From positions 1 to 64,000 of the IMG/VR virus record IMGVR_UViG_3300044701_000569: DNA of 64,000 nt; one strand, 5' to 3'. Positions within the stretch are counted from its first letter, which is position 1. Every line of letters starts with the position of its first letter. Shown here piece after piece: positions 1 through 64,000 of the stretch. Both the position numbers and the translations under genes were made by a program. The notes under the pieces were generated by a model, which saw only the letters and a list, made by a program, of their open reading frames with translations, did not search any database and had not been told where the DNA came from.

Positions 1-436
1 CATTAAGGTCATCAAAGTAACCTGTGCGTTTTGTTACATTGGCAGTGGCAGCATAAAAGTTAAAACTTGAAAGTATCTGCTGACTTTTGCCTGGCATGTA
101 GTGATGATAGAACTTGGTCTGGTGAACGACACGACTATTAGCATTGTTACTGGTTGTTAGTCTAGCACAGGCTTTGTTGTCTTGAAATGTTACTGAACCA
201 CCATTAAAGATTTTATCTATAAACATCGGGTCTAGACCGTACAAATGTTTATAGTCACCTAGAGTAAACGGTGTACTCATACGTATACGGCCAAACGCAT
301 CAGTCTGTCCTACTTTAAGTGTGGTACGAAGCACAGGTTGCCCTAGCGCATTGTATTCCATGACATGATGTAAGTCACTTAGGTTAGGTTCCCAAGGATG
401 TTCATAGTTAGTACTGTTAGGATTTAAGATTGGCAT
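1..436 (-). CDS. Probable virion structural protein, N-terminal part (runs off window start)
   Basis: ATG at 436; open frame MPILNPNSTNYEHP...DAFGRIRMSTPFTL...YMPGKSQ to the window edge. Confidence 0.55.
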   Translation of the reverse strand, partial: MPILNPNSTNYEHPWEPNLSDLHHVMEYNALGQPVLRTTLKVGQTDAFGRIRMSTPFTLGDYKHLYGLDPMFIDKIFNGGSVTFQDNKACARLTTSNNANSRVVHQTKFYHHYMPGKSQQILSSFNFYAATANVTKRTGYFDDLN

Positions 437-439
437 TGA

Positions 440-676
440 TTAAGCCCAGGGTCTACCAACAACTAGTCCGCCCACGTTAGGGTTATCAACTACATTGTTA
501 GTATCGTTGTCTCCTACAGCATAACGTGTAGGTAACTGTGTAGCATCTGCTGTAGTATCAGCATAGCGGCTTGGTTCTATAACATTCTGTGCTGCTCTGT
601 CATTACCAGCAAGTGCTAGTTTAGCGTCTTGTCTAGCTCTCTTAGTTGCTAGGGTTGAAATTCCATTTGATGCCAT
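440..676 (-). CDS. Hypothetical protein
   Basis: ORF track; packed head to tail with neighbours. Confidence 0.65.
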   Translation of the reverse strand: MASNGISTLATKRARQDAKLALAGNDRAAQNVIEPSRYADTTADATQLPTRYAVGDNDTNNVVDNPNVGGLVVGRPWA

Positions 677-903
677 TATAGACCCCCTAATTGTTTAATT
701 CTATTTAATTCGTCATCGCTACCTTGCTTATTCATAAATCCAACAATTTCGTCATAATCATCCATTGTAACCACTCGCTCTTGACTAATTGCTGTTACCT
801 TTTGTGCAATATCGTGCAGGTCAGGATCTCGTTCTACATCTTCTCTAGCCAGCTCTAGCAGACGCAGAAATGTAGGTACATCGATCTTAATAACATCTAT
901 CAT
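676..903 (-). CDS. Hypothetical protein, C-terminal ELNRIKQLGGL motif
   Basis: GGAG SD and a TAAATA late-type promoter upstream (about 923-928, minus strand). Confidence 0.7.
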   Translation of the reverse strand: MIDVIKIDVPTFLRLLELAREDVERDPDLHDIAQKVTAISQERVVTMDDYDEIVGFMNKQGSDDELNRIKQLGGL

Positions 904-941
904 AATAATTCTCCGCTTAGATATTTATGTTAAATATAGGT

Positions 942-2135
942 ATGATTAATAAAGATCCATTTCGTAACAAAATACAAGAGCTTAAGGATTCAGGCAAATA
1001 TCGTGTGTTTAACGATATTCTGCGAGAACGAGGCAAGTTTCCTAAGAGCATTTGGTATTCAAAATATGCTATCAAAGAAATAGTAAATTGGTGCTCCAAT
1101 GACTATCTAGGAATGGGTCAAAACAAGTTTGTGATCGATGCTATGCACACAGCATTGGATCAAACAGGTGCTGGATCGGGTGGTACTAGAAACATAGGCG
1201 GTACCAGTCACTATCACGTAGCACTTGAAGCAGAATTGGCTTCGTTGCACAAGAAAGAACGAGCCTTACTTTATACGTCCGCCTATGTTGCAAATGAATG
1301 GACGTTGGTCGCTCTGAAACAAATCATTCCTAACATTGTGTATCTAAGTGATTCAAACAATCACGCATCCTTGATCCAGGGCATGAGACACAGTGGTGCT
1401 GAAAGGATCATATGGCAGCACAATGATATGAACGACCTAGAGCAAAAATTAAAAGAGGTGAAGGGCGTACCATGTATAGTATTTGAATCCGTGTATAGCA
1501 TGGATGGAGACGTGTCACCCATGCTCGACATTTGCAACCTCGCTGACCGTTATGGTGCAATAACCTATATTGATGAAGTTCATGCCGTAGGACTCTACGG
1601 AGAACAAGGAGGAGGCTACATTGAAAAACTAGGCCTCCAAGATCGTATAGATATTGTTAACGGTACACTGGGTAAGGCCTTTGGTGTGCAGGGCGGATAT
1701 ATTGCAGCGGATGCTGACGTTATAGACGCTGTCCGCTCTGTAGCCTCTGGCTTTATTTTTACAACATCAATGAGCCCGGTCAGTTGCGCTGGTGCTCTTG
1801 CTGCTATTAAATATCTGCGAGATCATAACGAACTGAGAGTTGAGCATCAAAGCAAAGCTGTTAGATTAAAATATCTTTTAGATAAAGCAGGTATTGAAGT
1901 TTTAGAAGCCAGCACGACTCACATCGTTCCTGTTATGGTTAGGGATGCTGTTAAGTGTAAATCAATGAGTGATAGGCTCTTAAACGAATACGGATTATAC
2001 ATACAACCTATCAACTATCCTACGGTGAGTGTAGGATCAGAACGACTTAGAATAGCGCCAACTCCACTGCACACTGACGCTATGATACATAATTTAGTTC
2101 ACGCATTAAAAGAGGTATTTGATGAACATTCGTAA
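942..2135 (+). CDS. hemA: 5-aminolevulinate synthase (PLP-dependent, Shemin/C4 pathway)
   Basis: Motifs [40 protein letters not shown] (PLP lysine), [19 protein letters not shown]; start at ATG 942 preferred over 927. Confidence 0.95.
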
Positions 2136-2538
2136 AGCACTGTGGTTCACCGCAGGTACAATATTTTTAGGTATAGCATTTGTTGGCATTTATGTTCCAG
2201 GACTGCCCTGGAGTACTCCTACAGTAATAGCAGCCTATTGTTTTGCTCGTTCCAGTGAACGCATGCATCGATGGCTGTACAGTCACAAGATATTTGGTCC
2301 GTTCCTCACAGGATGGACTGAAAAACGCATCTTCCCTACCAAGTTCAAATACTTTATGCTAGTGACTATGAGTTCCAGTCTTGCGCTGATGTGGTTCACC
2401 ACAGGCAATATCAAAGCTGTGCTGTGGACAGGCGGCTTTATGGCACTGGTAGCTATCTGGGGTTGGAGATATCCCGGATCAGAAGAAGAATATCAGCGCC
2501 GCAAAGACGCTGGTAAAAAGATTGCTTGGCTTAAATGA
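2122..2538 (+). CDS. YbaN/DUF454-family inner membrane protein
   Basis: [28 protein letters not shown]...FGPFL pattern; hydrophobic helices. Confidence 0.8.
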
Positions 2539-3104
2539 TTGTTGTATTAGAAAACGCTGTAGATAAAGAGATACAAGATACAATTGAGTCCTGTATATGT
2601 TCTTCAGAATTTCCTTGGTTCTATACTTCAGAGATTACTGGAGGTTCTAAGTTTGGAGAAACAGATCCTTACGGAGGATTTTTCAACATCGTAAGGTTTT
2701 ACGGACAAGCAAATAACCACTACAACGATCTGTTTCTTGAAATATTGCGTAGTGTTGTAAACAATACTAATTTACAAGTGTTTAATGTTGATAGAATAAG
2801 AGCAGGAATGTTTACTAGAGAAAAAGAAATAATAATACACAGTCCCCACATAGACTATGATGTTCCACACACTGCGATGCTGTACTATGTGTGTGATTCA
2901 GATGGACCTACTTTTTTCTATAACGATCAAAAAGAAATAATCAAAACTGTTGAACCAAAAAAAGGAACTGTAGTTTTATTTGATGGTTCAACATTACACT
3001 CTAGCTCTTCGCCTTGCATAAGTGCTAGAAGAATCGTCCTAAACTATAATTTTAATGTTAACTGCCCAGTTCAAAATAATATTCAACTGGTTCAATCGCA
3101 GTAA
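2535..3104 (+). CDS. 2OG-Fe(II) oxygenase-like protein
   Basis: FPWF, PHID (HxD), YYV.DSDGPT, distal H (LHSS) and R.V.NYN. Confidence 0.75.
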   Translation: MIVVLENAVDKEIQDTIESCICSSEFPWFYTSEITGGSKFGETDPYGGFFNIVRFYGQANNHYNDLFLEILRSVVNNTNLQVFNVDRIRAGMFTREKEIIIHSPHIDYDVPHTAMLYYVCDSDGPTFFYNDQKEIIKTVEPKKGTVVLFDGSTLHSSSSPCISARRIVLNYNFNVNCPVQNNIQLVQSQ

Positions 3105-3780
3105 CAAAATCTTCTTTCTTCATTGAAAACTTTTCTGTCTTTAGCCATTCTTTAATTTTGTTGGCAAAAATAGAATTGTTTTTATCATTCATATGACAAG
3201 CCCGTAATTCTCTACCTCCAGGTCTTAAAGGTTTACGCTGCCACATACCTCTACTGTTTTGATATTCTATTCCGTAATGTAACATGTCAATGGTGTGTAT
3301 ATCAAACATAGAACAATTAGACCAATCTTTAACCCTACTCATAGAATAATCAAAACAAGGTATAACTAAGCTATCTGATCTAACAGTGATAATATCCTTT
3401 ACCATTAGTTCTTGTAATGAAACTTCTTGTGCTTCGTTCCTACCAAACACTATCCAATTAAACATTGATGTTAAAACATTTCTATCATTATGAGATAGAT
3501 TAGAATTTTTTAAAGTGTCTTCAATTTGATTAATACCAGGCCAAAAAGGCTGCTGTAATTGAGGTGCATAAAATCTACCCCAATTTGTAACTAAAAAAAT
3601 GCATCTATCATATAGATGATGATTCTTTTGAAAGAGGTCATAACTGTACCAAACACTTGATCCTGTGTGAGCAAAATTAGTTATAGACACATCAGGACCG
3701 TTTAACAAAGAGTACCAAGCTCGGTCTTCGTTCCACGGCTCTGTGTGTGCAAAGCTGTCACCAAATACAGCTACCTTCAT
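3058..3780 (-). CDS. SGNH/GDSL-like hydrolase fold protein
   Basis: N-terminal VFGDSF and late CHMN. Confidence 0.5.
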   Translation of the reverse strand: MKVAVFGDSFAHTEPWNEDRAWYSLLNGPDVSITNFAHTGSSVWYSYDLFQKNHHLYDRCIFLVTNWGRFYAPQLQQPFWPGINQIEDTLKNSNLSHNDRNVLTSMFNWIVFGRNEAQEVSLQELMVKDIITVRSDSLVIPCFDYSMSRVKDWSNCSMFDIHTIDMLHYGIEYQNSRGMWQRKPLRPGGRELRACHMNDKNNSIFANKIKEWLKTEKFSMKKEDFVTAIEPVEYYFELGS

Positions 3781-4292
3781 TACTTTAGCCAGGCTTCCCA
3801 ACTAGGATGACGAATATCAAATTCTAACTGTTTGCGCTTGTTAACAAGTTCATAGTAGTCAGGTTGATATGGTCGACGCAGAGGACGAGGTTCCATCTTA
3901 TTGCCCTTGCGAGCATTACAAGGACCACACGCACTAACAATATTATCCCAACAGGTAGTACCACCTCTACTTAGAGGAACTACGTGATCTAGTGTTAGGA
4001 TTGATTTAGGAAATTGAGTGTCGCAGTATTGACAGGTATTAAGGTCGCGGAGGAAAACATTAGTCTTAGAGAAGCGTGGTGTCTTCCGCCGTCGCATCAT
4101 TTCTTTCATCATAATTACCGCAGGAACTCTTGTTTCCCAGGTTGCTGAGCGAACTACCCAGTCGTCGTACCAGTCAAGAACAGTTACCTTATCTAACCAT
4201 AGATAAGTGACTGCTTCCTTCCACTGCACAGTGCTTAATGGAAGATATGATACGGGCAATCCGTCTGCGTTCAGAACTAGTGTATCTGCCAT
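3780..4292 (-). CDS. HNH endonuclease
   Basis: RD..CQYC...TLDHVVPLSRGG...NIVSACGPCNARKG. Confidence 0.9.
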   Translation of the reverse strand: MADTLVLNADGLPVSYLPLSTVQWKEAVTYLWLDKVTVLDWYDDWVVRSATWETRVPAVIMMKEMMRRRKTPRFSKTNVFLRDLNTCQYCDTQFPKSILTLDHVVPLSRGGTTCWDNIVSACGPCNARKGNKMEPRPLRRPYQPDYYELVNKRKQLEFDIRHPSWEAWLK

Positions 4293-4307
4293 TTTCTACT
4301 TTCTTAC

Positions 4308-4682
4308 TCAATTGTAGTCTGTTTTAGTTACTGGTTTAAAATCAATTCCTGTGTTTAGAACACAGGCTGATCCATCTTTAAATATCAACACGTTGGAATA
4401 GGTTTTTGTTTCTGGATTTGCAAACATTATTCCAGTTCCAACCATTTCTTTAGGCTTTCCTTCGTCAATCCAATTCATGTTACTTAAACTCTGTCCTAGA
4501 GGTATCTCTCCATACTGTGCTTCTAACAGAGCTGCTACTGTAACTGCATCTGAATAACAAGGTATACTGATCAGTACGTGCTTATTCTCAAGTGATCTAG
4601 TTTGAGCTAGACCGTATCCTACTCCTACCAATCCTGCTCCTAGCACAAATAGTACTAAAGCTATTGGTTTTCTCAAGTTCAT
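4308..4682 (-). CDS. Hypothetical secreted or membrane-anchored protein
   Basis: N-terminal signal/hydrophobic segment. Confidence 0.6.
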   Translation of the reverse strand: MNLRKPIALVLFVLGAGLVGVGYGLAQTRSLENKHVLISIPCYSDAVTVAALLEAQYGEIPLGQSLSNMNWIDEGKPKEMVGTGIMFANPETKTYSNVLIFKDGSACVLNTGIDFKPVTKTDYN

Positions 4683-4694
4683 TACCTTAACCTA

Positions 4695-5219
4695 TTAAAA
4701 ATAATGTGCTACTGCCTGAGTCGCACAAAGATCTAAAGCCTTTCGCCATTGCGCACGACCAGTGTATTCAAAAATTATACTAGGTTCTGGGTCACATGTC
4801 AACCAAGTTTCTTCTTTTATTTCATCTTCTAACTGTCCAGGCATCCAACCACTAAGTCCAACACATAATCTCCAAAAATCAGGAGAATTACCATCTGCTA
4901 ACTTTTGTATCATTACTATATCAGAAGTGATAGCTAGTCCACCTGGGACCTGCATAGTATTTGATCCATACCATTCGTCTGAGTGCAACATTATTAGTGC
5001 GCCTGGATTAACAGGTCCGCCTGTATAAACATCTATGTTAGGCTGTAGAGAACCGTGTTCTTTGAGAAGGACATCTGCTTTGTGTCCTGATGTTTTATTA
5101 AGTATTAGACCAGCTACGCCTTTACTACTGTTTTCAGTAACTAAGATTACTGAGTTTGCGAATAGAGATCGCTTTGGTAAATTTGGATGTGCTATCAGCA
5201 GTTTTCCTGCTTTGACCAT
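4695..5219 (-). CDS. YqgE/AlgH (DUF179) family protein
   Basis: LLIAHP, F..SVIL, GLILNK, GGPV, G.SGW.PGQLE.EI...W. Confidence 0.85.
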   Translation of the reverse strand: MVKAGKLLIAHPNLPKRSLFANSVILVTENSSKGVAGLILNKTSGHKADVLLKEHGSLQPNIDVYTGGPVNPGALIMLHSDEWYGSNTMQVPGGLAITSDIVMIQKLADGNSPDFWRLCVGLSGWMPGQLEDEIKEETWLTCDPEPSIIFEYTGRAQWRKALDLCATQAVAHYF

Positions 5220-5224
5220 TTTGT

Positions 5225-5485
5225 TTAACTCCAATCTGGTAGAGGTCCACCATACTTTTTGCCTTTGATCTTCTTACCGCCAACTTTAGCACGACTGTCT
5301 TTGGTAACGCCCAGCTTATGGCTCTTGTTGCCTTCTCTGCGGCGATACCCTTGACTCTTACAGGAAGCCAACGCACTTGCACCTAATGCTGAGTTAGGTT
5401 TAGAACTTTTGCAGAGACTGCGAGTTGCCTGCCAATCTCTTAGACGTATGTCATCTTCTTCGGTAATAAAGTCAAGGGCTTTCAT
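5225..5485 (-). CDS. Small basic hypothetical protein
   Basis: MKALDFITE start, TAAATA upstream on minus strand. Confidence 0.6.
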   Translation of the reverse strand: MKALDFITEEDDIRLRDWQATRSLCKSSKPNSALGASALASCKSQGYRRREGNKSHKLGVTKDSRAKVGGKKIKGKKYGGPLPDWS

Positions 5486-5500
5486 ACAGTTATTTAGCAC

Positions 5501-5716
5501 CTATCTGTAACGGTCAGCAGGATTTTCAAATTCTCTGCTTTCTTCACACAATCTAAATGTTAGTACTTTACGTGGACCGCGAGTTGTATTAATAGATATT
5601 TCTCCTGTCTTTTCGTGGAATTCAATCTTGGTAATTTTAGCCTTGTCGCCATTAGGGCCAACAAGAATCTCTTGACCCAACTCTAAGTGTAGGTCAATTC
5701 CGCGTAATGTACTCAT
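5501..5716 (-). CDS. Hypothetical protein
   Basis: AGGAG SD; ORF track. Confidence 0.7.
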   Translation of the reverse strand: MSTLRGIDLHLELGQEILVGPNGDKAKITKIEFHEKTGEISINTTRGPRKVLTFRLCEESREFENPADRYR

Positions 5717-5822
5717 GGGATTCTCCTAAGAATTCTAAGTATAGAAAAGCAGTTGCTACTGCTTCAAATATTTATTCTGCTGATAATTTTTAATATAAAT
5801 TAGTATATAGGAGAAACATATA

Positions 5823-6107
5823 ATGCAAATTGAAGATATTACAACAGGCGAAAGTTGGGGTTGCAAGTTTAAGGTTCGCACATTTGTTGATGAACAAGGA
5901 CAGCCTGTAAATACTAAAAATATTCCGCTTGGTGGCAAGGTGCCCGGAAATCCTGGTTGGTATGAAAGTGTTGGGTCAATAGCACTGCGTGACTCTAAGA
6001 ATAAGTTAGTAGAAATTATTGATCATCAGTTACCTGACCGTAAGTGGACAGTTAGTTGGGCAGACTGTTGGGACATTGACAGGGTAGAATACGCTGAAGA
6101 TAAGTAA
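5823..6107 (+). CDS. Hypothetical protein
   Basis: AGGAG SD. Confidence 0.7.
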   Translation: MQIEDITTGESWGCKFKVRTFVDEQGQPVNTKNIPLGGKVPGNPGWYESVGSIALRDSKNKLVEIIDHQLPDRKWTVSWADCWDIDRVEYAEDK

Positions 6108-6138
6108 GTGTGCATGAACACAACAAGGAATATGCGCA

Positions 6139-6456
6139 ATGGCACACGAAGATGATGAGCTAGAAGCTGCTGCAAAAGTAGCATTAGGTGAAGCACTTAA
6201 CCTAGCTGCTCAGATTGCAGAAATGCAAATGAATGAAGAAGCCAGAGTTGATATCTACCAATTGTTAGATACCGTAGCGGAATACTACGGTGTTGAACGA
6301 ACAGAAGTTATTATCGATGACGATGAAGACGGGACTGTTATCGTTCGTTACACACGTGATGATGATGACGAAGATGACACAGACGATGCTAAGAAGGATA
6401 ACGAACTGCCCAGCTACCTAACACTGGCTGTGGACAACGATAAAAAGCTACATTAG
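6139..6456 (+). CDS. Acidic hypothetical protein
   Basis: AAGGA SD; D/E-rich. Confidence 0.65.
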   Translation: MAHEDDELEAAAKVALGEALNLAAQIAEMQMNEEARVDIYQLLDTVAEYYGVERTEVIIDDDEDGTVIVRYTRDDDDEDDTDDAKKDNELPSYLTLAVDNDKKLH

Positions 6457-6476
6457 CAATAACGGAGGGCACGGGC

Positions 6477-6671
6477 ATGAGGGTAGACAGTATACAATCT
6501 GTCGATCACATCACACCTAATCAGCGTGTGTTGGAACGAGTATTTTATGGCACAGATGAACGCACTGGCGTTAAAGTGCAACAAAGTTACTACTATGTGA
6601 TAGAAGTCTATAATGAAAAGGGTAAAGTAGAAGAGTCACAAAAGGGCAGAAACGTAGATCTAAGAGCATAA
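6477..6671 (+). CDS. Hypothetical protein with GAGGGCA-type leader
   Basis: Leader GGAGGGCACGGGCATG. Confidence 0.6.
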   Translation: MRVDSIQSVDHITPNQRVLERVFYGTDERTGVKVQQSYYYVIEVYNEKGKVEESQKGRNVDLRA

Positions 6672-6679
6672 TTATTATT

Positions 6680-7186
6680 ATGCAAAACTTTAACTTCGTC
6701 AAACACACTCTAGACCCTGATTGGCAGGATGCCATAGAATATGCCCTTACAGGCGGCAGTCAATTTCCTTGGCAGTTCTGTCAACAAAAAACAACAGACG
6801 CTGAAATACTACCTTGGAACAGTCAATTTACGCATGAGTTCTATGCAGATGGAGAAGTGCAAACACCATTCTTTGAAATAATAGAGCCTGTTCTAGAAGT
6901 GTTAGATCCGCTGAGTTTAATTCGTGTTAAGGCCAATCTTACTATCGCTACACAGGATAGAATGAATCACGATTGGCACAAAGATTCCGGTGACAGCCGT
7001 TTACAGGCAGCAATCTACTATGTTAATACTAATAATGGATCAACAGAGTTTATAAGTGGTGATATGATAGAATCTGTTAAAGGACAGCTAATAACTTTTC
7101 CTGCAGATATGGAGCATAGAGTTTGGACCCACACTGATGTGCAGGCCCGAGCTGTAGTTAGCTTTCTTTATCTAGCTAAAGTTTAA
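6680..7186 (+). CDS. 2OG-Fe(II) oxygenase-like protein
   Basis: FPWQ, RVKANLT, WHKD, YYVNTNNGST, MEHR; resembles 28102-28611. Confidence 0.75.
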   Translation: MQNFNFVKHTLDPDWQDAIEYALTGGSQFPWQFCQQKTTDAEILPWNSQFTHEFYADGEVQTPFFEIIEPVLEVLDPLSLIRVKANLTIATQDRMNHDWHKDSGDSRLQAAIYYVNTNNGSTEFISGDMIESVKGQLITFPADMEHRVWTHTDVQARAVVSFLYLAKV

Positions 7187-7521
7187 CGACAAATCCTACG
7201 TTCACGCATGACGCCGTAGTAGCGATCATATTCACGTACCCAAGTGCATTCACGCACAATCACACGTTCACGATAGATAACTTCAGGCTGTGGGTGTCTC
7301 TGTGCTTGCTGTTGATCCATGCTCTGACCCACGTTAGATCCAATAACTGAACCTACTACGGCTCCGGCGGCTGACCCTGCGGGGCCTGCTCCCAGGGCTC
7401 GTCCTACAGCATAGCCTGTGACGCCGCCAGCCACAGTGCCTACACCTTGATTAGGTCCTGAGGCACAACCTGTTAATACTAGGGCACTCAGTGCCACTGC
7501 ACCCATTACACTCTTGCGCAT
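7183..7521 (-). CDS. Glycine-zipper lipoprotein
   Basis: Lipobox LTGC; GxxxG repeats. Confidence 0.8.
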   Translation of the reverse strand: MRKSVMGAVALSALVLTGCASGPNQGVGTVAGGVTGYAVGRALGAGPAGSAAGAVVGSVIGSNVGQSMDQQQAQRHPQPEVIYRERVIVRECTWVREYDRYYGVMRERRICR

Positions 7522-7555
7522 ACCGTTTCTCCTCTGTTGCTGTTATATGTGCAGT

Positions 7556-8113
7556 TTATTTATAGAACGCATGCTGGCCCAACTGCACAGTGGGTCGCTT
7601 GGTCTCTGCCCAGGCTGGTGCTGATTCCATCCAAGTAGCGTGATAGAACACAGCGCCACGAGTAGGGTCTTTCTGCATCTCTCCACGTTCACGCTTGCCC
7701 ATAACTTCCCACGCTATCTGTTTTGCTCGATGCCATGCTACAGGATCTCGAGGCTCGTCTGGTTTGCCATCACAGAACCAACTAAACTGGCACAGATTGC
7801 GTAGAGGACGTCCCTGCGTGTCAGTCTTGGCCTGAGCCACTACAGCACACACTGAGTTAGGATAGTGAGGATGATCAACCCTGTTCAGGGTGACCCAAGC
7901 CACTGCTCGCTGTCCTCGCTCACTTTCTGAACGTGCTTCCCAGTACACATTGCGAGCTAGACACTCTAACTCACGAGCACGTTCCAGCTCTGCTACTCTA
8001 GTGTCTAATCGCTCTACAGTTCGGTGATCTTGCCAAAGATGTGCCAGTAGCAGTGAGCCCACAACAACACCGCCTGCAAGCCTGCGAGCAGTTCTACCAA
8101 ATCGCACTATCAT
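7556..8113 (-). CDS. Cell wall hydrolase, SleB/Hydrolase_2 family
   Basis: CLARNVYWEARSE, AVAWVTLNRV, CQFSWFCDGK, DPTRGAVFYHA, GQHAFY. Confidence 0.9.
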   Translation of the reverse strand: MIVRFGRTARRLAGGVVVGSLLLAHLWQDHRTVERLDTRVAELERARELECLARNVYWEARSESERGQRAVAWVTLNRVDHPHYPNSVCAVVAQAKTDTQGRPLRNLCQFSWFCDGKPDEPRDPVAWHRAKQIAWEVMGKRERGEMQKDPTRGAVFYHATWMESAPAWAETKRPTVQLGQHAFYK

Positions 8114-8412
8114 CGAGGCCTCACTGTTCTGCCCACAACTTCACCATAACAGTTGGTAGCAATGATTTCTACTACGTTATAATGATAGATGGGTGTGTAA
8201 CCACAGATTCTATTGGGATCACGTCGCCCTGCTGAGCTGCCATAACCGTAGGGTCCATGAACTCTGGGCGATTCAGGTATACGCCCACGAAACAGTTCGT
8301 TGAGCACTACACCGCCCGCAATAGCACCTACAACCTGCTGATCTATGCTTTGTGCAGAAGCACCAAAACTTACTAGGGCTGTAAGACCCGCTCCAATTAC
8401 AAATTTACGCAC
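8110..8412 (-). CDS. Hypothetical secreted protein
   Basis: Signal peptide; AGGAG SD; TTGACA-17-TATATT promoter upstream (8447-8475). Confidence 0.65.
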   Translation of the reverse strand: MRKFVIGAGLTALVSFGASAQSIDQQVVGAIAGGVVLNELFRGRIPESPRVHGPYGYGSSAGRRDPNRICGYTPIYHYNVVEIIATNCYGEVVGRTVRPR

Positions 8413-8477
8413 AGAAGTACTCCTTCAGTGAATTAACATACTAGTTAATATAACACTGAAGGCAGAGTCTGTCAACC

Positions 8478-9389
8478 TTACTGTTCAACTTCAAAAAGCT
8501 GTGGATCCAAATCTGCGTCCACAGTTTCGGGTGTGAACCTATTGTTTGGATCATAGAGGTCTGTGCGTTCTGCAGGTATCATGAAACGATCCATCATCTT
8601 CTTAGCATAGTTCCATTCTGGAGGCATAACTCTGCCATCTGCTAGTGTGATCACATAGTTGCGAGTATTGAAGTAGTCCATGAGTTCCTGTATGGTCTGT
8701 CCAAATGCTCTGGGCTGTATTTCCACGCACTCAATCTGCACTATGGGTCTGTTGGACTGTATGGTATTGATTGCGCCACGCAGTACTTCCAATTCATAGC
8801 CTTCAACATCAATCTTAATAATGTCTACGTCTGTAAACCCAAAACTGTCCAGGGTGTGCTGTGGAACAGTGACTCGCTGATAGCCTGTGTTCACCTTAAC
8901 TGGACGACCATTCAATTTAGTGTAATTGTCATTGGCTACCCGGTTGTGTCCGTCGTTCTTTTTGATGTGCATCTCTATCGTGCCCGGGCCAGGTCCCAGT
9001 GCTAGATTGTAGGTGTGTATCTGTGCGCTGGGCAGTAGATCCGCCCATGTGCCATCCTCTAGTCTGTACCAACCACGTGTGGGATCTGAGTGGCTTCTGT
9101 TCAACCCAATATTGTCCACAGCAGTGTCATAGGTAGCGGGCACGGGTTCAAAGCCATGCACTTCTTGTGCCCAGGTAGCGTACTCCCAGGTGTTCATGCC
9201 TATGTTCATGCCTATGTCCAAGATCTTGCGTGGCTGAGGCACTAGGTCGCGCAGTCGTATTAGATTCTGCTTTTGATAGGGTCCTGCTCGCAGACGCTGT
9301 GTGTAGAATGAGTCTGAATCCCACACCCACATCTGACGTCCGATGTTGTTGGTTATGAGTATCTTTTGTGTTTGTGCCTGTACTGTCAT
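8478..9389 (-). CDS. FkbM-family SAM-dependent methyltransferase
   Basis: LDIGMNIG, VHGFEP, IKIDVEGYELEVLRGA. Confidence 0.85.
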   Translation of the reverse strand: MTVQAQTQKILITNNIGRQMWVWDSDSFYTQRLRAGPYQKQNLIRLRDLVPQPRKILDIGMNIGMNTWEYATWAQEVHGFEPVPATYDTAVDNIGLNRSHSDPTRGWYRLEDGTWADLLPSAQIHTYNLALGPGPGTIEMHIKKNDGHNRVANDNYTKLNGRPVKVNTGYQRVTVPQHTLDSFGFTDVDIIKIDVEGYELEVLRGAINTIQSNRPIVQIECVEIQPRAFGQTIQELMDYFNTRNYVITLADGRVMPPEWNYAKKMMDRFMIPAERTDLYDPNNRFTPETVDADLDPQLFEVEQ

Positions 9390-9447
9390 AGTTTCTCCTT
9401 GATATCGTACTTATGGTCTGCGCAGACTGCACCTGCGAAAAATGGCC

Positions 9448-10143
9448 TTAGAAAGGGTATCTGTCATAGTCTGTGATCACTGATGAGGGCAGTTCGTTGA
9501 TGGGGAACTTTGAGCCAAAGCGTCCCAGACGTGTTTCCTGCCAGCTCTGTTCGTGTGTTTCCAATTGGCTCTTGTTGAGATCATAGTTGATCACAAAGGC
9601 AAATCTGCTGTCTCTGCAGAGAGGATCGCCCAAGAGCTGATCTCGCAGACTCTTGTGACGTCGCCACCCGCCCGTGAGCTGAATGTTGCAGCTTTCATGC
9701 CGTCCCAGAACCTTGAGTGTGTGCTTCCAGATCCTGCTCAGTGTGCCGCAGCCAAAGGGATCCGTGCCGTTCTTTGAGCTCATACGCCCACTGGTGGCAA
9801 TGCCCAGATAGCCCGAGCCCTGCCAGGGTTCATGGAATGCGTCTGCGTAGATGTAGAGTCCGCCAAAACAGTCCTCTTTGAGCTGTATCAGACTCTCCAG
9901 AGGATTGGGTCGACTGTGTGAAAAACCCAAGCCTAGATCTCTGTACACACGATCGCGCTTTTCATACCACTGGGGCACAGGTCCCAAAAACCTCAGCCTC
10001 AGCCCCCCATCTGGCAGTTTAACATTCCTAGGATCAGGTTCGCCCGACTCTAGCAGTAGCTGTCGAGAGCGGGGATCTACGCAGCTATAGACTTCAAATA
10101 TGTCGTGAATGCTGTAGTAGGGAGTCCAATTGTATTGTGCCAT
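9448..10143 (-). CDS. Hypothetical protein (possibly GIY-YIG-like)
   Basis: GLYIY...GYLGIA...RIWKH; TTGACA-17-TATAGT promoter upstream (10176-10204). Confidence 0.5.
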   Translation of the reverse strand: MAQYNWTPYYSIHDIFEVYSCVDPRSRQLLLESGEPDPRNVKLPDGGLRLRFLGPVPQWYEKRDRVYRDLGLGFSHSRPNPLESLIQLKEDCFGGLYIYADAFHEPWQGSGYLGIATSGRMSSKNGTDPFGCGTLSRIWKHTLKVLGRHESCNIQLTGGWRRHKSLRDQLLGDPLCRDSRFAFVINYDLNKSQLETHEQSWQETRLGRFGSKFPINELPSSVITDYDRYPF

Positions 10144-10369
10144 CTGTGAGACCTTGAGAGTTGTTATAAAATACTACTATAACATCTAGCACAGAGGTTG
10201 TCAAGCTCAAACTAGGCACACAGCACAGGCACACAGTGCCAATAACAGCACACAGAGATAGATCACACCGCACCCCACGCTATGATGATTACAGCTAGGC
10301 CAATTATTATCAAACTGGCTAATTCCACGGGTGTAAACACAGAGACCTCCATAAAACTAGTATATAGTC

Positions 10370-10567
10370 CTAGACTATCCAATCTCGACGAGGTGTTCGT
10401 TCTATGTGGGGATCAAACGCATATAATAAGTAACCCCATTGCTCTGGAACTGAAAACTCTGTCCAAAGAGGAGTTACACTCATCCAACCTCCTAGGCGCT
10501 GTACAAAGGCTGCAATTGGATCCTGATCCTCTACGGGTAGTCGACTGCGATAGGTTTGATAGAGCAT
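10370..10567 (-). CDS. Small hypothetical protein
   Basis: ORF track. Confidence 0.45.
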   Translation of the reverse strand: MLYQTYRSRLPVEDQDPIAAFVQRLGGWMSVTPLWTEFSVPEQWGYLLYAFDPHIERTPRRDWIV

Positions 10568-10586
10568 ACACTAGTATATAGCAGAC

Positions 10587-10788
10587 TAGGCCCCGCTGCT
10601 GCCCACGAGTGTGTGAGTCTAGAGCTGCAGAGCAGTCCAAAAAAATTTTGGAGCAGGGACAGCAGAATGAGCACTCTACACAGAGAAGAGCCTGCACAGT
10701 GTAGTGAGCACACAGCGCCTATAGGCCCCGCTGCTAGATCAGGGGTCTAGACACAGAACAGAGCATAGGCCCCGCTGCTAGGCCCCGC
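10587..10788 (+). repeat. Dispersed 14-bp direct repeat TAGGCCCCGCTGCT
   Basis: Exact copies at 10587-10600, 10722-10735, 10766-10779; partial copy at 10779-10788. Confidence 0.9.
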
Positions 10789-10801
10789 CATAAATATCTA
10801 C

Positions 10802-10987
10802 ATGGAGTACACACTGGTAACTGAGCGCAGAGAGGGCACTGCACACTACACTCTGATAGACACTGAGAGGGACAGCATCATAGTGACTACTAGCTATAAA
10901 CCCTTGATAGATTGGATAGTTGCACGTAGTCTTAGACAGATCCAACCCGCAGAGCCTAGGCACACTACGGGTAAGAGAAGACTGTAA
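10802..10987 (+). CDS. Small hypothetical protein
   Basis: TAAATA at 10791-10796 just upstream of ATG. Confidence 0.5.
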   Translation: MEYTLVTERREGTAHYTLIDTERDSIIVTTSYKPLIDWIVARSLRQIQPAEPRHTTGKRRL

Positions 10988-10990
10988 GTG

Positions 10991-11038
10991 AGTGAGAGAA
11001 AATGGTAAAAGTATAGTGAGAGAAAATGGTAAAAGTAT
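10991..11038 (+). repeat. 24-bp tandem duplication AGTGAGAGAAAATGGTAAAAGTAT
   Basis: 10991-11014 and 11015-11038 identical. Confidence 0.9.
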
Positions 11039-11333
11039 TTGAACTATGTCTCTCGGCACCACGAGCCTCCTCAGAATTTTTACACAGTAGAACCTATGGT
11101 GTGACCACTATAACCTACGGTTTCTTCACGGCCCACCACCATTTAACACCCCTTGCATAGCTATAAAACACCTCTACAATGGTGGTGGGAGAGTGATTCT
11201 GTGGAGAATTTTTTATTCTTTTTAGAATTCTCACTCTCCCTCATGCTGCTGTCTACACTACAGTATTAGAGAGGGAGATCTAGATCTATACGCTAGTAGA
11301 GATCAAGGTCTAGAGCACTACAGTAGTACTGGA

Positions 11334-11372
11334 ATACCAAAGTAAATTTTAGACCTATACCAAAGTAAATTT
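11334..11372 (+). repeat. AT-rich 16-bp direct repeat ATACCAAAGTAAATTT x2
   Basis: 11334-11349 and 11357-11372. Confidence 0.85.
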
Positions 11373-11425
11373 CTGTCAACAACCTGGGGCGAGGATCCAA
11401 AAGATTCTAGGAAAAACACTCGACC

Positions 11426-11530
11426 TGTGGATAAGTCTGTGGATCGAGTTATGCACAGGCTGTTGTGGATAACTCAGCTGTGGATAACTTTGGTGTTGCG
11501 AAAATGCCACTGTGGATAAGCTGTGGATAA
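11426..11530. promoter_or_regulatory. Cluster of DnaA boxes
   Basis: TGTGGATAA (reverse complement of TTATCCACA) at 11426, 11464, 11479, 11511, 11522; TTATGCACA at 11449; degenerate TGTGGATCG at 11438. Confidence 0.85.
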
Positions 11531-11541
11531 CTCTGGGAGTG

Positions 11542-11613
11542 TAACCTGTTGATTCTAAAGACGTTTTTCACCCGTTCTTTCGATTTAAAAACTCTATATA
11601 AATCAATGACTTA
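11542..11613. promoter_or_regulatory. Two IHF consensus sites (WATCAANNNNTTR)
   Basis: 11542-11554 minus strand AATCAACAGGTTA; 11601-11613 plus strand AATCAATGACTTA. Confidence 0.7.
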
Positions 11614-11718
11614 GCGGCGAGACCTCAGCTAGAACATGAAGTCTTTCAGCTGCGGCGAATGGTTGACATTTGGGTGCTGTCGTGTATAATAGAGACTTAG
11701 TTAGACAATTGAGGAGCC

Positions 11719-11880
11719 ATGATGCCTAAATTTTATTACACACAGACTGTGACATATACCTTACAGGTTGACGCAGACACAGCAGAAGCAGCAGACGAGA
11801 TTGCTGGAATGACCGATGTAAACTCTGCGGGAGTTAATGCCACCTACGAGGGCTGGGAAGAAGACGGTTACGCAGAATAA
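11719..11880 (+). CDS. Small acidic early protein (53 aa, not in ORF track)
   Basis: GAGGAG SD, own promoter; MMPKFYYTQTVTYTLQVDADTAEAADE...GYAE. Confidence 0.7.
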   Translation: MMPKFYYTQTVTYTLQVDADTAEAADEIAGMTDVNSAGVNATYEGWEEDGYAE

Positions 11881-11943
11881 TTTGGTTGACATTTGGGTGC
11901 TGTCGTGTATAATACTAGTATGTTCAACGGAGAGGGCACTAAA

Positions 11944-12186
11944 ATGGACTATGACATCGAGTTTATTAATACTACCGACTCAACTGTAGACTATAGCGAG
12001 CGAGCTATAGCAGAGTTCGAGAGGGGCATGGGGGATCGTATTGAGGTGTATACAGAGCAGTTCGAAAGCGACTGCGGGTTAGAACTGTGCGACGCAGACG
12101 ACATCGGCGGGCTCATTGTATACAGTGCAGAGGGAGCTCTGCGAGCAGTATACGACTATGAGAACTTCTGCGGGTGGCTCGTTTAA
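11944..12186 (+). CDS. Acidic early hypothetical protein
   Basis: Own promoter, GAGGGCA leader. Confidence 0.75.
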   Translation: MDYDIEFINTTDSTVDYSERAIAEFERGMGDRIEVYTEQFESDCGLELCDADDIGGLIVYSAEGALRAVYDYENFCGWLV

Positions 12187-12287
12187 ACGGGTGCAGAGGG
12201 GTGTGGCATAATAGCCACACTCTTTTTGGTTGACACGGTGCCAGAATCGTGTATAATAAGAACATAGGGCAACAGAAAGAGGGTGTT

Positions 12288-12545
12288 ATGGCAAAGACTT
12301 ATCGTTTCGTAGGGGTAAGCAACCTTAACGGTCGCTGGGCTGTTCGCTATGCCAACGAGCGGACTCGTGCGCGGGTTCTGCAGAAGAACGGGCATACGGA
12401 CGTGAAGCTGTGGGATTTGAAGGAAGCTCTGCGAGCAGAAGACCTCGTGGACGAGCTGCTCAACAAGGTTGGGCGTGGTGAGATTCTGGGCTCTGCTCGT
12501 GAAGCTGTCCTGGACGAAGCTCGCAGAATCGGCTTTGCGGTCTAA
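12288..12545 (+). CDS. Early hypothetical protein, paralog of 13475-13765
   Basis: Shared G.S.LNG....R(Y/F)AN....VL..NGHT.(V/I)KL pattern. Confidence 0.75.
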   Translation: MAKTYRFVGVSNLNGRWAVRYANERTRARVLQKNGHTDVKLWDLKEALRAEDLVDELLNKVGRGEILGSAREAVLDEARRIGFAV

Positions 12546-12616
12546 AAAAGAGGTTGACATTTGGGATCTTGGTGCTATACTAAGAGCATAGGGCAAACGA
12601 ACTGAGAGGGCAAACG

Positions 12617-13342
12617 ATGTTCAAACTGTTATCAACAGCGAATCCAAAAATCCAAAAAGGTACCAAGGAAGGCTATCTCAGCTTCATCCTGCACCTTGCT
12701 CCTGCTGATTTGAGCGGGCGTGAAGTCTGCGCCAAGCGGACCGCGGGTTGCACGGCAGCATGTCTCAACACCGCAGGGCGTGGTGGCATGTTCCGCAAGG
12801 GCGAGAACACCAACGTTATTCAAAAGGCACGTATTCGCAAGACCAAGTACTTCTTTGAGAATCGTGAAGCTTTCATGAGCGATCTTGTAGAAGACATCAT
12901 GCGAGCTGTGAACTATGCACGCCGCAAGGGCTTGACTCCCGTGTTTCGTTTGAATGGTACTAGTGACCTTGCTTGGGAGAAGTACCCAGTTCCCAACATG
13001 GGCAAGAACATCTTTGACACGTTCAGCACTCTTCAGTTCTACGACTACACCAAGATCCTGGGCCGTAAGACGAAGGATATTGACAATTACCACTTGACAT
13101 TCTCAGCCGCGGACGGTAACGACGCAGATGTTGAGCGGGCTGTGGCTCAGGGCATGAATGTCGCTGTGGTGTTTGATCGTCTGCCCGAGAATTATATGGG
13201 CAAGACTGTATTCAACGCAGACGATACGGATCTGCGCTTTTTGGATCCTAAGGGCGTGGTGCTTGGACTCAAAGCCAAGGGCCGTGCTAAGAAGGACACT
13301 TCGGGCTTCGTGCGCCGAGTGATTCCCCTGAGTGTTGCATAA
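12617..13342 (+). CDS. GP88-like phage protein (Cys-rich, CxxxxxxCxxxC)
   Basis: LHLAPA, CAKRTAGCTAACLNTAGRG, RLNGTSD, FYDYTK, NYHLTFS, DLRFLD, GLKAKG. Confidence 0.7.
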   Translation: MFKLLSTANPKIQKGTKEGYLSFILHLAPADLSGREVCAKRTAGCTAACLNTAGRGGMFRKGENTNVIQKARIRKTKYFFENREAFMSDLVEDIMRAVNYARRKGLTPVFRLNGTSDLAWEKYPVPNMGKNIFDTFSTLQFYDYTKILGRKTKDIDNYHLTFSAADGNDADVERAVAQGMNVAVVFDRLPENYMGKTVFNADDTDLRFLDPKGVVLGLKAKGRAKKDTSGFVRRVIPLSVA

Positions 13343-13474
13343 GTGCCACACTTTGGGGGTGGGCAATGGTGCCCAAAATATATGGTTGACACAATCCAAA
13401 AACCATGTATAATTTGAATATGAGCTGCGGGAACAGGTTCCAAAGCCATAAACTATGCACAAGGAGCATAAGAA

Positions 13475-13765
13475 ATGTCTAAGACGTTTACAATCGCTGG
13501 TACTTCCAGCCTCAATGGTAAGGTGAAGTTTCGTTTCGCTAACGGCACGATCAAGCATCGTGAGCAGGTGTTGACCCGCAACGGTCACACCGGGATCAAG
13601 CTCTATGAGCTGCCCTCTGCTATGGACAAGGACGCTGCTCGCTCCTTTGTCGAGAGCCAGGCTATCATGGCTCCCACTGTAACGGCTGAGGCTGTAGTGG
13701 CTGCAAAGCCCGCTCGAGCTCCAAAGGTCACAGTGCCTGCGGACGCAGAAGACGCTCTCATGTAA
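13475..13765 (+). CDS. Early hypothetical protein, paralog of 12288-12545
   Basis: AAGGAG SD; shared motifs. Confidence 0.75.
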   Translation: MSKTFTIAGTSSLNGKVKFRFANGTIKHREQVLTRNGHTGIKLYELPSAMDKDAARSFVESQAIMAPTVTAEAVVAAKPARAPKVTVPADAEDALM

Positions 13766-13885
13766 AGAGCAGTGGGGTGTGGCAGCAATGCCACACTCTT
13801 TTATAATGGCATCTTTTGGTTGACAATCTGCCCAAAGGTGCTATTATATAAGAGTGTTCAACAAACCATTGAGAGGGCAATCCAT

Positions 13886-14362
13886 ATGGAAACCGTTACA
13901 CTGCGGGGCGAAGACTTTCGTACAATCCACAACACGCTCTGCGAGCTGCGCGGCCTTGTAGAACGCATGACCCATTCGATCGTTAAGATCGATGACGTGC
14001 AGGACATCATCACCAAGTTCGAGTACGGGCTGAAGGACGCCTACGATCAGGACAGTTCAGCCTTTGATCGCAAGATGGACCACTACAGTGCTGTCAAAGA
14101 AGCAGAAAGCTTTCGCACAGTATGGAGCATCTTCACAGTGGAAGACCTGTACGAAGAGCATCCCTACAAGGACGCAGACACCATTGTCTACGAGAACCAC
14201 TGGGGCACCAGTCCCATCCGTGTAAGCTTCAAGGGCCGTCGTTGGGTAGATCTGTATGCTGCTGCGAACGCTGCGATCTGCACTTCGGGCGATGCTCATC
14301 ACATCTTTATCGAGCAGTTTACCCCCTTTGGGCGCGATCTAGTGCTGCAAACGGGCAGCTAA
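13886..14362 (+). CDS. Early hypothetical protein
   Basis: Promoter plus GAGGGCA leader; C-terminal GDAHHIFIEQF. Confidence 0.75.
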   Translation: METVTLRGEDFRTIHNTLCELRGLVERMTHSIVKIDDVQDIITKFEYGLKDAYDQDSSAFDRKMDHYSAVKEAESFRTVWSIFTVEDLYEEHPYKDADTIVYENHWGTSPIRVSFKGRRWVDLYAAANAAICTSGDAHHIFIEQFTPFGRDLVLQTGS

Positions 14363-14454
14363 GTCGTTGATCTAGAACAGGAATCTTTTTGGTTGACAAA
14401 TGGATTCCTGATGCTATAATAAGAACATAGGGTAAACAGAAAGAGGGTAATCAA

Positions 14455-14697
14455 ATGTCAAAAGTAGAACTTCGCAGCTTCGAAATCACTCCTGCAGAGC
14501 GTCGCCTCGCTGAGATCGGGCGCGGCATGATGGATGCTGCTGTGACCTGCAAGGACGATGCAGAGAGCAATCATCTTGCAGAGTGCGGTCACAAGCTCTG
14601 CGCTTTCAATGCGCCATATGGCACCACAATCAAGGACTTCACCGCTGAAGACAATGCGCTGATCCGTAAGTTCCTGGAGGGTGGTTATGCTTCTTAA
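14455..14697 (+). CDS. Early hypothetical protein
   Basis: Promoter plus AGGGTA leader. Confidence 0.75.
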   Translation: MSKVELRSFEITPAERRLAEIGRGMMDAAVTCKDDAESNHLAECGHKLCAFNAPYGTTIKDFTAEDNALIRKFLEGGYAS

Positions 14698-14899
14698 GTA
14701 TTGTGACTTCATCGCAGATCGTGTGCGAAAAGGACTCGTGAACTCGATGAACGACAGTCTAGAGCCTGTGCGTCTCAAGGACGTGGGCTCTGTAAAATGG
14801 GATTTGGGTCCGCAGGGTGAGTTTCGCTCAACCGCTAAGAGTCTTTTGGTTGAGGACGCCTACGGATCCAAATATAAGATCACGATTGAAGAAATTTAA
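14687..14899 (+). CDS. Early hypothetical protein
   Basis: GGAGG SD; overlaps the upstream stop. Confidence 0.6.
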   Translation: MLLKYCDFIADRVRKGLVNSMNDSLEPVRLKDVGSVKWDLGPQGEFRSTAKSLLVEDAYGSKYKITIEEI

Positions 14900-14998
14900 T
14901 CTTAGGGGTTGACAACCCCTAACTGTGGCCTTATAATAAGACATACTGAGGGAATAGGTATTCCCGAAGGTACTTCTACAATAAAAGGAAAAGGCATA

Positions 14999-15280
14999 AT
15001 GAAGCGATTTAATCCAGAAACCAAGACCTTCAAGGTCTTCAATGCACTCTACAACGGTGACAAGCTCACAGCGGCTCAGGCTGCAAAGCGTTTTGGCGTT
15101 GGCAATCTTGCTGCTGAAGCAAGCCGCATCCGCCAGTCAGGCTATGCTGTCTATGCTAACCAGCGTACCGCAGGCAACGGTGTAACCGTTACTGAGTATG
15201 AGATGGGTCAGCCCAGCCGCGAGATCGTTGCTCTCGGCTACAAGGCCAAGGCAGCAGGTCTTACCCTAGACACCATCTAA
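14999..15280 (+). CDS. Winged helix-turn-helix DNA-binding protein (putative)
   Basis: LTAAQAAKRFGVGNLAAEASRIRQSGYAVY followed by beta-hairpin-like YEMG. Confidence 0.65.
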   Translation: MKRFNPETKTFKVFNALYNGDKLTAAQAAKRFGVGNLAAEASRIRQSGYAVYANQRTAGNGVTVTEYEMGQPSREIVALGYKAKAAGLTLDTI

Positions 15281-15397
15281 GGTGCTCAAGAGTGTGGCAG
15301 AAATGCCACACTCTTATATAATAGCATCATTTATGGTTGACAAGCGCCTAGATGATGCTATTATATAAGAGTGTTCAACAAAGACAGAGGGCAAACA

Positions 15398-15688
15398 ATG
15401 TCAAATCGTGTTACAAGGGCAGTAGAACAGATCTACCAAATGGACGCCAACGAACTGAATCAAGTCGTTGAAGCAATCAAACTCAAACGCACCAGCCTAG
15501 CCCGTCAGGCTACTCGCTCCGTGATCATCGGCGATACTGTGAGCTTCGAAGCTCGCGGACGCATGGTTGTGGGCAAGGTCACCAAGGTGAACATCAAGAC
15601 GCTCACAGTTCGTGAAGACCGCAATGGTTCAGTCACCAACTGGAAGGTGTCCGCTACACTCGTCAACAAAGTAACCGTAGGAGCCTAA
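15398..15688 (+). CDS. Early hypothetical protein (SH3-like C-terminus)
   Basis: IGDTVSF...GKVTKVN.KT..V...WKV. Confidence 0.7.
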   Translation: MSNRVTRAVEQIYQMDANELNQVVEAIKLKRTSLARQATRSVIIGDTVSFEARGRMVVGKVTKVNIKTLTVREDRNGSVTNWKVSATLVNKVTVGA

Positions 15689-15689
15689 T

Positions 15690-16256
15690 ATGCCTAATTG
15701 GTGCAATAATTCCGTTACCATCACTCACACTGACACTGCCAAGATGCAGGCCCTTGTGGCCGCTGTCAACGAAGGCAAGTTCTGCGATCATGTGATTCCT
15801 ACTCCGCAGGATCTCACTGACACTGTGTCAGGATCCGTGCCTGAGGGGCCTGAGCGTGAAGCTCATGAAGCTCAGATGAAGCGTAACCTAGAGCTCTACG
15901 GAGCCAAGGACTGGTATGACTATCAGGTTTCCAACTGGGGGACCAAGTGGGATGTTCAGCCCTACGACACTGTTGAGCTGGAAGACGGCACTGTCTCCTT
16001 TGGCTTTGACAGTGCTTGGAGCCCGCCCATTGGAGTCTACACCATGCTGGTTGAACAAGGGTTCACTGTCAAGGCTTTCTACTACGAGCCAGGCATGTGC
16101 TTTGCTGGTGTATGGGAAGACGGCATTGATGAGTTCTACGAGCTGGACGGTATGTCTTCTGATGAAGTAGCCAACACGATCGATCGCGAGTTGGACGAGG
16201 TCATGGGCATCTCAGAGAGCATGGCTGAATACGAAGAAGAAAACATCGAAGAATAA
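15690..16256 (+). CDS. DUF1281/YubB ferredoxin-like domain protein
   Basis: MPNWCNN, WYDY...NWGTKWD, FDSAWSPP, YYEPG..FAG. Confidence 0.75.
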   Translation: MPNWCNNSVTITHTDTAKMQALVAAVNEGKFCDHVIPTPQDLTDTVSGSVPEGPEREAHEAQMKRNLELYGAKDWYDYQVSNWGTKWDVQPYDTVELEDGTVSFGFDSAWSPPIGVYTMLVEQGFTVKAFYYEPGMCFAGVWEDGIDEFYELDGMSSDEVANTIDRELDEVMGISESMAEYEEENIEE

Positions 16257-16314
16257 TGGTTGACAGCACCCTACGGGGTGCTATAATGAGCATATGAACA
16301 GCAAAGAGGGTATC

Positions 16315-16527
16315 ATGTCAAAAGAGATCTTGTTTGAAGACCTTGCAGAACAGCTGGCGCTGCTCAGCGACGAGGATCGTGCAGAGTTTGCTCAGTTCCT
16401 TGTAGAGAACTATCTACACGCCGCAGCGGGCTTGGCTACAGACATTGGACACGCTGAGATGGATCTAGAGTATTCTGCTCACGACACTTTTGAAGCGTAT
16501 CAAAGACGCGAGAACATATTCACATAA
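16315..16527 (+). CDS. Early acidic hypothetical protein
   Basis: Promoter plus GAGGGTA leader. Confidence 0.7.
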   Translation: MSKEILFEDLAEQLALLSDEDRAEFAQFLVENYLHAAAGLATDIGHAEMDLEYSAHDTFEAYQRRENIFT

Positions 16528-16544
16528 AGAGTAAATAACATCAC

Positions 16545-16621
16545 GCTCCTATAGCTCAATTGGTTAGAGCACCGGACTCATAATCCGTAGGTTCACAGTT
16601 CAAGTCTGTGTGGGAGCACCA
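16545..16621 (+). tRNA. tRNA with CAT anticodon, probably Ile2 (lysidine, reads AUA); elongator Met not excluded
   Basis: Acceptor GCTCCTA/TGGGAGC, anticodon loop CTCATAA, GTTCAA T-loop, encoded CCA; C4-G69 and C5-G68 pairs as in TilS substrates. Confidence 0.85.
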
Positions 16622-16624
16622 AAT

Positions 16625-16707
16625 GTCCGCGTGGTGGAATAGGTAGACACAAGAGACTTAAAATCTCTCGCTTAGGCGTGCCGGTTCGAGTCCGGCCGCG
16701 GATACCA
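16625..16707 (+). tRNA. tRNA-Leu(TAA)
   Basis: Acceptor GTCCGCG/CGCGGAT, AGAGA-CTTAAAA-TCTCT, long variable arm, CCA. Confidence 0.92.
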
Positions 16708-16785
16708 AGGCTAAGTATATGAACAAGACCAGTCAAGGTTATAAGAAGTATATACAAAAGATGAACTATCAACAGTTTATCAAAT

Positions 16786-16863
16786 CTGCCCGTAGCTCAG
16801 CAGGATTAGAGCAACAGCCTTCTAAGCTGTGGGTCGGGGGTTCGAATCCCTCCGGGCAGGCCA
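16786..16863 (+). tRNA. tRNA-Arg(TCT)
   Basis: Acceptor CTGCCCG/CGGGCAG, ACAGC-CTTCTAA-GCTGT, GGTTCGAATCC, CCA. Confidence 0.92.
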
Positions 16864-16890
16864 TTACCCCCAAAGCCAAACAGTAATACC

Positions 16891-17070
16891 ATGCCTCGCA
16901 TACCAACTAGTCGGATTCCTGACGACTGGGACTCCTACGACGATGATGAGCTAGATCTTAACCTAGAAGAGGAACGGGAGCGCAGAGAGCGCAAACGAAC
17001 CAAGCAAGACGCTGATGAGGACCAACAGCGCAGGGATTCGTGGCGCAAAAGCAACACCAAACGCAGCTAA
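16891..17070 (+). CDS. Small charged hypothetical protein (59 aa, not in ORF track)
   Basis: MPRIPTSRIPDDWDSYDDDE...NTKRS. Confidence 0.45.
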   Translation: MPRIPTSRIPDDWDSYDDDELDLNLEEERERRERKRTKQDADEDQQRRDSWRKSNTKRS

Positions 17071-17161
17071 GTCATTGATTCTAATAGAGAATCTTTTTGG
17101 TTGACAAGATCCCGTGTTCGTGTATAATAAGAACATAGGGCAAACAAACAAAGAGGGCAAT

Positions 17162-17440
17162 ATGATAGAACGCAAAGACTACACCGTAGAGGTTTACAAG
17201 GCAGACAAGCGCACCAAAGCAGGTGAGCGCCTTGTGCTCAAGCAGGATCACACAGACATCGATCTGCAGACACTGCGTCATCTTTATCTTACCACTTGGT
17301 TCAAGAACGACGGCTACCGCCATGAGTTCCACGAGACTTATGTAACCCGCACCAACATGATGGGTGGTAAGGAGTATCAGGAACGCTATGACACTCCTCG
17401 CTACTGCTCACCCAGCTCTGAAGCCTACTGGAGCATGTGA
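17162..17440 (+). CDS. Early hypothetical protein
   Basis: Promoter plus double AGGGCA leader; C-terminal TPRYCSPSSEAYWSM. Confidence 0.8.
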   Translation: MIERKDYTVEVYKADKRTKAGERLVLKQDHTDIDLQTLRHLYLTTWFKNDGYRHEFHETYVTRTNMMGGKEYQERYDTPRYCSPSSEAYWSM

Positions 17441-17441
17441 T

Positions 17442-17669
17442 TTGAGGACTGATGACATCCTACAATGGACAGGGGCGGTGTTCATCATCGCTGGACACGC
17501 CCTCAACGCCGTGGGCCCGGGTGCCCACCCGTGGAATATCCTGGCTTTCTTCCTGGGTACTATAGCATTCTTTATCTGGACTGTCCGTGTTGCAAATAAG
17601 CCGCAGATGGCTGTGAATGTGGTAGCCCTAGGGCTAGGAGCACTGGGTCTAGTAAAATCAATGACTTAA
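17442..17669 (+). CDS. Small membrane protein (about 3 TM)
   Basis: Hydrophobic; start uncertain (TTG). Confidence 0.55.
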   Translation: MRTDDILQWTGAVFIIAGHALNAVGPGAHPWNILAFFLGTIAFFIWTVRVANKPQMAVNVVALGLGALGLVKSMT

Positions 17670-17755
17670 CAGACCAAAAAAGTTTCAAAAAAGTGGTTGA
17701 CATTTGGGCGCACCCGTGTATAATAAGAACATAGGGCAAACAGAAAGGGCATACA

Positions 17756-17974
17756 ATGATCAAGCAAGTCGCAAAGGTAGCTGTAATTGGTACGCTGATG
17801 TTCAGCGGTACGCTGTTCGCAATGGACTACGCTTTCAGCATTCCAATTGTCAACAAGAGCTTCAGCACCAACCAATGCGTGTCTGTGGATAACTATCCGG
17901 GCTTAGTGTTTGGCAAGGCTGTATACTCCTGCGAGAACATGCCTGAGAAGTATGAGCTGAACTGGGTAAAATAA
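17756..17974 (+). CDS. Early membrane-anchored hypothetical protein
   Basis: Promoter plus leader; N-terminal hydrophobic helix. Confidence 0.7.
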   Translation: MIKQVAKVAVIGTLMFSGTLFAMDYAFSIPIVNKSFSTNQCVSVDNYPGLVFGKAVYSCENMPEKYELNWVK

Positions 17975-18042
17975 TGGTTGACAGCGCCTGCAGAGGTGCT
18001 ATACTAAGAACATAGGGCAAACAAACAGAGAGGGCAAAGCAA

Positions 18043-18510
18043 ATGGCAACACGAAGCACAATCGCAATGGAATTCGCAGACGGTACTGTCCAGCAGATCT
18101 ACTGCCACTGGGACGGCTACCTTTCCAATAACGGGCAGATCCTGCTCCAACACTATTCAGATCCTTTCAAAGTTCGTGAGTTGATCGACGGCGGCGCTGT
18201 TAGTTCGCTACGCCCTGAGATTGGCACCAAGCATGCGTTCAGCCAGTTTGAGGCTAAGGGCCAACCCTACGACGCAAAGCTCTACGAAGACATGACTACG
18301 TTTTACGCTCGCGATCGTGGCGAGGACTTGGTCAAAAACAAGTTCAAGGACTTTGCGGACTACCGCAAGAACGCACAGAGCGAGGAATACAATTATATCC
18401 TGCGCCGTGACGGCAATTGGTACGTGGAGTTCTACGGCGAGTTTGACGGCTTGCTGACTAAGGCTATTATGGACGAACAGGATCGCGAAGCACAAGAGGA
18501 GATAGCGTAA
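18043..18510 (+). CDS. Early phage protein with MATRS...IYCHWDGY motif
   Basis: Promoter plus double AGGGCA leader. Confidence 0.8.
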   Translation: MATRSTIAMEFADGTVQQIYCHWDGYLSNNGQILLQHYSDPFKVRELIDGGAVSSLRPEIGTKHAFSQFEAKGQPYDAKLYEDMTTFYARDRGEDLVKNKFKDFADYRKNAQSEEYNYILRRDGNWYVEFYGEFDGLLTKAIMDEQDREAQEEIA

Positions 18511-18683
18511 TGGCTATCTGTCCAGAGTGCATGGAAGAGAAGAGCATCCTTGCTAGTCGCTGTCCTCACTGCACTCAGGACATTGGTTATGGTAGACAGA
18601 TCCTTGCGATGTGTGTATACTACGGAGCAATCGTGTTGACTATGACATTTTTGGTTGTGCTGCTCAAGGCATGTAGTGGTTGA
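18510..18683 (+). CDS. Zinc-ribbon plus TM small protein (57 aa, not in ORF track)
   Basis: CPEC...CPHC then hydrophobic tail; stop TGA lies inside the next TTGACA. Confidence 0.65.
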   Translation: MAICPECMEEKSILASRCPHCTQDIGYGRQILAMCVYYGAIVLTMTFLVVLLKACSG

Positions 18684-18738
18684 CAGCAGAGCTAGATCGT
18701 GTATAATAGTGAAACATTCAACAGAAAGGGCAAAGGGC

Positions 18739-19761
18739 ATGAGTAAGACAATCCGTTTTATCGAAGGTACGTATAAGATTCGCGGCAACGACACTTCAGT
18801 TGCTGGATTGGTATTTCCTCTAGTAGAGGAATTCAAGGTAGGTACGGGCGGTGGCTACGTCACAGTGGATGGTAGTTCTGTGGCAGGCTTCCCGGATCGC
18901 AACATTAAGATCCGTTGCGAAGGTGCCGAGTCATACGAAACAGTGGACTCGAAGGTAGCCACCGCCCAGGCCAAGAGCCGTGTTGAGACTGATGAGCAGA
19001 TCATTGAACGACTGCGCGATCGTTTCAGCATGCTGGAGGAGATGACCAAAGCCTGTAAGAAGGGCGATGTGCGAGCTATGATCGTATCAGGTCCTCCGGG
19101 CGTTGGTAAGAGTCACGGTGTTGAGAAGGTGTTGGGCAAGCACGACCTGCTCGCTGACATCGCTAACGACTCAAAGTTCAAGAAGTACGAAGTGGTCAAG
19201 GGTGCTATGAGCGCCATTGGACTCTACTGCAAGCTGTTTCAGTATGCGGACAAGGATAACGTTATCGTGTTCGATGACTGCGATAGTGTGCTGTTGGACG
19301 ACCTCAGCTTGAACATTCTCAAGGCTGCTCTAGACTCTAAGAAGTCGCGTCGCATTCACTGGAACACCGACAGCTATAAACTGCGCAACGAAGGTGTGCC
19401 GGACAGCTTCGAGTTCAAGGGCTCAGCTATCTTTATCACCAACATCAAGTTCGATAACGTTAAGAGCAAGAAGCTCCGTGATCACCTTGAAGCTCTTGAG
19501 AGCCGTTGCCACTACATTGACCTGACCATTGATACAGAGCGTGAGAAGATGCTCCGCATCAAGCAGATCACTAAAGACGGCATGCTCTCTGAGTACGGCC
19601 TTAGTGAGGAAGTCCAAGACGAAATTGTGGACTTCATCGATCTTAACAAGAAGCGACTACGGGAACTGTCATTGCGTACAGTACTAAAGGTTGCCGATCT
19701 AGCCAAAGCATTCCCCTCTAAGTGGGAAGCTATGGCGGAGAATACTGTGATGAAGCGGTAA
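18739..19761 (+). CDS. AAA+ family ATPase
   Basis: Walker A GPPGVGKS, Walker B VIVFDDCD, sensor IFITN, ALESR arginine finger; leader AAAGGGCAAAGGGCATG. Confidence 0.85.
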   Translation: MSKTIRFIEGTYKIRGNDTSVAGLVFPLVEEFKVGTGGGYVTVDGSSVAGFPDRNIKIRCEGAESYETVDSKVATAQAKSRVETDEQIIERLRDRFSMLEEMTKACKKGDVRAMIVSGPPGVGKSHGVEKVLGKHDLLADIANDSKFKKYEVVKGAMSAIGLYCKLFQYADKDNVIVFDDCDSVLLDDLSLNILKAALDSKKSRRIHWNTDSYKLRNEGVPDSFEFKGSAIFITNIKFDNVKSKKLRDHLEALESRCHYIDLTIDTEREKMLRIKQITKDGMLSEYGLSEEVQDEIVDFIDLNKKRLRELSLRTVLKVADLAKAFPSKWEAMAENTVMKR

Positions 19762-19906
19762 GCCCTCCCGCTCACAGTACGGGCTCAGCAAGCCCTAGGA
19801 CATGCCCTCGTCCACCCGCTGAGCCCTAAAGAGCAGACAATCGTGTGCCCTCACGCTCTGCTCTTTGCGCCCGGACAGTGTGCCCTCGCTGTCCGGGTAT
19901 TTTTTT
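19743..19906 (+). ncRNA. Candidate four-hairpin structured RNA with GCCCU(C) loops, ending in an intrinsic terminator
   Basis: Stems 19743-19779, 19781-19826, 19828-19866, 19869-19898, each with a GCCCU-containing loop; T-run at 19900-19906. Confidence 0.7.
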
Positions 19907-19914
19907 CTCTGCAA

Positions 19915-19950
19915 AATCAATGACTTACAGCATAGGCTAAGTCATTGAAA
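19915..19950. promoter_or_regulatory. Inverted pair of IHF-like sites
   Basis: AATCAATGACTTA 19915-19927 and TAAGTCATTGAAA 19938-19950. Confidence 0.6.
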
Positions 19951-20040
19951 TCATTGAGGATTTTTTCTAAAAAAAGTGGTTGACATTTGGGCGCACCCGT
20001 GTATAATAAGAACATAGGGCAAACAAGAGGAGCAGCGTAC

Positions 20041-20232
20041 ATGGGCTACAGGATCATCAACGTTACACCAGAGTTCCGCGCACAATGGGAACCCAGAGTA
20101 GGTTTGGAAGGTCCGTTCTTCTACGAAGGCAACCGTGTGCTCTACTATGATGCCCGCGAAGGCAAGTACCTTAATCCCCAGACAGATATGTACCTCACCT
20201 ACGAAGAGTATGATGAGATCGCAAAGCAATAA
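20041..20232 (+). CDS. Early hypothetical protein
   Basis: GLEGPF...VLYYD.REGKY motif; own promoter. Confidence 0.75.
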   Translation: MGYRIINVTPEFRAQWEPRVGLEGPFFYEGNRVLYYDAREGKYLNPQTDMYLTYEEYDEIAKQ

Positions 20233-20301
20233 AAGTGGTTGACACGGATCCAAAACCGTGTATAATAAGAACATAGGGCAAACAAACAAGAGGGCAAACA
20301 A

Positions 20302-20637
20302 ATGGCAATGATCGTAATCCGCACCCAGTACATGGAAAACTATGGCGCCCACGATTGGGACGGCACTGGTGAGTGCCCGCAGTACTGGAAGTTCAAGGGC
20401 GGCTCGGAGTACAAGATCACCAACATCGACATCAACGGTGATCTGCAGGCTGCGGTGCGAGCTGCGGCTGTGGAACGCGACAACGACTACTGCCGCGAAT
20501 ACATCCTGGATTGGAGTGTGGAGGGGGACGACTACCTCAGCCAGTTCGAGCGTCAACAGCTGGAGTACGAGGGCAAGATTGACTGCCTTGAGCCCACTAT
20601 GGGCTATCGTGAGCTGCTGGAGACTCAGCCCGCATAA
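20302..20637 (+). CDS. Early hypothetical protein
   Basis: TQYMENYGAHDWDG.GECPQYWKFKGG; own promoter. Confidence 0.8.
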   Translation: MAMIVIRTQYMENYGAHDWDGTGECPQYWKFKGGSEYKITNIDINGDLQAAVRAAAVERDNDYCREYILDWSVEGDDYLSQFERQQLEYEGKIDCLEPTMGYRELLETQPA

Positions 20638-20709
20638 AAAGAATTGGTTGACAGGAACCCAAAATCCTGTATAATAAGAACATAGGGCAACAGAACAGAG
20701 GAGCACAGT

Positions 20710-21105
20710 ATGGATTGGGACAACATGATCAACACGCAAGAGGGATTGGCTCGCATGGTGGGCAAGACCTTTGTGAGCGTGAGCGGTGGCCGAGGCGACG
20801 GCGAGATGGAGTTCCGTACTGCTGACGGTGAGATCTTCCTGTTCAGCCACTACCAGGACTGCTGCGAATCCGTTAGTATCGAGGACGTCTGCGGTGACAT
20901 CCGGGACTTGGTGGGCGAGCCCATCCTCCTAGCTGAAGAAGTGTCGGGAGAAGCTCCTGCATCCGATGAGGATCACTGGGGCTCACAGACCTGGACCTTC
21001 TACAAGTTCGCTACCCGCAAGGGCTATGTGGACGTTCGCTGGCTGGGTGAATCCAACGGATATTACTCAGAGTCAGTGGATATGTACTATCAGGGTGTGG
21101 CATAA
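20710..21105 (+). CDS. Early hypothetical protein
   Basis: HYQDCCESV, WTFYKFATRKGYV.VRW.G.SNGYYSE. Confidence 0.8.
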   Translation: MDWDNMINTQEGLARMVGKTFVSVSGGRGDGEMEFRTADGEIFLFSHYQDCCESVSIEDVCGDIRDLVGEPILLAEEVSGEAPASDEDHWGSQTWTFYKFATRKGYVDVRWLGESNGYYSESVDMYYQGVA

Positions 21106-21183
21106 AAGCCACACCAAAAGTGGTTGACAGATTGGCACTAGGTGCTATACTAAGAACATAGGGCAAACAGAAAGGGCAATTAA

Positions 21184-21435
21184 ATGGACAAAGAACAGTT
21201 TGAACGTGATCCCCGGGACTATGCGCTGGACATGGTCAATGAGGGAATGGTCGATCCTATGCTGCTGCTCCAAGCAGCTCTGAATTGGATGAGCCACGAT
21301 GAGGTCCGCGAGATGTTGGACGCTAACGAACTCAGCCCGCGCTTCTCAGAGGATGAAGACGATGAGGATGAGGACGAAGAGTGGACTCCGGACAATGCAG
21401 ACTTCAACGATCCCGGCTCACGCCACCACTACTAA
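21184..21435 (+). CDS. Highly acidic early protein
   Basis: Own promoter; D/E tract. Confidence 0.75.
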   Translation: MDKEQFERDPRDYALDMVNEGMVDPMLLLQAALNWMSHDEVREMLDANELSPRFSEDEDDEDEDEEWTPDNADFNDPGSRHHY

Positions 21436-21441
21436 GGAGCG

Positions 21442-21669
21442 ATGATGATTAGAGAGCATATTCAAATGGAAACACGCCACGGCAGTCCTTATGATCGTGG
21501 TTCAGCAGACTCATACTACCGCAGGAAGCGCAGTCCTCACTACTATGTGGGCGACACTGGTACTTCAGAGCGTGTCACCCTCAAGGACATGACACCCGAT
21601 GAGGTCGAAGCCTATCACGCAGGCTACGATGACAACGAAGAAGCTGACAACCACAAGGAGTGGTTGTGA
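21442..21669 (+). CDS. Early hypothetical protein
   Basis: AAGGAG SD; RHGSPYDRGSADSYY motif. Confidence 0.75.
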   Translation: MMIREHIQMETRHGSPYDRGSADSYYRRKRSPHYYVGDTGTSERVTLKDMTPDEVEAYHAGYDDNEEADNHKEWL

Positions 21670-21773
21670 TGACTAGATTCGCAGAGTTCATCCTAGCTAC
21701 CTTTGCGGGTAGGATCGTACTGTTTGGAATGATTGTGGCCAGTCTTTGGACCTATCGTCTAATTTCTGGTTGA
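21669..21773 (+). CDS. Single-TM micro-protein (34 aa, not in ORF track)
   Basis: MTRFAEFILATFAGRIVLFGMIVASLWTYRLISG; stop inside the next TTGACA. Confidence 0.5.
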   Translation: MTRFAEFILATFAGRIVLFGMIVASLWTYRLISG

Positions 21774-21830
21774 CAAGAGTTCAAAAGGTGCTATACTAAG
21801 AACATAGGGCAAACACAAAGGGCAAACACC

Positions 21831-22157
21831 ATGCAAGACATTTTCAGCTTCATCGAAGACACCAATGACCAACTGCGCCGCTTGGTGCATGAAATGGAAT
21901 ACGTCCCTGCGGACAGCCTGGGCTTGGATCGTCGTGCCGCTTACCGCCTGTGGGTCAACGACGACTGCATCATCGTTGACAAGGGCAACGACCGCACCCT
22001 GCAGTACTACGGTGGGTTCGAGTATGTGGACAAGGAGTACCGCATTGAGATGGGTGACTATGTGATCTACCTCTCAGATGACGATCGTGTACAGGGACAC
22101 ATTGACACCCACTATCAGCGCGATGAAGAGGGTGTTTACACGGACGAAGACGCTTAA
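21831..22157 (+). CDS. Early acidic hypothetical protein
   Basis: Own promoter plus leader. Confidence 0.75.
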   Translation: MQDIFSFIEDTNDQLRRLVHEMEYVPADSLGLDRRAAYRLWVNDDCIIVDKGNDRTLQYYGGFEYVDKEYRIEMGDYVIYLSDDDRVQGHIDTHYQRDEEGVYTDEDA

Positions 22158-22169
22158 CCAAGGAACGAT

Positions 22170-22433
22170 ATGAATACAGTGATGATGACAATGGTGCGCC
22201 CCACGGTGCTGTTTGATGTGCTGAATCCACAGCACCGTGAGTGGGCCTATCAGTTCTTAGAACAGAAGAGCTGGCGTGACTGCCCAGTGATGTTCGCTCT
22301 CCCCCAAAGCGAGCCCTCGGTGTACACCATGATCACACGTGAGCTGAGCCACTATTACCTAAAGCAGGAGTTCCAACAGAAGCCCTGCCCTGTTGTAAAA
22401 ATACAACAGAAGTTTAAGGTAAAAAATGGTTGA
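22170..22433 (+). CDS. Hypothetical protein
   Basis: AAGGA SD; stop inside the next TTGACA. Confidence 0.65.
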   Translation: MNTVMMTMVRPTVLFDVLNPQHREWAYQFLEQKSWRDCPVMFALPQSEPSVYTMITRELSHYYLKQEFQQKPCPVVKIQQKFKVKNG

Positions 22434-22504
22434 CAGGGTTCCAAAATCCTGTATAATTAAGATGTAGGGCAAAAAAACTGTAACACGTAACACTAGGGGG
22501 CTAT

Positions 22505-22888
22505 ATGACAAAAGTAAATTATGACCGTTTCGCCAGCTTCGATCTCAACGAGTGCTGTGACTACTTTGACTCAGAGAAGCAGAGCAACTGGAAGAAGATC
22601 GGCAAGTTCATCGTAGCCGATGGACAGGAGTACGTAGAGGTCATGGAGCAAGAGTTTGACTTTGAGGACACTACAGACTCAGAGTACTCAGCATTTGAAG
22701 CGGGCGTCAAGTATGCGCTCACCAAGATGAACATTGCCCTGGAGGCCGCGGGCATAGACGTACAGGTCTGCGAAGTGGACCTCGTAGAGAGCATGGGCTT
22801 TATGATGGTGCGTTGCGATGACGAGCCCGAGGACTTTGTAAAGCGAGCTCTCAAGAAGCCCGTGCCCCAGGTAGAGAGCTGGGTCTAA
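22505..22888 (+). CDS. Early acidic hypothetical protein
   Basis: Own promoter. Confidence 0.75.
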   Translation: MTKVNYDRFASFDLNECCDYFDSEKQSNWKKIGKFIVADGQEYVEVMEQEFDFEDTTDSEYSAFEAGVKYALTKMNIALEAAGIDVQVCEVDLVESMGFMMVRCDDEPEDFVKRALKKPVPQVESWV

Positions 22889-22988
22889 GAGCCCGGGGTG
22901 TGGCATAAAAGCCACACCAAAAGTGGTTGACAGGAACCCAAAATCCTGTATAATAAGATACATAGGGCAAACACAAAGGGCAAAGCAA

Positions 22989-23261
22989 ATGAACATTTCC
23001 ACTCTTGAGCAGTACGTAGATCAGAAGAACCGCTGGGGCGCAATCTTTGGCTCCAAACCGTTGAGTCTGCTGAACAGCCAGGACCGCCAGGCTATCGCAG
23101 ACTCACTGGACTCAGACCTAAGCCCAGAGAATGTGAGCTGTGACGGAGAGATCCAAGGACGAGCTCTGATCCAGAAGCGCAACTATCTGATCCGTGCCGC
23201 ACGTGAACTCCACAGCATTGACCCTTCAGTTCGTATGTACGAAGCTGAGGGTTGGTTCTAA
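22989..23261 (+). CDS. Early hypothetical protein
   Basis: LSPENVSCDGE motif; own promoter. Confidence 0.75.
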   Translation: MNISTLEQYVDQKNRWGAIFGSKPLSLLNSQDRQAIADSLDSDLSPENVSCDGEIQGRALIQKRNYLIRAARELHSIDPSVRMYEAEGWF

Positions 23262-23339
23262 CTAGGGGTTGACACGAGTCCAAACTCGTGTATAATTAGA
23301 ACTGTAGGGCAAACAAACACACACGAAAGGGCAAACACT

Positions 23340-23669
23340 ATGATTACAGCACAGCAGATTGAGCAGGGCATCACGCTCGCACAGCAGGCTTCACAGCAGT
23401 TCTTCCAGCAGAAGCTGGGTGGACAGGACCAGTACGCCTGTGGCTTTGCTTGGGTAGATGTGTACGTGGATCGCACTAACTCTAAGCAGGCCAAGGAACT
23501 CTTAGCCGCAGGCTTCCGCAAGGACTACAAGCCCAAGTGCCTCTCAATGTGGAACCCAGGTGGCTTGGGTGTGCAGAACGTGGACACCAAAGAAGCGGGT
23601 GCGGACGCTATGGCACAGTACCTCAGAGCACTGGGCTTGAATGCCTACGCAGGCTCACGCTTAGATTAA
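23340..23669 (+). CDS. Early hypothetical protein
   Basis: ACGFAWV...Q....KEAGA.A.A..L...G..AY..SRLD. Confidence 0.8.
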   Translation: MITAQQIEQGITLAQQASQQFFQQKLGGQDQYACGFAWVDVYVDRTNSKQAKELLAAGFRKDYKPKCLSMWNPGGLGVQNVDTKEAGADAMAQYLRALGLNAYAGSRLD

Positions 23670-23710
23670 AAAAAGACGCACTCTCTGCAACACGCCTGAG
23701 AGTCCCTCTT

Positions 23711-23741
23711 CCCCGATCGGCAACGGTCGGGGTTTCTTTTT
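23711..23741 (+). terminator. Intrinsic terminator closing the early island
   Basis: CCCCGATCG-GCAA-CGGTCGGGG followed by TTTCTTTTT. Confidence 0.85.
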
Positions 23742-23997
23742 GAAAAAATTTTTGAGACGAGGGGTGAGGGGTATACAAATTTATTTGTTGCGCAAAAGCC
23801 ACAATGCTTAATGACCTCTTTCTCTCTACAATTCTCTACAATTCTCTCCGTTTTCTAACCACGCTTTTAAAAATTGGGTGATGCAGAATCACCACCTCAC
23901 TTCTATAAGTACTTCCCTATAAAAAAATGCGCGGCAATTTTTTTTGGGCTAGTACCCCATTTCGGGTAACTATATATAATAACAACTGCTCTACACT

Positions 23998-24210
23998 ATG
24001 ATTCGACACTACTGCGTATACACACAGGATCCACTGTTTCACACAGTGCTGAAGTTTCTATGCTTGCACGATCTCACTCGCACAGTGCATCTTAATCGCA
24101 CACGCTTTTGGATTGATGATGAGTTACCTCTACACTCAGAACTAGTACTGCGTTTTTGCTCCAGCATAGTGTGCATAGACTGTGAACAGGATCACGCACT
24201 GGGCGTTTAG
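23998..24210 (+). CDS. Small hypothetical protein
   Basis: ORF track. Confidence 0.55.
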   Translation: MIRHYCVYTQDPLFHTVLKFLCLHDLTRTVHLNRTRFWIDDELPLHSELVLRFCSSIVCIDCEQDHALGV

Positions 24211-24273
24211 CCCAGTGCAGGTTCTACTCTAGAACCTCTTAACTGTTGCAACCAAAGTCTAGTAAATACACTC

Positions 24274-24459
24274 ATGCCCACTACACTATGGTTAGATCTC
24301 AACGAGTCAGCACTGGACACAGTAAGTGAATATGTCTACACTCGTGGTCTGCACATCAACATAGTCATAGAACAGCTATTTCCTAGGGTCAATCGCTATC
24401 TAGTCTGCGTTACCTGTTCAGAGCGAGATCGTACCATACTAGCACTTATGCAACAATAA
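24274..24459 (+). CDS. Small hypothetical protein
   Basis: TAAATA just upstream. Confidence 0.55.
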   Translation: MPTTLWLDLNESALDTVSEYVYTRGLHINIVIEQLFPRVNRYLVCVTCSERDRTILALMQQ

Positions 24460-24460
24460 T

Positions 24461-24727
24461 ATGTTTAATTCAACACACGTATTGGACAGTGTATATGCAC
24501 TCAAACTGGTGTACTCTCCAGAACCACGCACACAAACACTCAAAGAGTCAATCACATTCCTAGCAGCTGAAAGTTTGACTGAGTTGGGCATCTACTGCTC
24601 GCAGACTTCTGCCAGTGTGCTGATGTTTGAGTCAGACAGGGATAGGTTCCTAGCAGCACTGGCACTGTCAGGATCTAGTTCTTACACTGTGGTTTGGACT
24701 GATGATCCATGGTGCGAAATAAAATAA
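24461..24727 (+). CDS. Hypothetical protein
   Basis: ORF track; abuts the previous gene. Confidence 0.55.
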   Translation: MFNSTHVLDSVYALKLVYSPEPRTQTLKESITFLAAESLTELGIYCSQTSASVLMFESDRDRFLAALALSGSSSYTVVWTDDPWCEIK

Positions 24728-25033
24728 ACGAGGCCTAAAAAGTCTAATCGCCATTTGCGGCTGGTTCTAGGGCTATGCACGGTGTCTACAGTGGCGGTTG
24801 TGACAAAACAAGATTTATACTGTGAGAGTGTACTGTGACTGCTGTTTTGCAGGTAAACGCTTCTTGATTCTGCGAAAATCGCGTTTACCGCTTCGCGGCT
24901 CTGGGCTTACCGCTGGCGCTTCGCGCTTGGAGGACGGGCCGTGTCTCGTCTAGGACCAACCGTTGTAAACTGCGTGTTTAAGTCGGGTTCAGCACTCGTT
25001 AAATAAATTACCTTAAACAAAAAGGAACAAGCT

Positions 25034-25603
25034 ATGAACCAACTAAAAAGGGTTGCTGTGCTGTTGGCCTTTGTGCTTGCAGGGATCAGTACAAGTGCTG
25101 GTGCTGCGGAGTTTCGCAATCCAATTACACTAGCGCAAGAATACCTCGGACTGCATCAAGAACATGATCGCAGTAAACTAAAGGATCTACTAGACCTAGA
25201 TCCACGACGCATACCATGGTGTGCAGCATTTGTTAATAAAATACTGGAGCTTTCTGGTTACACAGGCACAGACAGCCTTATGGCTCGTTCGTTTCTGTCA
25301 GTGGGCGATCGTGTGCGCAATCCTCGTCGAGGAGACATAGTGGTGCTTACACGAGGCTCTAACCCTGCATCTGGACACGTGGGATTCTATGTGGGCGAAG
25401 AAGAGGGCTATGTGTTGGTGCTGGGTGGCAATCAACAAAAGGGCGTAAGAATTTCTCAATACCATAAATCCAGAGTTCTAGGCTATCGCAGGCTGAACAC
25501 TGTGAGTGTGAATCTAAATTCACGACGTGCTGCGGAAGTAGAAAACTGCTCTGCTCAGCCTGGCACGCCCGGATTCAGTTGGACACGTCAGTGCCCTGGT
25601 TAA
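25034..25603 (+). CDS. Secreted NlpC/P60-CHAP-like peptidoglycan hydrolase (TIGR02594-like)
   Basis: Signal peptide; PWCAAFVN, ARSFL, GDIVV, GHVGFY, VLGGNQ. Confidence 0.85.
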   Translation: MNQLKRVAVLLAFVLAGISTSAGAAEFRNPITLAQEYLGLHQEHDRSKLKDLLDLDPRRIPWCAAFVNKILELSGYTGTDSLMARSFLSVGDRVRNPRRGDIVVLTRGSNPASGHVGFYVGEEEGYVLVLGGNQQKGVRISQYHKSRVLGYRRLNTVSVNLNSRRAAEVENCSAQPGTPGFSWTRQCPG

Positions 25604-25611
25604 ATATTTGA

Positions 25612-25857
25612 ATGGAAACAACAGAATACTCAGTAACACTTACAGAACAGGCCAATCCTGCTTTTATTCGAGCCAATCGAGATCTTATCATACGCTACAG
25701 AGATCAACTGGCTCAGTGCAGCAGTGCTCATGCTCGTACCGAGCTGCTCAAACAGCTATGGCACACAGAGTATGGTTGTAGGGTGGTAGGATCGTTTGAA
25801 CGGTTAGAGTTTGACAGCAACAAGCGACTCAGCTTCTATCTGCTCAAATGGCAATAA
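25612..25857 (+). CDS. Hypothetical protein
   Basis: TAAATA upstream; ends FYLLKWQ. Confidence 0.6.
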   Translation: METTEYSVTLTEQANPAFIRANRDLIIRYRDQLAQCSSAHARTELLKQLWHTEYGCRVVGSFERLEFDSNKRLSFYLLKWQ

Positions 25858-26197
25858 CGTTGACCCAGGCCTGTTGACTGGTCAGCTCTATGTCCAGTTC
25901 TGTTTTCAGCCACTGCTGTGCTTCTAGGCTGGCACTAAGTCCCCAGAATATTTTCCAAGTTTCTAGTCTAGCGCAACTGGTGCAGGGAACCACAGCATAA
26001 AATTCTGCATAAGGATCCTGTGCAGCATACACACCTACTACGCCTGATTCGTAGTAGATCACTTCCCATACAGCCACATCCGCGGGCTGCATACGCTGTA
26101 CATAGTGCCATTCCTGTGGGTCGTTTTGAGGTGCTGGGACTGTGGCTATTTCCCATTGACTGGCTAGTATGTTCTGTGTTATAGTGCAGGAGTTCAC
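25844..26197 (-). CDS. Hypothetical protein, paralog of 29224-29652
   Basis: Shared D...WEV....SG..GVYAA..PYAEFY and F.G..A motifs. Confidence 0.65.
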   Translation of the reverse strand: MNSCTITQNILASQWEIATVPAPQNDPQEWHYVQRMQPADVAVWEVIYYESGVVGVYAAQDPYAEFYAVVPCTSCARLETWKIFWGLSASLEAQQWLKTELDIELTSQQAWVNVIAI

Positions 26198-26268
26198 AGT
26201 GTATTTAACTAGCCACATCCTGTGAATCCAAAAATAGAGGTTCATAAATATTTTTCTAGAGGACAGAT

Positions 26269-26895
26269 ATGGCGACAATGATAAATGGGTTCTTTCCTGG
26301 AGAACTAAAACCCAGTGCTACAGTAGCAGGCTGCATAGAGATATTTGAATCAGCTTGGCCTGAGCCACAGCAGACTATTACTAGGGTAGAACAGGAAGTA
26401 CAGCGAATAGACAGCTCTGTTTACTGGCAGAGAGCCACTACTATAGGTCAGGGCACTGATCAAAACATACGCACCAATTATATGCTGGCTATAACAGAGC
26501 TAGCACGTACAGAAAACAATGCTCTACTACAAAACATACACAACCAATTTAACATGCTGCTATTGGCCACAACTGTTGGTTATGCACAGAGGCACGGACT
26601 TGAAACTGCAATGTGGCATGAGCCCTATGGATTACTCAAGTACAGTGGCGGAGAACAGTACAAGGCACACTACGACGGTGCCAGTGAAACGGGTAGAGCA
26701 GTGAGTGCTATTACCTATCTCAACAGCAACTACGTGGGAGGAGAGCTAGAGTTTCCAAACTTCCGTGTTAAAATTAAACCTGAACCAGGCATGCTGATTT
26801 TATTCCCTAGCAACTTTGCTTATCAGCACATAGCACACCCTGTAACAGAAGGTACCAAGTATGCGTTAGTAACTTGGCTCAAGGACCGGCAATGA
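26269..26895 (+). CDS. 2OG-Fe(II) oxygenase (prolyl-4-hydroxylase-like)
   Basis: LLKY..G..YKAHYD, YLN..Y.GGELEF, LFPSNFAYQH, VTEGTKY. Confidence 0.88.
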   Translation: MATMINGFFPGELKPSATVAGCIEIFESAWPEPQQTITRVEQEVQRIDSSVYWQRATTIGQGTDQNIRTNYMLAITELARTENNALLQNIHNQFNMLLLATTVGYAQRHGLETAMWHEPYGLLKYSGGEQYKAHYDGASETGRAVSAITYLNSNYVGGELEFPNFRVKIKPEPGMLILFPSNFAYQHIAHPVTEGTKYALVTWLKDRQ

Positions 26896-27503
26896 CAGCT
26901 GAACAATTCAAACTTAACGGATATACTCTAGTTACAGGTGCTGTGTCGCCCGAACTGAGAGATTTTGTAACACAGTACGCATTGTTTGATGAAATGCAGA
27001 ATCAACACACACGAGGTGATGATCAAGTACCTGCTGCACACTCCAAGTATGCCGATCCTGCTATGGAAGCACTACTGGTACACTTACTGCCATTGATGCA
27101 GGACAGCACAGGATTAGCACTAATACCTACCTATTCCTACTATAGGGTATATCGCACAGGGGACATACTAGAACAGCATCAGGATCGAAACAGTTGTGAG
27201 ATCAGTGCTACAGTGTGTTTTAACTTTGACTATGATCCTTTAGAATACACATGGCCCATTTATATGGCTGGCAATGCTGTAGTGCAACAACCAGGAGATA
27301 TGGTGGTCTATCGAGGCTGTGATCTAGTGCATTGGAGAGATAGGTTTAATTCACCGCAGACTGCTTGGCAGGTACAGGGATTCTTTCACTATGTGGATGC
27401 TAACGGCCCTTACGCAGAAGAGTGTAGATTTGACGGAAGACAGTCCATAGGCGAACCTAAGACAGTGTCTAAACCTAACAAGAGCTACATTATCTACACA
27501 TGA
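26892..27503 (+). CDS. 2OG-Fe(II) oxygenase-like protein
   Basis: PTYSYYRVY..GD.L..H.DR.SCEISAT, GD..VY.GC...HWR, Q.FFHY. Confidence 0.8.
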   Translation: MTAEQFKLNGYTLVTGAVSPELRDFVTQYALFDEMQNQHTRGDDQVPAAHSKYADPAMEALLVHLLPLMQDSTGLALIPTYSYYRVYRTGDILEQHQDRNSCEISATVCFNFDYDPLEYTWPIYMAGNAVVQQPGDMVVYRGCDLVHWRDRFNSPQTAWQVQGFFHYVDANGPYAEECRFDGRQSIGEPKTVSKPNKSYIIYT

Positions 27504-28105
27504 TTGAAAGTTGGTTTCCTACACTGATCTACAGTTTAAGCCTAGACAGTCTTAACAGGCTCAACGCAGAGTTAGCTCGCACAGCCTATAATATCAAACA
27601 GCAGCAGCCTGACACCAATACCGATTGGCGCTGTGATACCTACAATACCATAGGCGCTTATGATGCTGTAAAGAATTCTACACCCGAAGTTAGTCTACTG
27701 ATTAGCGAATGCTCACAACAGGTGTTTGATTTTGCTAGGGTATATGGCATCACTGATGGTAAAGCTGTGTGCAAAGACTTTTGGTTTAATATTGCACCTC
27801 CGGGCAGTTATCAAGAATATCATCAGCATGCCGGCTCGCACTTTAGTCTAGTCTACTATGTCCAAACAGCAACTAACTGTGGTAATACAGTGTTTCGCAG
27901 TCCTGAGTCTGCAACAGACATGTATCCTTTACTTATTAAACCCAACGAACAGTCTGCATCAAATTATAAGACCTGTTTCTACACCCCTAGTAACAGTAAG
28001 CTACTGATATTTAGAAGCAACTTGCTGCACATGGTTGAAAAGAATCTCAGCACAACAGATAGGATCAGCATCAGTATGAATTTTGATATAGTGAGAGAAC
28101 TATGA
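27500..28105 (+). CDS. 2OG-Fe(II) oxygenase-like protein (TIGR02466-like)
   Basis: WFNI, HQH, S.VYYV, IF.S.L.H.V..N....RISISMN. Confidence 0.8.
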   Translation: MIESWFPTLIYSLSLDSLNRLNAELARTAYNIKQQQPDTNTDWRCDTYNTIGAYDAVKNSTPEVSLLISECSQQVFDFARVYGITDGKAVCKDFWFNIAPPGSYQEYHQHAGSHFSLVYYVQTATNCGNTVFRSPESATDMYPLLIKPNEQSASNYKTCFYTPSNSKLLIFRSNLLHMVEKNLSTTDRISISMNFDIVREL

Positions 28106-28611
28106 AGATTATTGATAATTTTTTAACCAAAGAAGAATGGTTTAAACTATTTGATACCATGCTCACAGCTAACTTTCCTTGGTACCTTAATAGTTCTAAG
28201 GTAGGTAAACACTACGGGGATGATATTGGTCTACACGATTATCAGTTTACCCATACTTTCTATAGCGACTTTGCTGTAAGAAGTCAATTTGGTTCATTGA
28301 TTGAACCTGCGTTGGTTAAACTGAATCCCAGTGCTATAGTTAGAGTTAAGGCTAACCTTACTCCGTGTAGTCAACAGATAGAACAGTTTCCTATGCACAG
28401 AGACTTTGAAAACTTTCAAGGACAAACTGCAATATTCTATCTAAACACTAACAATGGATACACTGTGTTTAAAGACGGCACACGAGTTGATTCTGTTGCT
28501 AATCGTTGTGTAATATTTGATTCGCAGTTAGAGCATACTGGAACTACCTGTACAGATCAACGTGTTAGATCAGTTATTAACTTCAATTACTACCCATGGA
28601 CAGAACAATGA
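28102..28611 (+). CDS. 2OG-Fe(II) oxygenase-like protein
   Basis: FPWY, RVKANL, MHRD, YLNTNNGYT, EHTGTTCTD..R.VINFNY. Confidence 0.8.
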   Translation: MKIIDNFLTKEEWFKLFDTMLTANFPWYLNSSKVGKHYGDDIGLHDYQFTHTFYSDFAVRSQFGSLIEPALVKLNPSAIVRVKANLTPCSQQIEQFPMHRDFENFQGQTAIFYLNTNNGYTVFKDGTRVDSVANRCVIFDSQLEHTGTTCTDQRVRSVINFNYYPWTEQ

Positions 28612-29243
28612 ATCAGCTGTTTGGGCTTCCTTATTCTAAATTTAGAATCGATCCTGCTCTGTATAACAAACAACAGATTGTAGATTCTATTGAAAGTAAT
28701 TATAAGATAGACAGTGCAAGAAACAACTGGGATGCAGACGAGGTGTATTCTAGTAGACTGCATCAGTCTGTGAATGATTTTAATAATGAAAAATTTTCTG
28801 CTGTTGATTTTTCAACAGTGATTCCACTCTATCAAAACTATATACAGGACTTCTTTAATCAATTGGATTTGTTAGAATACGCTACCTATCGTTTTAGGAT
28901 AGTAAATTATACCTGTATGAGCAGTGGGCAATTTCTAAAAGAACACACTCACGGTAGTGACTTTTCTGCTGTACATTACATCAATTATGACTCTGCTGTT
29001 CATCCGCCAACCTGTTTTGTTAACGGTAATGGTTATTCATCTTACATAGCAGCAGTAATGCCCAAACTGAATAAATTATTAAATCCGTCTAACGCAGATA
29101 ATTCTTGGGCATTTAAACATTTTTCAATTCCAGTAGCCGAAGATGATTTTGTTATTGTGCCAGGTTCACTAGAGCATCTAGTGCCGCAGTTTGATTCAAA
29201 CAGTCTAAGAATGACTGTGATTGTTAATATTGATCTTGATTAG
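28596..29243 (+). CDS. 2OG-Fe(II) oxygenase-like protein
   Basis: HTH, FSAVHYI, P..LEH.V, R.TVIVN. Confidence 0.6.
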   Translation: MDRTMNQLFGLPYSKFRIDPALYNKQQIVDSIESNYKIDSARNNWDADEVYSSRLHQSVNDFNNEKFSAVDFSTVIPLYQNYIQDFFNQLDLLEYATYRFRIVNYTCMSSGQFLKEHTHGSDFSAVHYINYDSAVHPPTCFVNGNGYSSYIAAVMPKLNKLLNPSNADNSWAFKHFSIPVAEDDFVIVPGSLEHLVPQFDSNSLRMTVIVNIDLD

Positions 29244-29652
29244 ATTTTTGATAAAGCCATAGATCTTTATCATCTACCCATGTGTTGTATACGGCTAGAT
29301 TTAATCCTAATTCTTTTGCTCGCTTAAAAACTTTTTGTTGTGCGCCGGGGCCATAAAAAGTTTCAATCTTTCTTTCGTCTACATATCTGTACTGTATACT
29401 GCCTGGTACCATTCCCACAGTTAACATATAAAATTCTGCATAAGGAAGCCAAGCAGCATAAACTCCTAGGCCTCCGCTGCCTTCTGCTAACACTTCCCAA
29501 ATGTCGATGTCGTTAGTAGTTAGAGGACGTTTGTAATCCCATTCTTTGTTGGGAGGTAAAATATCTATATTGTAGTTTAGTTTTTCAACCGGATTTAGTT
29601 CATCTTCATCCGGTTTGAATAGAATATTATGTGTAGTTTTGAATATTGGCAT
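29224..29652 (-). CDS. Hypothetical protein, paralog of 25844-26197
   Basis: DIWEVL.E.SGG.GVYAAW.PYAEFY. Confidence 0.7.
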   Translation of the reverse strand: MPIFKTTHNILFKPDEDELNPVEKLNYNIDILPPNKEWDYKRPLTTNDIDIWEVLAEGSGGLGVYAAWLPYAEFYMLTVGMVPGSIQYRYVDERKIETFYGPGAQQKVFKRAKELGLNLAVYNTWVDDKDLWLYQKSNQDQY

Positions 29653-30572
29653 TAGTCTAGATATCTAACAATTACAATTCCAGGACCACCTGCTCCGCTG
29701 TATCCGGCACCACTTCCGCCTGCGCCGGATATGCCGCCACCGCCGCCACCAGTGTTATTAGTCCCAGCAGTTCCGTCTCTTGGTGCGGAATTAGGTGAAG
29801 CCGGGCCACCGCCACCTGATCCGCCTGGCCATCCTTGAGGTATGCCTTGACGCGAGCCACCACCACCGCCACCACCACCGGCATATGCGCTGCCAGTTCC
29901 TGGCCAAGTTGTGCCAGCTCCTCCTGTTCCTGATGAACCATAACTGCCGCCAGATCCGCCAGATCCACCACCTCCACCGCCCCATCCACTAGAGCTGCCA
30001 CCGCCTGATCCTCCGGGGTTGCCTTGTCCGGGAGAGCCGCCGCCGGGACTTGAGTTATTAGTACCACTTCCGCCTCCTGATCCTCCAGGATTACCACCAG
30101 ACGTATAGTAGGCGCCGCCACCACCGCCAGTACTTGAAGTTGAATCAAAACTAGATGCAGAGCCGTCGCCACCACTGCCTGTTCCAACTGCATAAACATT
30201 GGCGCCGCCGCCACCTGTTACTGTTGGGTATGTACCCACACCTTGACTAGCTAAAGAACCTGTTCTATAACCCCCGGCTCCGCCTCCACCACCTGAGCCG
30301 CCGTCGTTCATCTCGCCACCACCGCCACCACCGCCTGCAACAACTAAGAATTCAAGATTTAATGCAGTTTGTAGTTTCATTAGGTCTGCGCCAGCATATT
30401 TTGATTTAAGCTGTATGTTTAACGCACTTTCGCCTACAGTAGTAAATGCATGAAATTTATAACCACCTGCGGTATAAATGACGTCACCGCCTGTTATATC
30501 AAACACATCTGATGGCTTTAGGTCTGACTTTGGAAGTTTGTGATTTTTTCTTATACTGCTAATAAATGGCAT
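29652..30572 (-). CDS. Glycine-rich virion/tail-associated protein
   Basis: EFLVVAGGGGGG...GGPGIVIVRY glycine-rich domain. Confidence 0.75.
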   Translation of the reverse strand: MPFISSIRKNHKLPKSDLKPSDVFDITGGDVIYTAGGYKFHAFTTVGESALNIQLKSKYAGADLMKLQTALNLEFLVVAGGGGGGGEMNDGGSGGGGGAGGYRTGSLASQGVGTYPTVTGGGGANVYAVGTGSGGDGSASSFDSTSSTGGGGGAYYTSGGNPGGSGGGSGTNNSSPGGGSPGQGNPGGSGGGSSSGWGGGGGGSGGSGGSYGSSGTGGAGTTWPGTGSAYAGGGGGGGGSRQGIPQGWPGGSGGGGPASPNSAPRDGTAGTNNTGGGGGGISGAGGSGAGYSGAGGPGIVIVRYLD

Positions 30573-30581
30573 AATCTGTCC

Positions 30582-31322
30582 TTATGAAACATTGCTAATT
30601 GTAAATGTGCCAGCACCTACAGTTGTAAATGAGTGAGTCTTATATCCACCTGCTGTAGCTACAGTTCCGCCTGATCCTGTTACATAAGCAACCGGTACTG
30701 TGACGTTAAAAGAAAATGCTTGGTCAGCAAAATTTCCAGCAGGATCTGTTGCCCTAACAGTAAAGCTAATTGCAGTACTAGGTGCGGTATAGCCATTAGG
30801 AGTACCTGACAGTAGACCAGCTGATGATAGTGTTAGTCCTGTAGGAAGAGTACCGGTTTGTCTAGCAAAGGTAATAGAATTATCACCACTGTCTGCCTGT
30901 AGTTGAATACTAACTGGCGTTCCGTTAACCATGCTAGATATAGAAGCTGTATTCCATATAGGCGCTACAGTGTCAGAAAGAAGTGTGATTGGGGTAAACG
31001 ATACTGCTGTTCCTATTTCATATCCGTATACTACAGCTGACACTCTGCCTACTGAACTACGTACTGTTAGGTACTGTCCAGCAGGTATTACAATACCATT
31101 TTTTTGAAAAGACTTGTTAGGTTCTACAAAATAATCATAAACAATGTAATCAGTATCATCAACTGTTGATTCACTGCTGGTTAAAGCAATTCTTACCAAT
31201 GCTCCTATGTTACCTCTGTTAGCAAAGCTAACTGTTACTGTAGAATACTGATTGGTACCAGGTCGATAAATCGACTGGTTTACCCCTCCAACTAAATCAT
31301 AAGCTGCTAATCTGCCGTGCAT
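30582..31322 (-). CDS. Virion protein with putative Ig-like (He_PIG-type) domain
   Basis: GTLPTGLTLSSAGLLSGTP...FTVRATD. Confidence 0.75.
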   Translation of the reverse strand: MHGRLAAYDLVGGVNQSIYRPGTNQYSTVTVSFANRGNIGALVRIALTSSESTVDDTDYIVYDYFVEPNKSFQKNGIVIPAGQYLTVRSSVGRVSAVVYGYEIGTAVSFTPITLLSDTVAPIWNTASISSMVNGTPVSIQLQADSGDNSITFARQTGTLPTGLTLSSAGLLSGTPNGYTAPSTAISFTVRATDPAGNFADQAFSFNVTVPVAYVTGSGGTVATAGGYKTHSFTTVGAGTFTISNVS

Positions 31323-31371
31323 AATAAATCCCGTTATCTAGCGTTTTTATTATTTATCGTCTAACAACCTT

Positions 31372-31842
31372 TTAGGTTATTTCAACAAATCGCTTTACAA
31401 CGTGAGTATAATCAAAATTTTGACAGTCTTTGTGCTTTTGCAGCAGAACAGCGCCGTTCTTTATGTGAAACCGTTCAGCCATTTCTGTAAGCGGGCTAAG
31501 TGTGACCCACCTTTCTAAAAATTCGTTAGTGTCTCGCAGATGTGCTGCAATTTGATTTAAAAGAGTTCTGCCAGCACCAGCAGTATAACTCCAAATAGTA
31601 TAAAATACTGCTGTATTTTTTATTGTATCAGGTGTTGAGCTAAAGAGTTCTAGATCATCTTCAGAGGAAGGAATACTGTTAGTATATGCAACACAAATAA
31701 CACCATCGATAGATCCTGTAGTGTCATTTTCCCACACCCATATTTCACGGCCATAACTAGTTCGCCATTCATAAGAAAATCTAGGACGAACAGGATCGTC
31801 CTTAACTAAAATAGATTCGTGTTTGTGCATTTGTCTTAACAT
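31372..31842 (-). CDS. Hypothetical protein (GNAT-like features)
   Basis: DDPVRP, FYTIWSY..GAGR.L, TLSP.TEMA..FH.KNGA. Confidence 0.6.
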   Translation of the reverse strand: MLRQMHKHESILVKDDPVRPRFSYEWRTSYGREIWVWENDTTGSIDGVICVAYTNSIPSSEDDLELFSSTPDTIKNTAVFYTIWSYTAGAGRTLLNQIAAHLRDTNEFLERWVTLSPLTEMAERFHIKNGAVLLQKHKDCQNFDYTHVVKRFVEIT

Positions 31843-31900
31843 ATTGCTACCCTTGTCTGATATTTAGTTACAAAGGTTATAATATGCTAAGATAATGATT

Positions 31901-33337
31901 TTATTCAGTACCTAAATTGTTTAGGAATTGTCGCAGTTTAGTTGAATCAGTCTCTGCTCGAATTTTGCCTAGTCCTGATCCTTCTGTAGGATCTTCTCTA
32001 GGTGTGTCGGGTGCAGTAGGCGTAGAACTACGCTTGAGTGCATTTACAATAGAACTAGCAGAAGAAGCCCCTGCACTAGCATAGCCTGAATCTTCCTGTT
32101 CTTCGCAATCAGTAATCCTCAGTGTGTCAATATTAAATTCTAGATCAACCTTCATGCCCACACCTGAACTCGAACGTGTCTTCATCAGCTGTAGTTGATA
32201 TCGTCCACGCTCACGCATAGCTCGCGATGTAAAGATACCAAACACGTTATCCGCTGTTTGAATCTTACTCAAACCGCCTGAAATGTGACTGTGATCAAAT
32301 TCAATCTCTTCCACTGACGCTCTGTTCAACTGACTTGCTGTAACAAATACTGTATTCAATTCCATGGCTAAGTTACGCAGTTCTTCACTCACATACTTGT
32401 CTTTGATAAACAGATTTTCTGCACTGACCTTAACTGAACTAGGCATCATAAGATCCAAATAGTCAATCAACAGTACATCAACTCTGCGTCCTGTTTTAAT
32501 TTCATATTCTTTTACAAAGGATCTTAGATCATTAGCAGTCTTACCTGTGGGCATATACTTGACCTGTAGTGCGCCACTCTTCTTGCCAATCATTCTTACT
32601 TTAAGTTCAACGTCGTCAATGCTCTTAAAAACTTCTCTAGTAGGAATCTCTGTAACCATTGAGTCTATACGCATACTAACTAGATTCTCTGAAAGCTCAA
32701 AAGTTAGATACAATACGTTAAGTCCTTGCAGTGCCCAGTTAACACCTAGGTTAGCCAAGAACAATGATTTACCTGCACCTGATCCGCCTGCAAAGATATT
32801 CAACTCACCTCTGTTGAATCCACCAAACAGTTTCTTGTCAAGGCTGGCCCAGCCTGTGCTAACCTGTCCGTTCTTGTCTTTGATAGCTTCTAGTCTTAGT
32901 CTAGGATTAGCAAAGTAATCTGTGCCTAGATCTTTTTGAAGTCCAATCTGTACAGCTCGCTTAACTAGGTCTTCTACAGGACCGTACTCGCCTTTTTCTA
33001 GTAGGTCTGCGCTCTTTAGGATCGCTGCCTCTAGAGCCTTGTGTCTAGCAAATGTTTCAAATTCTAGTAGTAGCCAATCATAGTGTTCTTCTCTTAGATC
33101 GCCAGGACTTTTTAGATCTCCTTTGGCTGCTGCGTTCACCATGTCAAGTGTAGGCATGGTATTGTGATCTGTTACGTAGTCGTTGATAAATTTTGCCGCA
33201 GACTGTAGTCTTCTATCAAAGTACTCAGGAAGAAACACAGTTTGACAGCGCACAAAAGACTCTGCATCTGTGAGCATCATTTCTAGATATACCTTCTGTA
33301 TATCATATCCGTAGTCTGTGTTTTGTCTTGTAGTCAT
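31901..33337 (-). CDS. Replicative DnaB-like helicase (T4 gp41-like)
   Basis: Walker A GGSGAGKS, LTFELSE, IDYLDLM, TASQLNR, KTR. Confidence 0.92.
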   Translation of the reverse strand: MTTRQNTDYGYDIQKVYLEMMLTDAESFVRCQTVFLPEYFDRRLQSAAKFINDYVTDHNTMPTLDMVNAAAKGDLKSPGDLREEHYDWLLLEFETFARHKALEAAILKSADLLEKGEYGPVEDLVKRAVQIGLQKDLGTDYFANPRLRLEAIKDKNGQVSTGWASLDKKLFGGFNRGELNIFAGGSGAGKSLFLANLGVNWALQGLNVLYLTFELSENLVSMRIDSMVTEIPTREVFKSIDDVELKVRMIGKKSGALQVKYMPTGKTANDLRSFVKEYEIKTGRRVDVLLIDYLDLMMPSSVKVSAENLFIKDKYVSEELRNLAMELNTVFVTASQLNRASVEEIEFDHSHISGGLSKIQTADNVFGIFTSRAMRERGRYQLQLMKTRSSSGVGMKVDLEFNIDTLRITDCEEQEDSGYASAGASSASSIVNALKRSSTPTAPDTPREDPTEGSGLGKIRAETDSTKLRQFLNNLGTE

Positions 33338-33345
33338 ACTTTATA

Positions 33346-34329
33346 TTATACCTTCTTATACCATGCTTTGTCAATGTTATCTATTCGCTGACGTGTTTGC
33401 GCCAATACTCCGCCTACACAGCTACCAGGATCTCCAGGATTTGGCGGCACCCAAACTGTCTGCCATTGATTCCTGATAAGATCCACAGCCTGTTTATTAA
33501 GGGCACCGCCTCCGGCAAGTGCTAAATGATCCATGCCCGTCTGCACTTTAGTCCATATGCTTAGAGTTGCAAGACAGTATTCAAACACTGCCTGTGTAGC
33601 TGCTGCAATGTCATAAAGATCCTGCCTTGATGACAGTTCAGGATGCCACCATTTGCACCCTCTATGCAGATTTTCTCGCATACGTATTTGCTGAGGTTTT
33701 GATTTAGTATGATCAACGTCTATAAGTTCTTTACGTATTAAATGCGATAGACGACCGGGATCTCCCATTTGAGCAGATCGTACAACTAGGTATTCGTCGC
33801 GCTGCGGTACTAGACCTATACGCTGTGTCATAGCACTATAGAAAAGTCCAAGGCTGTGTGGATAGCTCTGACTGTGTATCTTGTGCATACGACCGTTTTC
33901 ACATGCCCAAATAGTAAGACACTCAAACTCTCCAATACTATCTAAACAGATTACAGCACAACGATCATGAGGTTGTGTATAATAAGCATAAGCAGCATGG
34001 CTGGTATGATGCTGTGTATACTTGATAGGAACATGACCTAGATAACTGCAGGCATTTGAAACATACTGCTTGATGTTATTTTCTTTTAGAAGCCAACCTT
34101 GTCCTGCCCAGTACTGTCTAAGTGTTTTTAAAAACGGACGTTCATACCAGACCAATTGATCAGGCATACCCCTTTGCGTCTGAGCCCATTCTATCAAACC
34201 CCAATTAATATCAGGATCATGGTGTATGCCAGAAAACTCTTTAGCTAGTGCAGCACTTACTAATTCGTTATTGTCAAAAATTGCTAGGCTGGCATCATGA
34301 CTGTTTCCTACTAGTCCCCAAGTAATCAT
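33346..34329 (-). CDS. Carbamoyltransferase (NodU/CmcH) N-terminal Kae1-like domain only
   Basis: SHDAS, HHTSHAAYAY, D.IGE, SLGLFYS, AGG.ALN, P.PGD.GS; ends at 327 aa. Confidence 0.8.
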   Translation of the reverse strand: MITWGLVGNSHDASLAIFDNNELVSAALAKEFSGIHHDPDINWGLIEWAQTQRGMPDQLVWYERPFLKTLRQYWAGQGWLLKENNIKQYVSNACSYLGHVPIKYTQHHTSHAAYAYYTQPHDRCAVICLDSIGEFECLTIWACENGRMHKIHSQSYPHSLGLFYSAMTQRIGLVPQRDEYLVVRSAQMGDPGRLSHLIRKELIDVDHTKSKPQQIRMRENLHRGCKWWHPELSSRQDLYDIAAATQAVFEYCLATLSIWTKVQTGMDHLALAGGGALNKQAVDLIRNQWQTVWVPPNPGDPGSCVGGVLAQTRQRIDNIDKAWYKKV

Positions 34330-34448
34330 TTGTATATAAAAGGATCCTGTTCACGTAACTTCTTAAGTTTCTTTTTAAATTCTATCTCATCTCTAATTCT
34401 GTAATAAGGCCACAGAAAAAAGTCTCTAATTTTTTTTAACCAAACCAT
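34326..34448 (-). CDS. 40-aa basic micro-protein ending DPFIYK
   Basis: Fills the gap between primase and carbamoyltransferase with overlapping start/stop. Confidence 0.5.
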   Translation of the reverse strand: MVWLKKIRDFFLWPYYRIRDEIEFKKKLKKLREQDPFIYK

Positions 34449-35419
34449 TTTTTTGCTCCTAATCTAATTTTTAAGGGCGACGATTCCACTGCCCCTACAA
34501 TAGAGTGTAAAGCATACAGCTTTCCGTATTTCTTTACAGCATCGCTGATATCTTTTATATCTTGTTCCCACTTAGGAAAGCTAACACTCCATCCTAGTTC
34601 AATTGCTCGTTCAACTAATTTTGAACCCGCAGCGTCTCTATCTGGAACAACTATTACTTCTCTATTTAATCTATTAATTAGCAGCGCCTGTTGATCTTTG
34701 ATTTCACTGCCCATTAGTGCTACACCGTCTACGTGAATAGCATCAATTGGTCCTTCACAGACTATTACAAATATCTTTTGATATCTTTGCTCATCTAGAT
34801 TAAAAACATAACCTGGTTGTTGTTCGCTAAGATACTTTGGTTGCTTGTCCTTCTGTACAGTTCTAGCAGTCCACCCTACAACTTTACCTTCGTAATAGAA
34901 CGGCACTATTAGTCTGTCTCTATAGCCAAGACTTGGACTCCAATAGAACGGATAGTCTTCAAGATAGAGATTTCTAGATCTCATATACTCAACTACCTGT
35001 TCTAAATGTTTGGTCATATATTCAACACCGTTGATCAGTACAGCATCTTCAGGCAAAGGAACTTCGTTGAATACGGGTATTTCTATTAGACGCTGTTGAA
35101 CTTCAATACCTTCGTTCTCTTGCATTACCTGCAGAGAAATCTTATTGATTAAGTCATCAGGAACATTAATCCAACGCATGAGTTTGCGCATGCCTTTGGA
35201 TACATTGCGTCCAGGTTGCCAACTAGCTTTGAATCCGCAGTTGAAGCAGTGATAGGATATACCTCCGTCACCGTTCGATATCAGTCCGCCGCGCTGTCTT
35301 GTATCTGCTGATTGTCCGTTGTGATGGCAGCAGGGTGCATTGAAGCTGGTCCAGCCGCTCGGCGTGCTCTTCCGCTTAGGCGGAAGATAGGTTAGCAATG
35401 TGTCAGCGACTATACTCAT
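34436..35419 (-). CDS. DNA primase (T4 gp61-like)
   Basis: Zn motif CCHH...HCFNC; TOPRIM CEGPIDA and PDRD; TTGACA-17-TATACT promoter upstream. Confidence 0.88.
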   Translation of the reverse strand: MSIVADTLLTYLPPKRKSTPSGWTSFNAPCCHHNGQSADTRQRGGLISNGDGGISYHCFNCGFKASWQPGRNVSKGMRKLMRWINVPDDLINKISLQVMQENEGIEVQQRLIEIPVFNEVPLPEDAVLINGVEYMTKHLEQVVEYMRSRNLYLEDYPFYWSPSLGYRDRLIVPFYYEGKVVGWTARTVQKDKQPKYLSEQQPGYVFNLDEQRYQKIFVIVCEGPIDAIHVDGVALMGSEIKDQQALLINRLNREVIVVPDRDAAGSKLVERAIELGWSVSFPKWEQDIKDISDAVKKYGKLYALHSIVGAVESSPLKIRLGAKKWFG

Positions 35420-35454
35420 ATTTTAAGTATAGCACCTTAGACGCTAACTGTCAA

Positions 35455-36231
35455 TTAGTTTCTTACTAATATTTTAGGAATGGTTACAGGGTCTGCACTG
35501 GTTCTAAATCTTATGTAGCTGAATACACCGTTGAAGTTAACTGGTGTAGGTTCAGTTTCGGATCCAGTAAATGTAAGAGTTTCTAGTGTTGCCCAATCAG
35601 TAGTTCCAGAAATTTGATTTTCGAGAGTGGCTTCAACTGATACAGTACCTATGTACCCATCTGTATAGATAGCTACAGTATGCAGTGCTTCATTATTGTT
35701 TATGCTAGGATCTGCGTCTATTGACGAAGAAACGTAAGTTAATCCGGCGTCAAAGAACGATGTTATTGTTTTTGATTCTTTAGGAGACGGAAATGCTTCT
35801 GAACTTATTTTTATAATTGAATCAGCACCAAAATGAGTATCTGTATATGTTAGGATACGTTCATTTGTATCTAAATCAACTAGATAGATGCTATATTTTA
35901 AAAATTCATCTGTTAGATTTAATAGATCGTTTTCTGTTACAGTAACAGAAAACAATCCTCTTGTAGCACTACTACCGTCGTCAAGAACAGTGCAATCATG
36001 ATCAATTACTAATGTGTTGTTTTGATCGTATGCTCTAAACTTGGGTGTGTAACCCTGTGTATTGATGGGTTTTTGATCTGCATTTAGCAGTCTAAATTCT
36101 AGGACATTGTTTATGCCCTTGTAAACTAAGGCTTGTCTTTTATACACAGGTCTATACTCCGTAGTGAATCCTGCCAGATTGGCAACAATATCAATTCTGT
36201 TCTTGACTAAATATCTTGGCACTAATTGCAT
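35455..36231 (-). CDS. Probable virion structural protein
   Basis: Beta-rich; late TAAATA upstream. Confidence 0.55.
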   Translation of the reverse strand: MQLVPRYLVKNRIDIVANLAGFTTEYRPVYKRQALVYKGINNVLEFRLLNADQKPINTQGYTPKFRAYDQNNTLVIDHDCTVLDDGSSATRGLFSVTVTENDLLNLTDEFLKYSIYLVDLDTNERILTYTDTHFGADSIIKISSEAFPSPKESKTITSFFDAGLTYVSSSIDADPSINNNEALHTVAIYTDGYIGTVSVEATLENQISGTTDWATLETLTFTGSETEPTPVNFNGVFSYIRFRTSADPVTIPKILVRN

Positions 36232-36251
36232 GGTATAAGTATTTATTGTAA

Positions 36252-36620
36252 ATGTTAACAAAAGATATAGAAGAAAATTTTCCGTTTTTAAGCGTTGTAT
36301 CCTACGGAGGCAGCGAATACATTGGCATCATCTCTAACCAGGATCAGCACGTCACTAGCATGTACATATATACAAATTTACGTACAGATAGTGATAAGCA
36401 ATCGTTTTTAGATTTAGGTGATGTTTGGTGGTGGGAATCAAACAGACTAATTCCTATTAATATATTTTTAAAGGGCGAATTTGATAGATTTCGCTACTGT
36501 ATTATGACTATGAACACTAAAGATGTGATAGTTTCAATAGGACCAACTGTTAATCTTAACAATCTAGCACTAAAGAGGGTAAAAAGGAAGAACGTACAGC
36601 TAATTAGAAAAGTTAGATAG
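36252..36620 (+). CDS. Hypothetical protein
   Basis: WWWESNR.IPINIFL motif. Confidence 0.7.
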   Translation: MLTKDIEENFPFLSVVSYGGSEYIGIISNQDQHVTSMYIYTNLRTDSDKQSFLDLGDVWWWESNRLIPINIFLKGEFDRFRYCIMTMNTKDVIVSIGPTVNLNNLALKRVKRKNVQLIRKVR

Positions 36621-37185
36621 TTTCAGCAGAACTAGCAATTTTTTCACAGAGCAAGTTCATATGCACTATTACAGCGACAGCATATGACACAGCGTGAGCT
36701 TTCTTAAAGTAGTATTCACCGTCCTCGGGCTTCTTCCAAATACTGCTCATTATCGTCGTCCAACTCTCCCCAATCAAATGTCTCTTTGCTGGGCGTATCA
36801 TTGCTAAGACAGCAGCTAATTCTTCCACGGAAGAAGGGCAAGTCTTCCTCAGAATTGCACCATGGCCATTCAAATGAAATAACTGATTTACAAATTGATC
36901 GTGTTGTAAAAGTTCCCATACTGGTTCAGTCTCCATAAGTTTGTTTAAGTGATGTTCGTCACGTATGTCTTTATATATGCTGACGTTTAGAAAATCTATC
37001 TTAAAGTAGCCGCGTTCTTCTGCTTCTTTATAATCAATAGTAGATATGTTGTTAATTGGATTATGAGGGATCTCAGTAACATATATCCCTGTATTATGTT
37101 TTTTATTATCCTCAAGACGTGCGATACGATGCTGAAGTTTATTCAGCACTGTATCTCTATCAGCAAAGTCTATATCAATGTCCAT
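36613..37185 (-). CDS. Miniature DNA polymerase III alpha (DnaE)-like protein
   Basis: DIDIDF, HNTGIY, FKIDFLN, LA.IRP, FKKAHAVSYA in only 190 aa. Confidence 0.75.
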   Translation of the reverse strand: MDIDIDFADRDTVLNKLQHRIARLEDNKKHNTGIYVTEIPHNPINNISTIDYKEAEERGYFKIDFLNVSIYKDIRDEHHLNKLMETEPVWELLQHDQFVNQLFHLNGHGAILRKTCPSSVEELAAVLAMIRPAKRHLIGESWTTIMSSIWKKPEDGEYYFKKAHAVSYAVAVIVHMNLLCEKIASSAETI

Positions 37186-37678
37186 TAGTTAGTTTTTCAA
37201 TCTTTTTTCGTTTGCGTTGAGCCATGTCCCATTTAAGAGAACTTACTCTATCTTTCATAGTAATGCCTAGTAGATGATCTAATTCATGTAGATAACACTT
37301 TGCACTATAGCCTTCAATCTTGACTACTTTTTCTTCAAGATTCTCATCATAAAATTTTGCTAGTATTTCTTTAGGACGTTTTATTTTTACAAAGACATTT
37401 GGAAAACTTAAACAGCCTTCTATGTCATCTTGTGTTTCTGTTGTATACTGTAACACTGTGGGATTAATGCACATTGTTGAATTTTCAACACTATCTCCCA
37501 TTACAAAGACTTTAATATTTAGCCCAACTTGATTAGCACTTAGTCCTATGCCGCCACCTGACAGCATAAAGTCTACCATTTGCGTTTTGAGTTCTTTAGG
37601 ATCAAAACCAGGATTTTCAAGATCTACATCTTTACACTCTGTCTCTAATCCATCATTTGGATGTGTAACTAATTTCAT
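37175..37678 (-). CDS. def: Peptide deformylase
   Basis: GIGLSANQV, EGCLS, HELDHL. Confidence 0.95.
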   Translation of the reverse strand: MKLVTHPNDGLETECKDVDLENPGFDPKELKTQMVDFMLSGGGIGLSANQVGLNIKVFVMGDSVENSTMCINPTVLQYTTETQDDIEGCLSFPNVFVKIKRPKEILAKFYDENLEEKVVKIEGYSAKCYLHELDHLLGITMKDRVSSLKWDMAQRKRKKIEKLTNGH

Positions 37679-37687
37679 TTGTTCCTC

Positions 37688-38377
37688 TTATAGATTACTT
37701 TCTTTAACAACTTCTTTTACTAGTTCAACGTCAGCAGTTTGTCTTTTAAATCTTATAGCCCAGTGTTCTGGATTAATAACTTGATAGACCATATTCAACT
37801 GTTCGTCATTAAACTTGCTTAACATTTCTTTGCCGCTCTTACAGTTAAGTATAAGCCATGGACTTATCTTTCCGTCTCGAATATGCCATACTGCTCTGTT
37901 GAGACTTACATAACTGAAATAATGATTCCATGTACTACTATTTTCTTCAGCCCATTCCATCATTGTAGTAACGGAACGTTCTAGTGCTGTAGTAACATCT
38001 TCCTTAAGAATAAACTGTAGTGCATACTGCTCATACATTTCATTCCTACACCAATGATCTAATTTAACTCCTGACTTTACAACATAATCAATATACTTTT
38101 CAGGATATAACGGTCGCACGTTGGAGACAAACGATCCAAACTTTACAAATGCATTATAATAAGGTGACTTGCAAAACTCTTCGTAAGTTTTGTCTTTTTT
38201 AGCACCCGCACTTAATTTGTAAAATCTGTTAAATGCATAAAATCCGTACTGCACTCTCTTTTCAGTTTTTTGAAGTGCTCGTCTCTTTTGTTCACACATG
38301 TGAACAGCTAGGGTTTTTTCTTTGGTATACCCCGAATTGCAATACTCACAAACGTATGGCTTATCAGAAATCTGCAT
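37688..38377 (-). CDS. Hypothetical protein with N-terminal zinc finger
   Basis: YVCEYC...TLAVHMC. Confidence 0.7.
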   Translation of the reverse strand: MQISDKPYVCEYCNSGYTKEKTLAVHMCEQKRRALQKTEKRVQYGFYAFNRFYKLSAGAKKDKTYEEFCKSPYYNAFVKFGSFVSNVRPLYPEKYIDYVVKSGVKLDHWCRNEMYEQYALQFILKEDVTTALERSVTTMMEWAEENSSTWNHYFSYVSLNRAVWHIRDGKISPWLILNCKSGKEMLSKFNDEQLNMVYQVINPEHWAIRFKRQTADVELVKEVVKESNL

Positions 38378-38822
38378 CTTCGATACTATGTTCTCTAGCC
38401 AATTCTTTGAGTTCTTTTTTTGTAGATATTCTAGCAAGTAGTTCAACCTCATCAAGTTTCATTGTAGGATATATGGACTGTAGAAACTTAACTGCCTTTG
38501 AGTTAGCAGAGCCTTTCTGTTTAAAACCAATCCATTGATGACTTTCAATTTTTTTAGTATTGCCGGCTTGGCATAATAATTGCCATTGCAACTTAGGATG
38601 CTTGGTTCCTAAAACATTCCAATTTTTATTGTAGTACTCATTAGTTTTGAATACAGCTAATTCTTGTTTTTCTCGAGAACCTTGAACACTGCTAACCCAT
38701 CGGTTAAGTAACCAAAAGCTAACCTGTTTCTTTTCTTCGGGGGACAGTTCATCCCACACTGAGATTGCTCCCATATCAACAGCAGCTAATAGGTCTTTTA
38801 TAGGAAGTTTTTCTTGTGCCAT
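38364..38822 (-). CDS. Possible clamp-loader small subunit (gp62-like)
   Basis: Size, LLNRWVS...N...H.KLQW.LL...H.WI pattern and replication context. Confidence 0.5.
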   Translation of the reverse strand: MAQEKLPIKDLLAAVDMGAISVWDELSPEEKKQVSFWLLNRWVSSVQGSREKQELAVFKTNEYYNKNWNVLGTKHPKLQWQLLCQAGNTKKIESHQWIGFKQKGSANSKAVKFLQSIYPTMKLDEVELLARISTKKELKELAREHSIEDADF

Positions 38823-39472
38823 TCTTCTAAATCCGCAGGTGTGTTAATTTCAATTCCGTCAAAGTCTACTTCAGTTACTGCTATTTTAACATCATTTTGT
38901 AGCCAACGCAACTGTTCTAATTTCTCTATTTCTTCTTCCAGAAAAGACTTTGCCGTTGTCCACATTATTTTGGACTCTCTATTGTAGCCATAAATTCCTA
39001 AATGATGGTCGCCATACAAAAGTGGTGCCCTACAAAACCAATGTGCTCTGCCTCTTGAATGAATCATCTTAACAGCATTTGGATCTTGTCGCTTATTAAT
39101 ATCCATATGAGTATATGCTGTAGCTACATCTGCCTTTTGTAGTGCTCGTTCTACTGAGCGAATAATATCTACGGTAATGTCAGGCATGTCACCTTGAACA
39201 TTAATGTACCTATCGTATTGTAAATGTTCGTCAATTACTTCCATACAACGACTAGTTCCGCAATCATGATCTACCTTTGATAGTATTACATGAGGACTGG
39301 GTATCTGTTCTGCAATACGCTCGTCATCTGTAAGAACGTAGGTGTCTAACCCTGTTTCTTTACAACGATAAAATACTCGCTGTATTAGAGGAACGCCATT
39401 TAACTTTGCAAGGGGTTTACCTTCAAATCGTTGACTACCGTATCTTGCAGGAATTAAGATAGCAGTTGTCAT
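38798..39472 (-). CDS. kdsB: CMP-Kdo synthetase (3-deoxy-manno-octulosonate cytidylyltransferase)
   Basis: IPARYGSQRFEGKPL, GTSR, INVQGD, HLGIYGY, EKLEQLR, INTPADL. Confidence 0.92.
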   Translation of the reverse strand: MTTAILIPARYGSQRFEGKPLAKLNGVPLIQRVFYRCKETGLDTYVLTDDERIAEQIPSPHVILSKVDHDCGTSRCMEVIDEHLQYDRYINVQGDMPDITVDIIRSVERALQKADVATAYTHMDINKRQDPNAVKMIHSRGRAHWFCRAPLLYGDHHLGIYGYNRESKIMWTTAKSFLEEEIEKLEQLRWLQNDVKIAVTEVDFDGIEINTPADLEEWHKKNFL

Positions 39473-40113
39473 TTAAATTTAACACCTATGTTAAATGTAA
39501 AAATATTATCGTCAGCTAAATCATGCACATATAGATTAGACATACCTACAATTAATGTGTCTGACAACGCATAGTCTAACCCAGTTTTGTTTCTAATGTA
39601 GGTGTCAGTACCTTGTTCTATTAAAAATTTATTTGTAAATGTTAGTTTAGAATCTACGTTATAAGTTAACCATATTGAATTTCTTACTACTGGTTCAAAG
39701 TCATATCTGTCTTTTAGCGTTCCTAATGACACTTCATTTGATAGTTTAACTTTACTTGTTCGAATCAACTTGTATCCGTAGCCGGCGCCAGCAATAACCT
39801 TTTCGTCCGGAGTTCTAAGTTTATCAAACTCATAACGGCCAACTACAAATACATAGTTACGCTCATCTAAAGAATAATTCTGTTTACCCGAAAAAAATCC
39901 TCTATTTCGAGAAACTATATTCTTTTGTTCACTAAAGAAGTAATCAGTTTCAATTACACTTTGCCACGGACCGTTTTCAACAGTATGATCAAAACCTAAG
40001 GTTAGGTTAGCTGTATCATTTGAAGATATTAAGCCGCCTATAGTTGCTTTTGTTTCAGCGTGTGAAATACTACTAGACAAAAGTAGCAATAGTCCTAACA
40101 AGTATTGTTTCAT
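39469..40113 (-). CDS. DUF481/YdiY-like outer-membrane beta-barrel
   Basis: Signal peptide, amphipathic strands, GAGYGYKL, C-terminal IGVKF. Confidence 0.7.
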   Translation of the reverse strand: MKQYLLGLLLLLSSSISHAETKATIGGLISSNDTANLTLGFDHTVENGPWQSVIETDYFFSEQKNIVSRNRGFFSGKQNYSLDERNYVFVVGRYEFDKLRTPDEKVIAGAGYGYKLIRTSKVKLSNEVSLGTLKDRYDFEPVVRNSIWLTYNVDSKLTFTNKFLIEQGTDTYIRNKTGLDYALSDTLIVGMSNLYVHDLADDNIFTFNIGVKFK

Positions 40114-40119
40114 AAATTC

Positions 40120-40899
40120 TTAATTTCCTTCATACTGATATTTTACGATGTCGCTAACAATCTTTTCAAAGTCGTTTAAATGAATCATATTTGGACCGTC
40201 TGACGGAGCATTGTTGGGGTCGGGATGAACTTCTAAAAAGAAGTTTTTTACACCTAAGGCACTAGCAGCCCTAGTAAGGCCAGCAACATATTCGCGGTTC
40301 CCGCCAGAACTATGGCCTTGACCACCTGGCTTCTGAACTGAGTGGGTGGCATCAAATATGATAGGACAACTATAGCTGTTAAGCATATAATCCAACCCAG
40401 TAAAATCAACAACCAGAGCATTATATCCAAAGCTAGTTCCCCTTTCTGTTATCCAAACTTCTTTAGCATCTGTAGTCTTACTTAAGATACCCTTGATATC
40501 CCAAGGAGCGAGAAATTGACCTTTTTTTATGTTTACTATTTTACCTGTCTGACAGGCCTCTATAATTAAATCTGTTTGTCTACACAAAAATGCAGGTATT
40601 TGTAAAACGTCAATTGCATCTGAGTAGGTTGCAGTTAACGCTCTAATCTGTTGAACAGAGTGTACGTCTGTTAGTGTTTTTAAACCTTTAATAGACTTTT
40701 TCAACTTTGAAAAGTCTGACATTGTCTCAGCTAACCCAATACCGCGGATACCGTTTGCACTAGTTCGATTGGCTTTATCGTAACTGGCTTTGAAATAATA
40801 TTCAATGCCCCATGCACGACAGATATCATTACAGTGCGATGCAATTTTAAATGAATGCTCAAGGGTTTCGTGTTGGCAGGGTCCTGCTATTATCCTCAT
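40120..40899 (-). CDS. kdsA: Kdo-8-phosphate synthase
   Basis: IAGPC, KASYDKANRTS, QIPAFLCRQTDL, KKGQF, ERG.SFGY, DATHSVQ, SDGPN. Confidence 0.95.
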   Translation of the reverse strand: MRIIAGPCQHETLEHSFKIASHCNDICRAWGIEYYFKASYDKANRTSANGIRGIGLAETMSDFSKLKKSIKGLKTLTDVHSVQQIRALTATYSDAIDVLQIPAFLCRQTDLIIEACQTGKIVNIKKGQFLAPWDIKGILSKTTDAKEVWITERGTSFGYNALVVDFTGLDYMLNSYSCPIIFDATHSVQKPGGQGHSSGGNREYVAGLTRAASALGVKNFFLEVHPDPNNAPSDGPNMIHLNDFEKIVSDIVKYQYEGN

Positions 40900-41153
40900 T
40901 ATCTGCTTTCTTTTAAAAGATAATACAAATTTAATAGTTTGTCAAGTTCTTTTGCAAAAGTTTCGTTTGTTTTTGCTAAACGTTGCATTTCTGAAATGTC
41001 ACTAAAACCAAGACGAGAATGGGAAGGTTCTAGACCACCTATTACCCATCTTGGTATAGTGTTGTTTGGAGGGTCTCGATATCGAGCATAAACTGTTCCT
41101 TTGTCGTCTCTCTCGTAAATGAGAGCCTCGCCTGGGATTAGTTTAGTCTCCAA
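40899..41153 (-). CDS. Hypothetical protein
   Basis: Likely TTG start; LIPGEALIYER...VYAR. Confidence 0.55.
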   Translation of the reverse strand: METKLIPGEALIYERDDKGTVYARYRDPPNNTIPRWVIGGLEPSHSRLGFSDISEMQRLAKTNETFAKELDKLLNLYYLLKESR

Positions 41154-41154
41154 T

Positions 41155-41478
41155 TTACTTTGCTGTCTTTGGCTTGCGACCAGGCTTCTTAGCAGCAGTT
41201 GCGGCTGCTGCCTTAGGCTTAGTGACAGTCTTCTTAACAGCGGCACGTGTCTTCTTAACAACTGTTTCTGCTGCTACTGCAACATCAGCAGTATTAACCT
41301 TGCCGTCATTGTTAACATCAGCAACTTCCTTTACACCTTCAACTGCGTTTGTCACAGCAGCAGATGCGTCCTTTACATCAACCTTACCATCAGAGTTAAC
41401 ATCTAACCCCTTTGAACGATTGAAATAAATTAGTGCGCCACCAACTAAAATAACTAGACCAATCAGTACAATTTCCAT
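41155..41478 (-). CDS. Membrane-anchored protein with two DxNxDGxV (dockerin/EF-hand-like) repeats and a K/A-rich tail
   Basis: DVNSDGKVD and DVNNDGKVN; AGGAG SD. Confidence 0.7.
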   Translation of the reverse strand: MEIVLIGLVILVGGALIYFNRSKGLDVNSDGKVDVKDASAAVTNAVEGVKEVADVNNDGKVNTADVAVAAETVVKKTRAAVKKTVTKPKAAAATAAKKPGRKPKTAK

Positions 41479-41487
41479 TTTTATCTC

Positions 41488-41856
41488 CTATTTGGATTTA
41501 CTAATTTTAGAGCCAACAGTCCTACGAACTATGTCGTCGTGACTAAATTCAGCCCAATATAGTTCGAAAGCAACTCCATCTTCTATGCCTTCAAACTGAT
41601 GGATCTTACCCGGCTTAACTTGGGTAAAATCGCCTGCTGACAAAACTGTTTCATCTATTAAACCGTTTTGATCAGCATCTTGCCAAACACGAACAATCAT
41701 TTTTCCTGACTCTACAAAGAAGCCATTCCACTTGTAACGATGCTCGTGTTCAGAACATTTGTATCCAGCTTTAAATTCAATACGATGAAATTCTAACACA
41801 CCATTCGCGTGTATTAGTTCTGTATTTCCCCATATTTTTCCAGCTTTGACACCCAT
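41488..41856 (-). CDS. Cupin-fold protein
   Basis: CSEHEH..KWNGFFVESG...PG.IHQF. Confidence 0.75.
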   Translation of the reverse strand: MGVKAGKIWGNTELIHANGVLEFHRIEFKAGYKCSEHEHRYKWNGFFVESGKMIVRVWQDADQNGLIDETVLSAGDFTQVKPGKIHQFEGIEDGVAFELYWAEFSHDDIVRRTVGSKISKSK

Positions 41857-41866
41857 GCAAAAATCC

Positions 41867-42373
41867 TTATAATAATTTACTGTATTCAATTACTTCGCAC
41901 TGTCTACTTATGTCTTTAACAAAGTATGCGCATGGAGGATTGATTCCGTCAGTAATAGGAACAGTTAAAAGCTGTCCATTTTTCATTTTTGGAAAATACC
42001 ATTTAACATCTGTATAAAAGTTTACTATGTTTATCTTTGCAAATTCTGTTTTAAAACCTTTTAATGGATTAAAAACAAATGCTTCAAATCCTCTATCATT
42101 AATACTAGTTAATGGTAGCACTTCTAGGTCCATTCCACTTTCAGAATCTCCCACAGCAATGCTCCAATCAACTGGCATAGTTACTTCATGCCCGCCTATG
42201 TCTAATACCATAGCTGGAGCATTAAATGATTCTAAAAATATTAATGGTATAAAGAAAAAATCCGGTGTAGAAGGATCAGAATTATCTAATACACTAAACC
42301 TAATGTCTTCGTCTATTTGTTCCGGTAAGTTATCTAATTGATAGCATTTATTATCTAATGTTAATATTCTCAT
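41867..42373 (-). CDS. Conserved phage hypothetical protein
   Basis: ORF between UvsW and the cupin. Confidence 0.7.
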   Translation of the reverse strand: MRILTLDNKCYQLDNLPEQIDEDIRFSVLDNSDPSTPDFFFIPLIFLESFNAPAMVLDIGGHEVTMPVDWSIAVGDSESGMDLEVLPLTSINDRGFEAFVFNPLKGFKTEFAKINIVNFYTDVKWYFPKMKNGQLLTVPITDGINPPCAYFVKDISRQCEVIEYSKLL

Positions 42374-42380
42374 GTATTCC

Positions 42381-43844
42381 TTAGTTCCAATCAACTTTTT
42401 CTAATGTAAAGGGGTATTGAGCCTCCTTATAAAACTTCTTACGTTGTGTAAGATGTCGCTTTGCATATTTGCAAGTACTTGTGATATCCCAAATCTGTAC
42501 AAAGTCTTTGTCTTTTGCTTTTCGTACTCCGCGTCCAATACTTTGAATAACACGGACAAAACTCTTTCCGGGTTCAATAAGAACTAAATTAAAAATACGA
42601 GGAATATTAATACCAACAGCAGCAACACCATAAGTTGCGATGATGACATTATTTGTTGCGTCTTGTATTTCGTCGTATGATTCTTTTCTGTCTTTTACCT
42701 TAACTGATCCGTTAATGAAAACAGAGTCCGGAATAAGGCTTTGGAGTTTTTCGCCTGCACTAATTCTATCAACTAAAATTAGAGTGTTGCCTGATTGCTT
42801 TACTGTGTTTAAAAGTTTGCCTAGATAATCTAATCGCTTTTCATCAGTTACTAGATATTTTAGTTCCGATTGATAATCTCTAAATTCTGGTAGGTCTAAT
42901 AGCTGCACTACGTTTACATGGCAGTCTGCTAGAACACCTCGGTCCTGCAATTCCTTAGCAGTAATTTGTCCTATTACTGGACCTATACTAGCATGCAGTG
43001 CTTCGTATTCAAATTTCTCTTTAGGAATAGTTCCTGTAAGTCCCCAGCGTATAGGAGCATTGCGTAGATTTCGTGTGAGTAGATTTTTTAAAACTTCGGC
43101 TTTGGCTTGGTGAACTTCGTCTACAATAACAGTTGATACACCTTCTAAAAATTCTGCTAGACTTAGTACAGCGCCGCCGTCTTTGAATTTCTTTTCGAGG
43201 ATGTTAAGACTTTGCCATGTACAGATAGTGTGTGTTTTGTTTAGTTCTTTCTTATCACCAAAGTATACGCCTACATCTAATCCGCAGTTGCGATAATCTT
43301 CTGCTGTTTGTTCTACTAGACTTTTGTTTGGTACTATAACAAGACTACGTCCATATTTCTCAGTTAAATGACTTAGTGTTGCTGTGGTAATAGTTTTGCC
43401 TGCACCAGTAGCAATCTGTTGCAATGATTGAGGATTTTCAAGGAAACTATTAACAGCTTCAACTTGATAATCTCTCAGCATAATAAGTTCACCTTCGGCT
43501 GGATGTCCTTTAGGCCAGCGAACATTTTGATCAGCCCAATAGGTTTCAGTAATTGGTTGAAACTCAAATTTAACATGAGATCTTTGATCTACTATATCAT
43601 CAATTGATACATTGTTTTTTGTAAGTATATCTACAACAACATCAAGGTGGTTAACGTAGCCTGTACCGCCAATACCAAAAAAAGCAACCTTACCATCCCA
43701 TCGGCCCAATTTATACTGAGGCATATACTTTGCGTAAGGCACTTCAAATTTGAGTGCATTGGATAGCTTACGTCGAACATCAACATCAAGCCCTTCTAGC
43801 TTGATATTAACTTCGTCTTCTATAATTAATCTACAACTGGTCAT
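42381..43844 (-). CDS. uvsW: UvsW-like superfamily 2 helicase
   Basis: RDYQ, ATGAGKT, DEVH, GLTGT, QSIGRGVR. Confidence 0.9.
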   Translation of the reverse strand: MTSCRLIIEDEVNIKLEGLDVDVRRKLSNALKFEVPYAKYMPQYKLGRWDGKVAFFGIGGTGYVNHLDVVVDILTKNNVSIDDIVDQRSHVKFEFQPITETYWADQNVRWPKGHPAEGELIMLRDYQVEAVNSFLENPQSLQQIATGAGKTITTATLSHLTEKYGRSLVIVPNKSLVEQTAEDYRNCGLDVGVYFGDKKELNKTHTICTWQSLNILEKKFKDGGAVLSLAEFLEGVSTVIVDEVHQAKAEVLKNLLTRNLRNAPIRWGLTGTIPKEKFEYEALHASIGPVIGQITAKELQDRGVLADCHVNVVQLLDLPEFRDYQSELKYLVTDEKRLDYLGKLLNTVKQSGNTLILVDRISAGEKLQSLIPDSVFINGSVKVKDRKESYDEIQDATNNVIIATYGVAAVGINIPRIFNLVLIEPGKSFVRVIQSIGRGVRKAKDKDFVQIWDITSTCKYAKRHLTQRKKFYKEAQYPFTLEKVDWN

Positions 43845-45073
43845 CTAAGTATCTTTTTAAAAGGACTCATTGTTTCGTCACGATATATGATTAAATCGCA
43901 ATAAGAAGAAACATAAGCATCGCTGTACCTATTAGGAAAGGAACCAAACACTAGTGCTGTTGAGGGCTTCCATTCTCCAGACACTAATAGTTTAGGTAAC
44001 TTTTCATTACTAATATATACAATTTTTGTATTTTTGTCAACCCAGTTATTAAGAGATTTGTCTTTTACATACTCATTAAAACTAGCACCTACATCATTAT
44101 TAAGCCTAAATAGAACACTTTGTTCTTTAGCAGCAATTAGATGCCTAAAAATATTAAACGTATCATACACCTGTTGTTCAGCATGTTTTTCATCTACTAT
44201 AACTAGTAGAGGATAACGATTTAATTGATGTATAGATTCTAATAATTGTTTTAATTCTGATTCCGAAGGCTTACTTAAAAAGTCAACATCTTTTCTGGTT
44301 GCAATTTGAAAGGACAATCCTTCACCGATGACAAGATCTTTAATTCTATCAATACCATATCTTCTTTTTCTATCAATATAAAAGATTAGAGTTTTCTCTG
44401 AAAGTGGACCAATCTCTTCTTCTGCTATTAATTGAAGTTTTTTTGAAACATTAAACAGTTGATAAGAATCAATAGTAGGAATATAGTTATTAGGATTATT
44501 TTTAATTTCTACAATATTGTTGTAGAAATCTAATAACTGCTCATCTATTATAAAATCTTTTTCCTTAAATGTGTTTATTACAGTATAGACATTTTTTTCA
44601 TTTGCAACAAAGAAATGCACATGAGTACCTTTGCCATGATAGTAAGTTTTTCTATCAGAAACACAATGTTCAATATCTGAAATTATTTTTTTACTAAAGG
44701 GAAATCTTACACAAAACCATTGTAAGTTTTTACTATACTCTGATACTATTTGATTATCTAAAATTATTTGATCTTCTATAGTTACTAGTCTAATAAATTT
44801 TCTTCTATCTATTACTCGAAGCGGTAATCGTGTTTTTTCTACAGCATGAGTAATGTCTATATCTATTTTTAAAAACTGATCAGTGTAAGAACTAATCAAT
44901 TTAGTCTTGCATAGTTCATATTGTTTATCGGTTAACCCTACACCTTTAAATACTTGTCGCGCAATACTACTCAAGATAGTATACTCAGAAGAAATGATCT
45001 CCATCTTAGGTCCGGTTTTTAACCCTGCTAATAATTCTAAACAATCTTCAATGGTGGGATTTTCTTTTAGCAT
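43841..45073 (-). CDS. Hypothetical protein
   Basis: 410-aa ORF; TTGACA-17-TATAGT promoter upstream (45081-45109). Confidence 0.7.
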   Translation of the reverse strand: MLKENPTIEDCLELLAGLKTGPKMEIISSEYTILSSIARQVFKGVGLTDKQYELCKTKLISSYTDQFLKIDIDITHAVEKTRLPLRVIDRRKFIRLVTIEDQIILDNQIVSEYSKNLQWFCVRFPFSKKIISDIEHCVSDRKTYYHGKGTHVHFFVANEKNVYTVINTFKEKDFIIDEQLLDFYNNIVEIKNNPNNYIPTIDSYQLFNVSKKLQLIAEEEIGPLSEKTLIFYIDRKRRYGIDRIKDLVIGEGLSFQIATRKDVDFLSKPSESELKQLLESIHQLNRYPLLVIVDEKHAEQQVYDTFNIFRHLIAAKEQSVLFRLNNDVGASFNEYVKDKSLNNWVDKNTKIVYISNEKLPKLLVSGEWKPSTALVFGSFPNRYSDAYVSSYCDLIIYRDETMSPFKKILR

Positions 45074-45091
45074 AACAATAACTATAACAGA

Positions 45092-45940
45092 TTATAGATA
45101 GTCTGTCAACCGCTTGAGCGGTAATCCTTGTGATATTTCTTCTATAGTAAATTCAGTCCAAGCATAATCATTTAACCATTGTTGTCTGTCAGGCATAGAA
45201 GGATTTTCTATATTTTTTAAATCATGCTCTGCTACATTATAGGCAATACTGTTAGGTCCTACTAGTGCAGGAACTCCGTTAACAATACTTTGTATTCCTG
45301 GGTTTGAACTCCAATTAATTGTAGCCCAAATATTTTTAAAATTCATATCAAAACTATCGTAGGTCCCTGCAAGTTGTTGCGGTGTTTGTCGTAGAACGTT
45401 TTTAAATTCTTTTTCAATATCAGGCAGTGGACACCTAGGATGTGGACGTATTATTATAGTTTTATTAGAATACTGTTGAATTTTATCAACAGTTTGAATG
45501 ATCCAATTACTAACATTAGGCATGTCCTGCCACTGTAGGCTTTTATCGTGCTGTGCGCATATTAATATATAATCGCCCTGTGTTCTCCATGGTAGCAGTG
45601 TTAAACCTAGTTGTTCTGCTCGCTCTTTAGAATTATTAGTAGCATAAGGAAATGCAGCAGAGTTTATACCATTTAATCCAACTTTCCATGTTTCACCTCT
45701 TTGGATGCCGCCTACTTCCAAAATAACAATTGGACGTCCTTCTTTTCTAGCCTTTTCCCATATTGCTTTATTTGATCCCATGCGGCCATGCCAAAGCACA
45801 CTCCATATAACATCAATACAATCGTTACTAGGGGTATTGTCAACACAACTATGACCGAGAGCCATAGCCCCAAACCTAAAAGCATCGAACACTGGTTTAG
45901 AATTAAGCGCACCGTATTGTCTCCATAGATTAAATTTCAT
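45092..45940 (-). CDS. KpsS/KpsC-like (capsule synthesis) glycosyltransferase
   Basis: ICAQHD, IRPHP, SSNPG..S...GVP. Confidence 0.55.
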   Translation of the reverse strand: MKFNLWRQYGALNSKPVFDAFRFGAMALGHSCVDNTPSNDCIDVIWSVLWHGRMGSNKAIWEKARKEGRPIVILEVGGIQRGETWKVGLNGINSAAFPYATNNSKERAEQLGLTLLPWRTQGDYILICAQHDKSLQWQDMPNVSNWIIQTVDKIQQYSNKTIIIRPHPRCPLPDIEKEFKNVLRQTPQQLAGTYDSFDMNFKNIWATINWSSNPGIQSIVNGVPALVGPNSIAYNVAEHDLKNIENPSMPDRQQWLNDYAWTEFTIEEISQGLPLKRLTDYL

Positions 45941-46772
45941 TCCAATAAGATTCTTTTCGATCAGTAATTAAGTCTTTGCGTAAACTTTTACCTGAAGTTT
46001 TACGATCCCCTTTCATGTGATCCATCCATGTTCCTAGTACACTGTTTATCAAAGGATGTCCACCACCACCTGTCTTAGCAGTGTTATTGTATATACCATC
46101 ACTGTAATCTAAAGTGCTGTCTTTAAAGTCTTTGTATTTGTCTAAAAGAAAACCAAATATGTAACTGTCATGCCACTCTTCAAGAGTGAATATGCCATTA
46201 TCAGCATCCTCATACATTTTTTCAAAATCCTGTAAGAAGCTATGGCAAACTGGATGATTTAGATTCATTCCGTAAAATCCGCACTCAGGCCAAGTTTGTG
46301 ATCCTTTGCCTCTGCCTACATAGGTAATGTATTTGTTTTCAGGCAGTAGAGATTTAAACTGTTGATGACTCCACGGACTGTGTATGTAGCTGTCAGCATC
46401 CATCCAAACTATCCAAGATCCTGCACGTTTTTCAAACGCATCAAATACCGCATAGGTCTTGTTAGCAAATCTAACAGCATCCCACTTAAATTCTTTATTC
46501 CAATCTCTAGGTCGACGTTCAGGCCACGGACATGTTCCGTTAGCTTTAGGTACATTTTTCCAACGCTCTTTAAATGCAGAAAGTTTAGGTAATGCGGTAG
46601 CAGAGTCTATTATTGTTATCTGTTCACTGTCAGGATTAATAGGGGTGCAGTTTTCTGTATACGCTAGAAGTTTTATCCGCTTGTCTATATTCTTTGCAAA
46701 GCTGTCTAGGAATCTTTGAGCATAAAGATCAAGACCAGCTTTGTGAAATGTTGTTACTACTGTGATAGTCAT
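45930..46772 (-). CDS. GT-A fold glycosyltransferase
   Basis: VWMDAD (DxD), ECGF, EWHDSYIF, H.KG. Confidence 0.7.
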   Translation of the reverse strand: MTITVVTTFHKAGLDLYAQRFLDSFAKNIDKRIKLLAYTENCTPINPDSEQITIIDSATALPKLSAFKERWKNVPKANGTCPWPERRPRDWNKEFKWDAVRFANKTYAVFDAFEKRAGSWIVWMDADSYIHSPWSHQQFKSLLPENKYITYVGRGKGSQTWPECGFYGMNLNHPVCHSFLQDFEKMYEDADNGIFTLEEWHDSYIFGFLLDKYKDFKDSTLDYSDGIYNNTAKTGGGGHPLINSVLGTWMDHMKGDRKTSGKSLRKDLITDRKESYWNEI

Positions 46773-47701
46773 TTTATTGCCCACTTTCTAAGGTGACGCC
46801 AGGCAGATCCGTCTTTAAGTTCGTCTAAAGTCCAGTGCATCTGTGCCATACGATGTATCCAAGATTCTCTATCAAAATCTCTAGGATTTTCTATATAAGA
46901 AAAAATAGAATGTGCAACATCTTTTGCTTGGCTGTTGTTTGAATCTGTTAAGAATACTGGAATACCTTCAATAGCTGCAACTACTCCAGGACTTGAGTTA
47001 TGATTAACTACTGCACTTGCTGTTTTAAAATCATCCATAATATTAGCTGAATGTGAAATTATAACATTTTGTAGTCTGTATCTAACTAGATCTCTTTTAT
47101 GATTTAATACATTCTTATCACCAGGATGAAATCTAACCATAATAGGTTTTTGTGTACACTTCTGAATATCTTTAATTGTTTTAATTAGCCACGGCATAAG
47201 AGGTTGATTATTCATACTCCAGCCGCCGTCTCGCTGACAACAAATTAAAATATAACGTCCGTCTTTTTTCCAAGGCTTTAAGTCTATACCTAATCTTTTT
47301 TTAATTAGTTCCCATCTAGCAGGATCAGGATTGCTGTTACAATATTCCCCAGTTGACGGAAAAATTCCATCATAACTATATCTTAAAAATTTTTGAGAAT
47401 TGCCGGGGTCAGCGTATAGAAAAAGATTACTATCTACAATAATAGTTCTTTTTCCTCTACGTGTTTGTGTATTATAAACATCTTGTCTTAACTTTAGGTG
47501 AGGAGCATTTTTCTTATTATCATGCACAAATCCCTGTATAACTCCAACATCAGTATCAATTGGATTGTAGTCACATACTATAGTTCCCTTATCTCCAGCA
47601 GCCCATACACCTTCTATAAAGTTAACAATGATTTGTGGTTTTTCAGGATTGGTGTTACCTGGAGGTATGCCCATTAGATACGCTGCTACATTTAATGTCA
47701 T
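46769..47701 (-). CDS. KpsS/KpsC-like glycosyltransferase
   Basis: ICCQRD, VRFHPGD, NSSPGVVAAIEGIPV. Confidence 0.55.
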   Translation of the reverse strand: MTLNVAAYLMGIPPGNTNPEKPQIIVNFIEGVWAAGDKGTIVCDYNPIDTDVGVIQGFVHDNKKNAPHLKLRQDVYNTQTRRGKRTIIVDSNLFLYADPGNSQKFLRYSYDGIFPSTGEYCNSNPDPARWELIKKRLGIDLKPWKKDGRYILICCQRDGGWSMNNQPLMPWLIKTIKDIQKCTQKPIMVRFHPGDKNVLNHKRDLVRYRLQNVIISHSANIMDDFKTASAVVNHNSSPGVVAAIEGIPVFLTDSNNSQAKDVAHSIFSYIENPRDFDRESWIHRMAQMHWTLDELKDGSAWRHLRKWAIK

Positions 47702-48513
47702 TGTTCACCTTCTTGTAATATTTTCCAAGCAAATCCGCTTTCAAATTCCATGCAGGTAAATTGTGCATAAGAAAGATGAGCAAAGTATGCTTCTGTTTCA
47801 TCCTTAGTAGGTATACGAGGATTTTCTATGTTTGCTAAATTTGTTTCACAAATTAATTGTGCAGAGTTAGGTCCTAGTGTAATAGCAGGTTTACCCTCCA
47901 TTAGCGCCTCAGTAGCTGCTATACTATTGTATGTTACTAGACAATGAACATCATCAGCTAAAGCAGCTTGTATTGTCTTAGTTGTAACTCTTTCAGATCT
48001 TAACGGTTTCATCCGAACATCAATTGGTCGATCAGTATGCTGTTTGATTTCTTTAACAGTCTTTTCCACCCATTCTTCTGCTGTACCTTCATTAAACATG
48101 TTCATTACTTTGTTTGATGGAGGACATACTAAAATTTTAGATCCCTCAGTATACGGTTTAAATTTATAACCAATTTGCTGTAGTCTATCAAACGGACGTT
48201 CTTTTATTGGGCCTATATTCTGTAGATTATTTTTAGTAACTCTATGCCAAGTTTTATGTTTCCAATTTCCAAAATATCCTGTGTCAATTGCATAAAATGT
48301 TCGACCAGCAGCTATACAACTTTTGATTGCTTTTTGACTGCCGCCGCCAAGACCTCTAATAATAAGGATGTTGTCAGTGTTTTCTTCCTTACTCCAATTT
48401 GAAGGTATGCCGCTGGCTCCTGTAATAAATGCTGTTAAAATAGGATCGTAGTCATGTCCTTTTTTTGCGTAGTTAACACTGCCTATAGAATCTAGTGCTG
48501 CTATTTTACCCAT
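47698..48513 (-). CDS. KpsS/KpsC-like glycosyltransferase
   Basis: IDTGYF, VRMKP, VTYNSIAATEALMEGKP. Confidence 0.5.
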   Translation of the reverse strand: MGKIAALDSIGSVNYAKKGHDYDPILTAFITGASGIPSNWSKEENTDNILIIRGLGGGSQKAIKSCIAAGRTFYAIDTGYFGNWKHKTWHRVTKNNLQNIGPIKERPFDRLQQIGYKFKPYTEGSKILVCPPSNKVMNMFNEGTAEEWVEKTVKEIKQHTDRPIDVRMKPLRSERVTTKTIQAALADDVHCLVTYNSIAATEALMEGKPAITLGPNSAQLICETNLANIENPRIPTKDETEAYFAHLSYAQFTCMEFESGFAWKILQEGEQ

Positions 48514-49180
48514 TCATCATATCCTGTAGTTCTTTTTTCCATAGTTTGTGAAATTCACAATTACGATAATTCTCAAACCACGGGCCGCCTTCGGTGTAAT
48601 GTAATAATTTAGGTTTTTCTAAATCATCGTATACACCTACCAAATAATTCCACGTATGGTCTAGCTCACCAATTTCTTCATCAGCAAGCCAGCTAAACCT
48701 ATGTAAATATGCTCCATTTATTTCTAAGCTATTAACAAGATCCATGTCTAACTTTTTATTACTAGGATGACTGCAATTAAATAGGACAACACTTGACCAA
48801 TTTTTTCTAGGATAGATTGTTTGCTTTTGGCCATCCATCTTAGTGCCTTCCTTGACCCTATAATCATGCTTGACACACATTACTGCATACTGATCGTCAG
48901 CACAATCAAATAACTCTTTGATGTCAGTTGTAAGTATTATGTCACAGTCTATAAACAGTGCCCATCCTTCAAAGTTTGTAAGTTCAGGTACAAGAAATCT
49001 TGTAAACGTAAACTCTGTACTTGCTAGTTTATCAACTGGACGACTATACCATCCCGCATCTCGTAACTCTTGTTGCTTTAGTGGTCGAACGTCTGCAGAT
49101 GGCTGCTTGCTTAGGATACTGTGCTTGCACACCTGATATGCAATATCTTCTCTTGGATCATAACCAACAAATACTTTCAT
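48506..49180 (-). CDS. GT8-like glycosyltransferase
   Basis: VGYDPRE, STEFTFTRFLVP, FIDCD, YPRKNWSS, WNYLVG, HYTEGGPW. Confidence 0.8.
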   Translation of the reverse strand: MKVFVGYDPREDIAYQVCKHSILSKQPSADVRPLKQQELRDAGWYSRPVDKLASTEFTFTRFLVPELTNFEGWALFIDCDIILTTDIKELFDCADDQYAVMCVKHDYRVKEGTKMDGQKQTIYPRKNWSSVVLFNCSHPSNKKLDMDLVNSLEINGAYLHRFSWLADEEIGELDHTWNYLVGVYDDLEKPKLLHYTEGGPWFENYRNCEFHKLWKKELQDMMNG

Positions 49181-49929
49181 TGATCACGTCTCTCTATATC
49201 TTCTTCAATGCACATTTCGCCGTGTTGTATTTCAAGAATATGACACGGCTTAGTAGTAATATTAAAACCTCTGTGCCATACTTCTTTACCTATGTCGTAG
49301 TCTGTATTTTCGTCAAGTTGTATAGTACACTTTGATCCAAGAAAATCTGTTTCAACTTTACAGGATCCTTTTAAGACATACCAATGTTCTGCTCTTTTAA
49401 AATGTCGTTGCATAGAGAGACTCTTTCCAGGTTCTATAACGAGTTCTTTAACTTTATAACTTTTTTTATCATCTAACACTCGATACCACCCCCAAGGTCT
49501 TGCAGTCTTTGGAGCTTTCCATTCTTCTAATATCCAACTGCTAGAATTTGCTTTATTTTCGCCACCTACTCCAAAAACAAATTCAACATCGTTAAAAATC
49601 ATTTCAGGAATATTGTCTTTGGTTCTATCTCCGCCGTTGGCAAAAATAATTTCATCGTTGGGGTATTTTTCTTTAACTTTGCGAATAGCGTCTATTGCAG
49701 AATTATCACTATCGTCAAATGCGATGACTTCGCCTACCATATGTAGGTTGTCTAGGACTACCATTCTTTCTCGCCAGGGCATGAAAGGTCTTCCTTTTTT
49801 ACGAGTAAGCCATTCATCGGAGTTTAAACCAACAACTACATGATCGCCCAAATGATCAGCGTGATTGAGATAAGAAATATGCCCTGAATGTATAGGATCA
49901 AATCCGCCAGTAACTATTACTATTTTCAT
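49177..49929 (-). CDS. Cytidylyltransferase (HIGH-type) fused to a mannose-6-P-isomerase-like cupin
   Basis: GGFDPIHSGH, NSD.WL.RKKG, ANGGDR, SSS; RPWG.Y, SMQRH..RAEHW, EEDIER. Confidence 0.85.
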   Translation of the reverse strand: MKIVIVTGGFDPIHSGHISYLNHADHLGDHVVVGLNSDEWLTRKKGRPFMPWRERMVVLDNLHMVGEVIAFDDSDNSAIDAIRKVKEKYPNDEIIFANGGDRTKDNIPEMIFNDVEFVFGVGGENKANSSSWILEEWKAPKTARPWGWYRVLDDKKSYKVKELVIEPGKSLSMQRHFKRAEHWYVLKGSCKVETDFLGSKCTIQLDENTDYDIGKEVWHRGFNITTKPCHILEIQHGEMCIEEDIERRDQ

Positions 49930-50017
49930 ACATATATTTATGTGCGCACTTAACTGGCATTGTGCGTTAAGGCAGAAGTTGAATTTGCAGAGTTTATTGT
50001 ATTATTTGATAACTCTT

Positions 50018-50581
50018 TTAAACATTAAGTTCAAACAATCTTGCTTCAATACTATTGGTTTTTTTCTTTTTTGAATAGGTATAATTAAAGGTTTTTATTT
50101 CTTTTAAAAATAATACAGATGATATAGCTTTGCTAACTTCTTCCATATTTGAATCATCTACTAAAATATATCTAATATTATTTTCTTTAGCAATCATAAT
50201 ATCGTTTAAAGCAACTTCATAACTATGGCCGCCATCAATAAAAATTAAATCTGCTTCAGGAAATTTAAATTTATTATTGATAATGTCTTGTCTAAGATCT
50301 AATGTATTATATGTAAAAAAATTGTGTCGATGAACAAATTTCTGTTTAACTAAATCTGCGCCTTCTTGTGTCCTACTATTTCGATTAATATCAAAACTGT
50401 TTATCGAAACGTCATCAAACAGGCTTAAAATAATAGTACTACTATGTCCAACATTAAACCCAATTTCAATTAATTTTTTAAAATTAGTTATATCTTTAAC
50501 AGTAGTCCACAATGATATAATATCTTCTTGCAGTTGCATATGCCCTTCTATAGGCTTAGGTAAAAAACTTGTATCAATCAT
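50018..50581 (-). CDS. Class I SAM-dependent methyltransferase
   Basis: EIGFNVGHS, LIFIDGGH, VDD. Confidence 0.8.
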   Translation of the reverse strand: MIDTSFLPKPIEGHMQLQEDIISLWTTVKDITNFKKLIEIGFNVGHSSTIILSLFDDVSINSFDINRNSRTQEGADLVKQKFVHRHNFFTYNTLDLRQDIINNKFKFPEADLIFIDGGHSYEVALNDIMIAKENNIRYILVDDSNMEEVSKAISSVLFLKEIKTFNYTYSKKKKTNSIEARLFELNV

Positions 50582-51150
50582 TTTGTCAAATCCCATGTAA
50601 AACTAAAATTCTGTTTTTTAACAGTAACAATGTTTTGATTATCAAACTTAATGTCAACTATACCGTTATTAATCATAACATCATTTGGCATAACGCCGTT
50701 TGTTTGCGAAAAATTTATTAATTTCCTAGCTCCTTGTGGAGACACACAATAGCCTGCACCGCTTGCCCACCATTGACCAATATAAATTGGTTTGGCTTGA
50801 AATCCTATTACAAATTTATAAACATCTTGAAATTCAATTTTAGGAAAAGAAGTATGCACAACAGCATCATGTTCTAAAATACAGATCGGTTCGTTTAATT
50901 CGATTGCTTTTTTCCAAAGATAATAATGACTTAAAAAACATCCTAAAGTTCCGGGCCTTAAAAAAGATGTTTTACTTTTCTTGTGTTTTAAATTTACAAA
51001 TAAGTTATGTTCTTCAAGTGAAGTATTAATTCCGTTAATACCTTCAAAATAATTTATGTTCCAACCGTAATTTAATGCACTAGAATAGGTTTGTTCAGCC
51101 CACTTAACACTATTTGAGTAATCACTAAGTCTGATAATAAAAGATTTCAT
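50578..51150 (-). CDS. GT25-family glycosyltransferase
   Basis: GCFLSHYYLW, ILEHDA, Y.VSP.GA.KL. Confidence 0.8.
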   Translation of the reverse strand: MKSFIIRLSDYSNSVKWAEQTYSSALNYGWNINYFEGINGINTSLEEHNLFVNLKHKKSKTSFLRPGTLGCFLSHYYLWKKAIELNEPICILEHDAVVHTSFPKIEFQDVYKFVIGFQAKPIYIGQWWASGAGYCVSPQGARKLINFSQTNGVMPNDVMINNGIVDIKFDNQNIVTVKKQNFSFTWDLTK

Positions 51151-51788
51151 AATAAAAATTTTTCATAAAGATAAAGATACTTATCAGACGTCTTTTGATT
51201 TCCTTTTAACGTAAAAAATGCACTTTCTCGTATACTTTTACCATAAGACATCCATACATGAGATAACTCTTTGAAATCGTATCTTTTAGACAACTGATCA
51301 AGAATTATTTGATCTCTACCTATCTGCCATTCTTCTATTGGTTTAGATAATAATTCGCTAGCATAGTCTTTGGCAAACTTAACACTATTAAATGTAACAA
51401 ATCCTGCAAGCCAATGTCCTGCCTTTCTGTGTTTGAGTACATTAATGTTATCAAATATTTCTTGAAATTCGCACTCGTCAAAATCTCTAGTACAGATTGT
51501 ATCAGCATCTAGTGTGATGAAAAAATCTTCGTTAGAAATTTTGTCTGCTACTGCTAAAAATCTTGCTGATTGGAGGTAAGAAATACGAGATTCTTCAGAT
51601 GCAAATTCTCTTGTTTCAAACGAGTAGTTTACATAAGGAAGCCTATCATTTTCATCTGGATTTACTATATGACAATGTAAAGATCCTGCTAACCAAGAGT
51701 TCCTAAGAAATGTAGTTTCTAAAAGAGTCTTACCCCAGTCGTCGTAATATTTTTGATCGCAGGCAATTAAAATATTAAAGTGAGGCAT
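51147..51788 (-). CDS. GT-A fold glycosyltransferase-like protein
   Basis: RFL, LDAD, AGFV, DQ.IL. Confidence 0.55.
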   Translation of the reverse strand: MPHFNILIACDQKYYDDWGKTLLETTFLRNSWLAGSLHCHIVNPDENDRLPYVNYSFETREFASEESRISYLQSARFLAVADKISNEDFFITLDADTICTRDFDECEFQEIFDNINVLKHRKAGHWLAGFVTFNSVKFAKDYASELLSKPIEEWQIGRDQIILDQLSKRYDFKELSHVWMSYGKSIRESAFFTLKGNQKTSDKYLYLYEKFLL

Positions 51789-52233
51789 CTTCCATACCTG
51801 CTACACGTAGTTTGACAATGTTTGTAATCTGCCATTGCTTTTGATCCAGTGCTTTAAGTACACCTAACCATTTATTTCGCATAAGAGCAAATTCATTGAT
51901 AATCTTTTCATAATCAACTACGTCAGCTTCACCGTCTACGTATTTTTCTACGTCACGACTGGACAGAGCTCGTTGATAATTTTCAAGATATTTTTTGAAG
52001 TAAGAACTACGTAGACGTCGTAGTTCTATATTTAGATATTCTAGTACTGCTTCAATTTCTTGAAGCTGATTAAATCGATGTTCAACAAGACCGGGCATGC
52101 TGGCAGCAGCCCGTTCTATGTTTCCTGCTAACTTAACTTCAGAACGAGCTGCTTCCAGCTCGTCTTCAAAGTATTGTATTGCATTTGGAATTTCAGAAAT
52201 ATCTCTCGATACTTTACTGTACCATCCCATCAA
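51775..52233 (-). CDS. uvsY: UvsY-like recombination mediator
   Basis: Helical; KY.ENY...LSSRD.EKYVDGE, C-terminal LRVAGMED; adjacent to uvsX. Confidence 0.7.
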   Translation of the reverse strand: MMGWYSKVSRDISEIPNAIQYFEDELEAARSEVKLAGNIERAAASMPGLVEHRFNQLQEIEAVLEYLNIELRRLRSSYFKKYLENYQRALSSRDVEKYVDGEADVVDYEKIINEFALMRNKWLGVLKALDQKQWQITNIVKLRVAGMEDASL

Positions 52234-52466
52234 TAGTCCTCGTCTGGTTCTTCGTCGTAACCGTCACTATAGTCATTTTCTAGATAATAATTAATAGCTT
52301 CGTCAAGTTCATTATCAGTACCAATAACTTCTTCAAGTATTTCGTCACTTACACCATAGTCGGCAAGTAGATCAACGTACTTTTCTGCTACAATATCTAA
52401 CTGCTTCTTGTCGATATACTCTTTAAACATTATCCAAATATCGGCAATTTGACTTTCATTCAACAT
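52230..52466 (-). CDS. Small acidic hypothetical protein
   Basis: ORF track. Confidence 0.65.
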   Translation of the reverse strand: MLNESQIADIWIMFKEYIDKKQLDIVAEKYVDLLADYGVSDEILEEVIGTDNELDEAINYYLENDYSDGYDEEPDEDY

Positions 52467-53547
52467 CGTGTTCGAGCTCCTCGTTATAGTCATTAGACAC
52501 TAATACAGTGTCAGGGGTATTTACCAAAGTCGACTTTTTATTTGGAAAATCTTCCATGACCATTTCGAGTAGCTCACCGGACCAGTTCTTTCTGTACTCC
52601 AGTGTTTCCTTGCCGCTTGAATCAATATACTTGTAACGATTACCGCTCTTCTCAAGAATTCCCCACTTCTCAAACATGTCAAACAGACCGCTGTATGGAT
52701 CCATGCCTGTTTCATAAGGAATCTTAACCTGTACACCTTCAAAAGGTTTAGCATAGCGTGTCTTCATAACCTTACAGGCTGCACGAATGCCGTTTACTTC
52801 TGAAGTCTTGTTACCGTCCTCGTCTTCCTTGAGCTTGAGCTTCTTCATAGCAACAACAATACTTGATGCGTAAATGAAGCCAGCGCCGCCTGAGATCTTG
52901 TCATCTGGATCAAACATGTCTTGGCTAGCGTAGGTATGATTAGTAACAACCATTCCAACGTTGTGGCTACCAAACATGTTTACACAGTTAGTAACTAAAG
53001 CCTTAAGTGCCTTGGCCTTACGACCCATGTCACCTTTCATGTCGCCTGCTTCAAATTGATTAACTTCAGTTGGGGTCATTAGCATGCCTAACGAGTCAAT
53101 AACAAACAGTACCTTTGGACGATCTTTTTCGTCCATCTCTTTGTAGTCTTTCATAAAGACAGAAATTGTCTTGCCTACATCGTCAATCATTGCCATATTG
53201 AGCTTGAGCAACTTGTCTTCTGAAGTTTCTACATCAAGTGCTTGTAACCAAGATTCGTCCAGCGCATTTTCTGAATCAACCAGCACAACAAAGATACCCT
53301 GTGCTTGTGCGTTGCGTACAATGTTGCCAGAACAGATATAGCTCTTGCCGGAACCAGATTCTCCAGCAAAAACAGAAACCTTGCCCAGCGGAACACCCTT
53401 CCTAAAGTCGCCGCTGATAAGATAGTTAAGGGCATAGTTACCAGTTGAAACCCAATCAGTAGGGTCGTTAAAACCAGCACTCATGCCTGTGATAGATTTT
53501 GTTAGTTGTGTCCTAAATTTAGTAGGATCGAAAGCCTTTACTGCCAC
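52456..53547 (-). CDS. uvsX: RecA/UvsX recombinase
   Basis: GESGSGKS, DSENA, VIDSLG, NHTY, SGG.G..YASS, KTR; GTG start with AGGAG SD. Confidence 0.92.
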   Translation of the reverse strand: MAVKAFDPTKFRTQLTKSITGMSAGFNDPTDWVSTGNYALNYLISGDFRKGVPLGKVSVFAGESGSGKSYICSGNIVRNAQAQGIFVVLVDSENALDESWLQALDVETSEDKLLKLNMAMIDDVGKTISVFMKDYKEMDEKDRPKVLFVIDSLGMLMTPTEVNQFEAGDMKGDMGRKAKALKALVTNCVNMFGSHNVGMVVTNHTYASQDMFDPDDKISGGAGFIYASSIVVAMKKLKLKEDEDGNKTSEVNGIRAACKVMKTRYAKPFEGVQVKIPYETGMDPYSGLFDMFEKWGILEKSGNRYKYIDSSGKETLEYRKNWSGELLEMVMEDFPNKKSTLVNTPDTVLVSNDYNEELEHDVE

Positions 53548-53571
53548 TGTAATCTCCTATTAGAAAGTTAG

Positions 53572-53598
53572 AAAGGGGCGACACTGCGCCGCCCCTTT
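53572..53598 (-). terminator. Intrinsic terminator after the SSB gene
   Basis: AAAGGGGCG...CGCCCCTTT inverted repeat. Confidence 0.75.
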
Positions 53599-53605
53599 GA
53601 AGCTA

Positions 53606-54595
53606 TTAACCGTTTTGACGTGCGCGGATCATCGCTAGGATGTCTTTGGCGCCACCGTTGCTTGCGGGTGCTTCTGTCTTTGGAGCAGGAGCTGCCTTTG
53701 GAGCCGGAGCAGGTTCGTCATCATAATCTTCTGCAACAGCAGGAGCAGTACGACTTGTTGCTGTAGCATTTGCACTAGCAGCAACCTGCGGATCACCAGT
53801 CTTAGAACTTACACCTGCTGGGCGGAAATATTGGCTCCAGCGATCGGCGTCATATGCTTCGCCGTCTACTGATGCTTCAAACATTTCCTTGAGCACCTTA
53901 AGTTCAACATCAGTTGGCTTCTTGGGCAGGAAGTCGCTGAGATTGAAAAGACCATGATCATTAATAGCCTTCATCTCTGTGTCAGTTAGTGGACGCTCGC
54001 GACGTGCCCAAGTACTAGTACCATAGTCTGCATAACCACCCTTTGAAGTCTTGTTCAAACGGAAGTCAACACCATGTGTATAGTCTGTGGGTAGTTCTTC
54101 CATATCAGGATCCATCAATGATGCCTTGATAATTTGGAAGATTTGAGGACCGATAATAAATCGGCGGATTGGATTCTCTGGGCGAGAATCTTCGTTAATA
54201 GGATTGTCAGTAACAAAACCTTGGAAAATGTAAGAACGCTTCTTCCAGTACTTACGACCCATGTCTTCTAAACTTGGGTCCTTGAACCAACCGCGTACTT
54301 CGTTTAGAATTGGACAGCTTTCTCCATACATCTCCATGCATGGTACTTGTACTTGTACAGGTCGACTGTCAGTTTCGCCCTTGATGCCTGCAAAAGGCAG
54401 CTTAATCATTAGGCGTTCTGCCCAAAAATATTCAGCGTTGGGATTACCGTCTGGAAGGAATCGTAGTGTTGAACTCTGACCTTCCTGCATGTTCCAGAAT
54501 GGGAAAATTGCGTTGTCGCCACCGGTTGTGGCCTTACCTGTTGAGCGTGTTTCTTGCTCTTTGAGCTTTGCTCTGATTTCTGCTAATGATGCCAT
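53606..54595 (-). CDS. Single-stranded DNA-binding protein (T4 gp32-like)
   Basis: LRFLPD, C.....CPI, YWKKRSY, YADY..S.W; adjacent to uvsX. Confidence 0.85.
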   Translation of the reverse strand: MASLAEIRAKLKEQETRSTGKATTGGDNAIFPFWNMQEGQSSTLRFLPDGNPNAEYFWAERLMIKLPFAGIKGETDSRPVQVQVPCMEMYGESCPILNEVRGWFKDPSLEDMGRKYWKKRSYIFQGFVTDNPINEDSRPENPIRRFIIGPQIFQIIKASLMDPDMEELPTDYTHGVDFRLNKTSKGGYADYGTSTWARRERPLTDTEMKAINDHGLFNLSDFLPKKPTDVELKVLKEMFEASVDGEAYDADRWSQYFRPAGVSSKTGDPQVAASANATATSRTAPAVAEDYDDEPAPAPKAAPAPKTEAPASNGGAKDILAMIRARQNG

Positions 54596-54721
54596 AGTAT
54601 ATGCCTCCTATAATGTTGCCTATGTGCTTTGTGCCTAAATTGTGTAGCACTATGTATATACTACACTGTTTTATTTATCTTGTCAATAGTGATTTGACAA
54701 AATAATGAATGAACTAGCGAA

Positions 54722-56494
54722 TTATCTTAAACCCGCTAGCTCACGCATACGATCAAACTCTAAATCCATTTCCATCTGTTGCGGTTGTGATCTCATCTGG
54801 AACTGTTCAAAAGTTTGGTTAACTCTTTCTATAAAGGCCTTTGCGGGTTCTATGAACTGCTCGCCGTAGTCCTTTTCAACCATGGTTAGAACTGCTGTTT
54901 CGCCTTTTGGAAACTGCCCTGTGTCTTTGTCATAATGAGACAGGATAAATTCGCCTATCGGTGTTTTCTTATTTGCTTGTCCCATTGCCTTTTTAATCGC
55001 AATGTCTTTGGCTTTCATATAGTCGTCTGAGTCGATGTCGCCATCGTCGTCGTGGTCTTTGCCTTTTGTTTCTCTTGTATCAGCATCGCTGTTGCCATAA
55101 TCGGCTTCAATTTGATCCATCATACGATCTTGTATTTCTTCAAAGTCGTCGTCTGGATGCAGACGTTGATCTATAGATATTTCATTATACATATCTTGTA
55201 GAACTTTTTCTGCTTCTTTACCAAATTTACCATTTAGTCCGCTGTCGATCATGTCATAGCCGTTATCACCGGCTGCTGCAATTTTTGCTAGAATGTCTTC
55301 TGCTGCAGAATTAAATCCTTCAGCAAACTGACCCATTAATCTTTCAATGCCTTGTTCTAGTTCAATTTCTTCTGGTACACAGTTAGGAACTTCCTTGCCG
55401 CCTTTTTTCTTATGGCCAACCATCTTATAACCCTTCCAACAAGGATCGTCTGCGCCGCCTTTCATTTTGCCTGCTTCGTCAACAAGGTCTTCTGGACCTA
55501 ATTCTTTTGCTTTTGTAACTTCACTCACTAGTCTATAGATATATGGAAATACGTCTTTTAATTCTTCATTAAATTGTCTAATAGTTAATTGGTCGATCCA
55601 ATTTTCTGCAATGTCGTCTGGCACTTCAAGTTCGGCTGGGGCTTCAAATGATTCAAACGCCTCTGTGTAATATGTTTTACGCTGTAGGCCTTCAATTGCC
55701 TTTTTAACTGTTGTAATTCGTTCGTATACAGCATCCATATAGCCTGCTAGACTTTCTGCCATAACTGCTGAACGTCCCATGTAATTCTTAAACTTGCGCA
55801 GCTTGCTGAGCTCTTCTGATAAGCCTACTATATGCTTGCCAAAGTCATCAAATGGTTTACCGCCTTCGCTTACATGTCGAGCCATTGCTCTAGCACCGCT
55901 TAGATGCTTGTATGGATACTTAAATCTCTCACCCTCGGCACTTTCAATATAAATGATGCCGATATTTTGTGTGCGGCCTGCTGCTAGTTCGTGATTAACA
56001 TTTTCAGTATGCTTGATAACAATTCTTGCGTTATCTACATTTTGGTAACTAACACGGCTTGTACCATATAATTTTGACTCGGTCATAGTTCCTTCTCCGG
56101 GGCGATTTGCGGCTAAAAATTTGTAGTCTCTTTTATCTAAATTAGACTTATTAATATCTCTAATATCAAAGTTTAGTCTACGCTTCTTGCCAAACACTCT
56201 TAATTCTTTTAAAAAGTTAAACCAGCTAGTTTGCGTTATTTGATCTTCATTTGATATAAAATCTTTAGAGTAAATTACTGTTAATGATTTCTTTTCAGGA
56301 TTACTCGGATCTTCAGAAATGTTAACACTTACTTTCCCTAAAGGGCGTTCGTTGTCTGTATATTCAAAATCAAAAAAACGAGCCTCTGTAGGAACGTCTG
56401 TTACGTTACCCTCAGCATCACCTATGGTTACGTTAGAAAAACGTCCCCTAATTTTATTGAAAAGATCTTCAGCAATTTTATCTAAATTCTGCAT
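54722..56494 (-). CDS. Large probable head/prohead-associated protein
   Basis: Late TAAATA promoter; CWKGYKMVG.KKKGGKEVPNCVP insert; DHDDDGDIDSDD; C-terminal RMRELAGL. Confidence 0.6.
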   Translation of the reverse strand: MQNLDKIAEDLFNKIRGRFSNVTIGDAEGNVTDVPTEARFFDFEYTDNERPLGKVSVNISEDPSNPEKKSLTVIYSKDFISNEDQITQTSWFNFLKELRVFGKKRRLNFDIRDINKSNLDKRDYKFLAANRPGEGTMTESKLYGTSRVSYQNVDNARIVIKHTENVNHELAAGRTQNIGIIYIESAEGERFKYPYKHLSGARAMARHVSEGGKPFDDFGKHIVGLSEELSKLRKFKNYMGRSAVMAESLAGYMDAVYERITTVKKAIEGLQRKTYYTEAFESFEAPAELEVPDDIAENWIDQLTIRQFNEELKDVFPYIYRLVSEVTKAKELGPEDLVDEAGKMKGGADDPCWKGYKMVGHKKKGGKEVPNCVPEEIELEQGIERLMGQFAEGFNSAAEDILAKIAAAGDNGYDMIDSGLNGKFGKEAEKVLQDMYNEISIDQRLHPDDDFEEIQDRMMDQIEADYGNSDADTRETKGKDHDDDGDIDSDDYMKAKDIAIKKAMGQANKKTPIGEFILSHYDKDTGQFPKGETAVLTMVEKDYGEQFIEPAKAFIERVNQTFEQFQMRSQPQQMEMDLEFDRMRELAGLR

Positions 56495-56506
56495 GTTGTA
56501 TTTATG

Positions 56507-58087
56507 TCAATAGTTAGTACTTACGAAAATTGGCATGGGTGCTACATAATCCATGTCTACATCAGCTTGATTAAATGTATTGTAGATTCTGGGATCCCAA
56601 TCTTTTAGCACATCCATCATTCTAATAGCCAGCAGTACAGCTGATATTAGATCGTCTGTGGCTCCTAGTTTTGCTTGATATGTAGATCCTGCTGCAACGA
56701 ATGTCTTTAGCTCGCTAATCAAAGGTCTGCTATTAACAGCCATTTTATCATTTTCTACCATAGTTTTTAATCGACTGCAGGCAGTTATTTTTGCAGAGTG
56801 AGTAGTATTAAATCCCTTACGGAACTTGCGAACGTGTCCTTTGCGTATAGGTTCTGATACAAACAGTCCTGGTATATTTTCTTCACCAAAATCGTTAATA
56901 ACAATAAGAGCTGCTTCACCTATACCGTTGTTTTCCACACTCCAATAAACGCCGTTAGTTGATTTAGTTTCTTCTACAATGTAAGAACAGATGTCTTTTA
57001 ATACTCGTATTTGCCCAGGTATAGCTGTATTGTTATGTTGCCATTCTGCTACCTGTTCGTAGGTAGGCAATTCTATTACTTGTATAGCAGCATAGTTGCC
57101 ACCTGTACCCATACTAGGATCTAGTGCTACTGCATAGGTGTATTGACTTGATGGTTTTTTATACCAGCGTGTTTGCCCCATATTGATCAATGGAGTTTTA
57201 CCCTCCATACCAGACAACTTAATGCTGTTAATCAATGTTTCGTCAAATACTAAGAATTCGCAACCATATTCACGACGGAAACGTTCTTCACCGATACGTC
57301 CAATTTCTTCATCACGCCACTTGTCGTCTCTATCGGGGTGTTCACTCCAGTGAGCAGTAAATGAGAAGAATCCGTTGATGCCTAGTTGTTGTTCGTTGCC
57401 GTGTTCATCAAATTTCTTTTCAGCGTCTTTCCAAATCTGTGCAAATGTGTCTTCGTCTGAGTTAGGTGTGCTTGTAATAATAGCACGACCACCAGTTGCT
57501 AGTGTTGGGGATATTGAAGTCCAAAATTCTTCTGCAATGTTAGGAGCAACGAACGCAAACTCGTCGCAGTATAGTAATGATATAGACATACCACGACCAG
57601 TGTTACCCGTAGTAGTGGCACTTACTATACGACTACCATTTTCAAATTCTATACTACCCTTGTTGTAGTTGATAACACCTGCTCTAATATGATCAGGACA
57701 GCATTCGTACACATAACGAATACGCTGCATAATTTCCTGAGCACCTGTATACTTGTGTGCTGCAATAAGAATTGTTTGATCAGGGTGAAACATTGCATAC
57801 CAAGCTAGATAAACTGCGGCACAGGTCGTCTTACCTGTCTGTCGAGGCAGCATGTTTATATTAAAACGAAAATTATGATAACTTTCTAGTAATCTTTCTT
57901 GATAGTCAAAAGGGTCAAATAACAGCTTGCCTTTTACAGGATGCTGAATGTATGCAAAGTGTTTTGCAAAATAAAGATAGCCCGTGTTGGGATCCATGCA
58001 CTGTAGCAGGTCCTGAATTTGAGCTTCTGTGTAAGTATCTTTGGTATTAGCTTTTTTAGTTAATACGCCATCTAAACTTTTTGCCAT
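56507..58087 (-). CDS. terL: Terminase large subunit (T4 gp17-like)
   Basis: PRQTGKT, LYCDEFAF, TSTPN, REYGCEF, nuclease LDPS.G...DDL. Confidence 0.95.
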   Translation of the reverse strand: MAKSLDGVLTKKANTKDTYTEAQIQDLLQCMDPNTGYLYFAKHFAYIQHPVKGKLLFDPFDYQERLLESYHNFRFNINMLPRQTGKTTCAAVYLAWYAMFHPDQTILIAAHKYTGAQEIMQRIRYVYECCPDHIRAGVINYNKGSIEFENGSRIVSATTTGNTGRGMSISLLYCDEFAFVAPNIAEEFWTSISPTLATGGRAIITSTPNSDEDTFAQIWKDAEKKFDEHGNEQQLGINGFFSFTAHWSEHPDRDDKWRDEEIGRIGEERFRREYGCEFLVFDETLINSIKLSGMEGKTPLINMGQTRWYKKPSSQYTYAVALDPSMGTGGNYAAIQVIELPTYEQVAEWQHNNTAIPGQIRVLKDICSYIVEETKSTNGVYWSVENNGIGEAALIVINDFGEENIPGLFVSEPIRKGHVRKFRKGFNTTHSAKITACSRLKTMVENDKMAVNSRPLISELKTFVAAGSTYQAKLGATDDLISAVLLAIRMMDVLKDWDPRIYNTFNQADVDMDYVAPMPIFVSTNY

Positions 58088-58101
58088 ACTATTATTTACT
58101 C

Positions 58102-58129
58102 AAAAAAATAGGGCCTTGCGGCCCTATTT
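58102..58129 (-). terminator. Intrinsic terminator
   Basis: AAATAGGGCC-TTGC-GGCCCTATTT with A-run on the left. Confidence 0.8.
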
Positions 58130-58147
58130 GGCATAACTTTGCTATGC

Positions 58148-59020
58148 TTACTTGTTATCTTTCTTTTGCAGTTTCTTAGTTGCTTTTTCAATACCTTTTT
58201 CTCTTGAAGGCTTAACTTCATGAGGTTCTAGTTTAGCAACTTTAGTAGCATAAGAGCCTAGTGTCTTTGATGAAAGCTCGTCAACTCTTTCTTCTTTAAC
58301 AGGTCCTTTTTTCTTCTTATCAGCAACTGCCTTTTTCATTGGTTCTTTCTTGTTGCCGTCTTTGTCCATGTCTAAGAAATCAGGCTTAGACTTCTTTTCA
58401 GCTAGTGCTTGCATTAAACGTTGTTTGATAGTTTCAACTGCCATTGCATTGTCACCATCCTGTGCTTTTTTGTACATCTTCTTTTCACGGTTAATGCCGC
58501 CGCTTAGATCCTTTAACATAGTATTATGATCTGCGTACTGAGGATCACCTTCTACGCCGTCTGGTGAATTATTCCATTCTTCAATGTCACCCGATATTGA
58601 ACTGTCTTTAACTCTAATATCCGATGGATGCTTTTCGTGATGTAGGTCGTCGCCGCCTGATAACATTTCGTCAGCGTCCATATAAGCTTCGTCTGGACGA
58701 TTGTCAGCACCCTCTCCAGGAATCATTGGCTCGTCAACAATATCACGAAACTTTTCTATATCCATACGCATTGGCATCATTGCAGGTGCTACAGGCTGCG
58801 CATCTTGTAAGCCTGCATTTTTCATCATAGAAATAAGATCTGCAACATGATCTTTACCACTAGCATTTAGCGTAATACTCATTGTTACAGGATTTCCCAT
58901 AGGTTCGTTTGCTGGGGGCATACCCATGCCACACTCTGCTACGGCTGATTCATTCAACTTCTTGACTGACTTACCGTTTTCGATATCAGTCATACGCTGA
59001 ATCATATCTTTCATATTCAT
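58148..59020 (-). CDS. Probable head internal/scaffold-type protein
   Basis: Low-complexity charged; PDFLDMDKDGN, VDELS..TL.SY. Confidence 0.55.
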   Translation of the reverse strand: MNMKDMIQRMTDIENGKSVKKLNESAVAECGMGMPPANEPMGNPVTMSITLNASGKDHVADLISMMKNAGLQDAQPVAPAMMPMRMDIEKFRDIVDEPMIPGEGADNRPDEAYMDADEMLSGGDDLHHEKHPSDIRVKDSSISGDIEEWNNSPDGVEGDPQYADHNTMLKDLSGGINREKKMYKKAQDGDNAMAVETIKQRLMQALAEKKSKPDFLDMDKDGNKKEPMKKAVADKKKKGPVKEERVDELSSKTLGSYATKVAKLEPHEVKPSREKGIEKATKKLQKKDNK

Positions 59021-59021
59021 A

Positions 59022-59516
59022 TTATTTCTCCTGTGTAGAATCAGCACGTTCTTTGCGAGCCTTTTCTAGTTCCTTTAGTAAATCCATTACACGATTTTCG
59101 CCTACTTTGTCTTGAGCACTTTCGCCGCCCATGTCTTCTTTAGTTAGAATTGGTTCGTAGACGCCATCTTCTTTTGTATTTTGATATAGCTCTTGAGGTT
59201 CATTGGGATTACGAACAATAACGTGACTTTGCGGAACAGCGCAACATTTTCCTACATATTCCTGCATTACCTGAACAGTAGTTGGATAATTTACTTCAAC
59301 TTCAAAGTAAGTTACTTCTGTATTTTGTAACTGCGGAAAATCAAGCGGACGTTCTTGTATTGGTGTTTTTTTGCCCTTTGTCATCTTTACTACTTCGTAT
59401 TTTTGAAGTGCAGTTTCAAGATGATCTGCAAATCCTTCTGGTAAAGGACCTGCAACTCCTATCTTAAAAGGATAGACTTTTTTGGATTCTTGTAAAACTT
59501 CTATAAACGATCTCAT
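59022..59516 (-). CDS. Hypothetical structural-region protein
   Basis: TPIQE.PLDFP motif; late promoter. Confidence 0.65.
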   Translation of the reverse strand: MRSFIEVLQESKKVYPFKIGVAGPLPEGFADHLETALQKYEVVKMTKGKKTPIQERPLDFPQLQNTEVTYFEVEVNYPTTVQVMQEYVGKCCAVPQSHVIVRNPNEPQELYQNTKEDGVYEPILTKEDMGGESAQDKVGENRVMDLLKELEKARKERADSTQEK

Positions 59517-59542
59517 TGCGCAATGATCCTATATCTTATGTA

Positions 59543-60046
59543 TTATTTATCTTTGTTCATGCCTTTAAGGCGCTCAATTAAACTGTTACGATCAGTAACT
59601 ACATAGCCTTCGCCGTTAATAATACCGCTAGGACTATCATTATCTTCTTTGTCTAGTTTTTCTTTCTTAAGCTGTAGCTCTACCATTTTGAGTTTTTTGT
59701 CTAGTTTAGCAACTTTAGCATCTAGGCTAGTTTTCAGCATATTTCCTGCAACTTCAAACACACGACCTGCATAGCGACCCTCAACGTTCATACCTAGATC
59801 CATTAAGTCTTCATAGGCCTGCATAGCTTTATTAGCCACTTCATTTAGTTCAGTATCTGCTAGTTCTCCTAGACCCTTAACCTGTGGTAGTGCAGCAGAA
59901 ATTTTATCAAACTCTGCTATGTCACGAAATGTTTTTTCTTGTTCTTCTACTTCGTAACGCTTTTGCTCTTTTTCCTGTTTCTCAGCTTTTTTAATAATTT
60001 CTTTGCTGTCAGGCAAATTGAGCAAATCTTCTAATTTTTTAGTCAT
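59543..60046 (-). CDS. Possible terminase small subunit
   Basis: Coiled-coil, R.FEVA..ML, C-terminal DRNSL; near terL. Confidence 0.45.
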   Translation of the reverse strand: MTKKLEDLLNLPDSKEIIKKAEKQEKEQKRYEVEEQEKTFRDIAEFDKISAALPQVKGLGELADTELNEVANKAMQAYEDLMDLGMNVEGRYAGRVFEVAGNMLKTSLDAKVAKLDKKLKMVELQLKKEKLDKEDNDSPSGIINGEGYVVTDRNSLIERLKGMNKDK

Positions 60047-60075
60047 AGTTGCTTTCCATTAACTGCTACTATTAT

Positions 60076-60513
60076 TTATCGTTTTCTACCAGTATGGAAT
60101 ATATCATGTTCACTAACTACTCTAAAAATTATACCCTGTTGCTTGCACCAAGCCCGAGCAGCTTCCCATTTGGCTTGATTTACTATCCAGCTGGCTTGAT
60201 TATGTCTACTGCGTCCTAATTTTTCTTTTATAGTTTGATTTTCAGGTTTTACTTCTATAATTTCAACACGTTTTTGGCCGTTTTTATCTGCATATGAAAT
60301 AAAAAAATCTGGAACGTAAATTGTATGTTTACCGGTTAGCGGATTTCTATAAGGTATTTTTACAGCTTCGCTAGCCCAATTTGTTATAGCAGGATGTTCA
60401 TCACAGAACCGCATAAAAGCGAATTCCCATCCCGATCGATATGTAGGAGTTCTATTTCCTATATATTTTTGAGGATTTTTTAAATTGTATTTTCCCTGGG
60501 CAAAATGAGGCAT
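60076..60513 (-). CDS. Head completion nuclease (T4 gp4-like, TnsA-type)
   Basis: NPQKY.G, YRS.WE, W.SE, Y.PDF, IEVKP, N.AKWEAA. Confidence 0.85.
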   Translation of the reverse strand: MPHFAQGKYNLKNPQKYIGNRTPTYRSGWEFAFMRFCDEHPAITNWASEAVKIPYRNPLTGKHTIYVPDFFISYADKNGQKRVEIIEVKPENQTIKEKLGRSRHNQASWIVNQAKWEAARAWCKQQGIIFRVVSEHDIFHTGRKR

Positions 60514-60514
60514 C

Positions 60515-60886
60515 TTAAACTATAATATTACGTTGTTCAGTTAGATCCGGAACTGTAATTCTATAGCCTATAGTGCTGCATGACGACCTATTTAAATTTA
60601 ATATCTGTGCGATAACATTACTAAGTTGAACATCATTAATACCTTTAAGAGTATCTAAAAGTTCAAAGGCAGGTATTTTATCAACACCGGCTTGCTGTAG
60701 AATTAGTGCAGCAGTGTTTACGGCTGCAACTTCGTCAAATCCTCTTTTTTGAAAATAGCCAACAACTGCATCTACTTCTGACGGTGTATAATAAATTTCT
60801 TGATTATAATATCTATTCAGAAGTTTGTTTGTATTATTAGCTCTATCAGTTTTTTTTTCGTTAGGTAATGATGAGGTAGTTACCAT
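60515..60886 (-). CDS. Hypothetical structural-region protein
   Basis: ORF track. Confidence 0.65.
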   Translation of the reverse strand: MVTTSSLPNEKKTDRANNTNKLLNRYYNQEIYYTPSEVDAVVGYFQKRGFDEVAAVNTAALILQQAGVDKIPAFELLDTLKGINDVQLSNVIAQILNLNRSSCSTIGYRITVPDLTEQRNIIV

Positions 60887-60889
60887 ATG

Positions 60890-62179
60890 TTATCCTTTGT
60901 TAGCTGCAATAGCTTCAGATGCAATTTGTCCAATTTTTCTATCGCCAGATGCTGCTCTATTAATTATGTCAGTTTCTATTGCGGTCTGTTGTTCTCTTGG
61001 TAGATTTTTAAAGTTACCAAAATTTCTACTATTCCAGTCAGGTCCATATGCACCTGTGGCTAGAGTTTTTGTTACAGTAGCATCTAAAGCTCTACGATTG
61101 GTAGAAAGTCCGCTGCGTATACTATCACCGCTAAGAGTCCTAGTTTGTGATATTGAAACTGGTCTACCTGTGCCGTCTTGCGTTCTCTGTGTGCCGCCTC
61201 TAGCTGTAGGAAATATGATTTGTCCTAGTCTATTTAATTGTCTGCCTTCTCTGCTGGTATTAAGAATAGATGATAGAATTCCTCTTGGATCTTTTCTACC
61301 ACTAGATATATTTCTAAAAATAGAACCAATCGTGTTAAGTCCAGTATTATCGTACTTGTCAAACTGAGGAATAACTACAGGCTCTATCTGTCTACCTACT
61401 CCAGCAGTCTCTACTCCGCTAAATGGTGTTAAATCTCTTAGAGGACTGTGTACTTGATCGTATCTTGTTTCAACATCAGTAAATCCTTTAGGTTCATCGC
61501 CTCTTCTTAGGTCACCTGTATTATACAATACAGATTCATAGGCAACAGTCATAGAATTTTCCATAGTATTATTACCATCACTATACTGCATGTCATCGTG
61601 GCCCCATGCTGTAAGAATAGGATTTACTAATGTATAAGAAAACCATTTCTTTCTAGATAGTTGATAGATTCGTATATAAGAAAAATATGGACCGTTTGTG
61701 CCATTGTCTAAACCGTATCTAGGAACTTGACTAGTGTATTTGTCTCTTGCACCAAAGTCTAAAGGACTACCTCTGCTATTTTTATGCGGATCTTTAGTAT
61801 AGTACTTGTAATATTCTTCAAGCATTGATCTAGTAAGACCTGTATTATCGTCATGTAGTTTTATATTAATTTCTTCGTAGTCAACACGAGTCTGTACACG
61901 TTTTTTTCTGTTGTATTGATTTACAGTTTCTACTGCGGCTCTAAACTTTGGTAGATCAACACTCTTTACAAGCACACCTAATTCTTTTCTATAGGTGCTG
62001 CTGTTTATTATTTTATCTAATGGAGCTGAATATTCAAATACTACATGGTATAAAAATTTAGTTTTAGGACCAAGTGCATGGCCGTGTTCAGTGTATAACT
62101 GCATAGCGTGTCTTGCATCTCTTAGATGCAGATCGCTTTGAGTATTAATTAAATAGAGGTCTTGTGTGTTTAGTCCCAT
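60890..62179 (-). CDS. Tail tube-like/baseplate-tube initiator protein
   Basis: VKSVDLP, NQYNRK, I..HDD, L.NP....W.HD, ..YE pattern of the gp19/gp54 fold. Confidence 0.6.
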   Translation of the reverse strand: MGLNTQDLYLINTQSDLHLRDARHAMQLYTEHGHALGPKTKFLYHVVFEYSAPLDKIINSSTYRKELGVLVKSVDLPKFRAAVETVNQYNRKKRVQTRVDYEEINIKLHDDNTGLTRSMLEEYYKYYTKDPHKNSRGSPLDFGARDKYTSQVPRYGLDNGTNGPYFSYIRIYQLSRKKWFSYTLVNPILTAWGHDDMQYSDGNNTMENSMTVAYESVLYNTGDLRRGDEPKGFTDVETRYDQVHSPLRDLTPFSGVETAGVGRQIEPVVIPQFDKYDNTGLNTIGSIFRNISSGRKDPRGILSSILNTSREGRQLNRLGQIIFPTARGGTQRTQDGTGRPVSISQTRTLSGDSIRSGLSTNRRALDATVTKTLATGAYGPDWNSRNFGNFKNLPREQQTAIETDIINRAASGDRKIGQIASEAIAANKG

Positions 62180-62278
62180 ACAAATATTTATCCAACGACA
62201 AAAAGTGGGTAGATAATAAAAAAGCGAGAACTAAAATAGTCCTCGCTTCTTAACCGAATGCCAATAGTTAGTAGTTTA

Positions 62279-62950
62279 TTAGATACTACCTGCGTTAGTA
62301 CCACCAGTGATCTGTGTACCACCATCAGCGTCTTGTGTAGCTCTTGTAGTAATTTCGCCTACGCCAACTGTATCAGCACCTTCAGCACCATACTGTATTG
62401 CGTTATCGTAACGAATTGATAGTGTTATTGTTACTGGATCGTTAGTTGCGTATGCTAAGGTATTGTAGTTTACGCTTTCTAGGTAGCAACCAACTAAGTG
62501 GAATCTATCTAGAACTGCTGCGCCGCCTGCATTACCGTTACCACCGTCTAGTATTTCAATGCGTAATTGGAACTTGTATGTACCACCTGCAACTGCGCTT
62601 GACTGTTCAAAGAAATCAAACTGTCTCTGTAGCTGCTGACCAACAATCTTTTGAACGTTATTGTTAGCATCTTCACGTAGTGTAAGTGTAATTGGTTCCC
62701 ATGTATGCTTACCAGCTAGATATGATCTGCTGTTATAAGCATCAATAGTAATCTGTTCAAATGTTAGGTTTGGACGAGTTACGTCTACTACCTGTCTTGA
62801 AATTTCTCTGACCCCGTCCGGGCCACCTGTTGTACCAAATCCGTCCAATAGCACTCTAAAGCGATATTGTAGCTTTGGCATTAAAAGCGAACTGTTAGAA
62901 CCTGATCCTGAAGTTGGGATCGAAATGTTCTGAAGTGTTGTTATTGGCAT
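62279..62950 (-). CDS. Tail tube protein (T4 gp19-like)
   Basis: YRFRV, RP...F, AGKHTW..IT.T.R.D, L.GC, IRYDNA; downstream of sheath. Confidence 0.8.
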   Translation of the reverse strand: MPITTLQNISIPTSGSGSNSSLLMPKLQYRFRVLLDGFGTTGGPDGVREISRQVVDVTRPNLTFEQITIDAYNSRSYLAGKHTWEPITLTLREDANNNVQKIVGQQLQRQFDFFEQSSAVAGGTYKFQLRIEILDGGNGNAGGAAVLDRFHLVGCYLESVNYNTLAYATNDPVTITLSIRYDNAIQYGAEGADTVGVGEITTRATQDADGGTQITGGTNAGSI

Positions 62951-63016
62951 TCTGTAATCTCCTAATACATGTGTATTTATCTATAATGGCCCCCCATTTC
63001 TGAGGGGCCTTTTATA

Positions 63017-64000
63017 TTAGCCTAGTGCTGCAATTTCACCTGTGTTCTTAATTCTCAATGGAATGTAAATGAACTCAACTGCCTTGACTGGTTCAATAGC
63101 TATATCTAGATATAGCTCATTACGGTCAATTCTGCTTGGTGTATTGTTAGACTCATCACATACTACTAGATAATCATACAATGCACGTAAGCTCACAAGT
63201 TCTAGGCAGAATGCGTCAGCTGCTGCTTTGATTTGATCGCGTGTGATCTTGTCATTTGGTTCAAACAAGTATGGTCTTGCTAGTTTTTCTAGCTGCCCAC
63301 GCATGTAAACAATTAGACGTGCTACGTTTACACGGTCTAGAGCACTTGCATTTCTTGCACGAGTCTTCTGACCAAATACAACTAAGCCTGCACCACTTAA
63401 GAAAGTGATTGGATTAATTGAGTTGCTGTATAGTGTATCACGCTGTCCTGTGTTTAGAGCAATTGAAACAAACTCGCCTTCTGAGTTGATATAACCAGAA
63501 GCGGTTGCGTTTGTAACTCCACCACGACGTGTGCCTGCTGGAGCGAACCAGGGGAATGCTACTTGATCGTTTAGAATGATTGTACGTAGTGCCATATGGC
63601 TTGGAGGAACAACTACGTTGTTTCCTGCGTTATCGCTAGTAAAGCCCCATGGATAGTACATAGCCATGTATTCATCGAAGCTTACTGCACCATCATCGTT
63701 GTCTTCAACTGCACGACGAACGTTTGCACCCCACTCATTTAGACTTGTAGCGTCTGGTGTTAGTCTTGCTGGTGTATCACCTACTACGAACGCTGTTAAT
63801 CTACGATCGTAATTTAGAGTAATCATTTCACCAATCAGTTCAGAATAACCTGGGCAGGCAATTAAGTTAAAGAAGCGTGATTCTTCGTCACGAATATCTT
63901 GATTGCTGTTTACAAGTGCTTGTAGTGCCTGTACAACACTCTTGCGCTGTGCATGACGACCAAATGTTCCTGCACCGTCTTCTCTGTTACCAGAGTCAGT
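63017..64000 (-). CDS. Tail sheath protein (T4 gp18-like), C-terminal part
   Basis: PWFAPAG..RG, INPI, GQKT, ALDRVNVARL, FEPND..TR, VCDESNN, P.KAVEFIYI. Confidence 0.92.
   Translation of the reverse strand, partial: TDSGNREDGAGTFGRHAQRKSVVQALQALVNSNQDIRDEESRFFNLIACPGYSELIGEMITLNYDRRLTAFVVGDTPARLTPDATSLNEWGANVRRAVEDNDDGAVSFDEYMAMYYPWGFTSDNAGNNVVVPPSHMALRTIILNDQVAFPWFAPAGTRRGGVTNATASGYINSEGEFVSIALNTGQRDTLYSNSINPITFLSGAGLVVFGQKTRARNASALDRVNVARLIVYMRGQLEKLARPYLFEPNDKITRDQIKAAADAFCLELVSLRALYDYLVVCDESNNTPSRIDRNELYLDIAIEPVKAVEFIYIPLRIKNTGEIAALG

What the first reader, a model, noticed from the sequence alone, without database searches (positions are those of the whole stretch)
11334..11613. oriC/datA-like element in a phage: six DnaA boxes plus two IHF sites and AT-rich repeats at the entry to the early island
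Seen: five perfect TGTGGATAA (11426, 11464, 11479, 11511, 11522), one TTATGCACA (11449) and one degenerate box within 105 bp of non-coding DNA. They are followed by two perfect WATCAANNNNTTR sites (11542 minus, 11601 plus) and preceded by ATACCAAAGTAAATTT x2. Established: DnaA boxes plus IHF is the architecture of bacterial oriC and of E. coli datA, where it promotes DnaA-ATP inactivation; DnaA-box-like repeats are also reported near the T5 injection-stop signal. The phage encodes its own helicase, primase, SSB and recombination proteins. Inference: either a host-DnaA-dependent origin for first-round replication, a decoy that titrates or inactivates DnaA to halt host replication, or a DNA-entry signal.
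Basis: partly seen in the sequence, partly recalled or inferred. Interest (0 to 1): 0.8.

Follow-up and report, generated by a model that had tools for sequence, protein, structure and literature searches.

The report
Host DnaA-box array in jumbo phage
An uncultivated giant phage carries, just upstream of its first early promoter, a tight array of perfect binding sites for the host replication initiator DnaA; the array resembles the little-understood DnaA-box pairs of phage T5 more than a bacterial origin, and similar arrays occur in many unrelated phages.

Summary
Five perfect TGTGGATAA boxes, one TTATGCACA and one 7/9 box lie within 105 bp (11426-11530). The whole 64-kb window has six perfect boxes against 0.7 expected. 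Two pairs have the 2-3 bp spacing that E. coli DnaA needs to bind in vivo.

The window is the first 64 kb of a 357-kb IMG/VR jumbo myovirus contig, distantly PA5oct-like. The array sits in a 1.45-kb untranslated, repeat-dense region, 133 nt upstream of the first of about 22 near-consensus sigma-70 promoters.

The oriC/datA reading is not supported. One "IHF site" is a 13-nt motif repeated four times upstream of early promoters. The other, the AT-rich 16-mers and the DnaA-trio-like pattern are not conserved in relatives, and no IHF site lies between boxes.

A relative keeps the syntenic array (7 boxes, plus a 3-box cluster), but another lacks it. Only 9 of 80 related loci carry arrays, scattered on the tree.

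Similar arrays occur in at least 120 viral contigs, in T5-like terminal repeats, and in T7-like and SP6-like (Molineuxvirinae) podophages.

Best reading: a T5-iss-type accessory element that captures DnaA and acts in cis on the early region. An origin or a decoy remain possible.

The parts
11426..11434 (+). DnaA box 1, perfect TGTGGATAA. It is the first half of a double box with a 3-bp 'gtc' spacer.
11438..11446 (+). Degenerate DnaA box TGTGGATCG (7/9), second half of the 3-bp-spaced double box
11449..11457 (-). Consensus-class DnaA box (TTATGCACA on the + strand), the only box in the opposite orientation
11464..11472 (+). DnaA box, perfect
11479..11487 (+). DnaA box, perfect (15 nt start-to-start from the previous box)
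11511..11530 (+). Perfect double DnaA box TGTGGATAAgcTGTGGATAA (2-bp spacer, 11-bp period). With its next base (C, 11531) it forms the exact 21-mer found in at least 120 viral contigs.
11334..11372 (+). Two copies of the AT-rich 16-mer ATACCAAAGTAAATTT (11334-11349 and 11357-11372). Not conserved in the relative L112.
11376..11387 (+). TCAACAACCTGG, identical to 12 nt in E. coli MG1655 oriC downstream of R1; from memory, that stretch is the IHF site (IBS1). Partly conserved in L112 (CAACCAGG). A possible IHF-type site or a chance match.
11542..11554 (-). Match to the IHF consensus (AATCAACAGGTTA). The consensus is not kept in the homologous block of relatives.
11575..11614 (.). Least stable duplex stretch of the intergenic region (about the 99th percentile of the window), between the array and the first early promoter
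11601..11613 (+). AATCAATGACTTA, one of four identical copies, each upstream of an early promoter. A promoter-associated motif also present in relatives L122, L188 and L059.
11663..11690 (+). First early promoter (TTGACA-16-TATAAT, 12/12), heading a block of about 22 near-consensus sigma-70 promoters on the + strand that runs to 23.3 kb
10176..10204 (-). Leftward promoter-like site (11/12) for gene 9448-10143. It marks the left edge of the 1.45-kb untranslated region.
10991..11060 (+). 24-nt tandem repeat x2 (10991-11038) running into the block GGTAAAAGTATTTGAACTATGYCTCTCG, which is conserved across relatives. It anchors synteny of the non-coding region.
11132..11189 (.). Inverted repeat CCCACCACCATT / AATGGTGGTGGG (34-nt loop). 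The core CCACCATT/AATGGTGG is kept in L112.

Best explanation
The element is a genuine array of high-affinity binding sites for the host replication initiator DnaA, maintained by selection. It was added to the long untranslated, repeat-dense control region that heads the phage's early gene block, which is transcribed by host RNA polymerase.

Proposed sequence of events:
1. As soon as this DNA is in the cell, DnaA occupies the two double boxes (2-bp and 3-bp spacing) and the neighbouring boxes.
2. DnaA forms a head-to-tail oligomer that points in the direction of early transcription.
3. The complex acts in cis on the first events on the incoming genome. It could hold or organise the first-entered DNA, as proposed for the T5 injection-stop region. 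It could also act as a boundary or regulator for the first early promoter, 133 nt downstream.

It is an accessory module of the same kind as the DnaA-box pairs of the T5 first-step-transfer untranslated region. It is not a copy of oriC or datA and not the family's essential origin.

Shown: the sites, their spacing, their position, and their conservation and loss among relatives. Inferred: DnaA occupancy, with high confidence (about 0.85). Inferred with much less certainty: the cis function.
For: Strength of the sites:
- 5 perfect and 2 near-consensus boxes lie in 105 bp; the window has 6 perfect boxes against 0.7 expected.
- The only two double boxes with 2-3 bp spacing in the 64 kb are both here. 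E. coli DnaA binds such pairs preferentially in vivo (PMC11317965).

Position:
- The array is non-coding and lies 133 nt upstream of the first of about 22 near-perfect sigma-70 promoters, all on the + strand.

Relatives:
- L112/L102/L023/L123 keep a 7-box, same-orientation array at the syntenic place although the flanks have diverged.
- They also have a second 3-box cluster 19 nt upstream of a -35.
- L188, L165, L125 and L194 have arrays too.
- In loci oriented by the AAA+ gene, 27 boxes point with early transcription and 3 against.

T5:
- The T5 iss region, read directly, has TGGGGATAAgtcTGTTGATAA ... TGTTGATAAgtcTGTGGATAA.
- T5 has a further box cluster between divergent pre-early promoters.
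- Davison reports 8 boxes in pairs in 25 T5-like phages, with the replication origins mapped elsewhere (10.1101/866236).

Other phages:
- Similar arrays lie in terminal repeats or leading regions of T5-like coliphages and Vibrio phages, the T7-like Shigella phage A7, the Molineuxvirinae (SP6-like) Klebsiella phage ZK1 and Microbacterium phages.
- From general knowledge, T7-type replication does not use DnaA.

Origin features (conserved DUE, IHF, trios) are absent.
Against: - No experiment in any phage shows what DnaA-box arrays do. The T5 model is itself a hypothesis.
- The physical ends and direction of entry of this genome are unknown. The contig has no terminal repeat, and the T4-type terminase may mean headful packaging, in which case there is no fixed entry point.
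- Distances from arrays to the next -35 vary from 19 to about 213 nt, so there is no fixed activator or repressor geometry.
- Early intergenic spacers all contain promoters, so proximity to one is partly unavoidable.
- The region also holds iteron-like repeats and an easily melted stretch, which would fit an origin.
Confidence: 0.45

Rival explanations
1. The array is a host-DnaA-dependent replication origin, or an auxiliary DnaA-loading part of one. DnaA would oligomerise on the phased boxes and help melt an adjacent AT-rich stretch. The surrounding iteron-like repeats would bind a phage initiator, as in P1 oriR, F oriS or RK2 oriV.
For: - Same-orientation boxes are phased at 11, 22 and 33 nt.
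- An easily melted stretch lies 45 nt to the right, and AT-rich 16-mers lie 54 nt to the left.
- TAG GAA AAA triplets sit 8 nt left of box 1 and fit the permissive BUS pattern (read from the sequence).
- A 12-mer is identical to a stretch of E. coli oriC downstream of R1, recalled as its IHF site.
- The region is dense in repeats (CACTAC, CCACCATT).
- It is a divergent intergenic region at a local cumulative GC-skew minimum.
- Some DnaA arrays in other viral contigs sit beside ERF or primase-helicase genes.
Against: - The relative L121/L122 keeps the same non-coding region and promoter but has no DnaA box.
- 71 of 80 related loci lack arrays, and carriers are scattered on the AAA+ tree.
- Relatives carry two arrays a few kb apart.
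- The AT-rich elements, the IHF match and the trio-like triplets are not conserved.
- The GC-skew switch coincides with the switch in gene strand.
- The replication genes lie at least 20 kb away, and the phage has its own DnaB-like helicase, a UvsW-like helicase and a RecA-like protein.
- In T5 the origins map elsewhere.
Confidence: 0.25
2. The array acts in trans on the host. It would be a DnaA sink, or a datA- or DARS-like catalytic site that lowers or deregulates DnaA-ATP and so perturbs host replication initiation or DnaA-controlled genes.
For: - The double boxes are perfect and high-affinity.
- Some relatives carry several arrays per genome, so the site number multiplies with phage replication.
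- The patchy, repeatedly gained distribution fits an accessory host-manipulation trait.
- L112's 3-box cluster has two boxes in one orientation and one in the other, as recalled for the DARS core (the DARS layout is from memory only).
Against: - One entering genome offers about 7 sites, few next to the hundreds of chromosomal boxes (general knowledge). The effect would therefore come only late in infection, unless the site is catalytic.
- datA activity needs an IHF site between boxes 2 and 3 with set spacings (PMC4585315), and none exists here.
- The consistent placement at early regions or genome ends, and the orientation bias across phages, are not needed for a sink.
Confidence: 0.15
3. The repeats are bound by a phage-encoded protein, not by DnaA, or they are a non-functional tandem duplication.
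For: - The repeat unit is a little longer than the 9-mer (CTGTGGATAAC).
- The region is full of other lineage-specific repeats.
Against: - The core is the exact universal DnaA consensus in every copy.
- The same consensus recurs in at least 41 unrelated clusters of viral contigs and in several cultured phage families.
- The extended flank equals that of E. coli R1/R4.
- No DnaA-domain-IV-like protein was found among 44 ORFs between 2 and 31 kb.
- Box sequence is conserved between the window and L112 while the flanks diverge.
Confidence: 0.07

Closest known systems
DnaA-box pairs of the phage T5 first-step-transfer untranslated region / injection-stop signal (Heusterspreute 1987; Davison, bioRxiv 10.1101/866236)
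   Same: - Virulent phage.
- Boxes in same-orientation pairs separated by 2-3 bp. The window's first pair uses the same 'gtc' spacer as T5.
- The boxes are embedded in a long untranslated, repeat-rich region.
- That region borders small genes driven by strong host-type promoters.
- Boxes are conserved while flanks diverge.
- Function is unknown.
   Different: - The phage is unrelated (jumbo myovirus, T4-type terminase).
- Boxes here are mostly perfect, whereas only about half are consensus in T5-likes.
- The array is unidirectional, not four pairs set in the IRC/IRD inverted repeats with 52-bp spacers.
- No evidence of a terminal repeat or of two-step entry.
- The array is dispensable within the family.
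Escherichia coli oriC (DnaA-oligomerisation region plus DUE plus IHF site)
   Same: - Clustered R1/R4-type boxes with the CTGTGGATAAC flank.
- 2-bp spacing between adjacent boxes, as in the low-affinity arrays.
- A 12-nt identity to the oriC stretch downstream of R1 (recalled as IBS1).
- AT-rich DNA nearby.
   Different: - No two opposed half-arrays.
- The IHF-like elements lie outside the array and are not conserved.
- No conserved 13-mer-type DUE, and no GATC cluster.
- Not flanked by replication genes.
- Absent from close relatives.
E. coli datA (DnaA-ATP inactivating locus) and DARS1/2
   Same: A non-coding cluster of about 3-6 DnaA boxes acting outside an origin. IHF-consensus matches lie in the vicinity.
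   Different: - datA needs an IHF site between boxes 2 and 3 at fixed spacing (PMC4585315). Here no consensus IHF site lies between boxes.
- The DARS core layout was not matched in the window. Only L112's second cluster resembles it, and only loosely.
Iteron-type plasmid and phage origins with auxiliary DnaA boxes (P1 oriR, F oriS, RK2 oriV, pSC101)
   Same: DnaA boxes sit next to several families of short direct repeats and an AT-rich stretch. DnaA boxes are an auxiliary, variable component of such origins (general knowledge).
   Different: No initiator gene adjoins the region. The iteron-like repeats are not shown to bind anything. Relatives carry multiple DnaA arrays.

Membership tests
Bacterial oriC-type origin | Cluster of DnaA boxes that includes high-affinity consensus sites | tested here: met
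   5 perfect and 2 near-consensus boxes in 105 bp
Bacterial oriC-type origin | Adjacent DNA-unwinding element / basal unwinding system (box, spacer of 16 bp or less, at least 3 NAN trios, AT-rich DNA), conserved among relatives | tested here: inconclusive
   TAG GAA AAA lies 8 nt left of box 1, and low-stability DNA lies at 11575-11614. The pattern is permissive (PMC8287927), with roughly a 0.2-0.3 chance of occurring at random. It is absent from L112.
Bacterial oriC-type origin | IHF (or other bending-protein) site within the DnaA-oligomerisation region | tested here: not met
   Both consensus matches lie outside the array. One is a promoter-linked 13-mer repeated 4 times, the other is not conserved.
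Bacterial oriC-type origin | DnaA-dependent initiation of replication at the site | not testable with these tools
   Needs marker-frequency analysis or an autonomous-replication assay
datA-type DnaA-inactivating locus | IHF site between two essential DnaA boxes at fixed spacing (PMC4585315) | tested here: not met
   No WATCAANNNNTTR match between 11426 and 11530
datA-type DnaA-inactivating locus | Stimulates DnaA-ATP hydrolysis | not testable with these tools
   Biochemical assay needed
T5 iss-type phage DnaA-box region | DnaA boxes in same-orientation pairs separated by about 3 bp | tested here: met
   Window pairs at 11426/11438 (3 bp, 'gtc') and 11511/11522 (2 bp). T5 pairs read directly.
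T5 iss-type phage DnaA-box region | Lies in a large untranslated, repeat-, inverted-repeat- and palindrome-rich region next to early genes transcribed by host polymerase | tested here: met
   1.45-kb ORF-poor gap with 38 direct-repeat families and 31 inverted-repeat pairs found in the 1.85-kb stretch scanned (10100-11950). It is followed by an array of consensus promoters.
T5 iss-type phage DnaA-box region | Pairs embedded in the IRC/IRD inverted repeats with 52-bp spacers, inside a long terminal repeat | tested here: not met
   The array is unidirectional and no large inverted repeats flank it. The first 40 nt of the contig occur only once in it.
T5 iss-type phage DnaA-box region | Conserved across the phage group | tested here: not met
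   Present in about 6 of the phage types sampled and absent from 71 of 80 related loci, including one with the same non-coding region
T5 iss-type phage DnaA-box region | Halts or controls DNA entry | not testable with these tools
   Not demonstrated even for T5
Iteron-type origin with auxiliary DnaA boxes | Iterons bound by a cognate initiator encoded next to them | tested here: inconclusive
   Several repeat families are present. No recognisable initiator was found among the flanking ORFs.

The most novel reading that the evidence does not exclude
Arrays of consensus DnaA double boxes may be a widespread class of phage cis-element, acquired convergently. They were seen here in at least 41 unrelated clusters of viral contigs, jumbo myoviruses, T5-like phages, T7-like and SP6-like (Molineuxvirinae) podophages, actinophages and microviruses. 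They are typically placed at the first-expressed or terminal part of the genome and oriented with early transcription. Through them phages would exploit the host initiator at the moment of genome entry, for example as an entry checkpoint, a tether to membrane-associated DnaA, or a sensor of the host's replication state. Replication itself would not be the purpose.
Probability: 0.25. Interest if true: 0.8.

Novelty: new variant of a known kind. Interest (0 to 1): 0.5.

Why it matters
DnaA is the one DNA-binding protein whose recognition sequence is shared by nearly all bacteria, so a phage can evolve sites for it without knowing its host. DnaA-box pairs have been noted in T5 since 1987 without a demonstrated role.

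This window shows a much cleaner version: five perfect boxes with the in-vivo-preferred spacing, in an unrelated jumbo phage. The comparative searches show that similar arrays recur in many phage lineages at early regions and genome ends, and are gained and lost quickly.

If their function were worked out, it would explain an old T5 puzzle. It would also reveal a general way in which phages use, or sabotage, the host initiator. If the array turns out to be only an auxiliary origin element, it is a routine feature.

Tried and rejected
- Nucleotide searches of the 1.2-kb region against 50,697 phage records, near and distant, found no match.
- Rfam on 9-13 kb gave only chance-level hits. There are no tRNAs in the gap.
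- BLAST of the region against E. coli genomes gave only insignificant short hits. A direct comparison with MG1655 oriC found the DnaA boxes plus one 12-mer identity. This is marginal (score 30 against a shuffle maximum of 29), so capture of a bacterial oriC was rejected.
- A terminal repeat was sought by scanning for the contig's first 40 nt. There is a single occurrence, so nothing is learned about physical ends.
- GATC clustering (Dam/SeqA-type origin feature) is not enriched.
- A phage-encoded DnaA-like or IHF-like protein near the array was not found among 44 ORFs. The AAA+ protein at 18655-19761 is phrog_1250, with weak clamp-loader/FtsH-type similarity and no DnaA match.
- Flanking genes of arrays in 41 clusters of viral contigs are heterogeneous phage genes (small terminase, ERF, primase, HTH regulators) with no common partner.
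- Arrays lie near contig ends only about twice as often as expected (12 against 6.1). This is too weak to argue for physical termini.
- Literature searches for DnaA boxes with jumbo phages, titration or lytic-phage origins found nothing.

Full report
**What is in the sequence**

Reading 10900-12100 confirms the boxes:
- TGTGGATAA at 11426, 11464, 11479, 11511 and 11522, all on the + strand.
- TTATGCACA at 11449, in the opposite orientation.
- TGTGGATCG at 11438-11446.

The whole 64-kb window has six perfect boxes against 0.70 expected from shuffles. None of 100 shuffles reaches six. The sixth is a solitary box at 17884, inside an ORF.

With the relaxed consensus TTWTNCACA the window has 15 matches against 9.2 expected, so the excess is entirely the array.

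A scan for double boxes (two same-orientation boxes 2 or 3 bp apart, at most 3 mismatches in all) finds exactly two in 64 kb. Both are in the array: 11426 (3-bp spacer 'gtc') and 11511 (2-bp spacer 'gc'). E. coli DnaA in vivo binds almost only such pairs spaced 2 or 3 bp (PMC11317965). The sites are therefore as good as DnaA sites get.

**Where it sits**

The window is the first 64 kb of IMG/VR contig IMGVR_UViG_3300044701_000569, which is 357,559 bp long.

It encodes a T4-type large terminase, a tail sheath, a DnaB-like helicase, a UvsW-like helicase and a RecA-like protein. The terminase is 55% identical to that of the Pseudomonas jumbo phage PA5oct group. No cultured phage matches at the nucleotide level.

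The array lies in a gap of about 1.45 kb without convincing genes. The gap runs from a leftward promoter-like site (10204-10176) to the first of about 22 perfect or near-perfect sigma-70 promoters. These are all on the + strand, between 11663 and 23269, about one per 550 bp, and they drive small genes. The last box ends 133 nt before the first -35.

The gap is dense in repeats:
- a 24-nt tandem duplication;
- a GGCCCCGCTGC motif in four copies;
- two hairpin-forming inverted repeats;
- CACTACAGTA repeats;

**The IHF sites and the oriC/datA picture**

WATCAANNNNTTR occurs 16 times in the window against 4.8 expected. Four of those are the identical 13-mer AATCAATGACTTA (11601+, 17068-, 17656+, 19915+). 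Each copy lies 20-52 nt upstream of the -35 of an early promoter, at 11663, 17101, 17697 and 19980. The same motif recurs in relatives. It is a promoter-associated operator-like motif, not a partner of the DnaA boxes.

The other match (11542, minus strand) aligns with CCTGTTCGTTCGG in relatives, which does not fit the consensus.

No IHF match lies between boxes. datA function requires one between boxes 2 and 3 (PMC4585315).

Other origin features are weak or absent:
- GATC sites are not enriched.
- An easily melted 40-nt stretch (11575-11614) and three NAN triplets left of box 1 fit the permissive 'basal unwinding system' pattern (PMC8287927). Neither these, nor the 16-mers, are conserved in the closest array-bearing relative.
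- One curiosity remains. TCAACAACCTGG (11376-11387) is identical to 12 nt in MG1655 oriC downstream of R1 (from memory, the IHF site). This is marginally more than shuffles give.

**Relatives**

Contigs L112, L102, L023 and L123 share the non-coding region. It is anchored by the block GGTAAAAGTATTTGAACTATGYCTCTCG, a CCACCATT/AATGGTGG hairpin, and TAGACCTA and CAACC-GG blocks. At the same place they carry seven perfect boxes, all in one orientation, followed after about 213 nt by a TTGACA-17-TATAAT promoter. The boxes are identical in sequence while the flanks are about 58% identical.

These phages also have a second cluster (two boxes plus one inverted) ending 19 nt upstream of the -35 of the GP88-like gene.

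In contrast, L121/L122 (a 236,751-bp contig) have the same conserved block, the repeats and the promoter, but no DnaA box at all.

Among 80 loci that encode a homologue (56-100% identity) of the AAA+ protein at 18655-19761, only nine carry arrays. These nine represent about six phage types. On the protein tree they are scattered, and sister taxa with at least 5 kb of upstream sequence lack arrays. The caveat is that this is a single-gene tree and only about 10 kb on either side of the gene was inspected.

In loci oriented by the AAA+ gene, 27 boxes read TGTGGATAA in the direction of early transcription and 3 read the other way.

The array is therefore under selection where present, but it is an accessory, evolutionarily labile module and not a core part of the family's control region.

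**Beyond the family**

They fall into 41 megablast clusters, with 2-10 perfect boxes per array.

Spacings of same-orientation neighbours peak at 11, 12, 22 and 33 nt. The 11-nt class is partly seeded by the search pattern.

The flanking genes are ordinary phage genes with no common partner and no bacterial dnaA, dnaN or gidA context.

Among cultured phages, 253 records match part of the array:
- T5-like coliphages and Salmonella phages, at about 8.4-9.6 kb inside the terminal repeat.
- T5-like Vibrio phages, at 215-570 nt from the end, with two places per record.
- The T7-like Shigella phage A7: four perfect and about six degenerate boxes within 150 nt of the genome end, two places.
- Klebsiella phage ZK1 (Molineuxvirinae): seven perfect boxes.
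- Microbacterium phages, Lactococcus 949-like phages and microviruses.

Representative arrays were read directly.

T5 itself was also read directly. Its annotated iss shows two same-orientation pairs with a 'gtc' spacer. A further cluster lies between the divergent pre-early promoters. Davison described eight boxes in pairs in 25 T5-like phages. He noted that T5 origins map near the genome centre, and he proposed that membrane-bound DnaA stops DNA entry (10.1101/866236). That model is still untested.

**Interpretation**

DnaA occupancy of the array on entering DNA is a safe inference. What the complex does is not settled by sequence.

I favour a cis-acting role at the head of the early block, of the T5-iss kind (confidence 0.45), for these reasons:
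1. The closest precedents are arrays in first-entering or terminal, host-transcribed regions of virulent phages whose origins are elsewhere.
2. In the six array settings checked (the window family, the two T5 clusters, A7, ZK1 and Squash), the boxes point in the direction of the adjacent genes.
3. The features that would make it an origin are not conserved.
4. The array is dispensable in relatives that keep the surrounding region.

The rivals:
- A DnaA-assisted origin (0.25) remains reasonable, because the region looks iteron-rich and DnaA boxes are variable helpers in plasmid-type origins.
- A trans-acting sink or datA/DARS-like element (0.15) is weakened by stoichiometry and by the missing internal IHF site.
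- Binding by something other than DnaA, or no function (0.07), is unlikely given the exact universal consensus and its recurrence.

**Novelty and score**

DnaA boxes in a phage early untranslated region are known from T5. The open literature searched here holds nothing on jumbo phages or on the breadth seen here.

I class this as a new variant of a known kind, with interest 0.5. It is a clean, testable example and a hint of a general phenomenon, but its function cannot be assigned from sequence.

Noticed in passing
window 11601-11613 (+), 17068-17080 (-), 17656-17668 (+), 19915-19927 (+); also L122, L188, L059: The exact 13-mer AATCAATGACTTA occurs four times, each 20-52 nt upstream of the -35 of a consensus early promoter. 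At 19915 an inverted copy follows it. It looks like an operator for a conserved regulator. It fits the IHF consensus but is far more invariant than IHF requires.
   Followed up: partly
window 11663-23296, + strand: About 22 perfect or 11/12 sigma-70 consensus promoters (TTGACA-16-TATAAT) lie roughly every 550 bp. Several share the extended form ggTTGACAtttggg, and there is a 32-nt exact duplicate (11660-11691 = 11883-11914). This is an unusually regular host-polymerase early block. L112 has 17 such promoters in 9 kb.
   Followed up: partly
window 10586-10788; L176, L179, L202, L122: The motif GGCCCCGCTGC is repeated four times in the untranslated region and is conserved in distant relatives. 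There it often sits about 12 nt upstream of a -35. Its function is unknown.
   Followed up: no
window 10991-11060; L112 200-290; L176 6760-6800; L202 6350-6390; L179 6340-6400: Family-wide repeats with a 10-12-nt period (ATGGTAAAAGTAT / GGTGGAAAAC / GTGTGGAAAA / AAAGTGTGA) lead into the conserved block TATTTGAACTATGYCTC. They are iteron-like. In L202 the units happen to match the TTTTCCACA class of DnaA box.
   Followed up: partly
L112 7374-7408 (also L123, L023): A second DnaA cluster (TTATCCACAggTTATCCACAgggggcTGTGGATAA) ends 19 nt upstream of the -35 of the GP88-like gene. The window's homologue (12617-13342) has no boxes at its promoter.
   Followed up: partly
L207 (Shigella phage A7, MK685668 1-150), L208 (Klebsiella phage ZK1, OK625527 1-200), L209 (Microbacterium phage Squash 338-366): Cultured podophages and actinophages carry same-orientation DnaA-box arrays within a few hundred nt of the genome ends, with two places per record in the podophages, consistent with terminal repeats. 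I found no description of this in the papers searched.
   Followed up: partly
window 11376-11387: TCAACAACCTGG is identical to 12 nt in E. coli MG1655 oriC downstream of R1 (recalled as its IHF-binding site), and AGGATC follows a few nt later in both. It could be chance (roughly 1 in 100 for the 12-mer) or a convergent IHF-type site.
   Followed up: partly
window 16545-16863: Three tRNA genes (Met-CAT, Leu-TAA, Arg-TCT) lie inside the early block. They are conserved at 84-92% nucleotide identity in L023, L102 and L112.
   Followed up: no
window 19951-20850 (-): The 299-aa minus-strand ORF has no family hit. It is overlapped by three perfect + strand promoters (19980, 20239, 20648), so it is probably spurious and the real genes are small + strand ORFs.
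   Followed up: no
window 1-10200 and 29000-64000: Composition is very uneven, from 0.30 to 0.52 G+C. Metabolic-type genes lie left of the array (class I/II aminotransferase, DUF454, 2OG-Fe(II) oxygenases, FkbM methyltransferase, cell-wall hydrolase). A carbamoyltransferase-like gene sits next to the helicase.
   Followed up: no
PQ006258, PQ007401, MG945484: Microviridae genomes of about 5.6 kb ('bajarodmic virus', pig-faeces Microviridae) give the best-scoring matches to the array, in non-coding DNA. DnaA-box arrays therefore also occur in ssDNA phages.
   Followed up: no

What the first reader, a model, noticed from the sequence alone, without database searches (positions are those of the whole stretch)
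11494..23803. Ten copies of an 18-bp operator-like palindrome TGT(G/T)GC-N6-GC(C/A)ACA within the early island
Seen at 11494 (TGTTGC-GAAAAT-GCCACT, inside the DnaA cluster), 12202, 13333, 13778, 15293, 17039 (CGTGGC-GCAAAA-GCAACA), 21096, 22391 (TGTTGT-AAAAAT-ACAACA), 22899 and 23786. Eight lie 10-45 bp upstream of a -35 box; the other two bracket the island. The spacer is always 6 nt and A-rich. Half-sites vary independently (TGTTGC paired with GCCACA at 13333 and 23786), which breaks RNA pairing and favours recognition by a dimeric DNA-binding protein. A few copies (13778, 15293, with GNRA loops and T-runs) could also act as terminators. Inference: binding site for a host or phage regulator; the wHTH protein at 14999 is one candidate.
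Basis: partly seen in the sequence, partly recalled or inferred. Interest (0 to 1): 0.65.

Follow-up and report, generated by a model that had tools for sequence, protein, structure and literature searches.

The report
Conserved dyad in phage promoter cassettes
An 18-bp inverted repeat that sits between early genes of an uncultured 358-kb freshwater phage is real, is shared by well over a hundred related viral contigs, and behaves partly as a transcription-terminator hairpin and partly as a sequence-specific DNA site, inside terminator-plus-promoter cassettes like those known from T4-type phages.

Summary
The motif exists at all ten coordinates. TGTKGY-N6-RCMACA occurs 8 times in the window against 0.07 expected. 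Eight copies lie 10-44 nt upstream of near-perfect sigma-70 promoters.

The window is the first 64 kb of a 357,559-bp tailed phage. Related viral contigs carry the same motif in the same kind of early region.

There are two classes of copy:
- **Terminator-like copies.** Their flanks extend the stem and a T-run follows. They keep pairing by compensatory change and use G.U only on the sense strand, so they look like real RNA terminators.
- **Other copies.** These are the majority. Many lie 9-11 nt from the -35 box. Often they cannot pair, yet they keep TGT.G./.C.ACA, which points to recognition as DNA.

The motif travels with the 3' end of the upstream gene, above all a highly conserved HTH_39 winged-helix gene (14999-15280). 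It does not travel with the downstream promoter.

The layout of stem-loop, strong early promoter, small shuffled genes matches PeSL cassettes of T4-type phages. The geometry (TGT-N12-ACA centred near -54) resembles P2 Ogr sites, but no Ogr homologue is present.

Best reading (about 0.45): a protein-read dyad built into PeSL-like cassettes that doubles as a terminator apex. No binder is shown.

The parts
11494..11511 (+). Marginal copy (TGTTGC-N6-GCCACT) between DnaA boxes. It does not fold better than shuffles.
12195..12226 (+). 13-bp hairpin with the dyad 12202-12219 at its apex and G.U pairs in the lower stem. A T5 run follows, then the -35 box after 10 nt. Terminator-like. It starts 9 nt after the stop at 12186.
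   Evidence: -19.7 kcal/mol, z -4.6
13324..13359 (+). Long imperfect hairpin around the dyad 13333-13350 (TGTTGC/GCCACA, U.C mismatch). It overlaps the stop codon at 13342, has no T-run, and lies 35 nt from the -35 box.
   Evidence: -19.1, z -2.8
13774..13799 (+). 11-bp hairpin (dyad 13778-13795, GCAA tetraloop when the A-U pair closes it) followed by TTTTATAAT. Terminator-like. It starts 9 nt after the stop at 13765 and lies 24 nt from the -35 box.
   Evidence: -18.7, z -4.1
14999..15280 (+). Gene for a 93-aa HTH_39 winged-helix protein. It is the candidate binder and the best-conserved early gene.
15288..15315 (+). 12-bp perfect hairpin (dyad 15293-15310, GAAA loop) 8 nt after the wHTH stop. 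The tail is T-poor. It lies 26 nt from the -35 box. The position is conserved in relatives.
   Evidence: (-20.8, z -6.2)
17039..17056 (+). Marginal copy (CGTGGC/GCAACA), not a hairpin, 44 nt from the -35 box and downstream of the tRNA cluster.
21094..21115 (+). 8-bp hairpin (dyad 21096-21113) with no T-run. The stop codon of the upstream gene lies in the loop. It is 10 nt from the -35 box.
   Evidence: -18.8, z -4.3
22390..22409 (+). 8-bp A/U-rich hairpin (dyad 22391-22408, TGTTGT/ACAACA), inside the 3' end of ORF 22170-22433 and 21 nt from the -35 box.
   Evidence: -10.8, z -3.7
22897..22918 (+). 8-bp hairpin (dyad 22899-22916). The 37-nt stretch from the hairpin's first base through the -35 box plus one base is identical to that at 21096. 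No T-run. It lies 10 nt from the -35 box.
   Evidence: -19.9, z -4.0
23786..23803 (+). Copy with unpairable halves (TGTTGC/GCCACA) at the far edge of the island, after the terminator at 23711-23732. No consensus promoter follows.
11663..23296 (+). Early island: 22 near-perfect sigma-70 promoters (TTGACA-16/17-TATAAT) on the plus strand. Most are followed by a conserved leader (AAGAACATAGGGCAAACA...AGAGGG). Each drives one or two small genes. Eight of the 22 carry the dyad upstream.

Best explanation
The 18-bp dyad TGTKGY-(A/T-rich N6)-RCMACA is the sequence-specific core of the stem-loop half of PeSL-like terminator-promoter cassettes. These cassettes punctuate the early region of this jumbo phage and its freshwater relatives.

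**Shown**
- Every copy lies between the stop of one small early gene and the -35 box of the next consensus sigma-70 promoter.
- Where the flanks extend the stem and a U-run follows, the copy has every feature of an intrinsic terminator and evolves by compensatory change.
- The other copies, which are the majority in relatives, often cannot pair. They still keep the same eight bases and the same two-state choices at positions 4 and 6.

**Inferred**
- Base identity is therefore selected on double-stranded DNA, most simply by a dimeric phage-encoded protein.
- The best candidate is the HTH_39 winged-helix protein, whose gene is almost always followed by a copy.
- In copies 9-11 nt from the -35 box, the dyad centre falls near -54. 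This assumes a start 7 nt after the -10 hexamer. That is where RNA polymerase alpha-CTD and activators such as P2 Ogr work, so a bound protein could tune or shut off those early promoters, or block read-through.
- The sign of any such effect is unknown.
For: 1. **Enrichment and clustering.** 8 hits against 0.07 expected. The hits are confined to early regions.
2. **Occurrence in relatives.**
   - The exact dyad followed by N8-GGTTGACA is found in 23 IMG/VR stretches, each with a full -10 box.
   - Clusters of 7-9 copies lie in the early regions of G002 and G005.
   - 222 copies occur in 901 kb around wHTH homologues.
3. **Position.** Among 463 non-redundant strong promoters, there are no copies at gap 0-8 and a main peak at 9-11 with 26 copies.
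4. **Two classes.**
   - Terminator-like copies (n=19): positions 4/4' pair in 19 of 19 (p=0.001) and the core is pairable in 18 of 19.
   - Other copies (n=81): 36 have an unpairable core. At gap 9-11, 14 of 24 are unpairable, positions 4/4' show no association (p=0.40), and none is terminator-like.
5. **Wobble asymmetry.** The stems of terminator-like copies hold about 30 G.T/T.G cells against 1 C.A. Other copies have 17 C.A against 10 T.G at position 6, plus 15 T.C and 13 G.A at position 4.
6. **Internal control.** In aligned orthologous spacers downstream of the wHTH gene, the separate true terminator changes sequence by compensation. The dyad keeps TGT.G./.C.ACA without pairing.
7. **Linkage to the wHTH gene.**
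   - 43 of 44 distinct contexts have a copy.
   - The wHTH is 68-85% identical across genomes in which other early proteins are 33-73% identical.
   - HTH_39-like genes of 30-36% identity sit next to motif clusters in other clades. The family is found in only 3 of 50,697 cultured-phage records.
8. **Not a host regulon.** 2 composite hits in 596 Gb of prokaryote genomes.
9. **Cassette architecture and shuffled gene order** match PeSLs.
Against: - No binding was measured or could be modelled. The homodimer job gave no verdict.
- In this genome seven of ten copies are simply good hairpins.
- Motif presence follows the upstream gene, not the downstream promoter. That fits a 3'-end element better than a classical operator.
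- The contig G024 (169 kb, wHTH 81% identical) has no motif cluster.
- The mixed half-sites could be recombination chimeras between hairpin variants.
- The 10-nt spacing could be a relic of a compact 'hairpin, T-run, GG, -35 box' cassette, as seen in G008.
- The promoters are already consensus and need no activator.
- Ascertainment: the loci were collected either through the motif or through the wHTH gene.
Confidence: 0.45

Rival explanations
1. A pure PeSL stem-loop family. On this reading the dyad is only the apex of terminator or RNA-stabilising hairpins. Its sequence is kept by common descent, cassette mobility and gene conversion. Unpairable copies are recombination chimeras or decaying relics with no function, and no protein reads the sequence.
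For: - The architecture is identical to PeSLs.
- Seven of ten local copies are stable hairpins, and two or three have U-runs.
- Terminator-like copies show covariation and sense-strand wobble.
- The motif tracks the upstream gene's 3' end.
- Early gene order is shuffled between genomes.
- Compact 'hairpin, T6, GG, -35 box' cassettes in G008 would explain the 10-nt gap.
- The half-site types are mutually compatible variants that crossing-over could mix.
Against: - Other terminators in the same spacers drift freely by compensation, while the dyad keeps its bases without pairing.
- About 80% of copies are perfect and few are one or two mismatches off, unlike neutral decay.
- The dyad is retained next to the wHTH gene even where a separate terminator has taken over.
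- The same 12 bases recur in clades that differ in G+C (39-52%) and in flanking sequence.
Confidence: 0.33
2. An RNA hairpin read by an RNA-binding factor, in the manner of boxB/N antitermination or a processing or stability signal. The conserved apex and A-rich loop would be recognised on the transcript.
For: - Loops are A-rich, and some are GNRA once closed by an A-U pair (13778, 15293).
- The spacer is A-rich on the sense strand in 75 of 100 copies.
- The copies lie at the 3' ends of genes.
Against: - 36 of 81 copies that are not terminator-like cannot form the stem.
- There is no sense-strand wobble preference in that class.
- 20 of 100 copies have T-rich spacers, and the flanked element occurs in both orientations.
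Confidence: 0.08
3. An operator for a host transcription factor with a TGT-N12-ACA site, for example a PpsR/CrtJ-like or TyrR-like regulator that the phage has co-opted.
For: TGT-N12-ACA is the PpsR/CrtJ consensus. The motif is shared by phages of different G+C content.
Against: - The composite is essentially absent from 185,579 prokaryote species genomes.
- PpsR sites come in pairs 8-9 nt apart, which is not seen here.
- The inner bases GGC/GCC are also conserved, and that is not part of those consensus sequences.
- The host is unknown.
Confidence: 0.05

Closest known systems
PeSL (promoter-early stem-loop) cassettes of T4-type phages (Arbiol et al. 2010, PMC2839356; Comeau et al. 2014, PMC4122927)
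   Same: - A stem-loop lies just upstream of a near-perfect sigma-70 early promoter, followed by a Shine-Dalgarno sequence and a start codon.
- The cassettes are repeated between small, mostly unknown genes in a plastic region.
- Some of the stem-loops are terminators.
- Gene order is shuffled between relatives.
   Different: - PeSL stems are described by loose consensus only (GN-loop-CN; A3-4G3-loop-C3T3-4).
- Here 12 specified bases are kept across clades, and they are kept even in copies whose halves cannot pair.
- The phage is a 358-kb uncultured freshwater virus, not a classified T4-like phage.
- Mini-circle formation and recombination at the cassettes were not tested.
Ogr/delta activator sites of P2/P4 late promoters
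   Same: Both are a TGT-N12-ACA inverted repeat centred at about -55 from the start site. The copies here that lie 10 nt from the -35 box centre at about -54 (inferred).
   Different: - No Ogr_Delta (PF04606) protein is encoded in the genome.
- P2 late promoters depend on the activator, whereas these are consensus early promoters.
- Many copies here lie at other distances.
PpsR/CrtJ operators of purple bacteria
   Same: The TGT-N12-ACA palindrome.
   Different: PpsR operators are host photosynthesis promoters with paired sites 8-9 nt apart. No such pairing is seen here, and no host regulon was found.
Intrinsic (Rho-independent) terminators
   Same: 12202 and 13778 here, and 19 non-redundant copies in relatives, have G+C-rich extended stems and a U-run, with covariation.
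   Different: Most copies lack the U-run or cannot pair. The apex sequence is conserved, which termination alone does not require.
DNA uptake sequences placed as inverted pairs in terminators (Neisseria, Haemophilus; from memory, not checked here)
   Same: A motif selected for a DNA-level reason doubles as a terminator stem.
   Different: The biology is different (uptake as against phage early transcription). This is an analogy only.

Membership tests
PeSL cassette | Stem-loop immediately upstream of a strong sigma-70-like early promoter, followed by a Shine-Dalgarno sequence and a start codon | tested here: met
   Eight dyads lie 10-44 nt upstream of TTGACA-16/17-TATAAT promoters that carry a conserved leader.
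PeSL cassette | Clustered among small, variable genes, with gene content and order differing between relatives | tested here: met
   small ORFs; the order of G000 homologues in G002 is scrambled.
PeSL cassette | The stem-loop is an effective transcription terminator | tested here: inconclusive
   Only 12202 and 13778 have a stem plus a T-run. RNA-library contigs cannot show 3' ends.
PeSL cassette | Recombination between cassettes (mini-circles, indels at the cassettes) | not tested
   One DNA contig carries a 141-nt insertion at the promoter at 14412-14447. This was not analysed further.
Ogr/delta-type activator site | TGT-N12-ACA dyad centred near -55 | tested here: met
   Met for the gap-10 copies 12202, 21096 and 22899 and the gap 9-11 peak. 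The start site is inferred, not mapped.
Ogr/delta-type activator site | Cognate Ogr_Delta zinc-finger protein is encoded | tested here: not met
   no PF04606 match in the 357,559-bp genome at E <= 1.
Ogr/delta-type activator site | Activator-dependent promoter | tested here: not met
   The -35 boxes are perfect TTGACA. That P2 late promoters have a poor -35 box comes from memory and was not checked here.
PpsR/CrtJ operator | Two TGT-N12-ACA palindromes 8-9 nt apart in host photosynthesis promoters | tested here: not met
   The copies here are single. Only G019 has two, and those are 27 nt apart.
Intrinsic terminator | G+C-rich hairpin followed by a U-run, with pairing kept by covariation | tested here: met
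   Met for a subset only: 12202 and 13778 here, and 19 non-redundant copies in relatives.
HTH_39 winged-helix protein (14999-15280) | Pfam PF14090 score above the gathering threshold, and a winged-helix fold | tested here: met
   25.7 bits against a cut-off of 21.3. The AlphaFold2 model shows three helices, a beta wing and a C-terminal helix, with pLDDT 79.5. Foldseek gave only weak, generic winged-helix matches.

The most novel reading that the evidence does not exclude
A small, extremely conserved phage winged-helix protein (HTH_39) reads one 18-bp dyad that serves two purposes: a DNA site about 54 nt upstream of early promoters, and the apex of the early genes' terminators. If so, one early protein would set both initiation and read-through across a whole array of mobile promoter-terminator cassettes in a very abundant clade of uncultured freshwater jumbo phages.
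Probability: 0.22. Interest if true: 0.7.

Novelty: new variant of a known kind. Interest (0 to 1): 0.55.

Why it matters
PeSL cassettes have been described only in cultured T4-type phages, and only as loosely conserved stem-loops.

Here the same design appears in a large, abundant clade of uncultured freshwater phages. At least 165 viral contigs and about 2,500 protein clusters carry the linked wHTH gene. The stem-loop also has a strict sequence core that survives without pairing.

If a protein reads that core, three things follow:
- It gives a handle on early-gene timing in phages that have no cultured host.
- It is an example of one sequence under both RNA-structure selection and DNA-recognition selection.
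- It provides a compact, portable terminator-operator-promoter module that runs on a host-type sigma-70 promoter.

If no protein reads it, the finding still extends PeSL-type modular shuffling well beyond the T4-like phages.

Tried and rejected
- **Ogr/delta family:** absent from the genome.
- **wHTH homodimer prediction:** no verdict (score 0.15 against a mark of 0.32). This is evidence neither for nor against binding.
- **Sequence search of solved structures with the wHTH:** no hit.
- **Foldseek against the PDB:** only weak, generic winged-helix rows, best E 9e-3.
- **Exact search for the conserved 5' leader in viral contigs:** nothing. The leader is specific to this genome.
- **Near-identity DNA search of cultured phages:** only the tRNA-Arg matched.
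- **wHTH in cultured phages:** only distant hits in Pelagibacter phage HTVC008M and Stenotrophomonas phage DLP_6. I did not follow these up for the motif.
- **Reads:** One metatranscriptome run holds contigs on the island, including one that crosses the 12202 hairpin. Contigs cannot show transcript ends or exclude DNA carry-over, so this gives no evidence on termination.
- **GGCACTCC box:** the box that flanks the dyad in relatives is not a feature of this genome.
- **Palindrome around the -35 box of the wHTH promoter (14902-14922):** not conserved in relatives.
- **Protein atlas search for the paralogous early proteins 12288/13475:** nothing usable.
- **Literature on HTH_39:** nothing functional.
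- **Rejected resemblances:** CRP, NtcA, LexA, NtrC, Fis and DnaA-box similarities were considered from memory and dropped, because spacing or bases do not fit.

Full report
**1. What the window is**

The window is the first 64 kb of a single 357,559-bp contig with 39% G+C. It encodes a large terminase subunit, a tail tube protein, a UvsX-like recombinase, and DnaB-like and other helicases. It is therefore a tailed jumbo phage.

No cultured phage is close at the DNA level; only a tRNA-Arg gene matches. Public runs that hold the early region are freshwater and lake metagenomes, plus several runs labelled fungus metagenome.

**2. The island**

Between 11663 and 23296 the plus strand carries 22 near-perfect sigma-70 promoters (TTGACA, 16-17 nt, TATAAT). 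The consensus scan found 40 promoter-like sites on both strands of 9-26 kb, against 16.4 expected. Most of the 22 are followed by a conserved leader and a Shine-Dalgarno sequence. Each drives one or two small genes, mostly without known families. Three tRNA genes sit in the middle of the island.

**3.

- All ten sites are as written.
- TGTKGYN6RCMACA occurs 8 times in the window against 0.07 expected.
- Genome-wide, the five exact TGTGGC-N6-GCCACA copies all lie in the island. The degenerate form adds five copies at 274.5-292.5 kb, three of them upstream of minus-strand promoters of the same type.
- Eight island copies lie 10-44 nt upstream of a -35 box.
- 11494 and 17039 each miss an otherwise invariant outer base. 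Together with 23786, they do not fold better than shuffled sequence.
- The other seven are stable hairpins, at -10.8 to -20.8 kcal/mol.
- The hairpins begin 8-9 nt after a stop codon or overlap it.
- 12202 and 13778 are followed by T-runs. 21096 and 22899 are identical over the 37 nt from the hairpin's first base through the -35 box plus one base, and have no T-run.

**4. The motif is shared with relatives**

- An exact search for the dyad plus N8-GGTTGACA found 23 stretches in IMG/VR. Each has a full -10 box that the search did not ask for.
- The same search over 596 Gb of prokaryote genomes found 2, about what chance gives. One of the two is a phage-like contig in a MAG that also carries the wHTH gene.
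- I fetched three large related contigs whole: G001 (363,943 bp), G002 (161,938 bp) and G005 (137,994 bp). They have the same dense arrays of consensus promoters and clusters of the dyad.
- The wHTH gene at 14999-15280 has 76-90% identical relatives on the 80 best of 165 matching viral contigs, and about 2,500 related protein clusters.
- The 80 loci fetched around it hold 222 dyads in 901 kb.

**5. Position relative to promoters**

I took 463 non-redundant strong promoters from these sequences, chosen without regard to the motif. About 93 have a perfect dyad within 50 nt upstream. None lies at gap 0-8. The main peak is at gap 9-11 with 26 copies. Lesser groups lie at 19-21, 23-26 and 34-35.

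One-mismatch and two-mismatch copies are few compared with perfect ones.

With a 16-17-nt promoter spacer and a start 7 nt after the -10 hexamer (an assumption), a gap of 10 puts the dyad centre at about -54.

**6. Two classes of copy**

I split 100 non-redundant promoter-associated copies by whether the flanks extend the stem by at least 3 pairs and at least 5 of the next 9 bases are T.

| | Terminator-like (n=19) | Other (n=81) | Other, gap 9-11 (n=24) |
|---|---|---|---|
| Positions 4/4' | pair in 19 of 19 (G-C 3, T-A 16; Fisher p=0.001) | 28 mismatched (G.A 13, T.C 15) | no association (p=0.40) |
| Core | pairable in 18 of 19 | unpairable in 36 | unpairable in 14 |

None of the gap 9-11 copies is terminator-like.

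Wobble use agrees with this split. The stems of terminator-like copies hold about 30 G.T/T.G cells and 1 C.A, so pairing is selected on the sense-strand RNA. The other copies have 17 C.A against 10 T.G at position 6, plus 15 T.C and 13 G.A at position 4.

One sequence therefore exists under two regimes: RNA pairing in one class, base identity without pairing in the other.

**7. An internal control**

Downstream of the wHTH stop codon, relatives show one of two arrangements.

- **Form a** (29 distinct sequences). The dyad is the apex of a clear terminator, with a G-rich lower stem and a T-run. The lower stem shows compensatory changes. The core shows T-A, T.G and C-G at position 6, and T-A to G-C at position 4.
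- **Form b** (12 distinct sequences). A separate terminator precedes the dyad, and the dyad has mismatched halves in 8 of the 12.

In an alignment of ten form-b spacers, the separate terminator changes its stem sequence by compensation, as terminators usually do. The dyad keeps TGT.G./.C.ACA, and its spacer and flanks vary.

This is the strongest argument that base identity, not pairing, is under selection in those copies.

**8. What the motif travels with**

I grouped promoters in two ways.

- **By the gene upstream.** Motif presence is nearly all-or-none: 43 of 44 contexts for the wHTH gene, then 8 of 9, 6 of 7, 4 of 4 and 3 of 4. Thirteen groups have none and three are intermediate.
- **By the gene downstream.** Most motif-bearing groups have it in under half of their members (10 of 14).

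So the dyad belongs to the 3' end of the upstream unit. It is not a stable part of the downstream promoter. This fits a cassette boundary, and it argues against a simple 'operator of gene X'.

The order of homologous early genes is scrambled between this genome and G002.

**9. The candidate protein**

- The 93-aa product of 14999-15280 matches Pfam HTH_39 above threshold.
- It models as a winged helix with an extra, invariant C-terminal helix, with mean pLDDT 79.5.
- Structural matches are only generic and weak: TFE, PadR, ArsR and MarR types.
- It is by far the most conserved early protein, at 68-85% identity against 33-73% for the others.
- The family is found in 3 of 50,697 cultured-phage records.
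- HTH_39-like genes of 30-36% identity lie within a few kb of dyad clusters in other contig types, G008/G020 and G019.

Against it:
- G024 (169 kb, wHTH 81% identical) and the related loci L135 and L136 have few consensus promoters and no dyad cluster.
- G003 and G004 carry one to three dyads but no HTH_39 in the parts held.
- The co-occurrence is largely shared ancestry, so it is a lead and not a test.

**10. Comparison with known systems**

- **PeSLs.** The architecture is that of PeSLs: a stem-loop just upstream of a near-perfect sigma-70 early promoter, among small variable genes, and implicated in shuffling (PMC4122927). The difference is the strict sequence core that is independent of pairing.
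- **Ogr/delta sites.** The geometry equals that of Ogr/delta sites: TGT-N12-ACA (PMC3931495), centred at about -55 and acting through the alpha subunit (PMC3152322). However, there is no Ogr_Delta protein, and the promoters here are consensus.
- **PpsR/CrtJ.** This shares only the TGT-N12-ACA outline.

**11. Verdict**

It is incomplete, because the element is also a genuine terminator hairpin in other copies, and because it is a cassette boundary and not a gene-specific operator.

I put about 0.45 on a protein-read dyad built into PeSL-like cassettes. The wHTH is the best but unproven candidate, at roughly 0.2-0.3. I put about 0.33 on a pure hairpin family kept alike by cassette mobility and recombination. 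Small weights go to RNA-level recognition and to a host factor.

**12. Limits**

- There is no host, no mapped transcript ends and no binding data.
- Relatives were gathered through the motif or through the wHTH gene.
- Redundancy was reduced by crude distance clustering, not by a tree.
- The start sites are inferred.
- The RNA-library contigs on the island cannot separate RNA from carried-over DNA.

Noticed in passing
window 11426-11530: Five perfect DnaA boxes (TGTGGATAA), all in one orientation, plus one near-copy. They lie in the divergent gap between the minus-strand genes and the first early promoter. 6 hits in the window against 0.7 expected. Similar boxes sit next to the first early promoter in G002 and G005 (L040, L041). 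This may be an origin or a DnaA-titrating site.
   Followed up: partly
window 11601, 14360(-), 17068(-), 17656, 19915, 19938(-): A second recurring upstream element, AATCAATGACTTA: 4 exact copies and 2 near copies, in both orientations. The pair at 19915/19938 forms an inverted repeat. Each lies roughly 20-55 nt upstream of the -35 box of early promoters that lack the dyad (17068 lies upstream of the same promoter as the marginal 17039 copy).
   Followed up: partly
window 11691-23330 (after each -10 box): A conserved 5' leader (AAGAACATAGGGCAAACA...AGAGGG) follows most of the 22 early promoters. An exact 18-mer from it has no match in IMG/VR, so the leader is specific to this genome.
   Followed up: partly
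window 14902-14922: A 9-bp-arm palindrome (TTAGGGGTT-GAC-AACCCCTAA) has the -35 box of the wHTH gene's own promoter at its centre. It is not conserved in relatives, whose wHTH leaders instead carry a GCTGA...TCAGC hairpin.
   Followed up: partly
L076-L155, just downstream of the wHTH stop (e.g. L082:10300-10400): Relatives, but not this genome, carry two further invariant boxes around the dyad: CCGATTCGCTCCCGGGG inside a stem, and CCGGCACTC before the next -35 box. The reverse complement of the second box, GGAGTGCC, flanks other dyad copies on the opposite side, so the flanked element occurs in both orientations. GGCCCCGCTG is another recurrent box.
   Followed up: partly
G000 274.5-293 kb (outside the window): A second early-type region on the minus strand has consensus promoters, tRNA genes and five more dyad copies. 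At 292534 a separate strong terminator directly precedes an unpairable dyad that lies 10 nt from the -35 box.
   Followed up: partly
window 12288-12545 and 13475-13765: Two paralogous small early proteins of 85 and 96 aa, with no family. Both lie downstream of dyad-bearing promoters, and the second is flanked by dyads on both sides. Homologues exist in G001, G002 and G005.
   Followed up: partly
window 14412-14447: A DNA contig from a lake metagenome (run X6) carries 141 extra letters at the early promoter at 14393-14420. This is a strain-level indel at a cassette, as PeSL shuffling would predict.
   Followed up: no
window 23826-23846: A short tandem repeat (CTCTACAATT, two copies) lies directly after the last dyad, in the non-coding stretch that ends the island.
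   Followed up: no
window 16545-16863: A tRNA-Met, tRNA-Leu, tRNA-Arg cluster sits inside the early island. The tRNA-Arg is about 90% identical to those of Ralstonia phage RsoM2USA and Pelagibacter phage Mosig.
   Followed up: no

What the first reader, a model, noticed from the sequence alone, without database searches (positions are those of the whole stretch)
11663..23340. Cassette-like array of 22 near-identical strong promoters with a stereotyped leader
Seen: nearly every one to three genes over 11.7 kb have their own GGTTGACA-N16-TATAAT/TATACT/TATTAT promoter, usually followed by AAGAACATAGGGCAAAC(A-rich)AGGGCA-ATG. A second leader type, ATAAGAGTGTTCAAC, occurs at 13848 and 15365. Some units are exact duplicates: 56 bp 17687-17742 = 19970-20025; 38 bp from 21093 = from 22896; about 31 bp from 11661 = from 11884. 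Three genes use the TGA inside TTGACA as their stop (ending 18683, 21773, 22433). Sigma70-like promoters elsewhere (near 8475, 10204, 35453, 45109) have 17-bp spacers, so the 16-bp spacer is island-specific. Inference: this is a host-takeover region that could also act as an RNA-polymerase sink, and the repeats may let gene cassettes be gained, lost or shuffled by recombination.
Basis: partly seen in the sequence, partly recalled or inferred. Interest (0 to 1): 0.75.

Follow-up and report, generated by a model that had tools for sequence, protein, structure and literature searches.

The report
Early-promoter cassette array in jumbo phage
This is the early-gene region of an uncultured freshwater jumbo phage, where 22 near-consensus host-type promoters each drive one to three tiny genes; it is a large, dense example of the "PeSL" promoter/stem-loop cassettes already described in T4-like phages, so it is a good specimen but not a new kind of thing.

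Summary
Window 11663-23296 carries 22 co-oriented sigma70-type promoters: 16 are perfect TTGACA/TATAAT, 21 have a 16-bp spacer and one has 17 bp. They serve about 30 small ORFs and three tRNAs. Most have a short A-rich leader (ATAGGGCAAAC ... AGGGCA-ATG). The exact repeats of 56, 38 and 32 bp are real.

The window is the first 64 kb of a 357.6-kb IMG/VR jumbo phage from freshwater. Its nearest cultured relative is Pseudomonas phage PA5oct. I found no phage RNA polymerase, sigma factor or integrase.

The units match published PeSLs (promoter-early stem-loops; Arbiol 2010, Comeau 2014). They have an A/T-rich upstream flank, a consensus promoter, and stem-loops upstream of or inside the spacer, followed by an SD and a small ORFan.

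Relatives carry the same arrays with orthologous cassettes in scrambled order. In one related pair, homology blocks end at promoters far more often than chance.

- Island codon usage differs sharply (GC3 0.62 vs 0.28), and four relatives show the same contrast.
- The island tRNAs read codons that the island avoids.
- The AGGGCA start-site motif is island-specific.

The 16-bp spacer is not island-specific. The RNA-polymerase-sink idea is untested. Verdict: new member of a known kind.

The parts
11663..11690 (+). Promoter 1 (TTGACA-N16-TATAAT), drives the 53-aa ORF 11719-11880. Its leader is atypical.
11886..11913 (+). Promoter 2. The 32-bp stretch 11883-11914 is an exact copy of 11660-11691 at promoter 1. 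Drives the 80-aa ORF 11944-12186. GTTCAAC-type leader.
12199..12221 (+). Stem-loop GGGTGTGGCA-N4-GCCACACT followed by CTTTTT, terminator-like, just upstream of promoter 3. First member of a 5-copy stem-loop family.
12230..12257 (+). Promoter 3 with the standard leader. Drives the 85-aa ORF 12288-12545, a paralogue of 13475-13765.
12554..12581 (+). Promoter 4 (TGC-TATACT), standard leader. Drives the GP88-family gene 12617-13342 (PF17338). The whole cassette including its promoter is homologous to L014 11546-12312.
13358..13375 (+). Stem-loop GGTGGGCA-N4-TGCCCA upstream of promoter 5.
13386..13413 (+). Promoter 5, with a long 55-nt structured leader. Drives the 96-aa ORF 13475-13765.
13775..13797 (+). 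Stem-loop of the GTGTGGCA family followed by CTTTTATAAT, terminator-like.
13820..13847 (+). Promoter 6 (TGC-TATTAT) with the second leader type ATAAGAGTGTTCAAC. Drives the 158-aa ORF 13886-14362.
14393..14420 (+). Promoter 7. Drives ORFs 14455-14697 and 14687-14899.
14909..14937 (+). Promoter 8, the only one with a 17-bp spacer. Drives the 93-aa winged-helix protein 14999-15280 (PF14090).
15290..15312 (+). Stem-loop of the GTGTGGCA family. Its 3' flank is one arm of a 26-nt inverted repeat (15308-15333 / 15349-15374) that brackets the -35 of promoter 9.
15337..15364 (+). Promoter 9 (TATTAT), second leader type. Drives ORFs 15398-15688 and 15690-16256.
16260..16287 (+). Promoter 10. A 7-bp inverted repeat fills its spacer. 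Drives the 70-aa ORF 16315-16527 and the three tRNAs.
16545..16863 (+). tRNA-Met(CAT) 16545-16621, tRNA-Leu(TAA) 16625-16707 and tRNA-Arg(TCT) 16786-16863. PA5oct lists the same three consecutively. The Met-Leu pair (16549-16697) also gives DNA matches in most relatives' loci compared.
17077..17093 (+). Stem-loop GATTCT-N5-AGAATC followed by TTTTT, terminator-like, ending the tRNA unit.
17101..17128 (+). Promoter 11, standard leader. Drives ORFs 17162-17440 and 17388-17669 (DUF6552).
17697..17724 (+). Promoter 12, inside the 56-bp exact repeat 17687-17742. Drives the 72-aa ORF 17756-17974. In run X9 the stretch 17767-17971 (nearly the whole ORF) is replaced by a diverged stretch of the same length.
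17978..18005 (+). Promoter 13. Drives ORFs 18043-18510 and 18510-18683. Homology to L014 starts at 17972.
18680..18707 (+). Promoter 14. Its TGA is the stop codon of the upstream ORF. Drives the 340-aa AAA-type ATPase 18739-19761 (phrog_1250), which is related to a gene labelled nrdC.10 in T4-like Aeromonas phage 25.
19869..19897 (+). Strong intrinsic terminator (12-bp stem followed by a T-run) after the ATPase gene.
19980..20007 (+). Promoter 15, inside the second copy of the 56-bp exact repeat (19970-20025). Drives the 63-aa ORF 20041-20232.
20239..20266 (+). Promoter 16, with a 6-bp inverted repeat in the spacer. Drives the 111-aa ORF 20302-20637.
20648..20675 (+). Promoter 17, with a spacer inverted repeat. 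The 35-bp stretch 20645-20679 is an exact copy of 22924-22958. Drives the DUF7448 gene 20710-21105.
21093..21115 (+). Stem-loop of the GTGTGGCA family with no T-run after it. It lies in the 38-bp exact repeat 21093-21130.
21124..21151 (+). Promoter 18. Drives ORFs 21184-21435, 21442-21669 and 21666-21773.
21770..21797 (+). Promoter 19. Its TGA is the stop codon of the upstream ORF. Drives ORFs 21831-22157 and 22170-22433; this gene pair stays adjacent in L013-L015.
22430..22457 (+). Promoter 20. Its TGA is the stop codon of the upstream ORF. Drives the 127-aa ORF 22505-22888.
22896..22918 (+). Stem-loop of the GTGTGGCA family, in the second copy of the 38-bp exact repeat (22896-22933).
22927..22954 (+). 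Promoter 21. Drives the 90-aa ORF 22989-23261.
23269..23296 (+). Promoter 22, the last. An 8-bp inverted repeat fills its spacer. Drives the 109-aa ORF 23340-23669.
23711..23732 (+). Strong intrinsic terminator (9-bp stem, 7 GC pairs, T-run) that closes the array.

Best explanation
The region is the immediate-early, host-RNA-polymerase-read gene block of an uncultured freshwater jumbo myovirus of 357.6 kb, distantly related to PA5oct within the T4 superfamily. It is built as an array of PeSL-type regulatory cassettes.

Each unit consists of, in order:
- an A/T-rich flank that often holds the stop codon of the upstream gene;
- a near-perfect sigma70 promoter (GGTTGACA, 16-bp spacer, TG-preceded TATAAT/TATACT/TATTAT);
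- in many units a stem-loop, either upstream of the -35 or filling the spacer, that attenuates read-through from the unit before;
- a short, A-rich, weakly structured leader of about 29 nt;
- one to three small ORFs, or the three tRNAs.

Shown: the anatomy, its statistical excess, its presence in many related phage contigs, and scrambled cassette order among relatives with homology breakpoints concentrated at promoters.

Inferred:
(1) Unmodified host sigma70 holoenzyme fires all units at once on DNA entry, giving a burst of many small proteins.
(2) The island is written in GC3-rich codons (presumed host-like, though the host is unknown) so that it can be translated before the phage tRNAs accumulate. 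It also delivers early the tRNAs for TTA, AGA and perhaps ATA, codons that the AT-rich remainder of the genome uses heavily.
(3) The 32-56-bp identical promoter/leader stretches serve as patches for the phage's own homologous recombination system (a UvsX-like recombinase is encoded at 52456-53547). Whole expression-ready cassettes are therefore gained, lost, duplicated and reordered without disturbing their neighbours.

The confidence of 0.78 refers to the identity of the region as an early PeSL-type cassette array. My confidence in an active role of the repeats in cassette exchange is about 0.55.
For: Promoters.

Phage identity: a 357,559-bp virus record. Terminase is 55% identical to PA5oct. 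UvsX-like recombinase, helicases and primase are present. No RNAP beta or sigma70_r2 hit. The PA5oct paper reports host-RNAP dependence, TTGAC/TATAATA promoters and early expression of small uncharacterised genes.

PeSL definition from the papers: A/T-rich flank, consensus sigma70 promoter, and a stem-loop upstream of, overlapping or between the boxes, followed by SD and ATG of an ORFan, in hyperplastic regions. RB49 itself shows TTGACA-GGGGATC...GATCCCC-TATAAT, i.e. a stem-loop inside the spacer.

Stem-loops here:
- Five GTGTGGCA-family copies plus four other stem-loops or terminators lie upstream of promoters.
- Spacer inverted repeats of 5 bp or more occur in 22% of island promoters against 2.6% in shuffled spacers.
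- Repeats of 6 bp or more occur in 5.4% against 0.7% of 333 distinct clade promoters.

Genes: almost all ORFans, but conserved in relatives at 30-85% amino-acid identity, so they are real genes.

Clade-wide arrays: L014/15, L016, L045, L056, L060/61 and L009 carry them, clustered in one island per long contig.

Shuffling:
- Cassette order is scrambled and co-oriented.
- Window-to-L014 homology blocks begin at promoters (12544, 17972) or at start codons.
- L060/L061 breakpoints are enriched at promoters, p about 4e-5.
- A relative clade with sparse, non-stereotyped promoters is collinear at similar divergence.
- Run X9 carries a replaced allele of ORF 17756-17974 between conserved promoter flanks.

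Codon usage: GC3 is 0.617 in the island against 0.279 elsewhere. TTA is 3% vs 31% of Leu codons, AGA 3% vs 48% of Arg, ATA 5% vs 33% of Ile. Four relatives show the same contrast.

Leaders: mean 29 nt, 44% A and 11% T, mean MFE -2.5 against -4.6 kcal/mol for shuffles.
Against: - No transcription start site or timing data exist for this phage. The one RNA run gave only a few low-depth contigs.
- The host is unknown, so 'host-like codons' is an inference.
- No deletion junction or circle between island repeats was observed. Nearly all 'joints' proved to be paralogous units from elsewhere in the island.
- Only about 8 of 22 units have an upstream stem-loop, and only about 5-8 have a spacer stem-loop. 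Two GTGTGGCA hairpins lack a T-run.
- In the close pair L014/L015 the two breakpoints are not at promoters.
- Breakpoints near promoters are also breakpoints at gene boundaries. Selection against gene-disrupting events could therefore produce part of the enrichment.
- The nearest cultured relative, PA5oct, has no such dense array.
Confidence: 0.78

Rival explanations
1. The likeness of the promoters is only convergence. Each early gene is independently selected for the strongest possible sigma70 promoter and an efficient leader. The repeats have no role in recombination, and rearrangements arise from illegitimate or gene-boundary-limited events.
For: The conserved parts are exactly the functional consensus elements, while the spacers vary (56% mean identity). 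In L014/L015 the breakpoints are not at promoters. Enrichment of breakpoints at promoters is confounded with intergenic position.
Against: Exact identity over 56, 38, 35 and 32 bp extends through non-consensus spacer and flank positions. Each genome has its own leader 'dialect'. The one L014 cassette written in the window's dialect (GP88) is also the one most similar to the window in protein, 85%. This argues for descent, conversion or transfer of whole units, not convergence. Published PeSL work demonstrated crossovers inside such units.
Confidence: 0.25
2. The island is a recently acquired foreign module, which would explain its higher GC. It came from a GC-richer phage or mobile element and is not an integral early region.
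For: GC is about 50% against 36-40% in the rest of the window. GC3 is 0.62 against 0.28. The island has its own start-site motif.
Against: The same contrast (array GC3 0.44-0.52, rest 0.22-0.37) occurs in four independent relatives whose arrays sit in one island beside the conserved ATPase. The ATPase is a widespread gene of T4-like phages. The tRNA trio matches PA5oct. No integrase is present. The composition is therefore an old, maintained property of the region.
Confidence: 0.08
3. The shared 5' leader (ATAGGGCAAAC at the transcript start plus AGGGCA at the ribosome site) is a recognition code for an unidentified factor: a phage or host RNA-binding protein, nuclease or small RNA. That factor would switch the whole early class on or off after transcription, in the way T4 RegA and RegB act on early mRNAs. 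This would add to the main explanation, not replace it.
For: AGGGCAAAC has 15 + strand copies and all are in the island. AGGGCA lies upstream of 55% of island starts against 1-2% elsewhere. Related motifs (AAGGCA, TAGGCA, AGAGGGCA) occur at the same two positions in many relatives. The motif is a poor match to a canonical SD (inspection of the sequence).
Against: No RegA or RegB homologue was detected, though the controls were uninformative. No complementary GTTTGCCCT cluster suggests a small RNA; there are only 3 scattered copies. GAGG/AGGG can still pair with the anti-SD. An A-rich unstructured leader alone explains good translation.
Confidence: 0.2
4. The array works mainly as a decoy or sink that titrates host RNA polymerase away from host promoters.
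For: There are 22 consensus promoters in 11.7 kb. From general knowledge, strong T5 and T7 early promoters outcompete host promoters.
Against: Nothing here tests it. Each promoter is followed by a conserved, translatable gene with homologues in relatives, so expression of the products is the simpler purpose. One genome copy carries 22 sites, against thousands of polymerase molecules per cell (general knowledge).
Confidence: 0.1
5. It is an integron-like system in which a site-specific recombinase moves cassettes between attachment sites.
For: Cassette-like layout with repeated boundary elements that contain inverted repeats.
Against: No tyrosine recombinase exists anywhere in the 357-kb genome, with a positive control in 14 of 14 genomes. 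Every cassette has its own promoter, unlike integron cassettes. The boundary stem-loops vary in sequence and position.
Confidence: 0.02

Closest known systems
PeSLs (promoter-early stem-loops) of T4-like phages RB49/phi1, PST/T4 and nt-1/KVP40 (Arbiol et al. 2010, PMC2839356; Comeau et al. 2014, PMC4122927)
   Same: [quoted passage not shown] The units cluster in a variable region, are co-oriented, and mark breakpoints between relatives. RB49 promoters such as TTGACA-GGGGATCGGTGATCCCC-TATAAT parallel the window's TTGACA-CGAGTCCAAACTCG-TGTATAAT.
   Different: The host phage is a 357-kb PA5oct-like jumbo phage from freshwater, not a member of the Straboviridae. The array is much denser: 22 in 11.7 kb, whereas by eye the RB49 matches cluster at about 4 within 8-9 kb. 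The spacer is 16 bp instead of 17. The stem-loops are not polyG/polyC. A long stereotyped leader with a non-canonical AGGGCA start-site motif is present. The island differs sharply from the rest of the genome in codon usage. Mini-circles were not tested here.
Early region of Pseudomonas jumbo phage PA5oct (Lood et al. 2020, PMC7318152)
   Same: Nearest cultured relative by terminase (55%) and ATPase (45%). Dependent on host RNAP. TTGAC/TATAATA promoters. Early expression of many small uncharacterised genes. tRNA Met(CAT), Leu(TAA) and Arg(TCT) are listed consecutively.
   Different: PA5oct has only 16 TTGAC-N17-19-TATAAT sites, scattered over 287 kb. There is no dense array near its ATPase homologue.
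T4 early promoters; T5 pre-early and early promoters; the SPO1 host-takeover module (general knowledge, not tested here)
   Same: Clusters of very strong promoters read by host sigma factor in front of small early genes that redirect the host. SPO1 packs 24 genes into 12 short early operons.
   Different: Those arrays are not reported to share a long stereotyped leader or an island-specific codon usage. No sequence homology to them was found here.
Integron gene-cassette arrays
   Same: Tandem, co-oriented, exchangeable single-gene cassettes bounded by repeats that contain inverted repeats.
   Different: No integrase and no attC. Each cassette carries its own promoter. Exchange is most likely by general homologous recombination.

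Membership tests
PeSL (promoter-early stem-loop) cassettes | Near-consensus sigma70-type early promoter in the intergenic space | tested here: met
   22 sites with 11-12 of 12 matches, all on the + strand.
PeSL (promoter-early stem-loop) cassettes | A/T-rich tract upstream of the -35 that often holds the upstream stop codon | tested here: met
   Most flanks are A/T runs before GG-TTGACA, for example CTCTTTTT, AAAAAAGT and AAAATAAT. Three stop codons lie inside TTGACA itself.
PeSL (promoter-early stem-loop) cassettes | Stem-loop associated with the promoter (upstream of -35, overlapping a box, or between the boxes) | tested here: inconclusive
   Present in about half of the units. Five GTGTGGCA-family stem-loops and four others or terminators lie upstream. 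Spacer inverted repeats of 5 bp or more occur in 22% against 2.6% in shuffles. The remaining units show no clear stem-loop. Terminator activity is untested.
PeSL (promoter-early stem-loop) cassettes | SD and start codon of a small, mostly ORFan gene directly downstream | tested here: met
   Leaders are about 29 nt. ORFs are 35-340 aa and nearly all lack a known function.
PeSL (promoter-early stem-loop) cassettes | Located in a hyperplastic region: gene content and order vary between relatives, with breakpoints at the elements | tested here: met
   Cassette order is scrambled against L013-L016, L045 and L060/61. L060/L061 block ends are enriched at promoters, p about 4e-5. No relative above 90% identity was available for the window itself.
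PeSL (promoter-early stem-loop) cassettes | Recombination between neighbouring elements yields deletions or mini-circles | not testable with these tools
   Only assembled contigs could be laid. Apparent joints were paralogue artefacts. Inverse PCR or long reads are needed.
PeSL (promoter-early stem-loop) cassettes | Carried by a T4-type myovirus | tested here: inconclusive
   The large terminase, UvsX-like recombinase and nrdC.10-like ATPase match T4-like phages. The phage clusters with PA5oct-like jumbo phages (Arenbergviridae), not with Straboviridae.
Integron | IntI tyrosine recombinase next to the array | tested here: not met
   No PF00589 hit in the whole genome; the control was positive in 14 of 14 genomes.
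Integron | Promoterless cassettes expressed from one common promoter, each ending in attC | tested here: not met
   Each unit has its own promoter. There is no conserved attC-like site at every boundary.

The most novel reading that the evidence does not exclude
The array may be more than a passive set of strong promoters. On this reading it is a clade-wide, compositionally separate pool of 'plug-and-play' early cassettes shared among uncultured freshwater and marine jumbo phages. The stereotyped 5' leader (ATAGGGCAAAC ... AGGGCA) would be a dedicated post-transcriptional code read by an unknown factor. The flanking elements (the DnaA-box cluster and the TCAATGACTTA motif) would couple early transcription to host DnaA or to replication initiation. 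Cassette exchange would then be an evolved, integrase-free analogue of an integron.
Probability: 0.12. Interest if true: 0.65.

Novelty: new member of a known kind. Interest (0 to 1): 0.35.

Why it matters
It extends PeSL-type mobile regulatory cassettes from cultured T4-like coliphages and vibriophages to a large clade of uncultured aquatic jumbo phages. It offers an unusually clean and dense natural example: 22 units, with exact repeats up to 56 bp.

The sharp split in codon usage between the early island and the rest of the genome, seen again in four relatives, is a tidy natural case for an existing idea. On that idea, early genes are tuned to the untouched host translation system, while later genes rely on phage tRNAs. 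The early-expressed tRNAs for the codons the island avoids fit the same picture.

Practically, the island is a catalogue of about 30 candidate host-takeover or anti-defence proteins, and of strong, compact promoter/leader parts. None of this overturns current understanding.

Tried and rejected
- Near-identical relatives in cultured-phage records: megablast of the island gave only tRNA-Arg hits. Breakpoints could therefore not be mapped for the window itself. The best relatives share 60-86% amino-acid identity.
- Deletion or circle junctions in public runs. The joints 17709>17995, 19992>17995 and 22917>20236, and several loose ends, match other island units (P12554, P12230, P14393, P17101) and are paralogue artefacts. 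Other joints have sides under 30 nt or come from high-depth foreign contigs. Only the X9 allele replacement at 17767-17971 is robust (151-nt side).
- The RNA run X18 gave eight short, low-depth contigs. This is no evidence on transcription start sites.
- T4-style regulators AsiA, RegB and RegA: no hits, but the control genomes were also silent, so this is uninformative.
- Functional annotation of the ORFs. Pfam and PHROGs gave only GP88, DUF7448, DUF6552, a winged helix and an AAA ATPase; the PHROG families hit have no assigned function apart from a marginal clamp-loader match (E 8e-4) to the ATPase.
- Rfam: only the three tRNAs.
- A small RNA complementary to the leader: only three scattered GTTTGCCCT copies.
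- Idea that spacer hairpins substitute for missing upstream terminators: the two features are not complementary in distribution, so the idea was dropped.
- PA5oct as a model for the array: it has none.

Full report
**1. The observation**

A pattern search for TTGACA-N15-18-TANNNT finds 33 sites in the window against 4.5 expected; 0 of 100 shuffles reach 33. Twenty-two sites lie on the + strand between 11663 and 23296. An independent consensus scan of 10000-29500 lists 16 sites with 12/12 matches and 6 with 11/12. All are on the + strand and all lie inside that interval, with no comparable + strand site afterwards. Twenty-one spacers are 16 bp; the one at 14909 is 17 bp.

- 56 bp, 17687-17742 = 19970-20025;
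- 38 bp, 21093-21130 = 22896-22933;
- 32 bp, 11660-11691 = 11883-11914;
- and a further 35 bp, 20645-20679 = 22924-22958.

The second leader type follows the promoters at 13820 and 15337. Three ORFs do stop in the TGA of TTGACA.

Two statements need correcting. First, the units share only 56% mean identity over -12..+50, so they are stereotyped in their functional blocks and not near-identical. Second, the 16-bp spacer is not peculiar to the island. Of 78 other promoters in the genome with at most one mismatch, 28 have N16 and 29 have N17.

**2. What genome this is**

The window is bases 1-64000 of a 357,559-bp IMG/VR virus record rated complete. It encodes a large terminase, a tail tube protein, a DnaB-like helicase, a primase and a UvsX-like recombinase. 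The terminase is 55% identical to that of Pseudomonas jumbo phage PA5oct, followed by Atu_ph07 and other giant T4-superfamily phages.

No RNA polymerase beta-type domain, no sigma70 region 2 and no tyrosine integrase were found; the control genomes were positive. The phage, at 95-100% identity, occurs in many freshwater and lake metagenomes. PA5oct is reported to depend on host RNA polymerase, to have 32 TTGAC/TATAATA promoters, and to express blocks of small uncharacterised genes early.

**3. Anatomy of a unit**

Upstream of GG-TTGACA lies an A/T-rich run, often containing the previous stop codon.

Five units are preceded by a conserved stem-loop, GGGTGTGGCA-N4-GCCACAC. Three of these have a T-rich tail and two do not. 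Other stem-loops or strong terminators lie at 13358, 17077, 19869 and 23711; the last closes the array.

Several spacers are themselves inverted repeats that use the ACA of the -35 and the TGT before ATAAT, for example TTGACA-CGAGTCCAAACTCG-TGTATAAT. Stems of 5 bp or more occur in 22% of island promoters against 2.6% of shuffled spacers. Stems of 6 bp or more occur in 5.4% against 0.7% of 333 distinct promoters from the clade, with different stem sequences.

Assuming a start 7 nt after the -10, the leaders average 29 nt, 44% A and 11% T. They fold less than shuffles, -2.5 against -4.6 kcal/mol. About 15 leaders begin ATAGGGCAAAC and end in AGGGCA or GAGGGCA a few bases before the ATG.

AGGGCAAAC has 15 + strand copies in the genome, all in the island. 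AGGGCA precedes 55% of island starts against 1-2% elsewhere, where AGGAG and AAGGA are usual.

**4. Gene content**

About 30 ORFs of 35-340 aa are present. Named families are limited to:
- GP88 (PF17338), at 12617-13342;
- a winged helix (PF14090), at 14999-15280;
- DUF6552, at 17388-17669;
- DUF7448, at 20710-21105;
- an AAA-type ATPase, at 18739-19761.

The ATPase's homologues include a gene labelled nrdC.10 in T4-like Aeromonas phage 25. One paralogous pair exists, 12288-12545 and 13475-13765. Most ORFs have homologues at 30-85% identity in related contigs, so they are real genes. tRNA-Met(CAT), tRNA-Leu(TAA) and tRNA-Arg(TCT) sit in the unit driven by the promoter at 16260. PA5oct lists the same three consecutively.

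**5. Codon usage**

Island GC3 is 0.617 against 0.279 for long ORFs elsewhere. The island almost avoids several codons that the rest of the genome uses heavily:

| Codon | Island | Rest of genome |
|---|---|---|
| TTA (of Leu) | 3% | 31% |
| AGA (of Arg) | 3% | 48% |
| ATA (of Ile) | 5% | 33% |
| AAA (of Lys) | 17% | 61% |

The island tRNAs read TTA and AGA. If the CAT tRNA is of the Ile2 type (not tested), it reads ATA.

The same contrast appears in four relatives: array loci have GC3 0.44-0.52, other parts 0.22-0.37. This argues against a one-off foreign insertion and for a maintained property.

My reading is an inference. Early genes are tuned to the untouched cell, and the tRNAs needed by the AT-rich later genes are delivered early. 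That phage tRNAs mainly serve late genes is an existing idea (for example).

**6. Relatives**

The ATPase has 191 relatives in IMG/VR. Upstream of nearly all of them lies GGTTGAC-N16-18-TATAMT, a leader with an (A/T)AGGCA-like word, and AGAGGGCA before the ATG.

Several contigs carry arrays as dense as the window's: L014/15, L016, L045, L056 and L060/61. Each uses its own leader wording. In long contigs the promoters cluster in one island around the ATPase. PA5oct has no such array.

Orthologous cassettes appear in different orders but always co-oriented. At DNA level, window-to-L014 blocks start at promoters (12544, 17972) or at start codons. Seven shared blocks keep only one adjacency.

The single L014 unit written in the window's leader wording is the GP88 cassette. 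It is also the cassette most similar to the window in protein, 85%. This suggests transfer of a whole promoter-leader-gene unit.

Between L060 and L061 (about 81% identity), 13 of 31 and 14 of 31 homology-block ends fall within -40..+70 of a promoter. That window covers 13-14% of the sequence, giving p about 4e-5. A sister clade (L065-L088) with sparse, unstereotyped promoters is collinear at similar divergence. The close pair L014/L015 has two breakpoints that are not at promoters.

**7. Population data**

Contigs from four runs break at every promoter, as expected for repeats. In run X9 the stretch 17767-17971, nearly the whole of ORF 17756-17974, is replaced by a diverged stretch of equal length. 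The replacement lies between the conserved start of that ORF (with its leader upstream) and the next promoter, with a 151-nt flanking match. The remaining joints are paralogue artefacts or too short to trust. No deletion or circle was seen, but contigs cannot show rare forms.

**8. Comparison with what is known**

The published PeSLs of T4-like phages are defined as an A/T-rich flank, a consensus sigma70 promoter, and a stem-loop that may lie upstream of, overlapping or between the boxes. These are followed by the SD and ATG of an ORFan. PeSLs concentrate in hyperplastic regions, and crossovers have been mapped between the -10 and the ATG or in the stem-loop. They also form mini-circles.

RB49 itself shows TTGACA-GGGGATC...GATCCCC-TATAAT. 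The island meets these criteria except that stem-loops are evident in only about half of the units, recombination products were not observable, and the carrier is a PA5oct-like jumbo phage and not a member of the Straboviridae.

By the same pattern RB49 has 29 sites in 164 kb. By eye, its densest stretch holds about 4 within 8-9 kb, against 22 in 11.7 kb here.

An integron-like system is excluded: there is no integrase, and each cassette has its own promoter. The RNA-polymerase-sink idea remains untested.

**9. Verdict**

This is a real, statistically overwhelming feature. It is best explained as the immediate-early PeSL-type cassette array of an uncultured freshwater jumbo phage.

It is a new member of a known kind. 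Three additions are worth recording: the conserved codon-usage split, the island-specific AGGGCA leader, and the clade-wide distribution.

Confidence is about 0.8 for the identity of the region and about 0.55 for an active role of the repeats in cassette exchange.

Noticed in passing
window 11426-11530: Five perfect DnaA boxes (TGTGGATAA) and one TTATGCACA lie within 105 bp, about 130 bp upstream of the first island promoter. The whole 357-kb genome has only 9 perfect boxes. Similar clusters sit next to the arrays of relatives: L013-L015 have 7 plus 3, L059 has 6 plus 2, and L009/L010 and L050 have 3 each. This could be a replication origin, a DnaA-titrating site or a DnaA-controlled promoter region.
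   Followed up: partly
window 10200-11660: A non-coding stretch of about 1.4 kb lies between the leftward promoter at 10204 and the island. It holds several repeat families: TAGGCCCCGCTGCT three to four times (10588-10790), a 21-nt direct repeat at about 10994-11040, and TACCAAAGTAAATTT twice (11335-11372). PA5oct has a long non-coding region with an annotated lncRNA at the corresponding place upstream of its ATPase homologue.
   Followed up: partly
window 11603, 14360, 17068, 17658, 19917-19948: The motif TCAATGACTTA occurs in both orientations, 35-60 nt upstream of five island promoters. All five exact copies in the genome are in the island, and at 19917-19948 two copies form a palindrome. 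The same word (TTAAGTCATTGATTT) lies upstream of the ATPase promoter in distant contigs L065-L084. Its function is unknown; it is possibly a protein-binding site.
   Followed up: partly
window 15308-15374 and 13800-13860: A 26-nt inverted repeat (96% complementary) brackets the -35 of the promoter at 15337; a weaker version brackets the promoter at 13820. The 'second leader type' ATAAGAGTGT is the complement of the flank ACACTCTTAT next to the upstream stem-loop. In read-through RNA this would form a long duplex, a possible RNase III-type processing site. On the minus strand it mirrors a -10 box.
   Followed up: no
G000:C1:274000-340000 (outside the window), minus strand: A second promoter-rich zone holds about 28 near-consensus promoters between 280 and 340 kb. 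It contains 24 further tRNA genes at 282-292 kb. Its leaders carry TAGGCA-type words instead of AGGGCA.
   Followed up: partly
G000:C1:289168-289239 (outside the window): ARAGORN reports a tRNA-like gene with a four-base anticodon call (tgat) and no assigned amino acid, inside the tRNA cluster.
   Followed up: no
window 17600-17767 in run X9: In one lake population the promoter at 17697 carries a different spacer (several substitutions and small indels at 17710-17737), and an 11-bp deletion lies upstream at 17675. The downstream gene is a diverged allele. So promoter 'dialect' and gene allele vary together within the natural population.
   Followed up: partly
L048 and L060/L061 (related contigs): Some relatives have long stem-loops that engulf promoter boxes. 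One example is L048, GGTTGAC-GGCAGGGCctcGCCCTGC-TATACT. Another is L060, where ACAGGGCAGC ... GCTGCCCTGT has the -35 in its loop.
   Followed up: no
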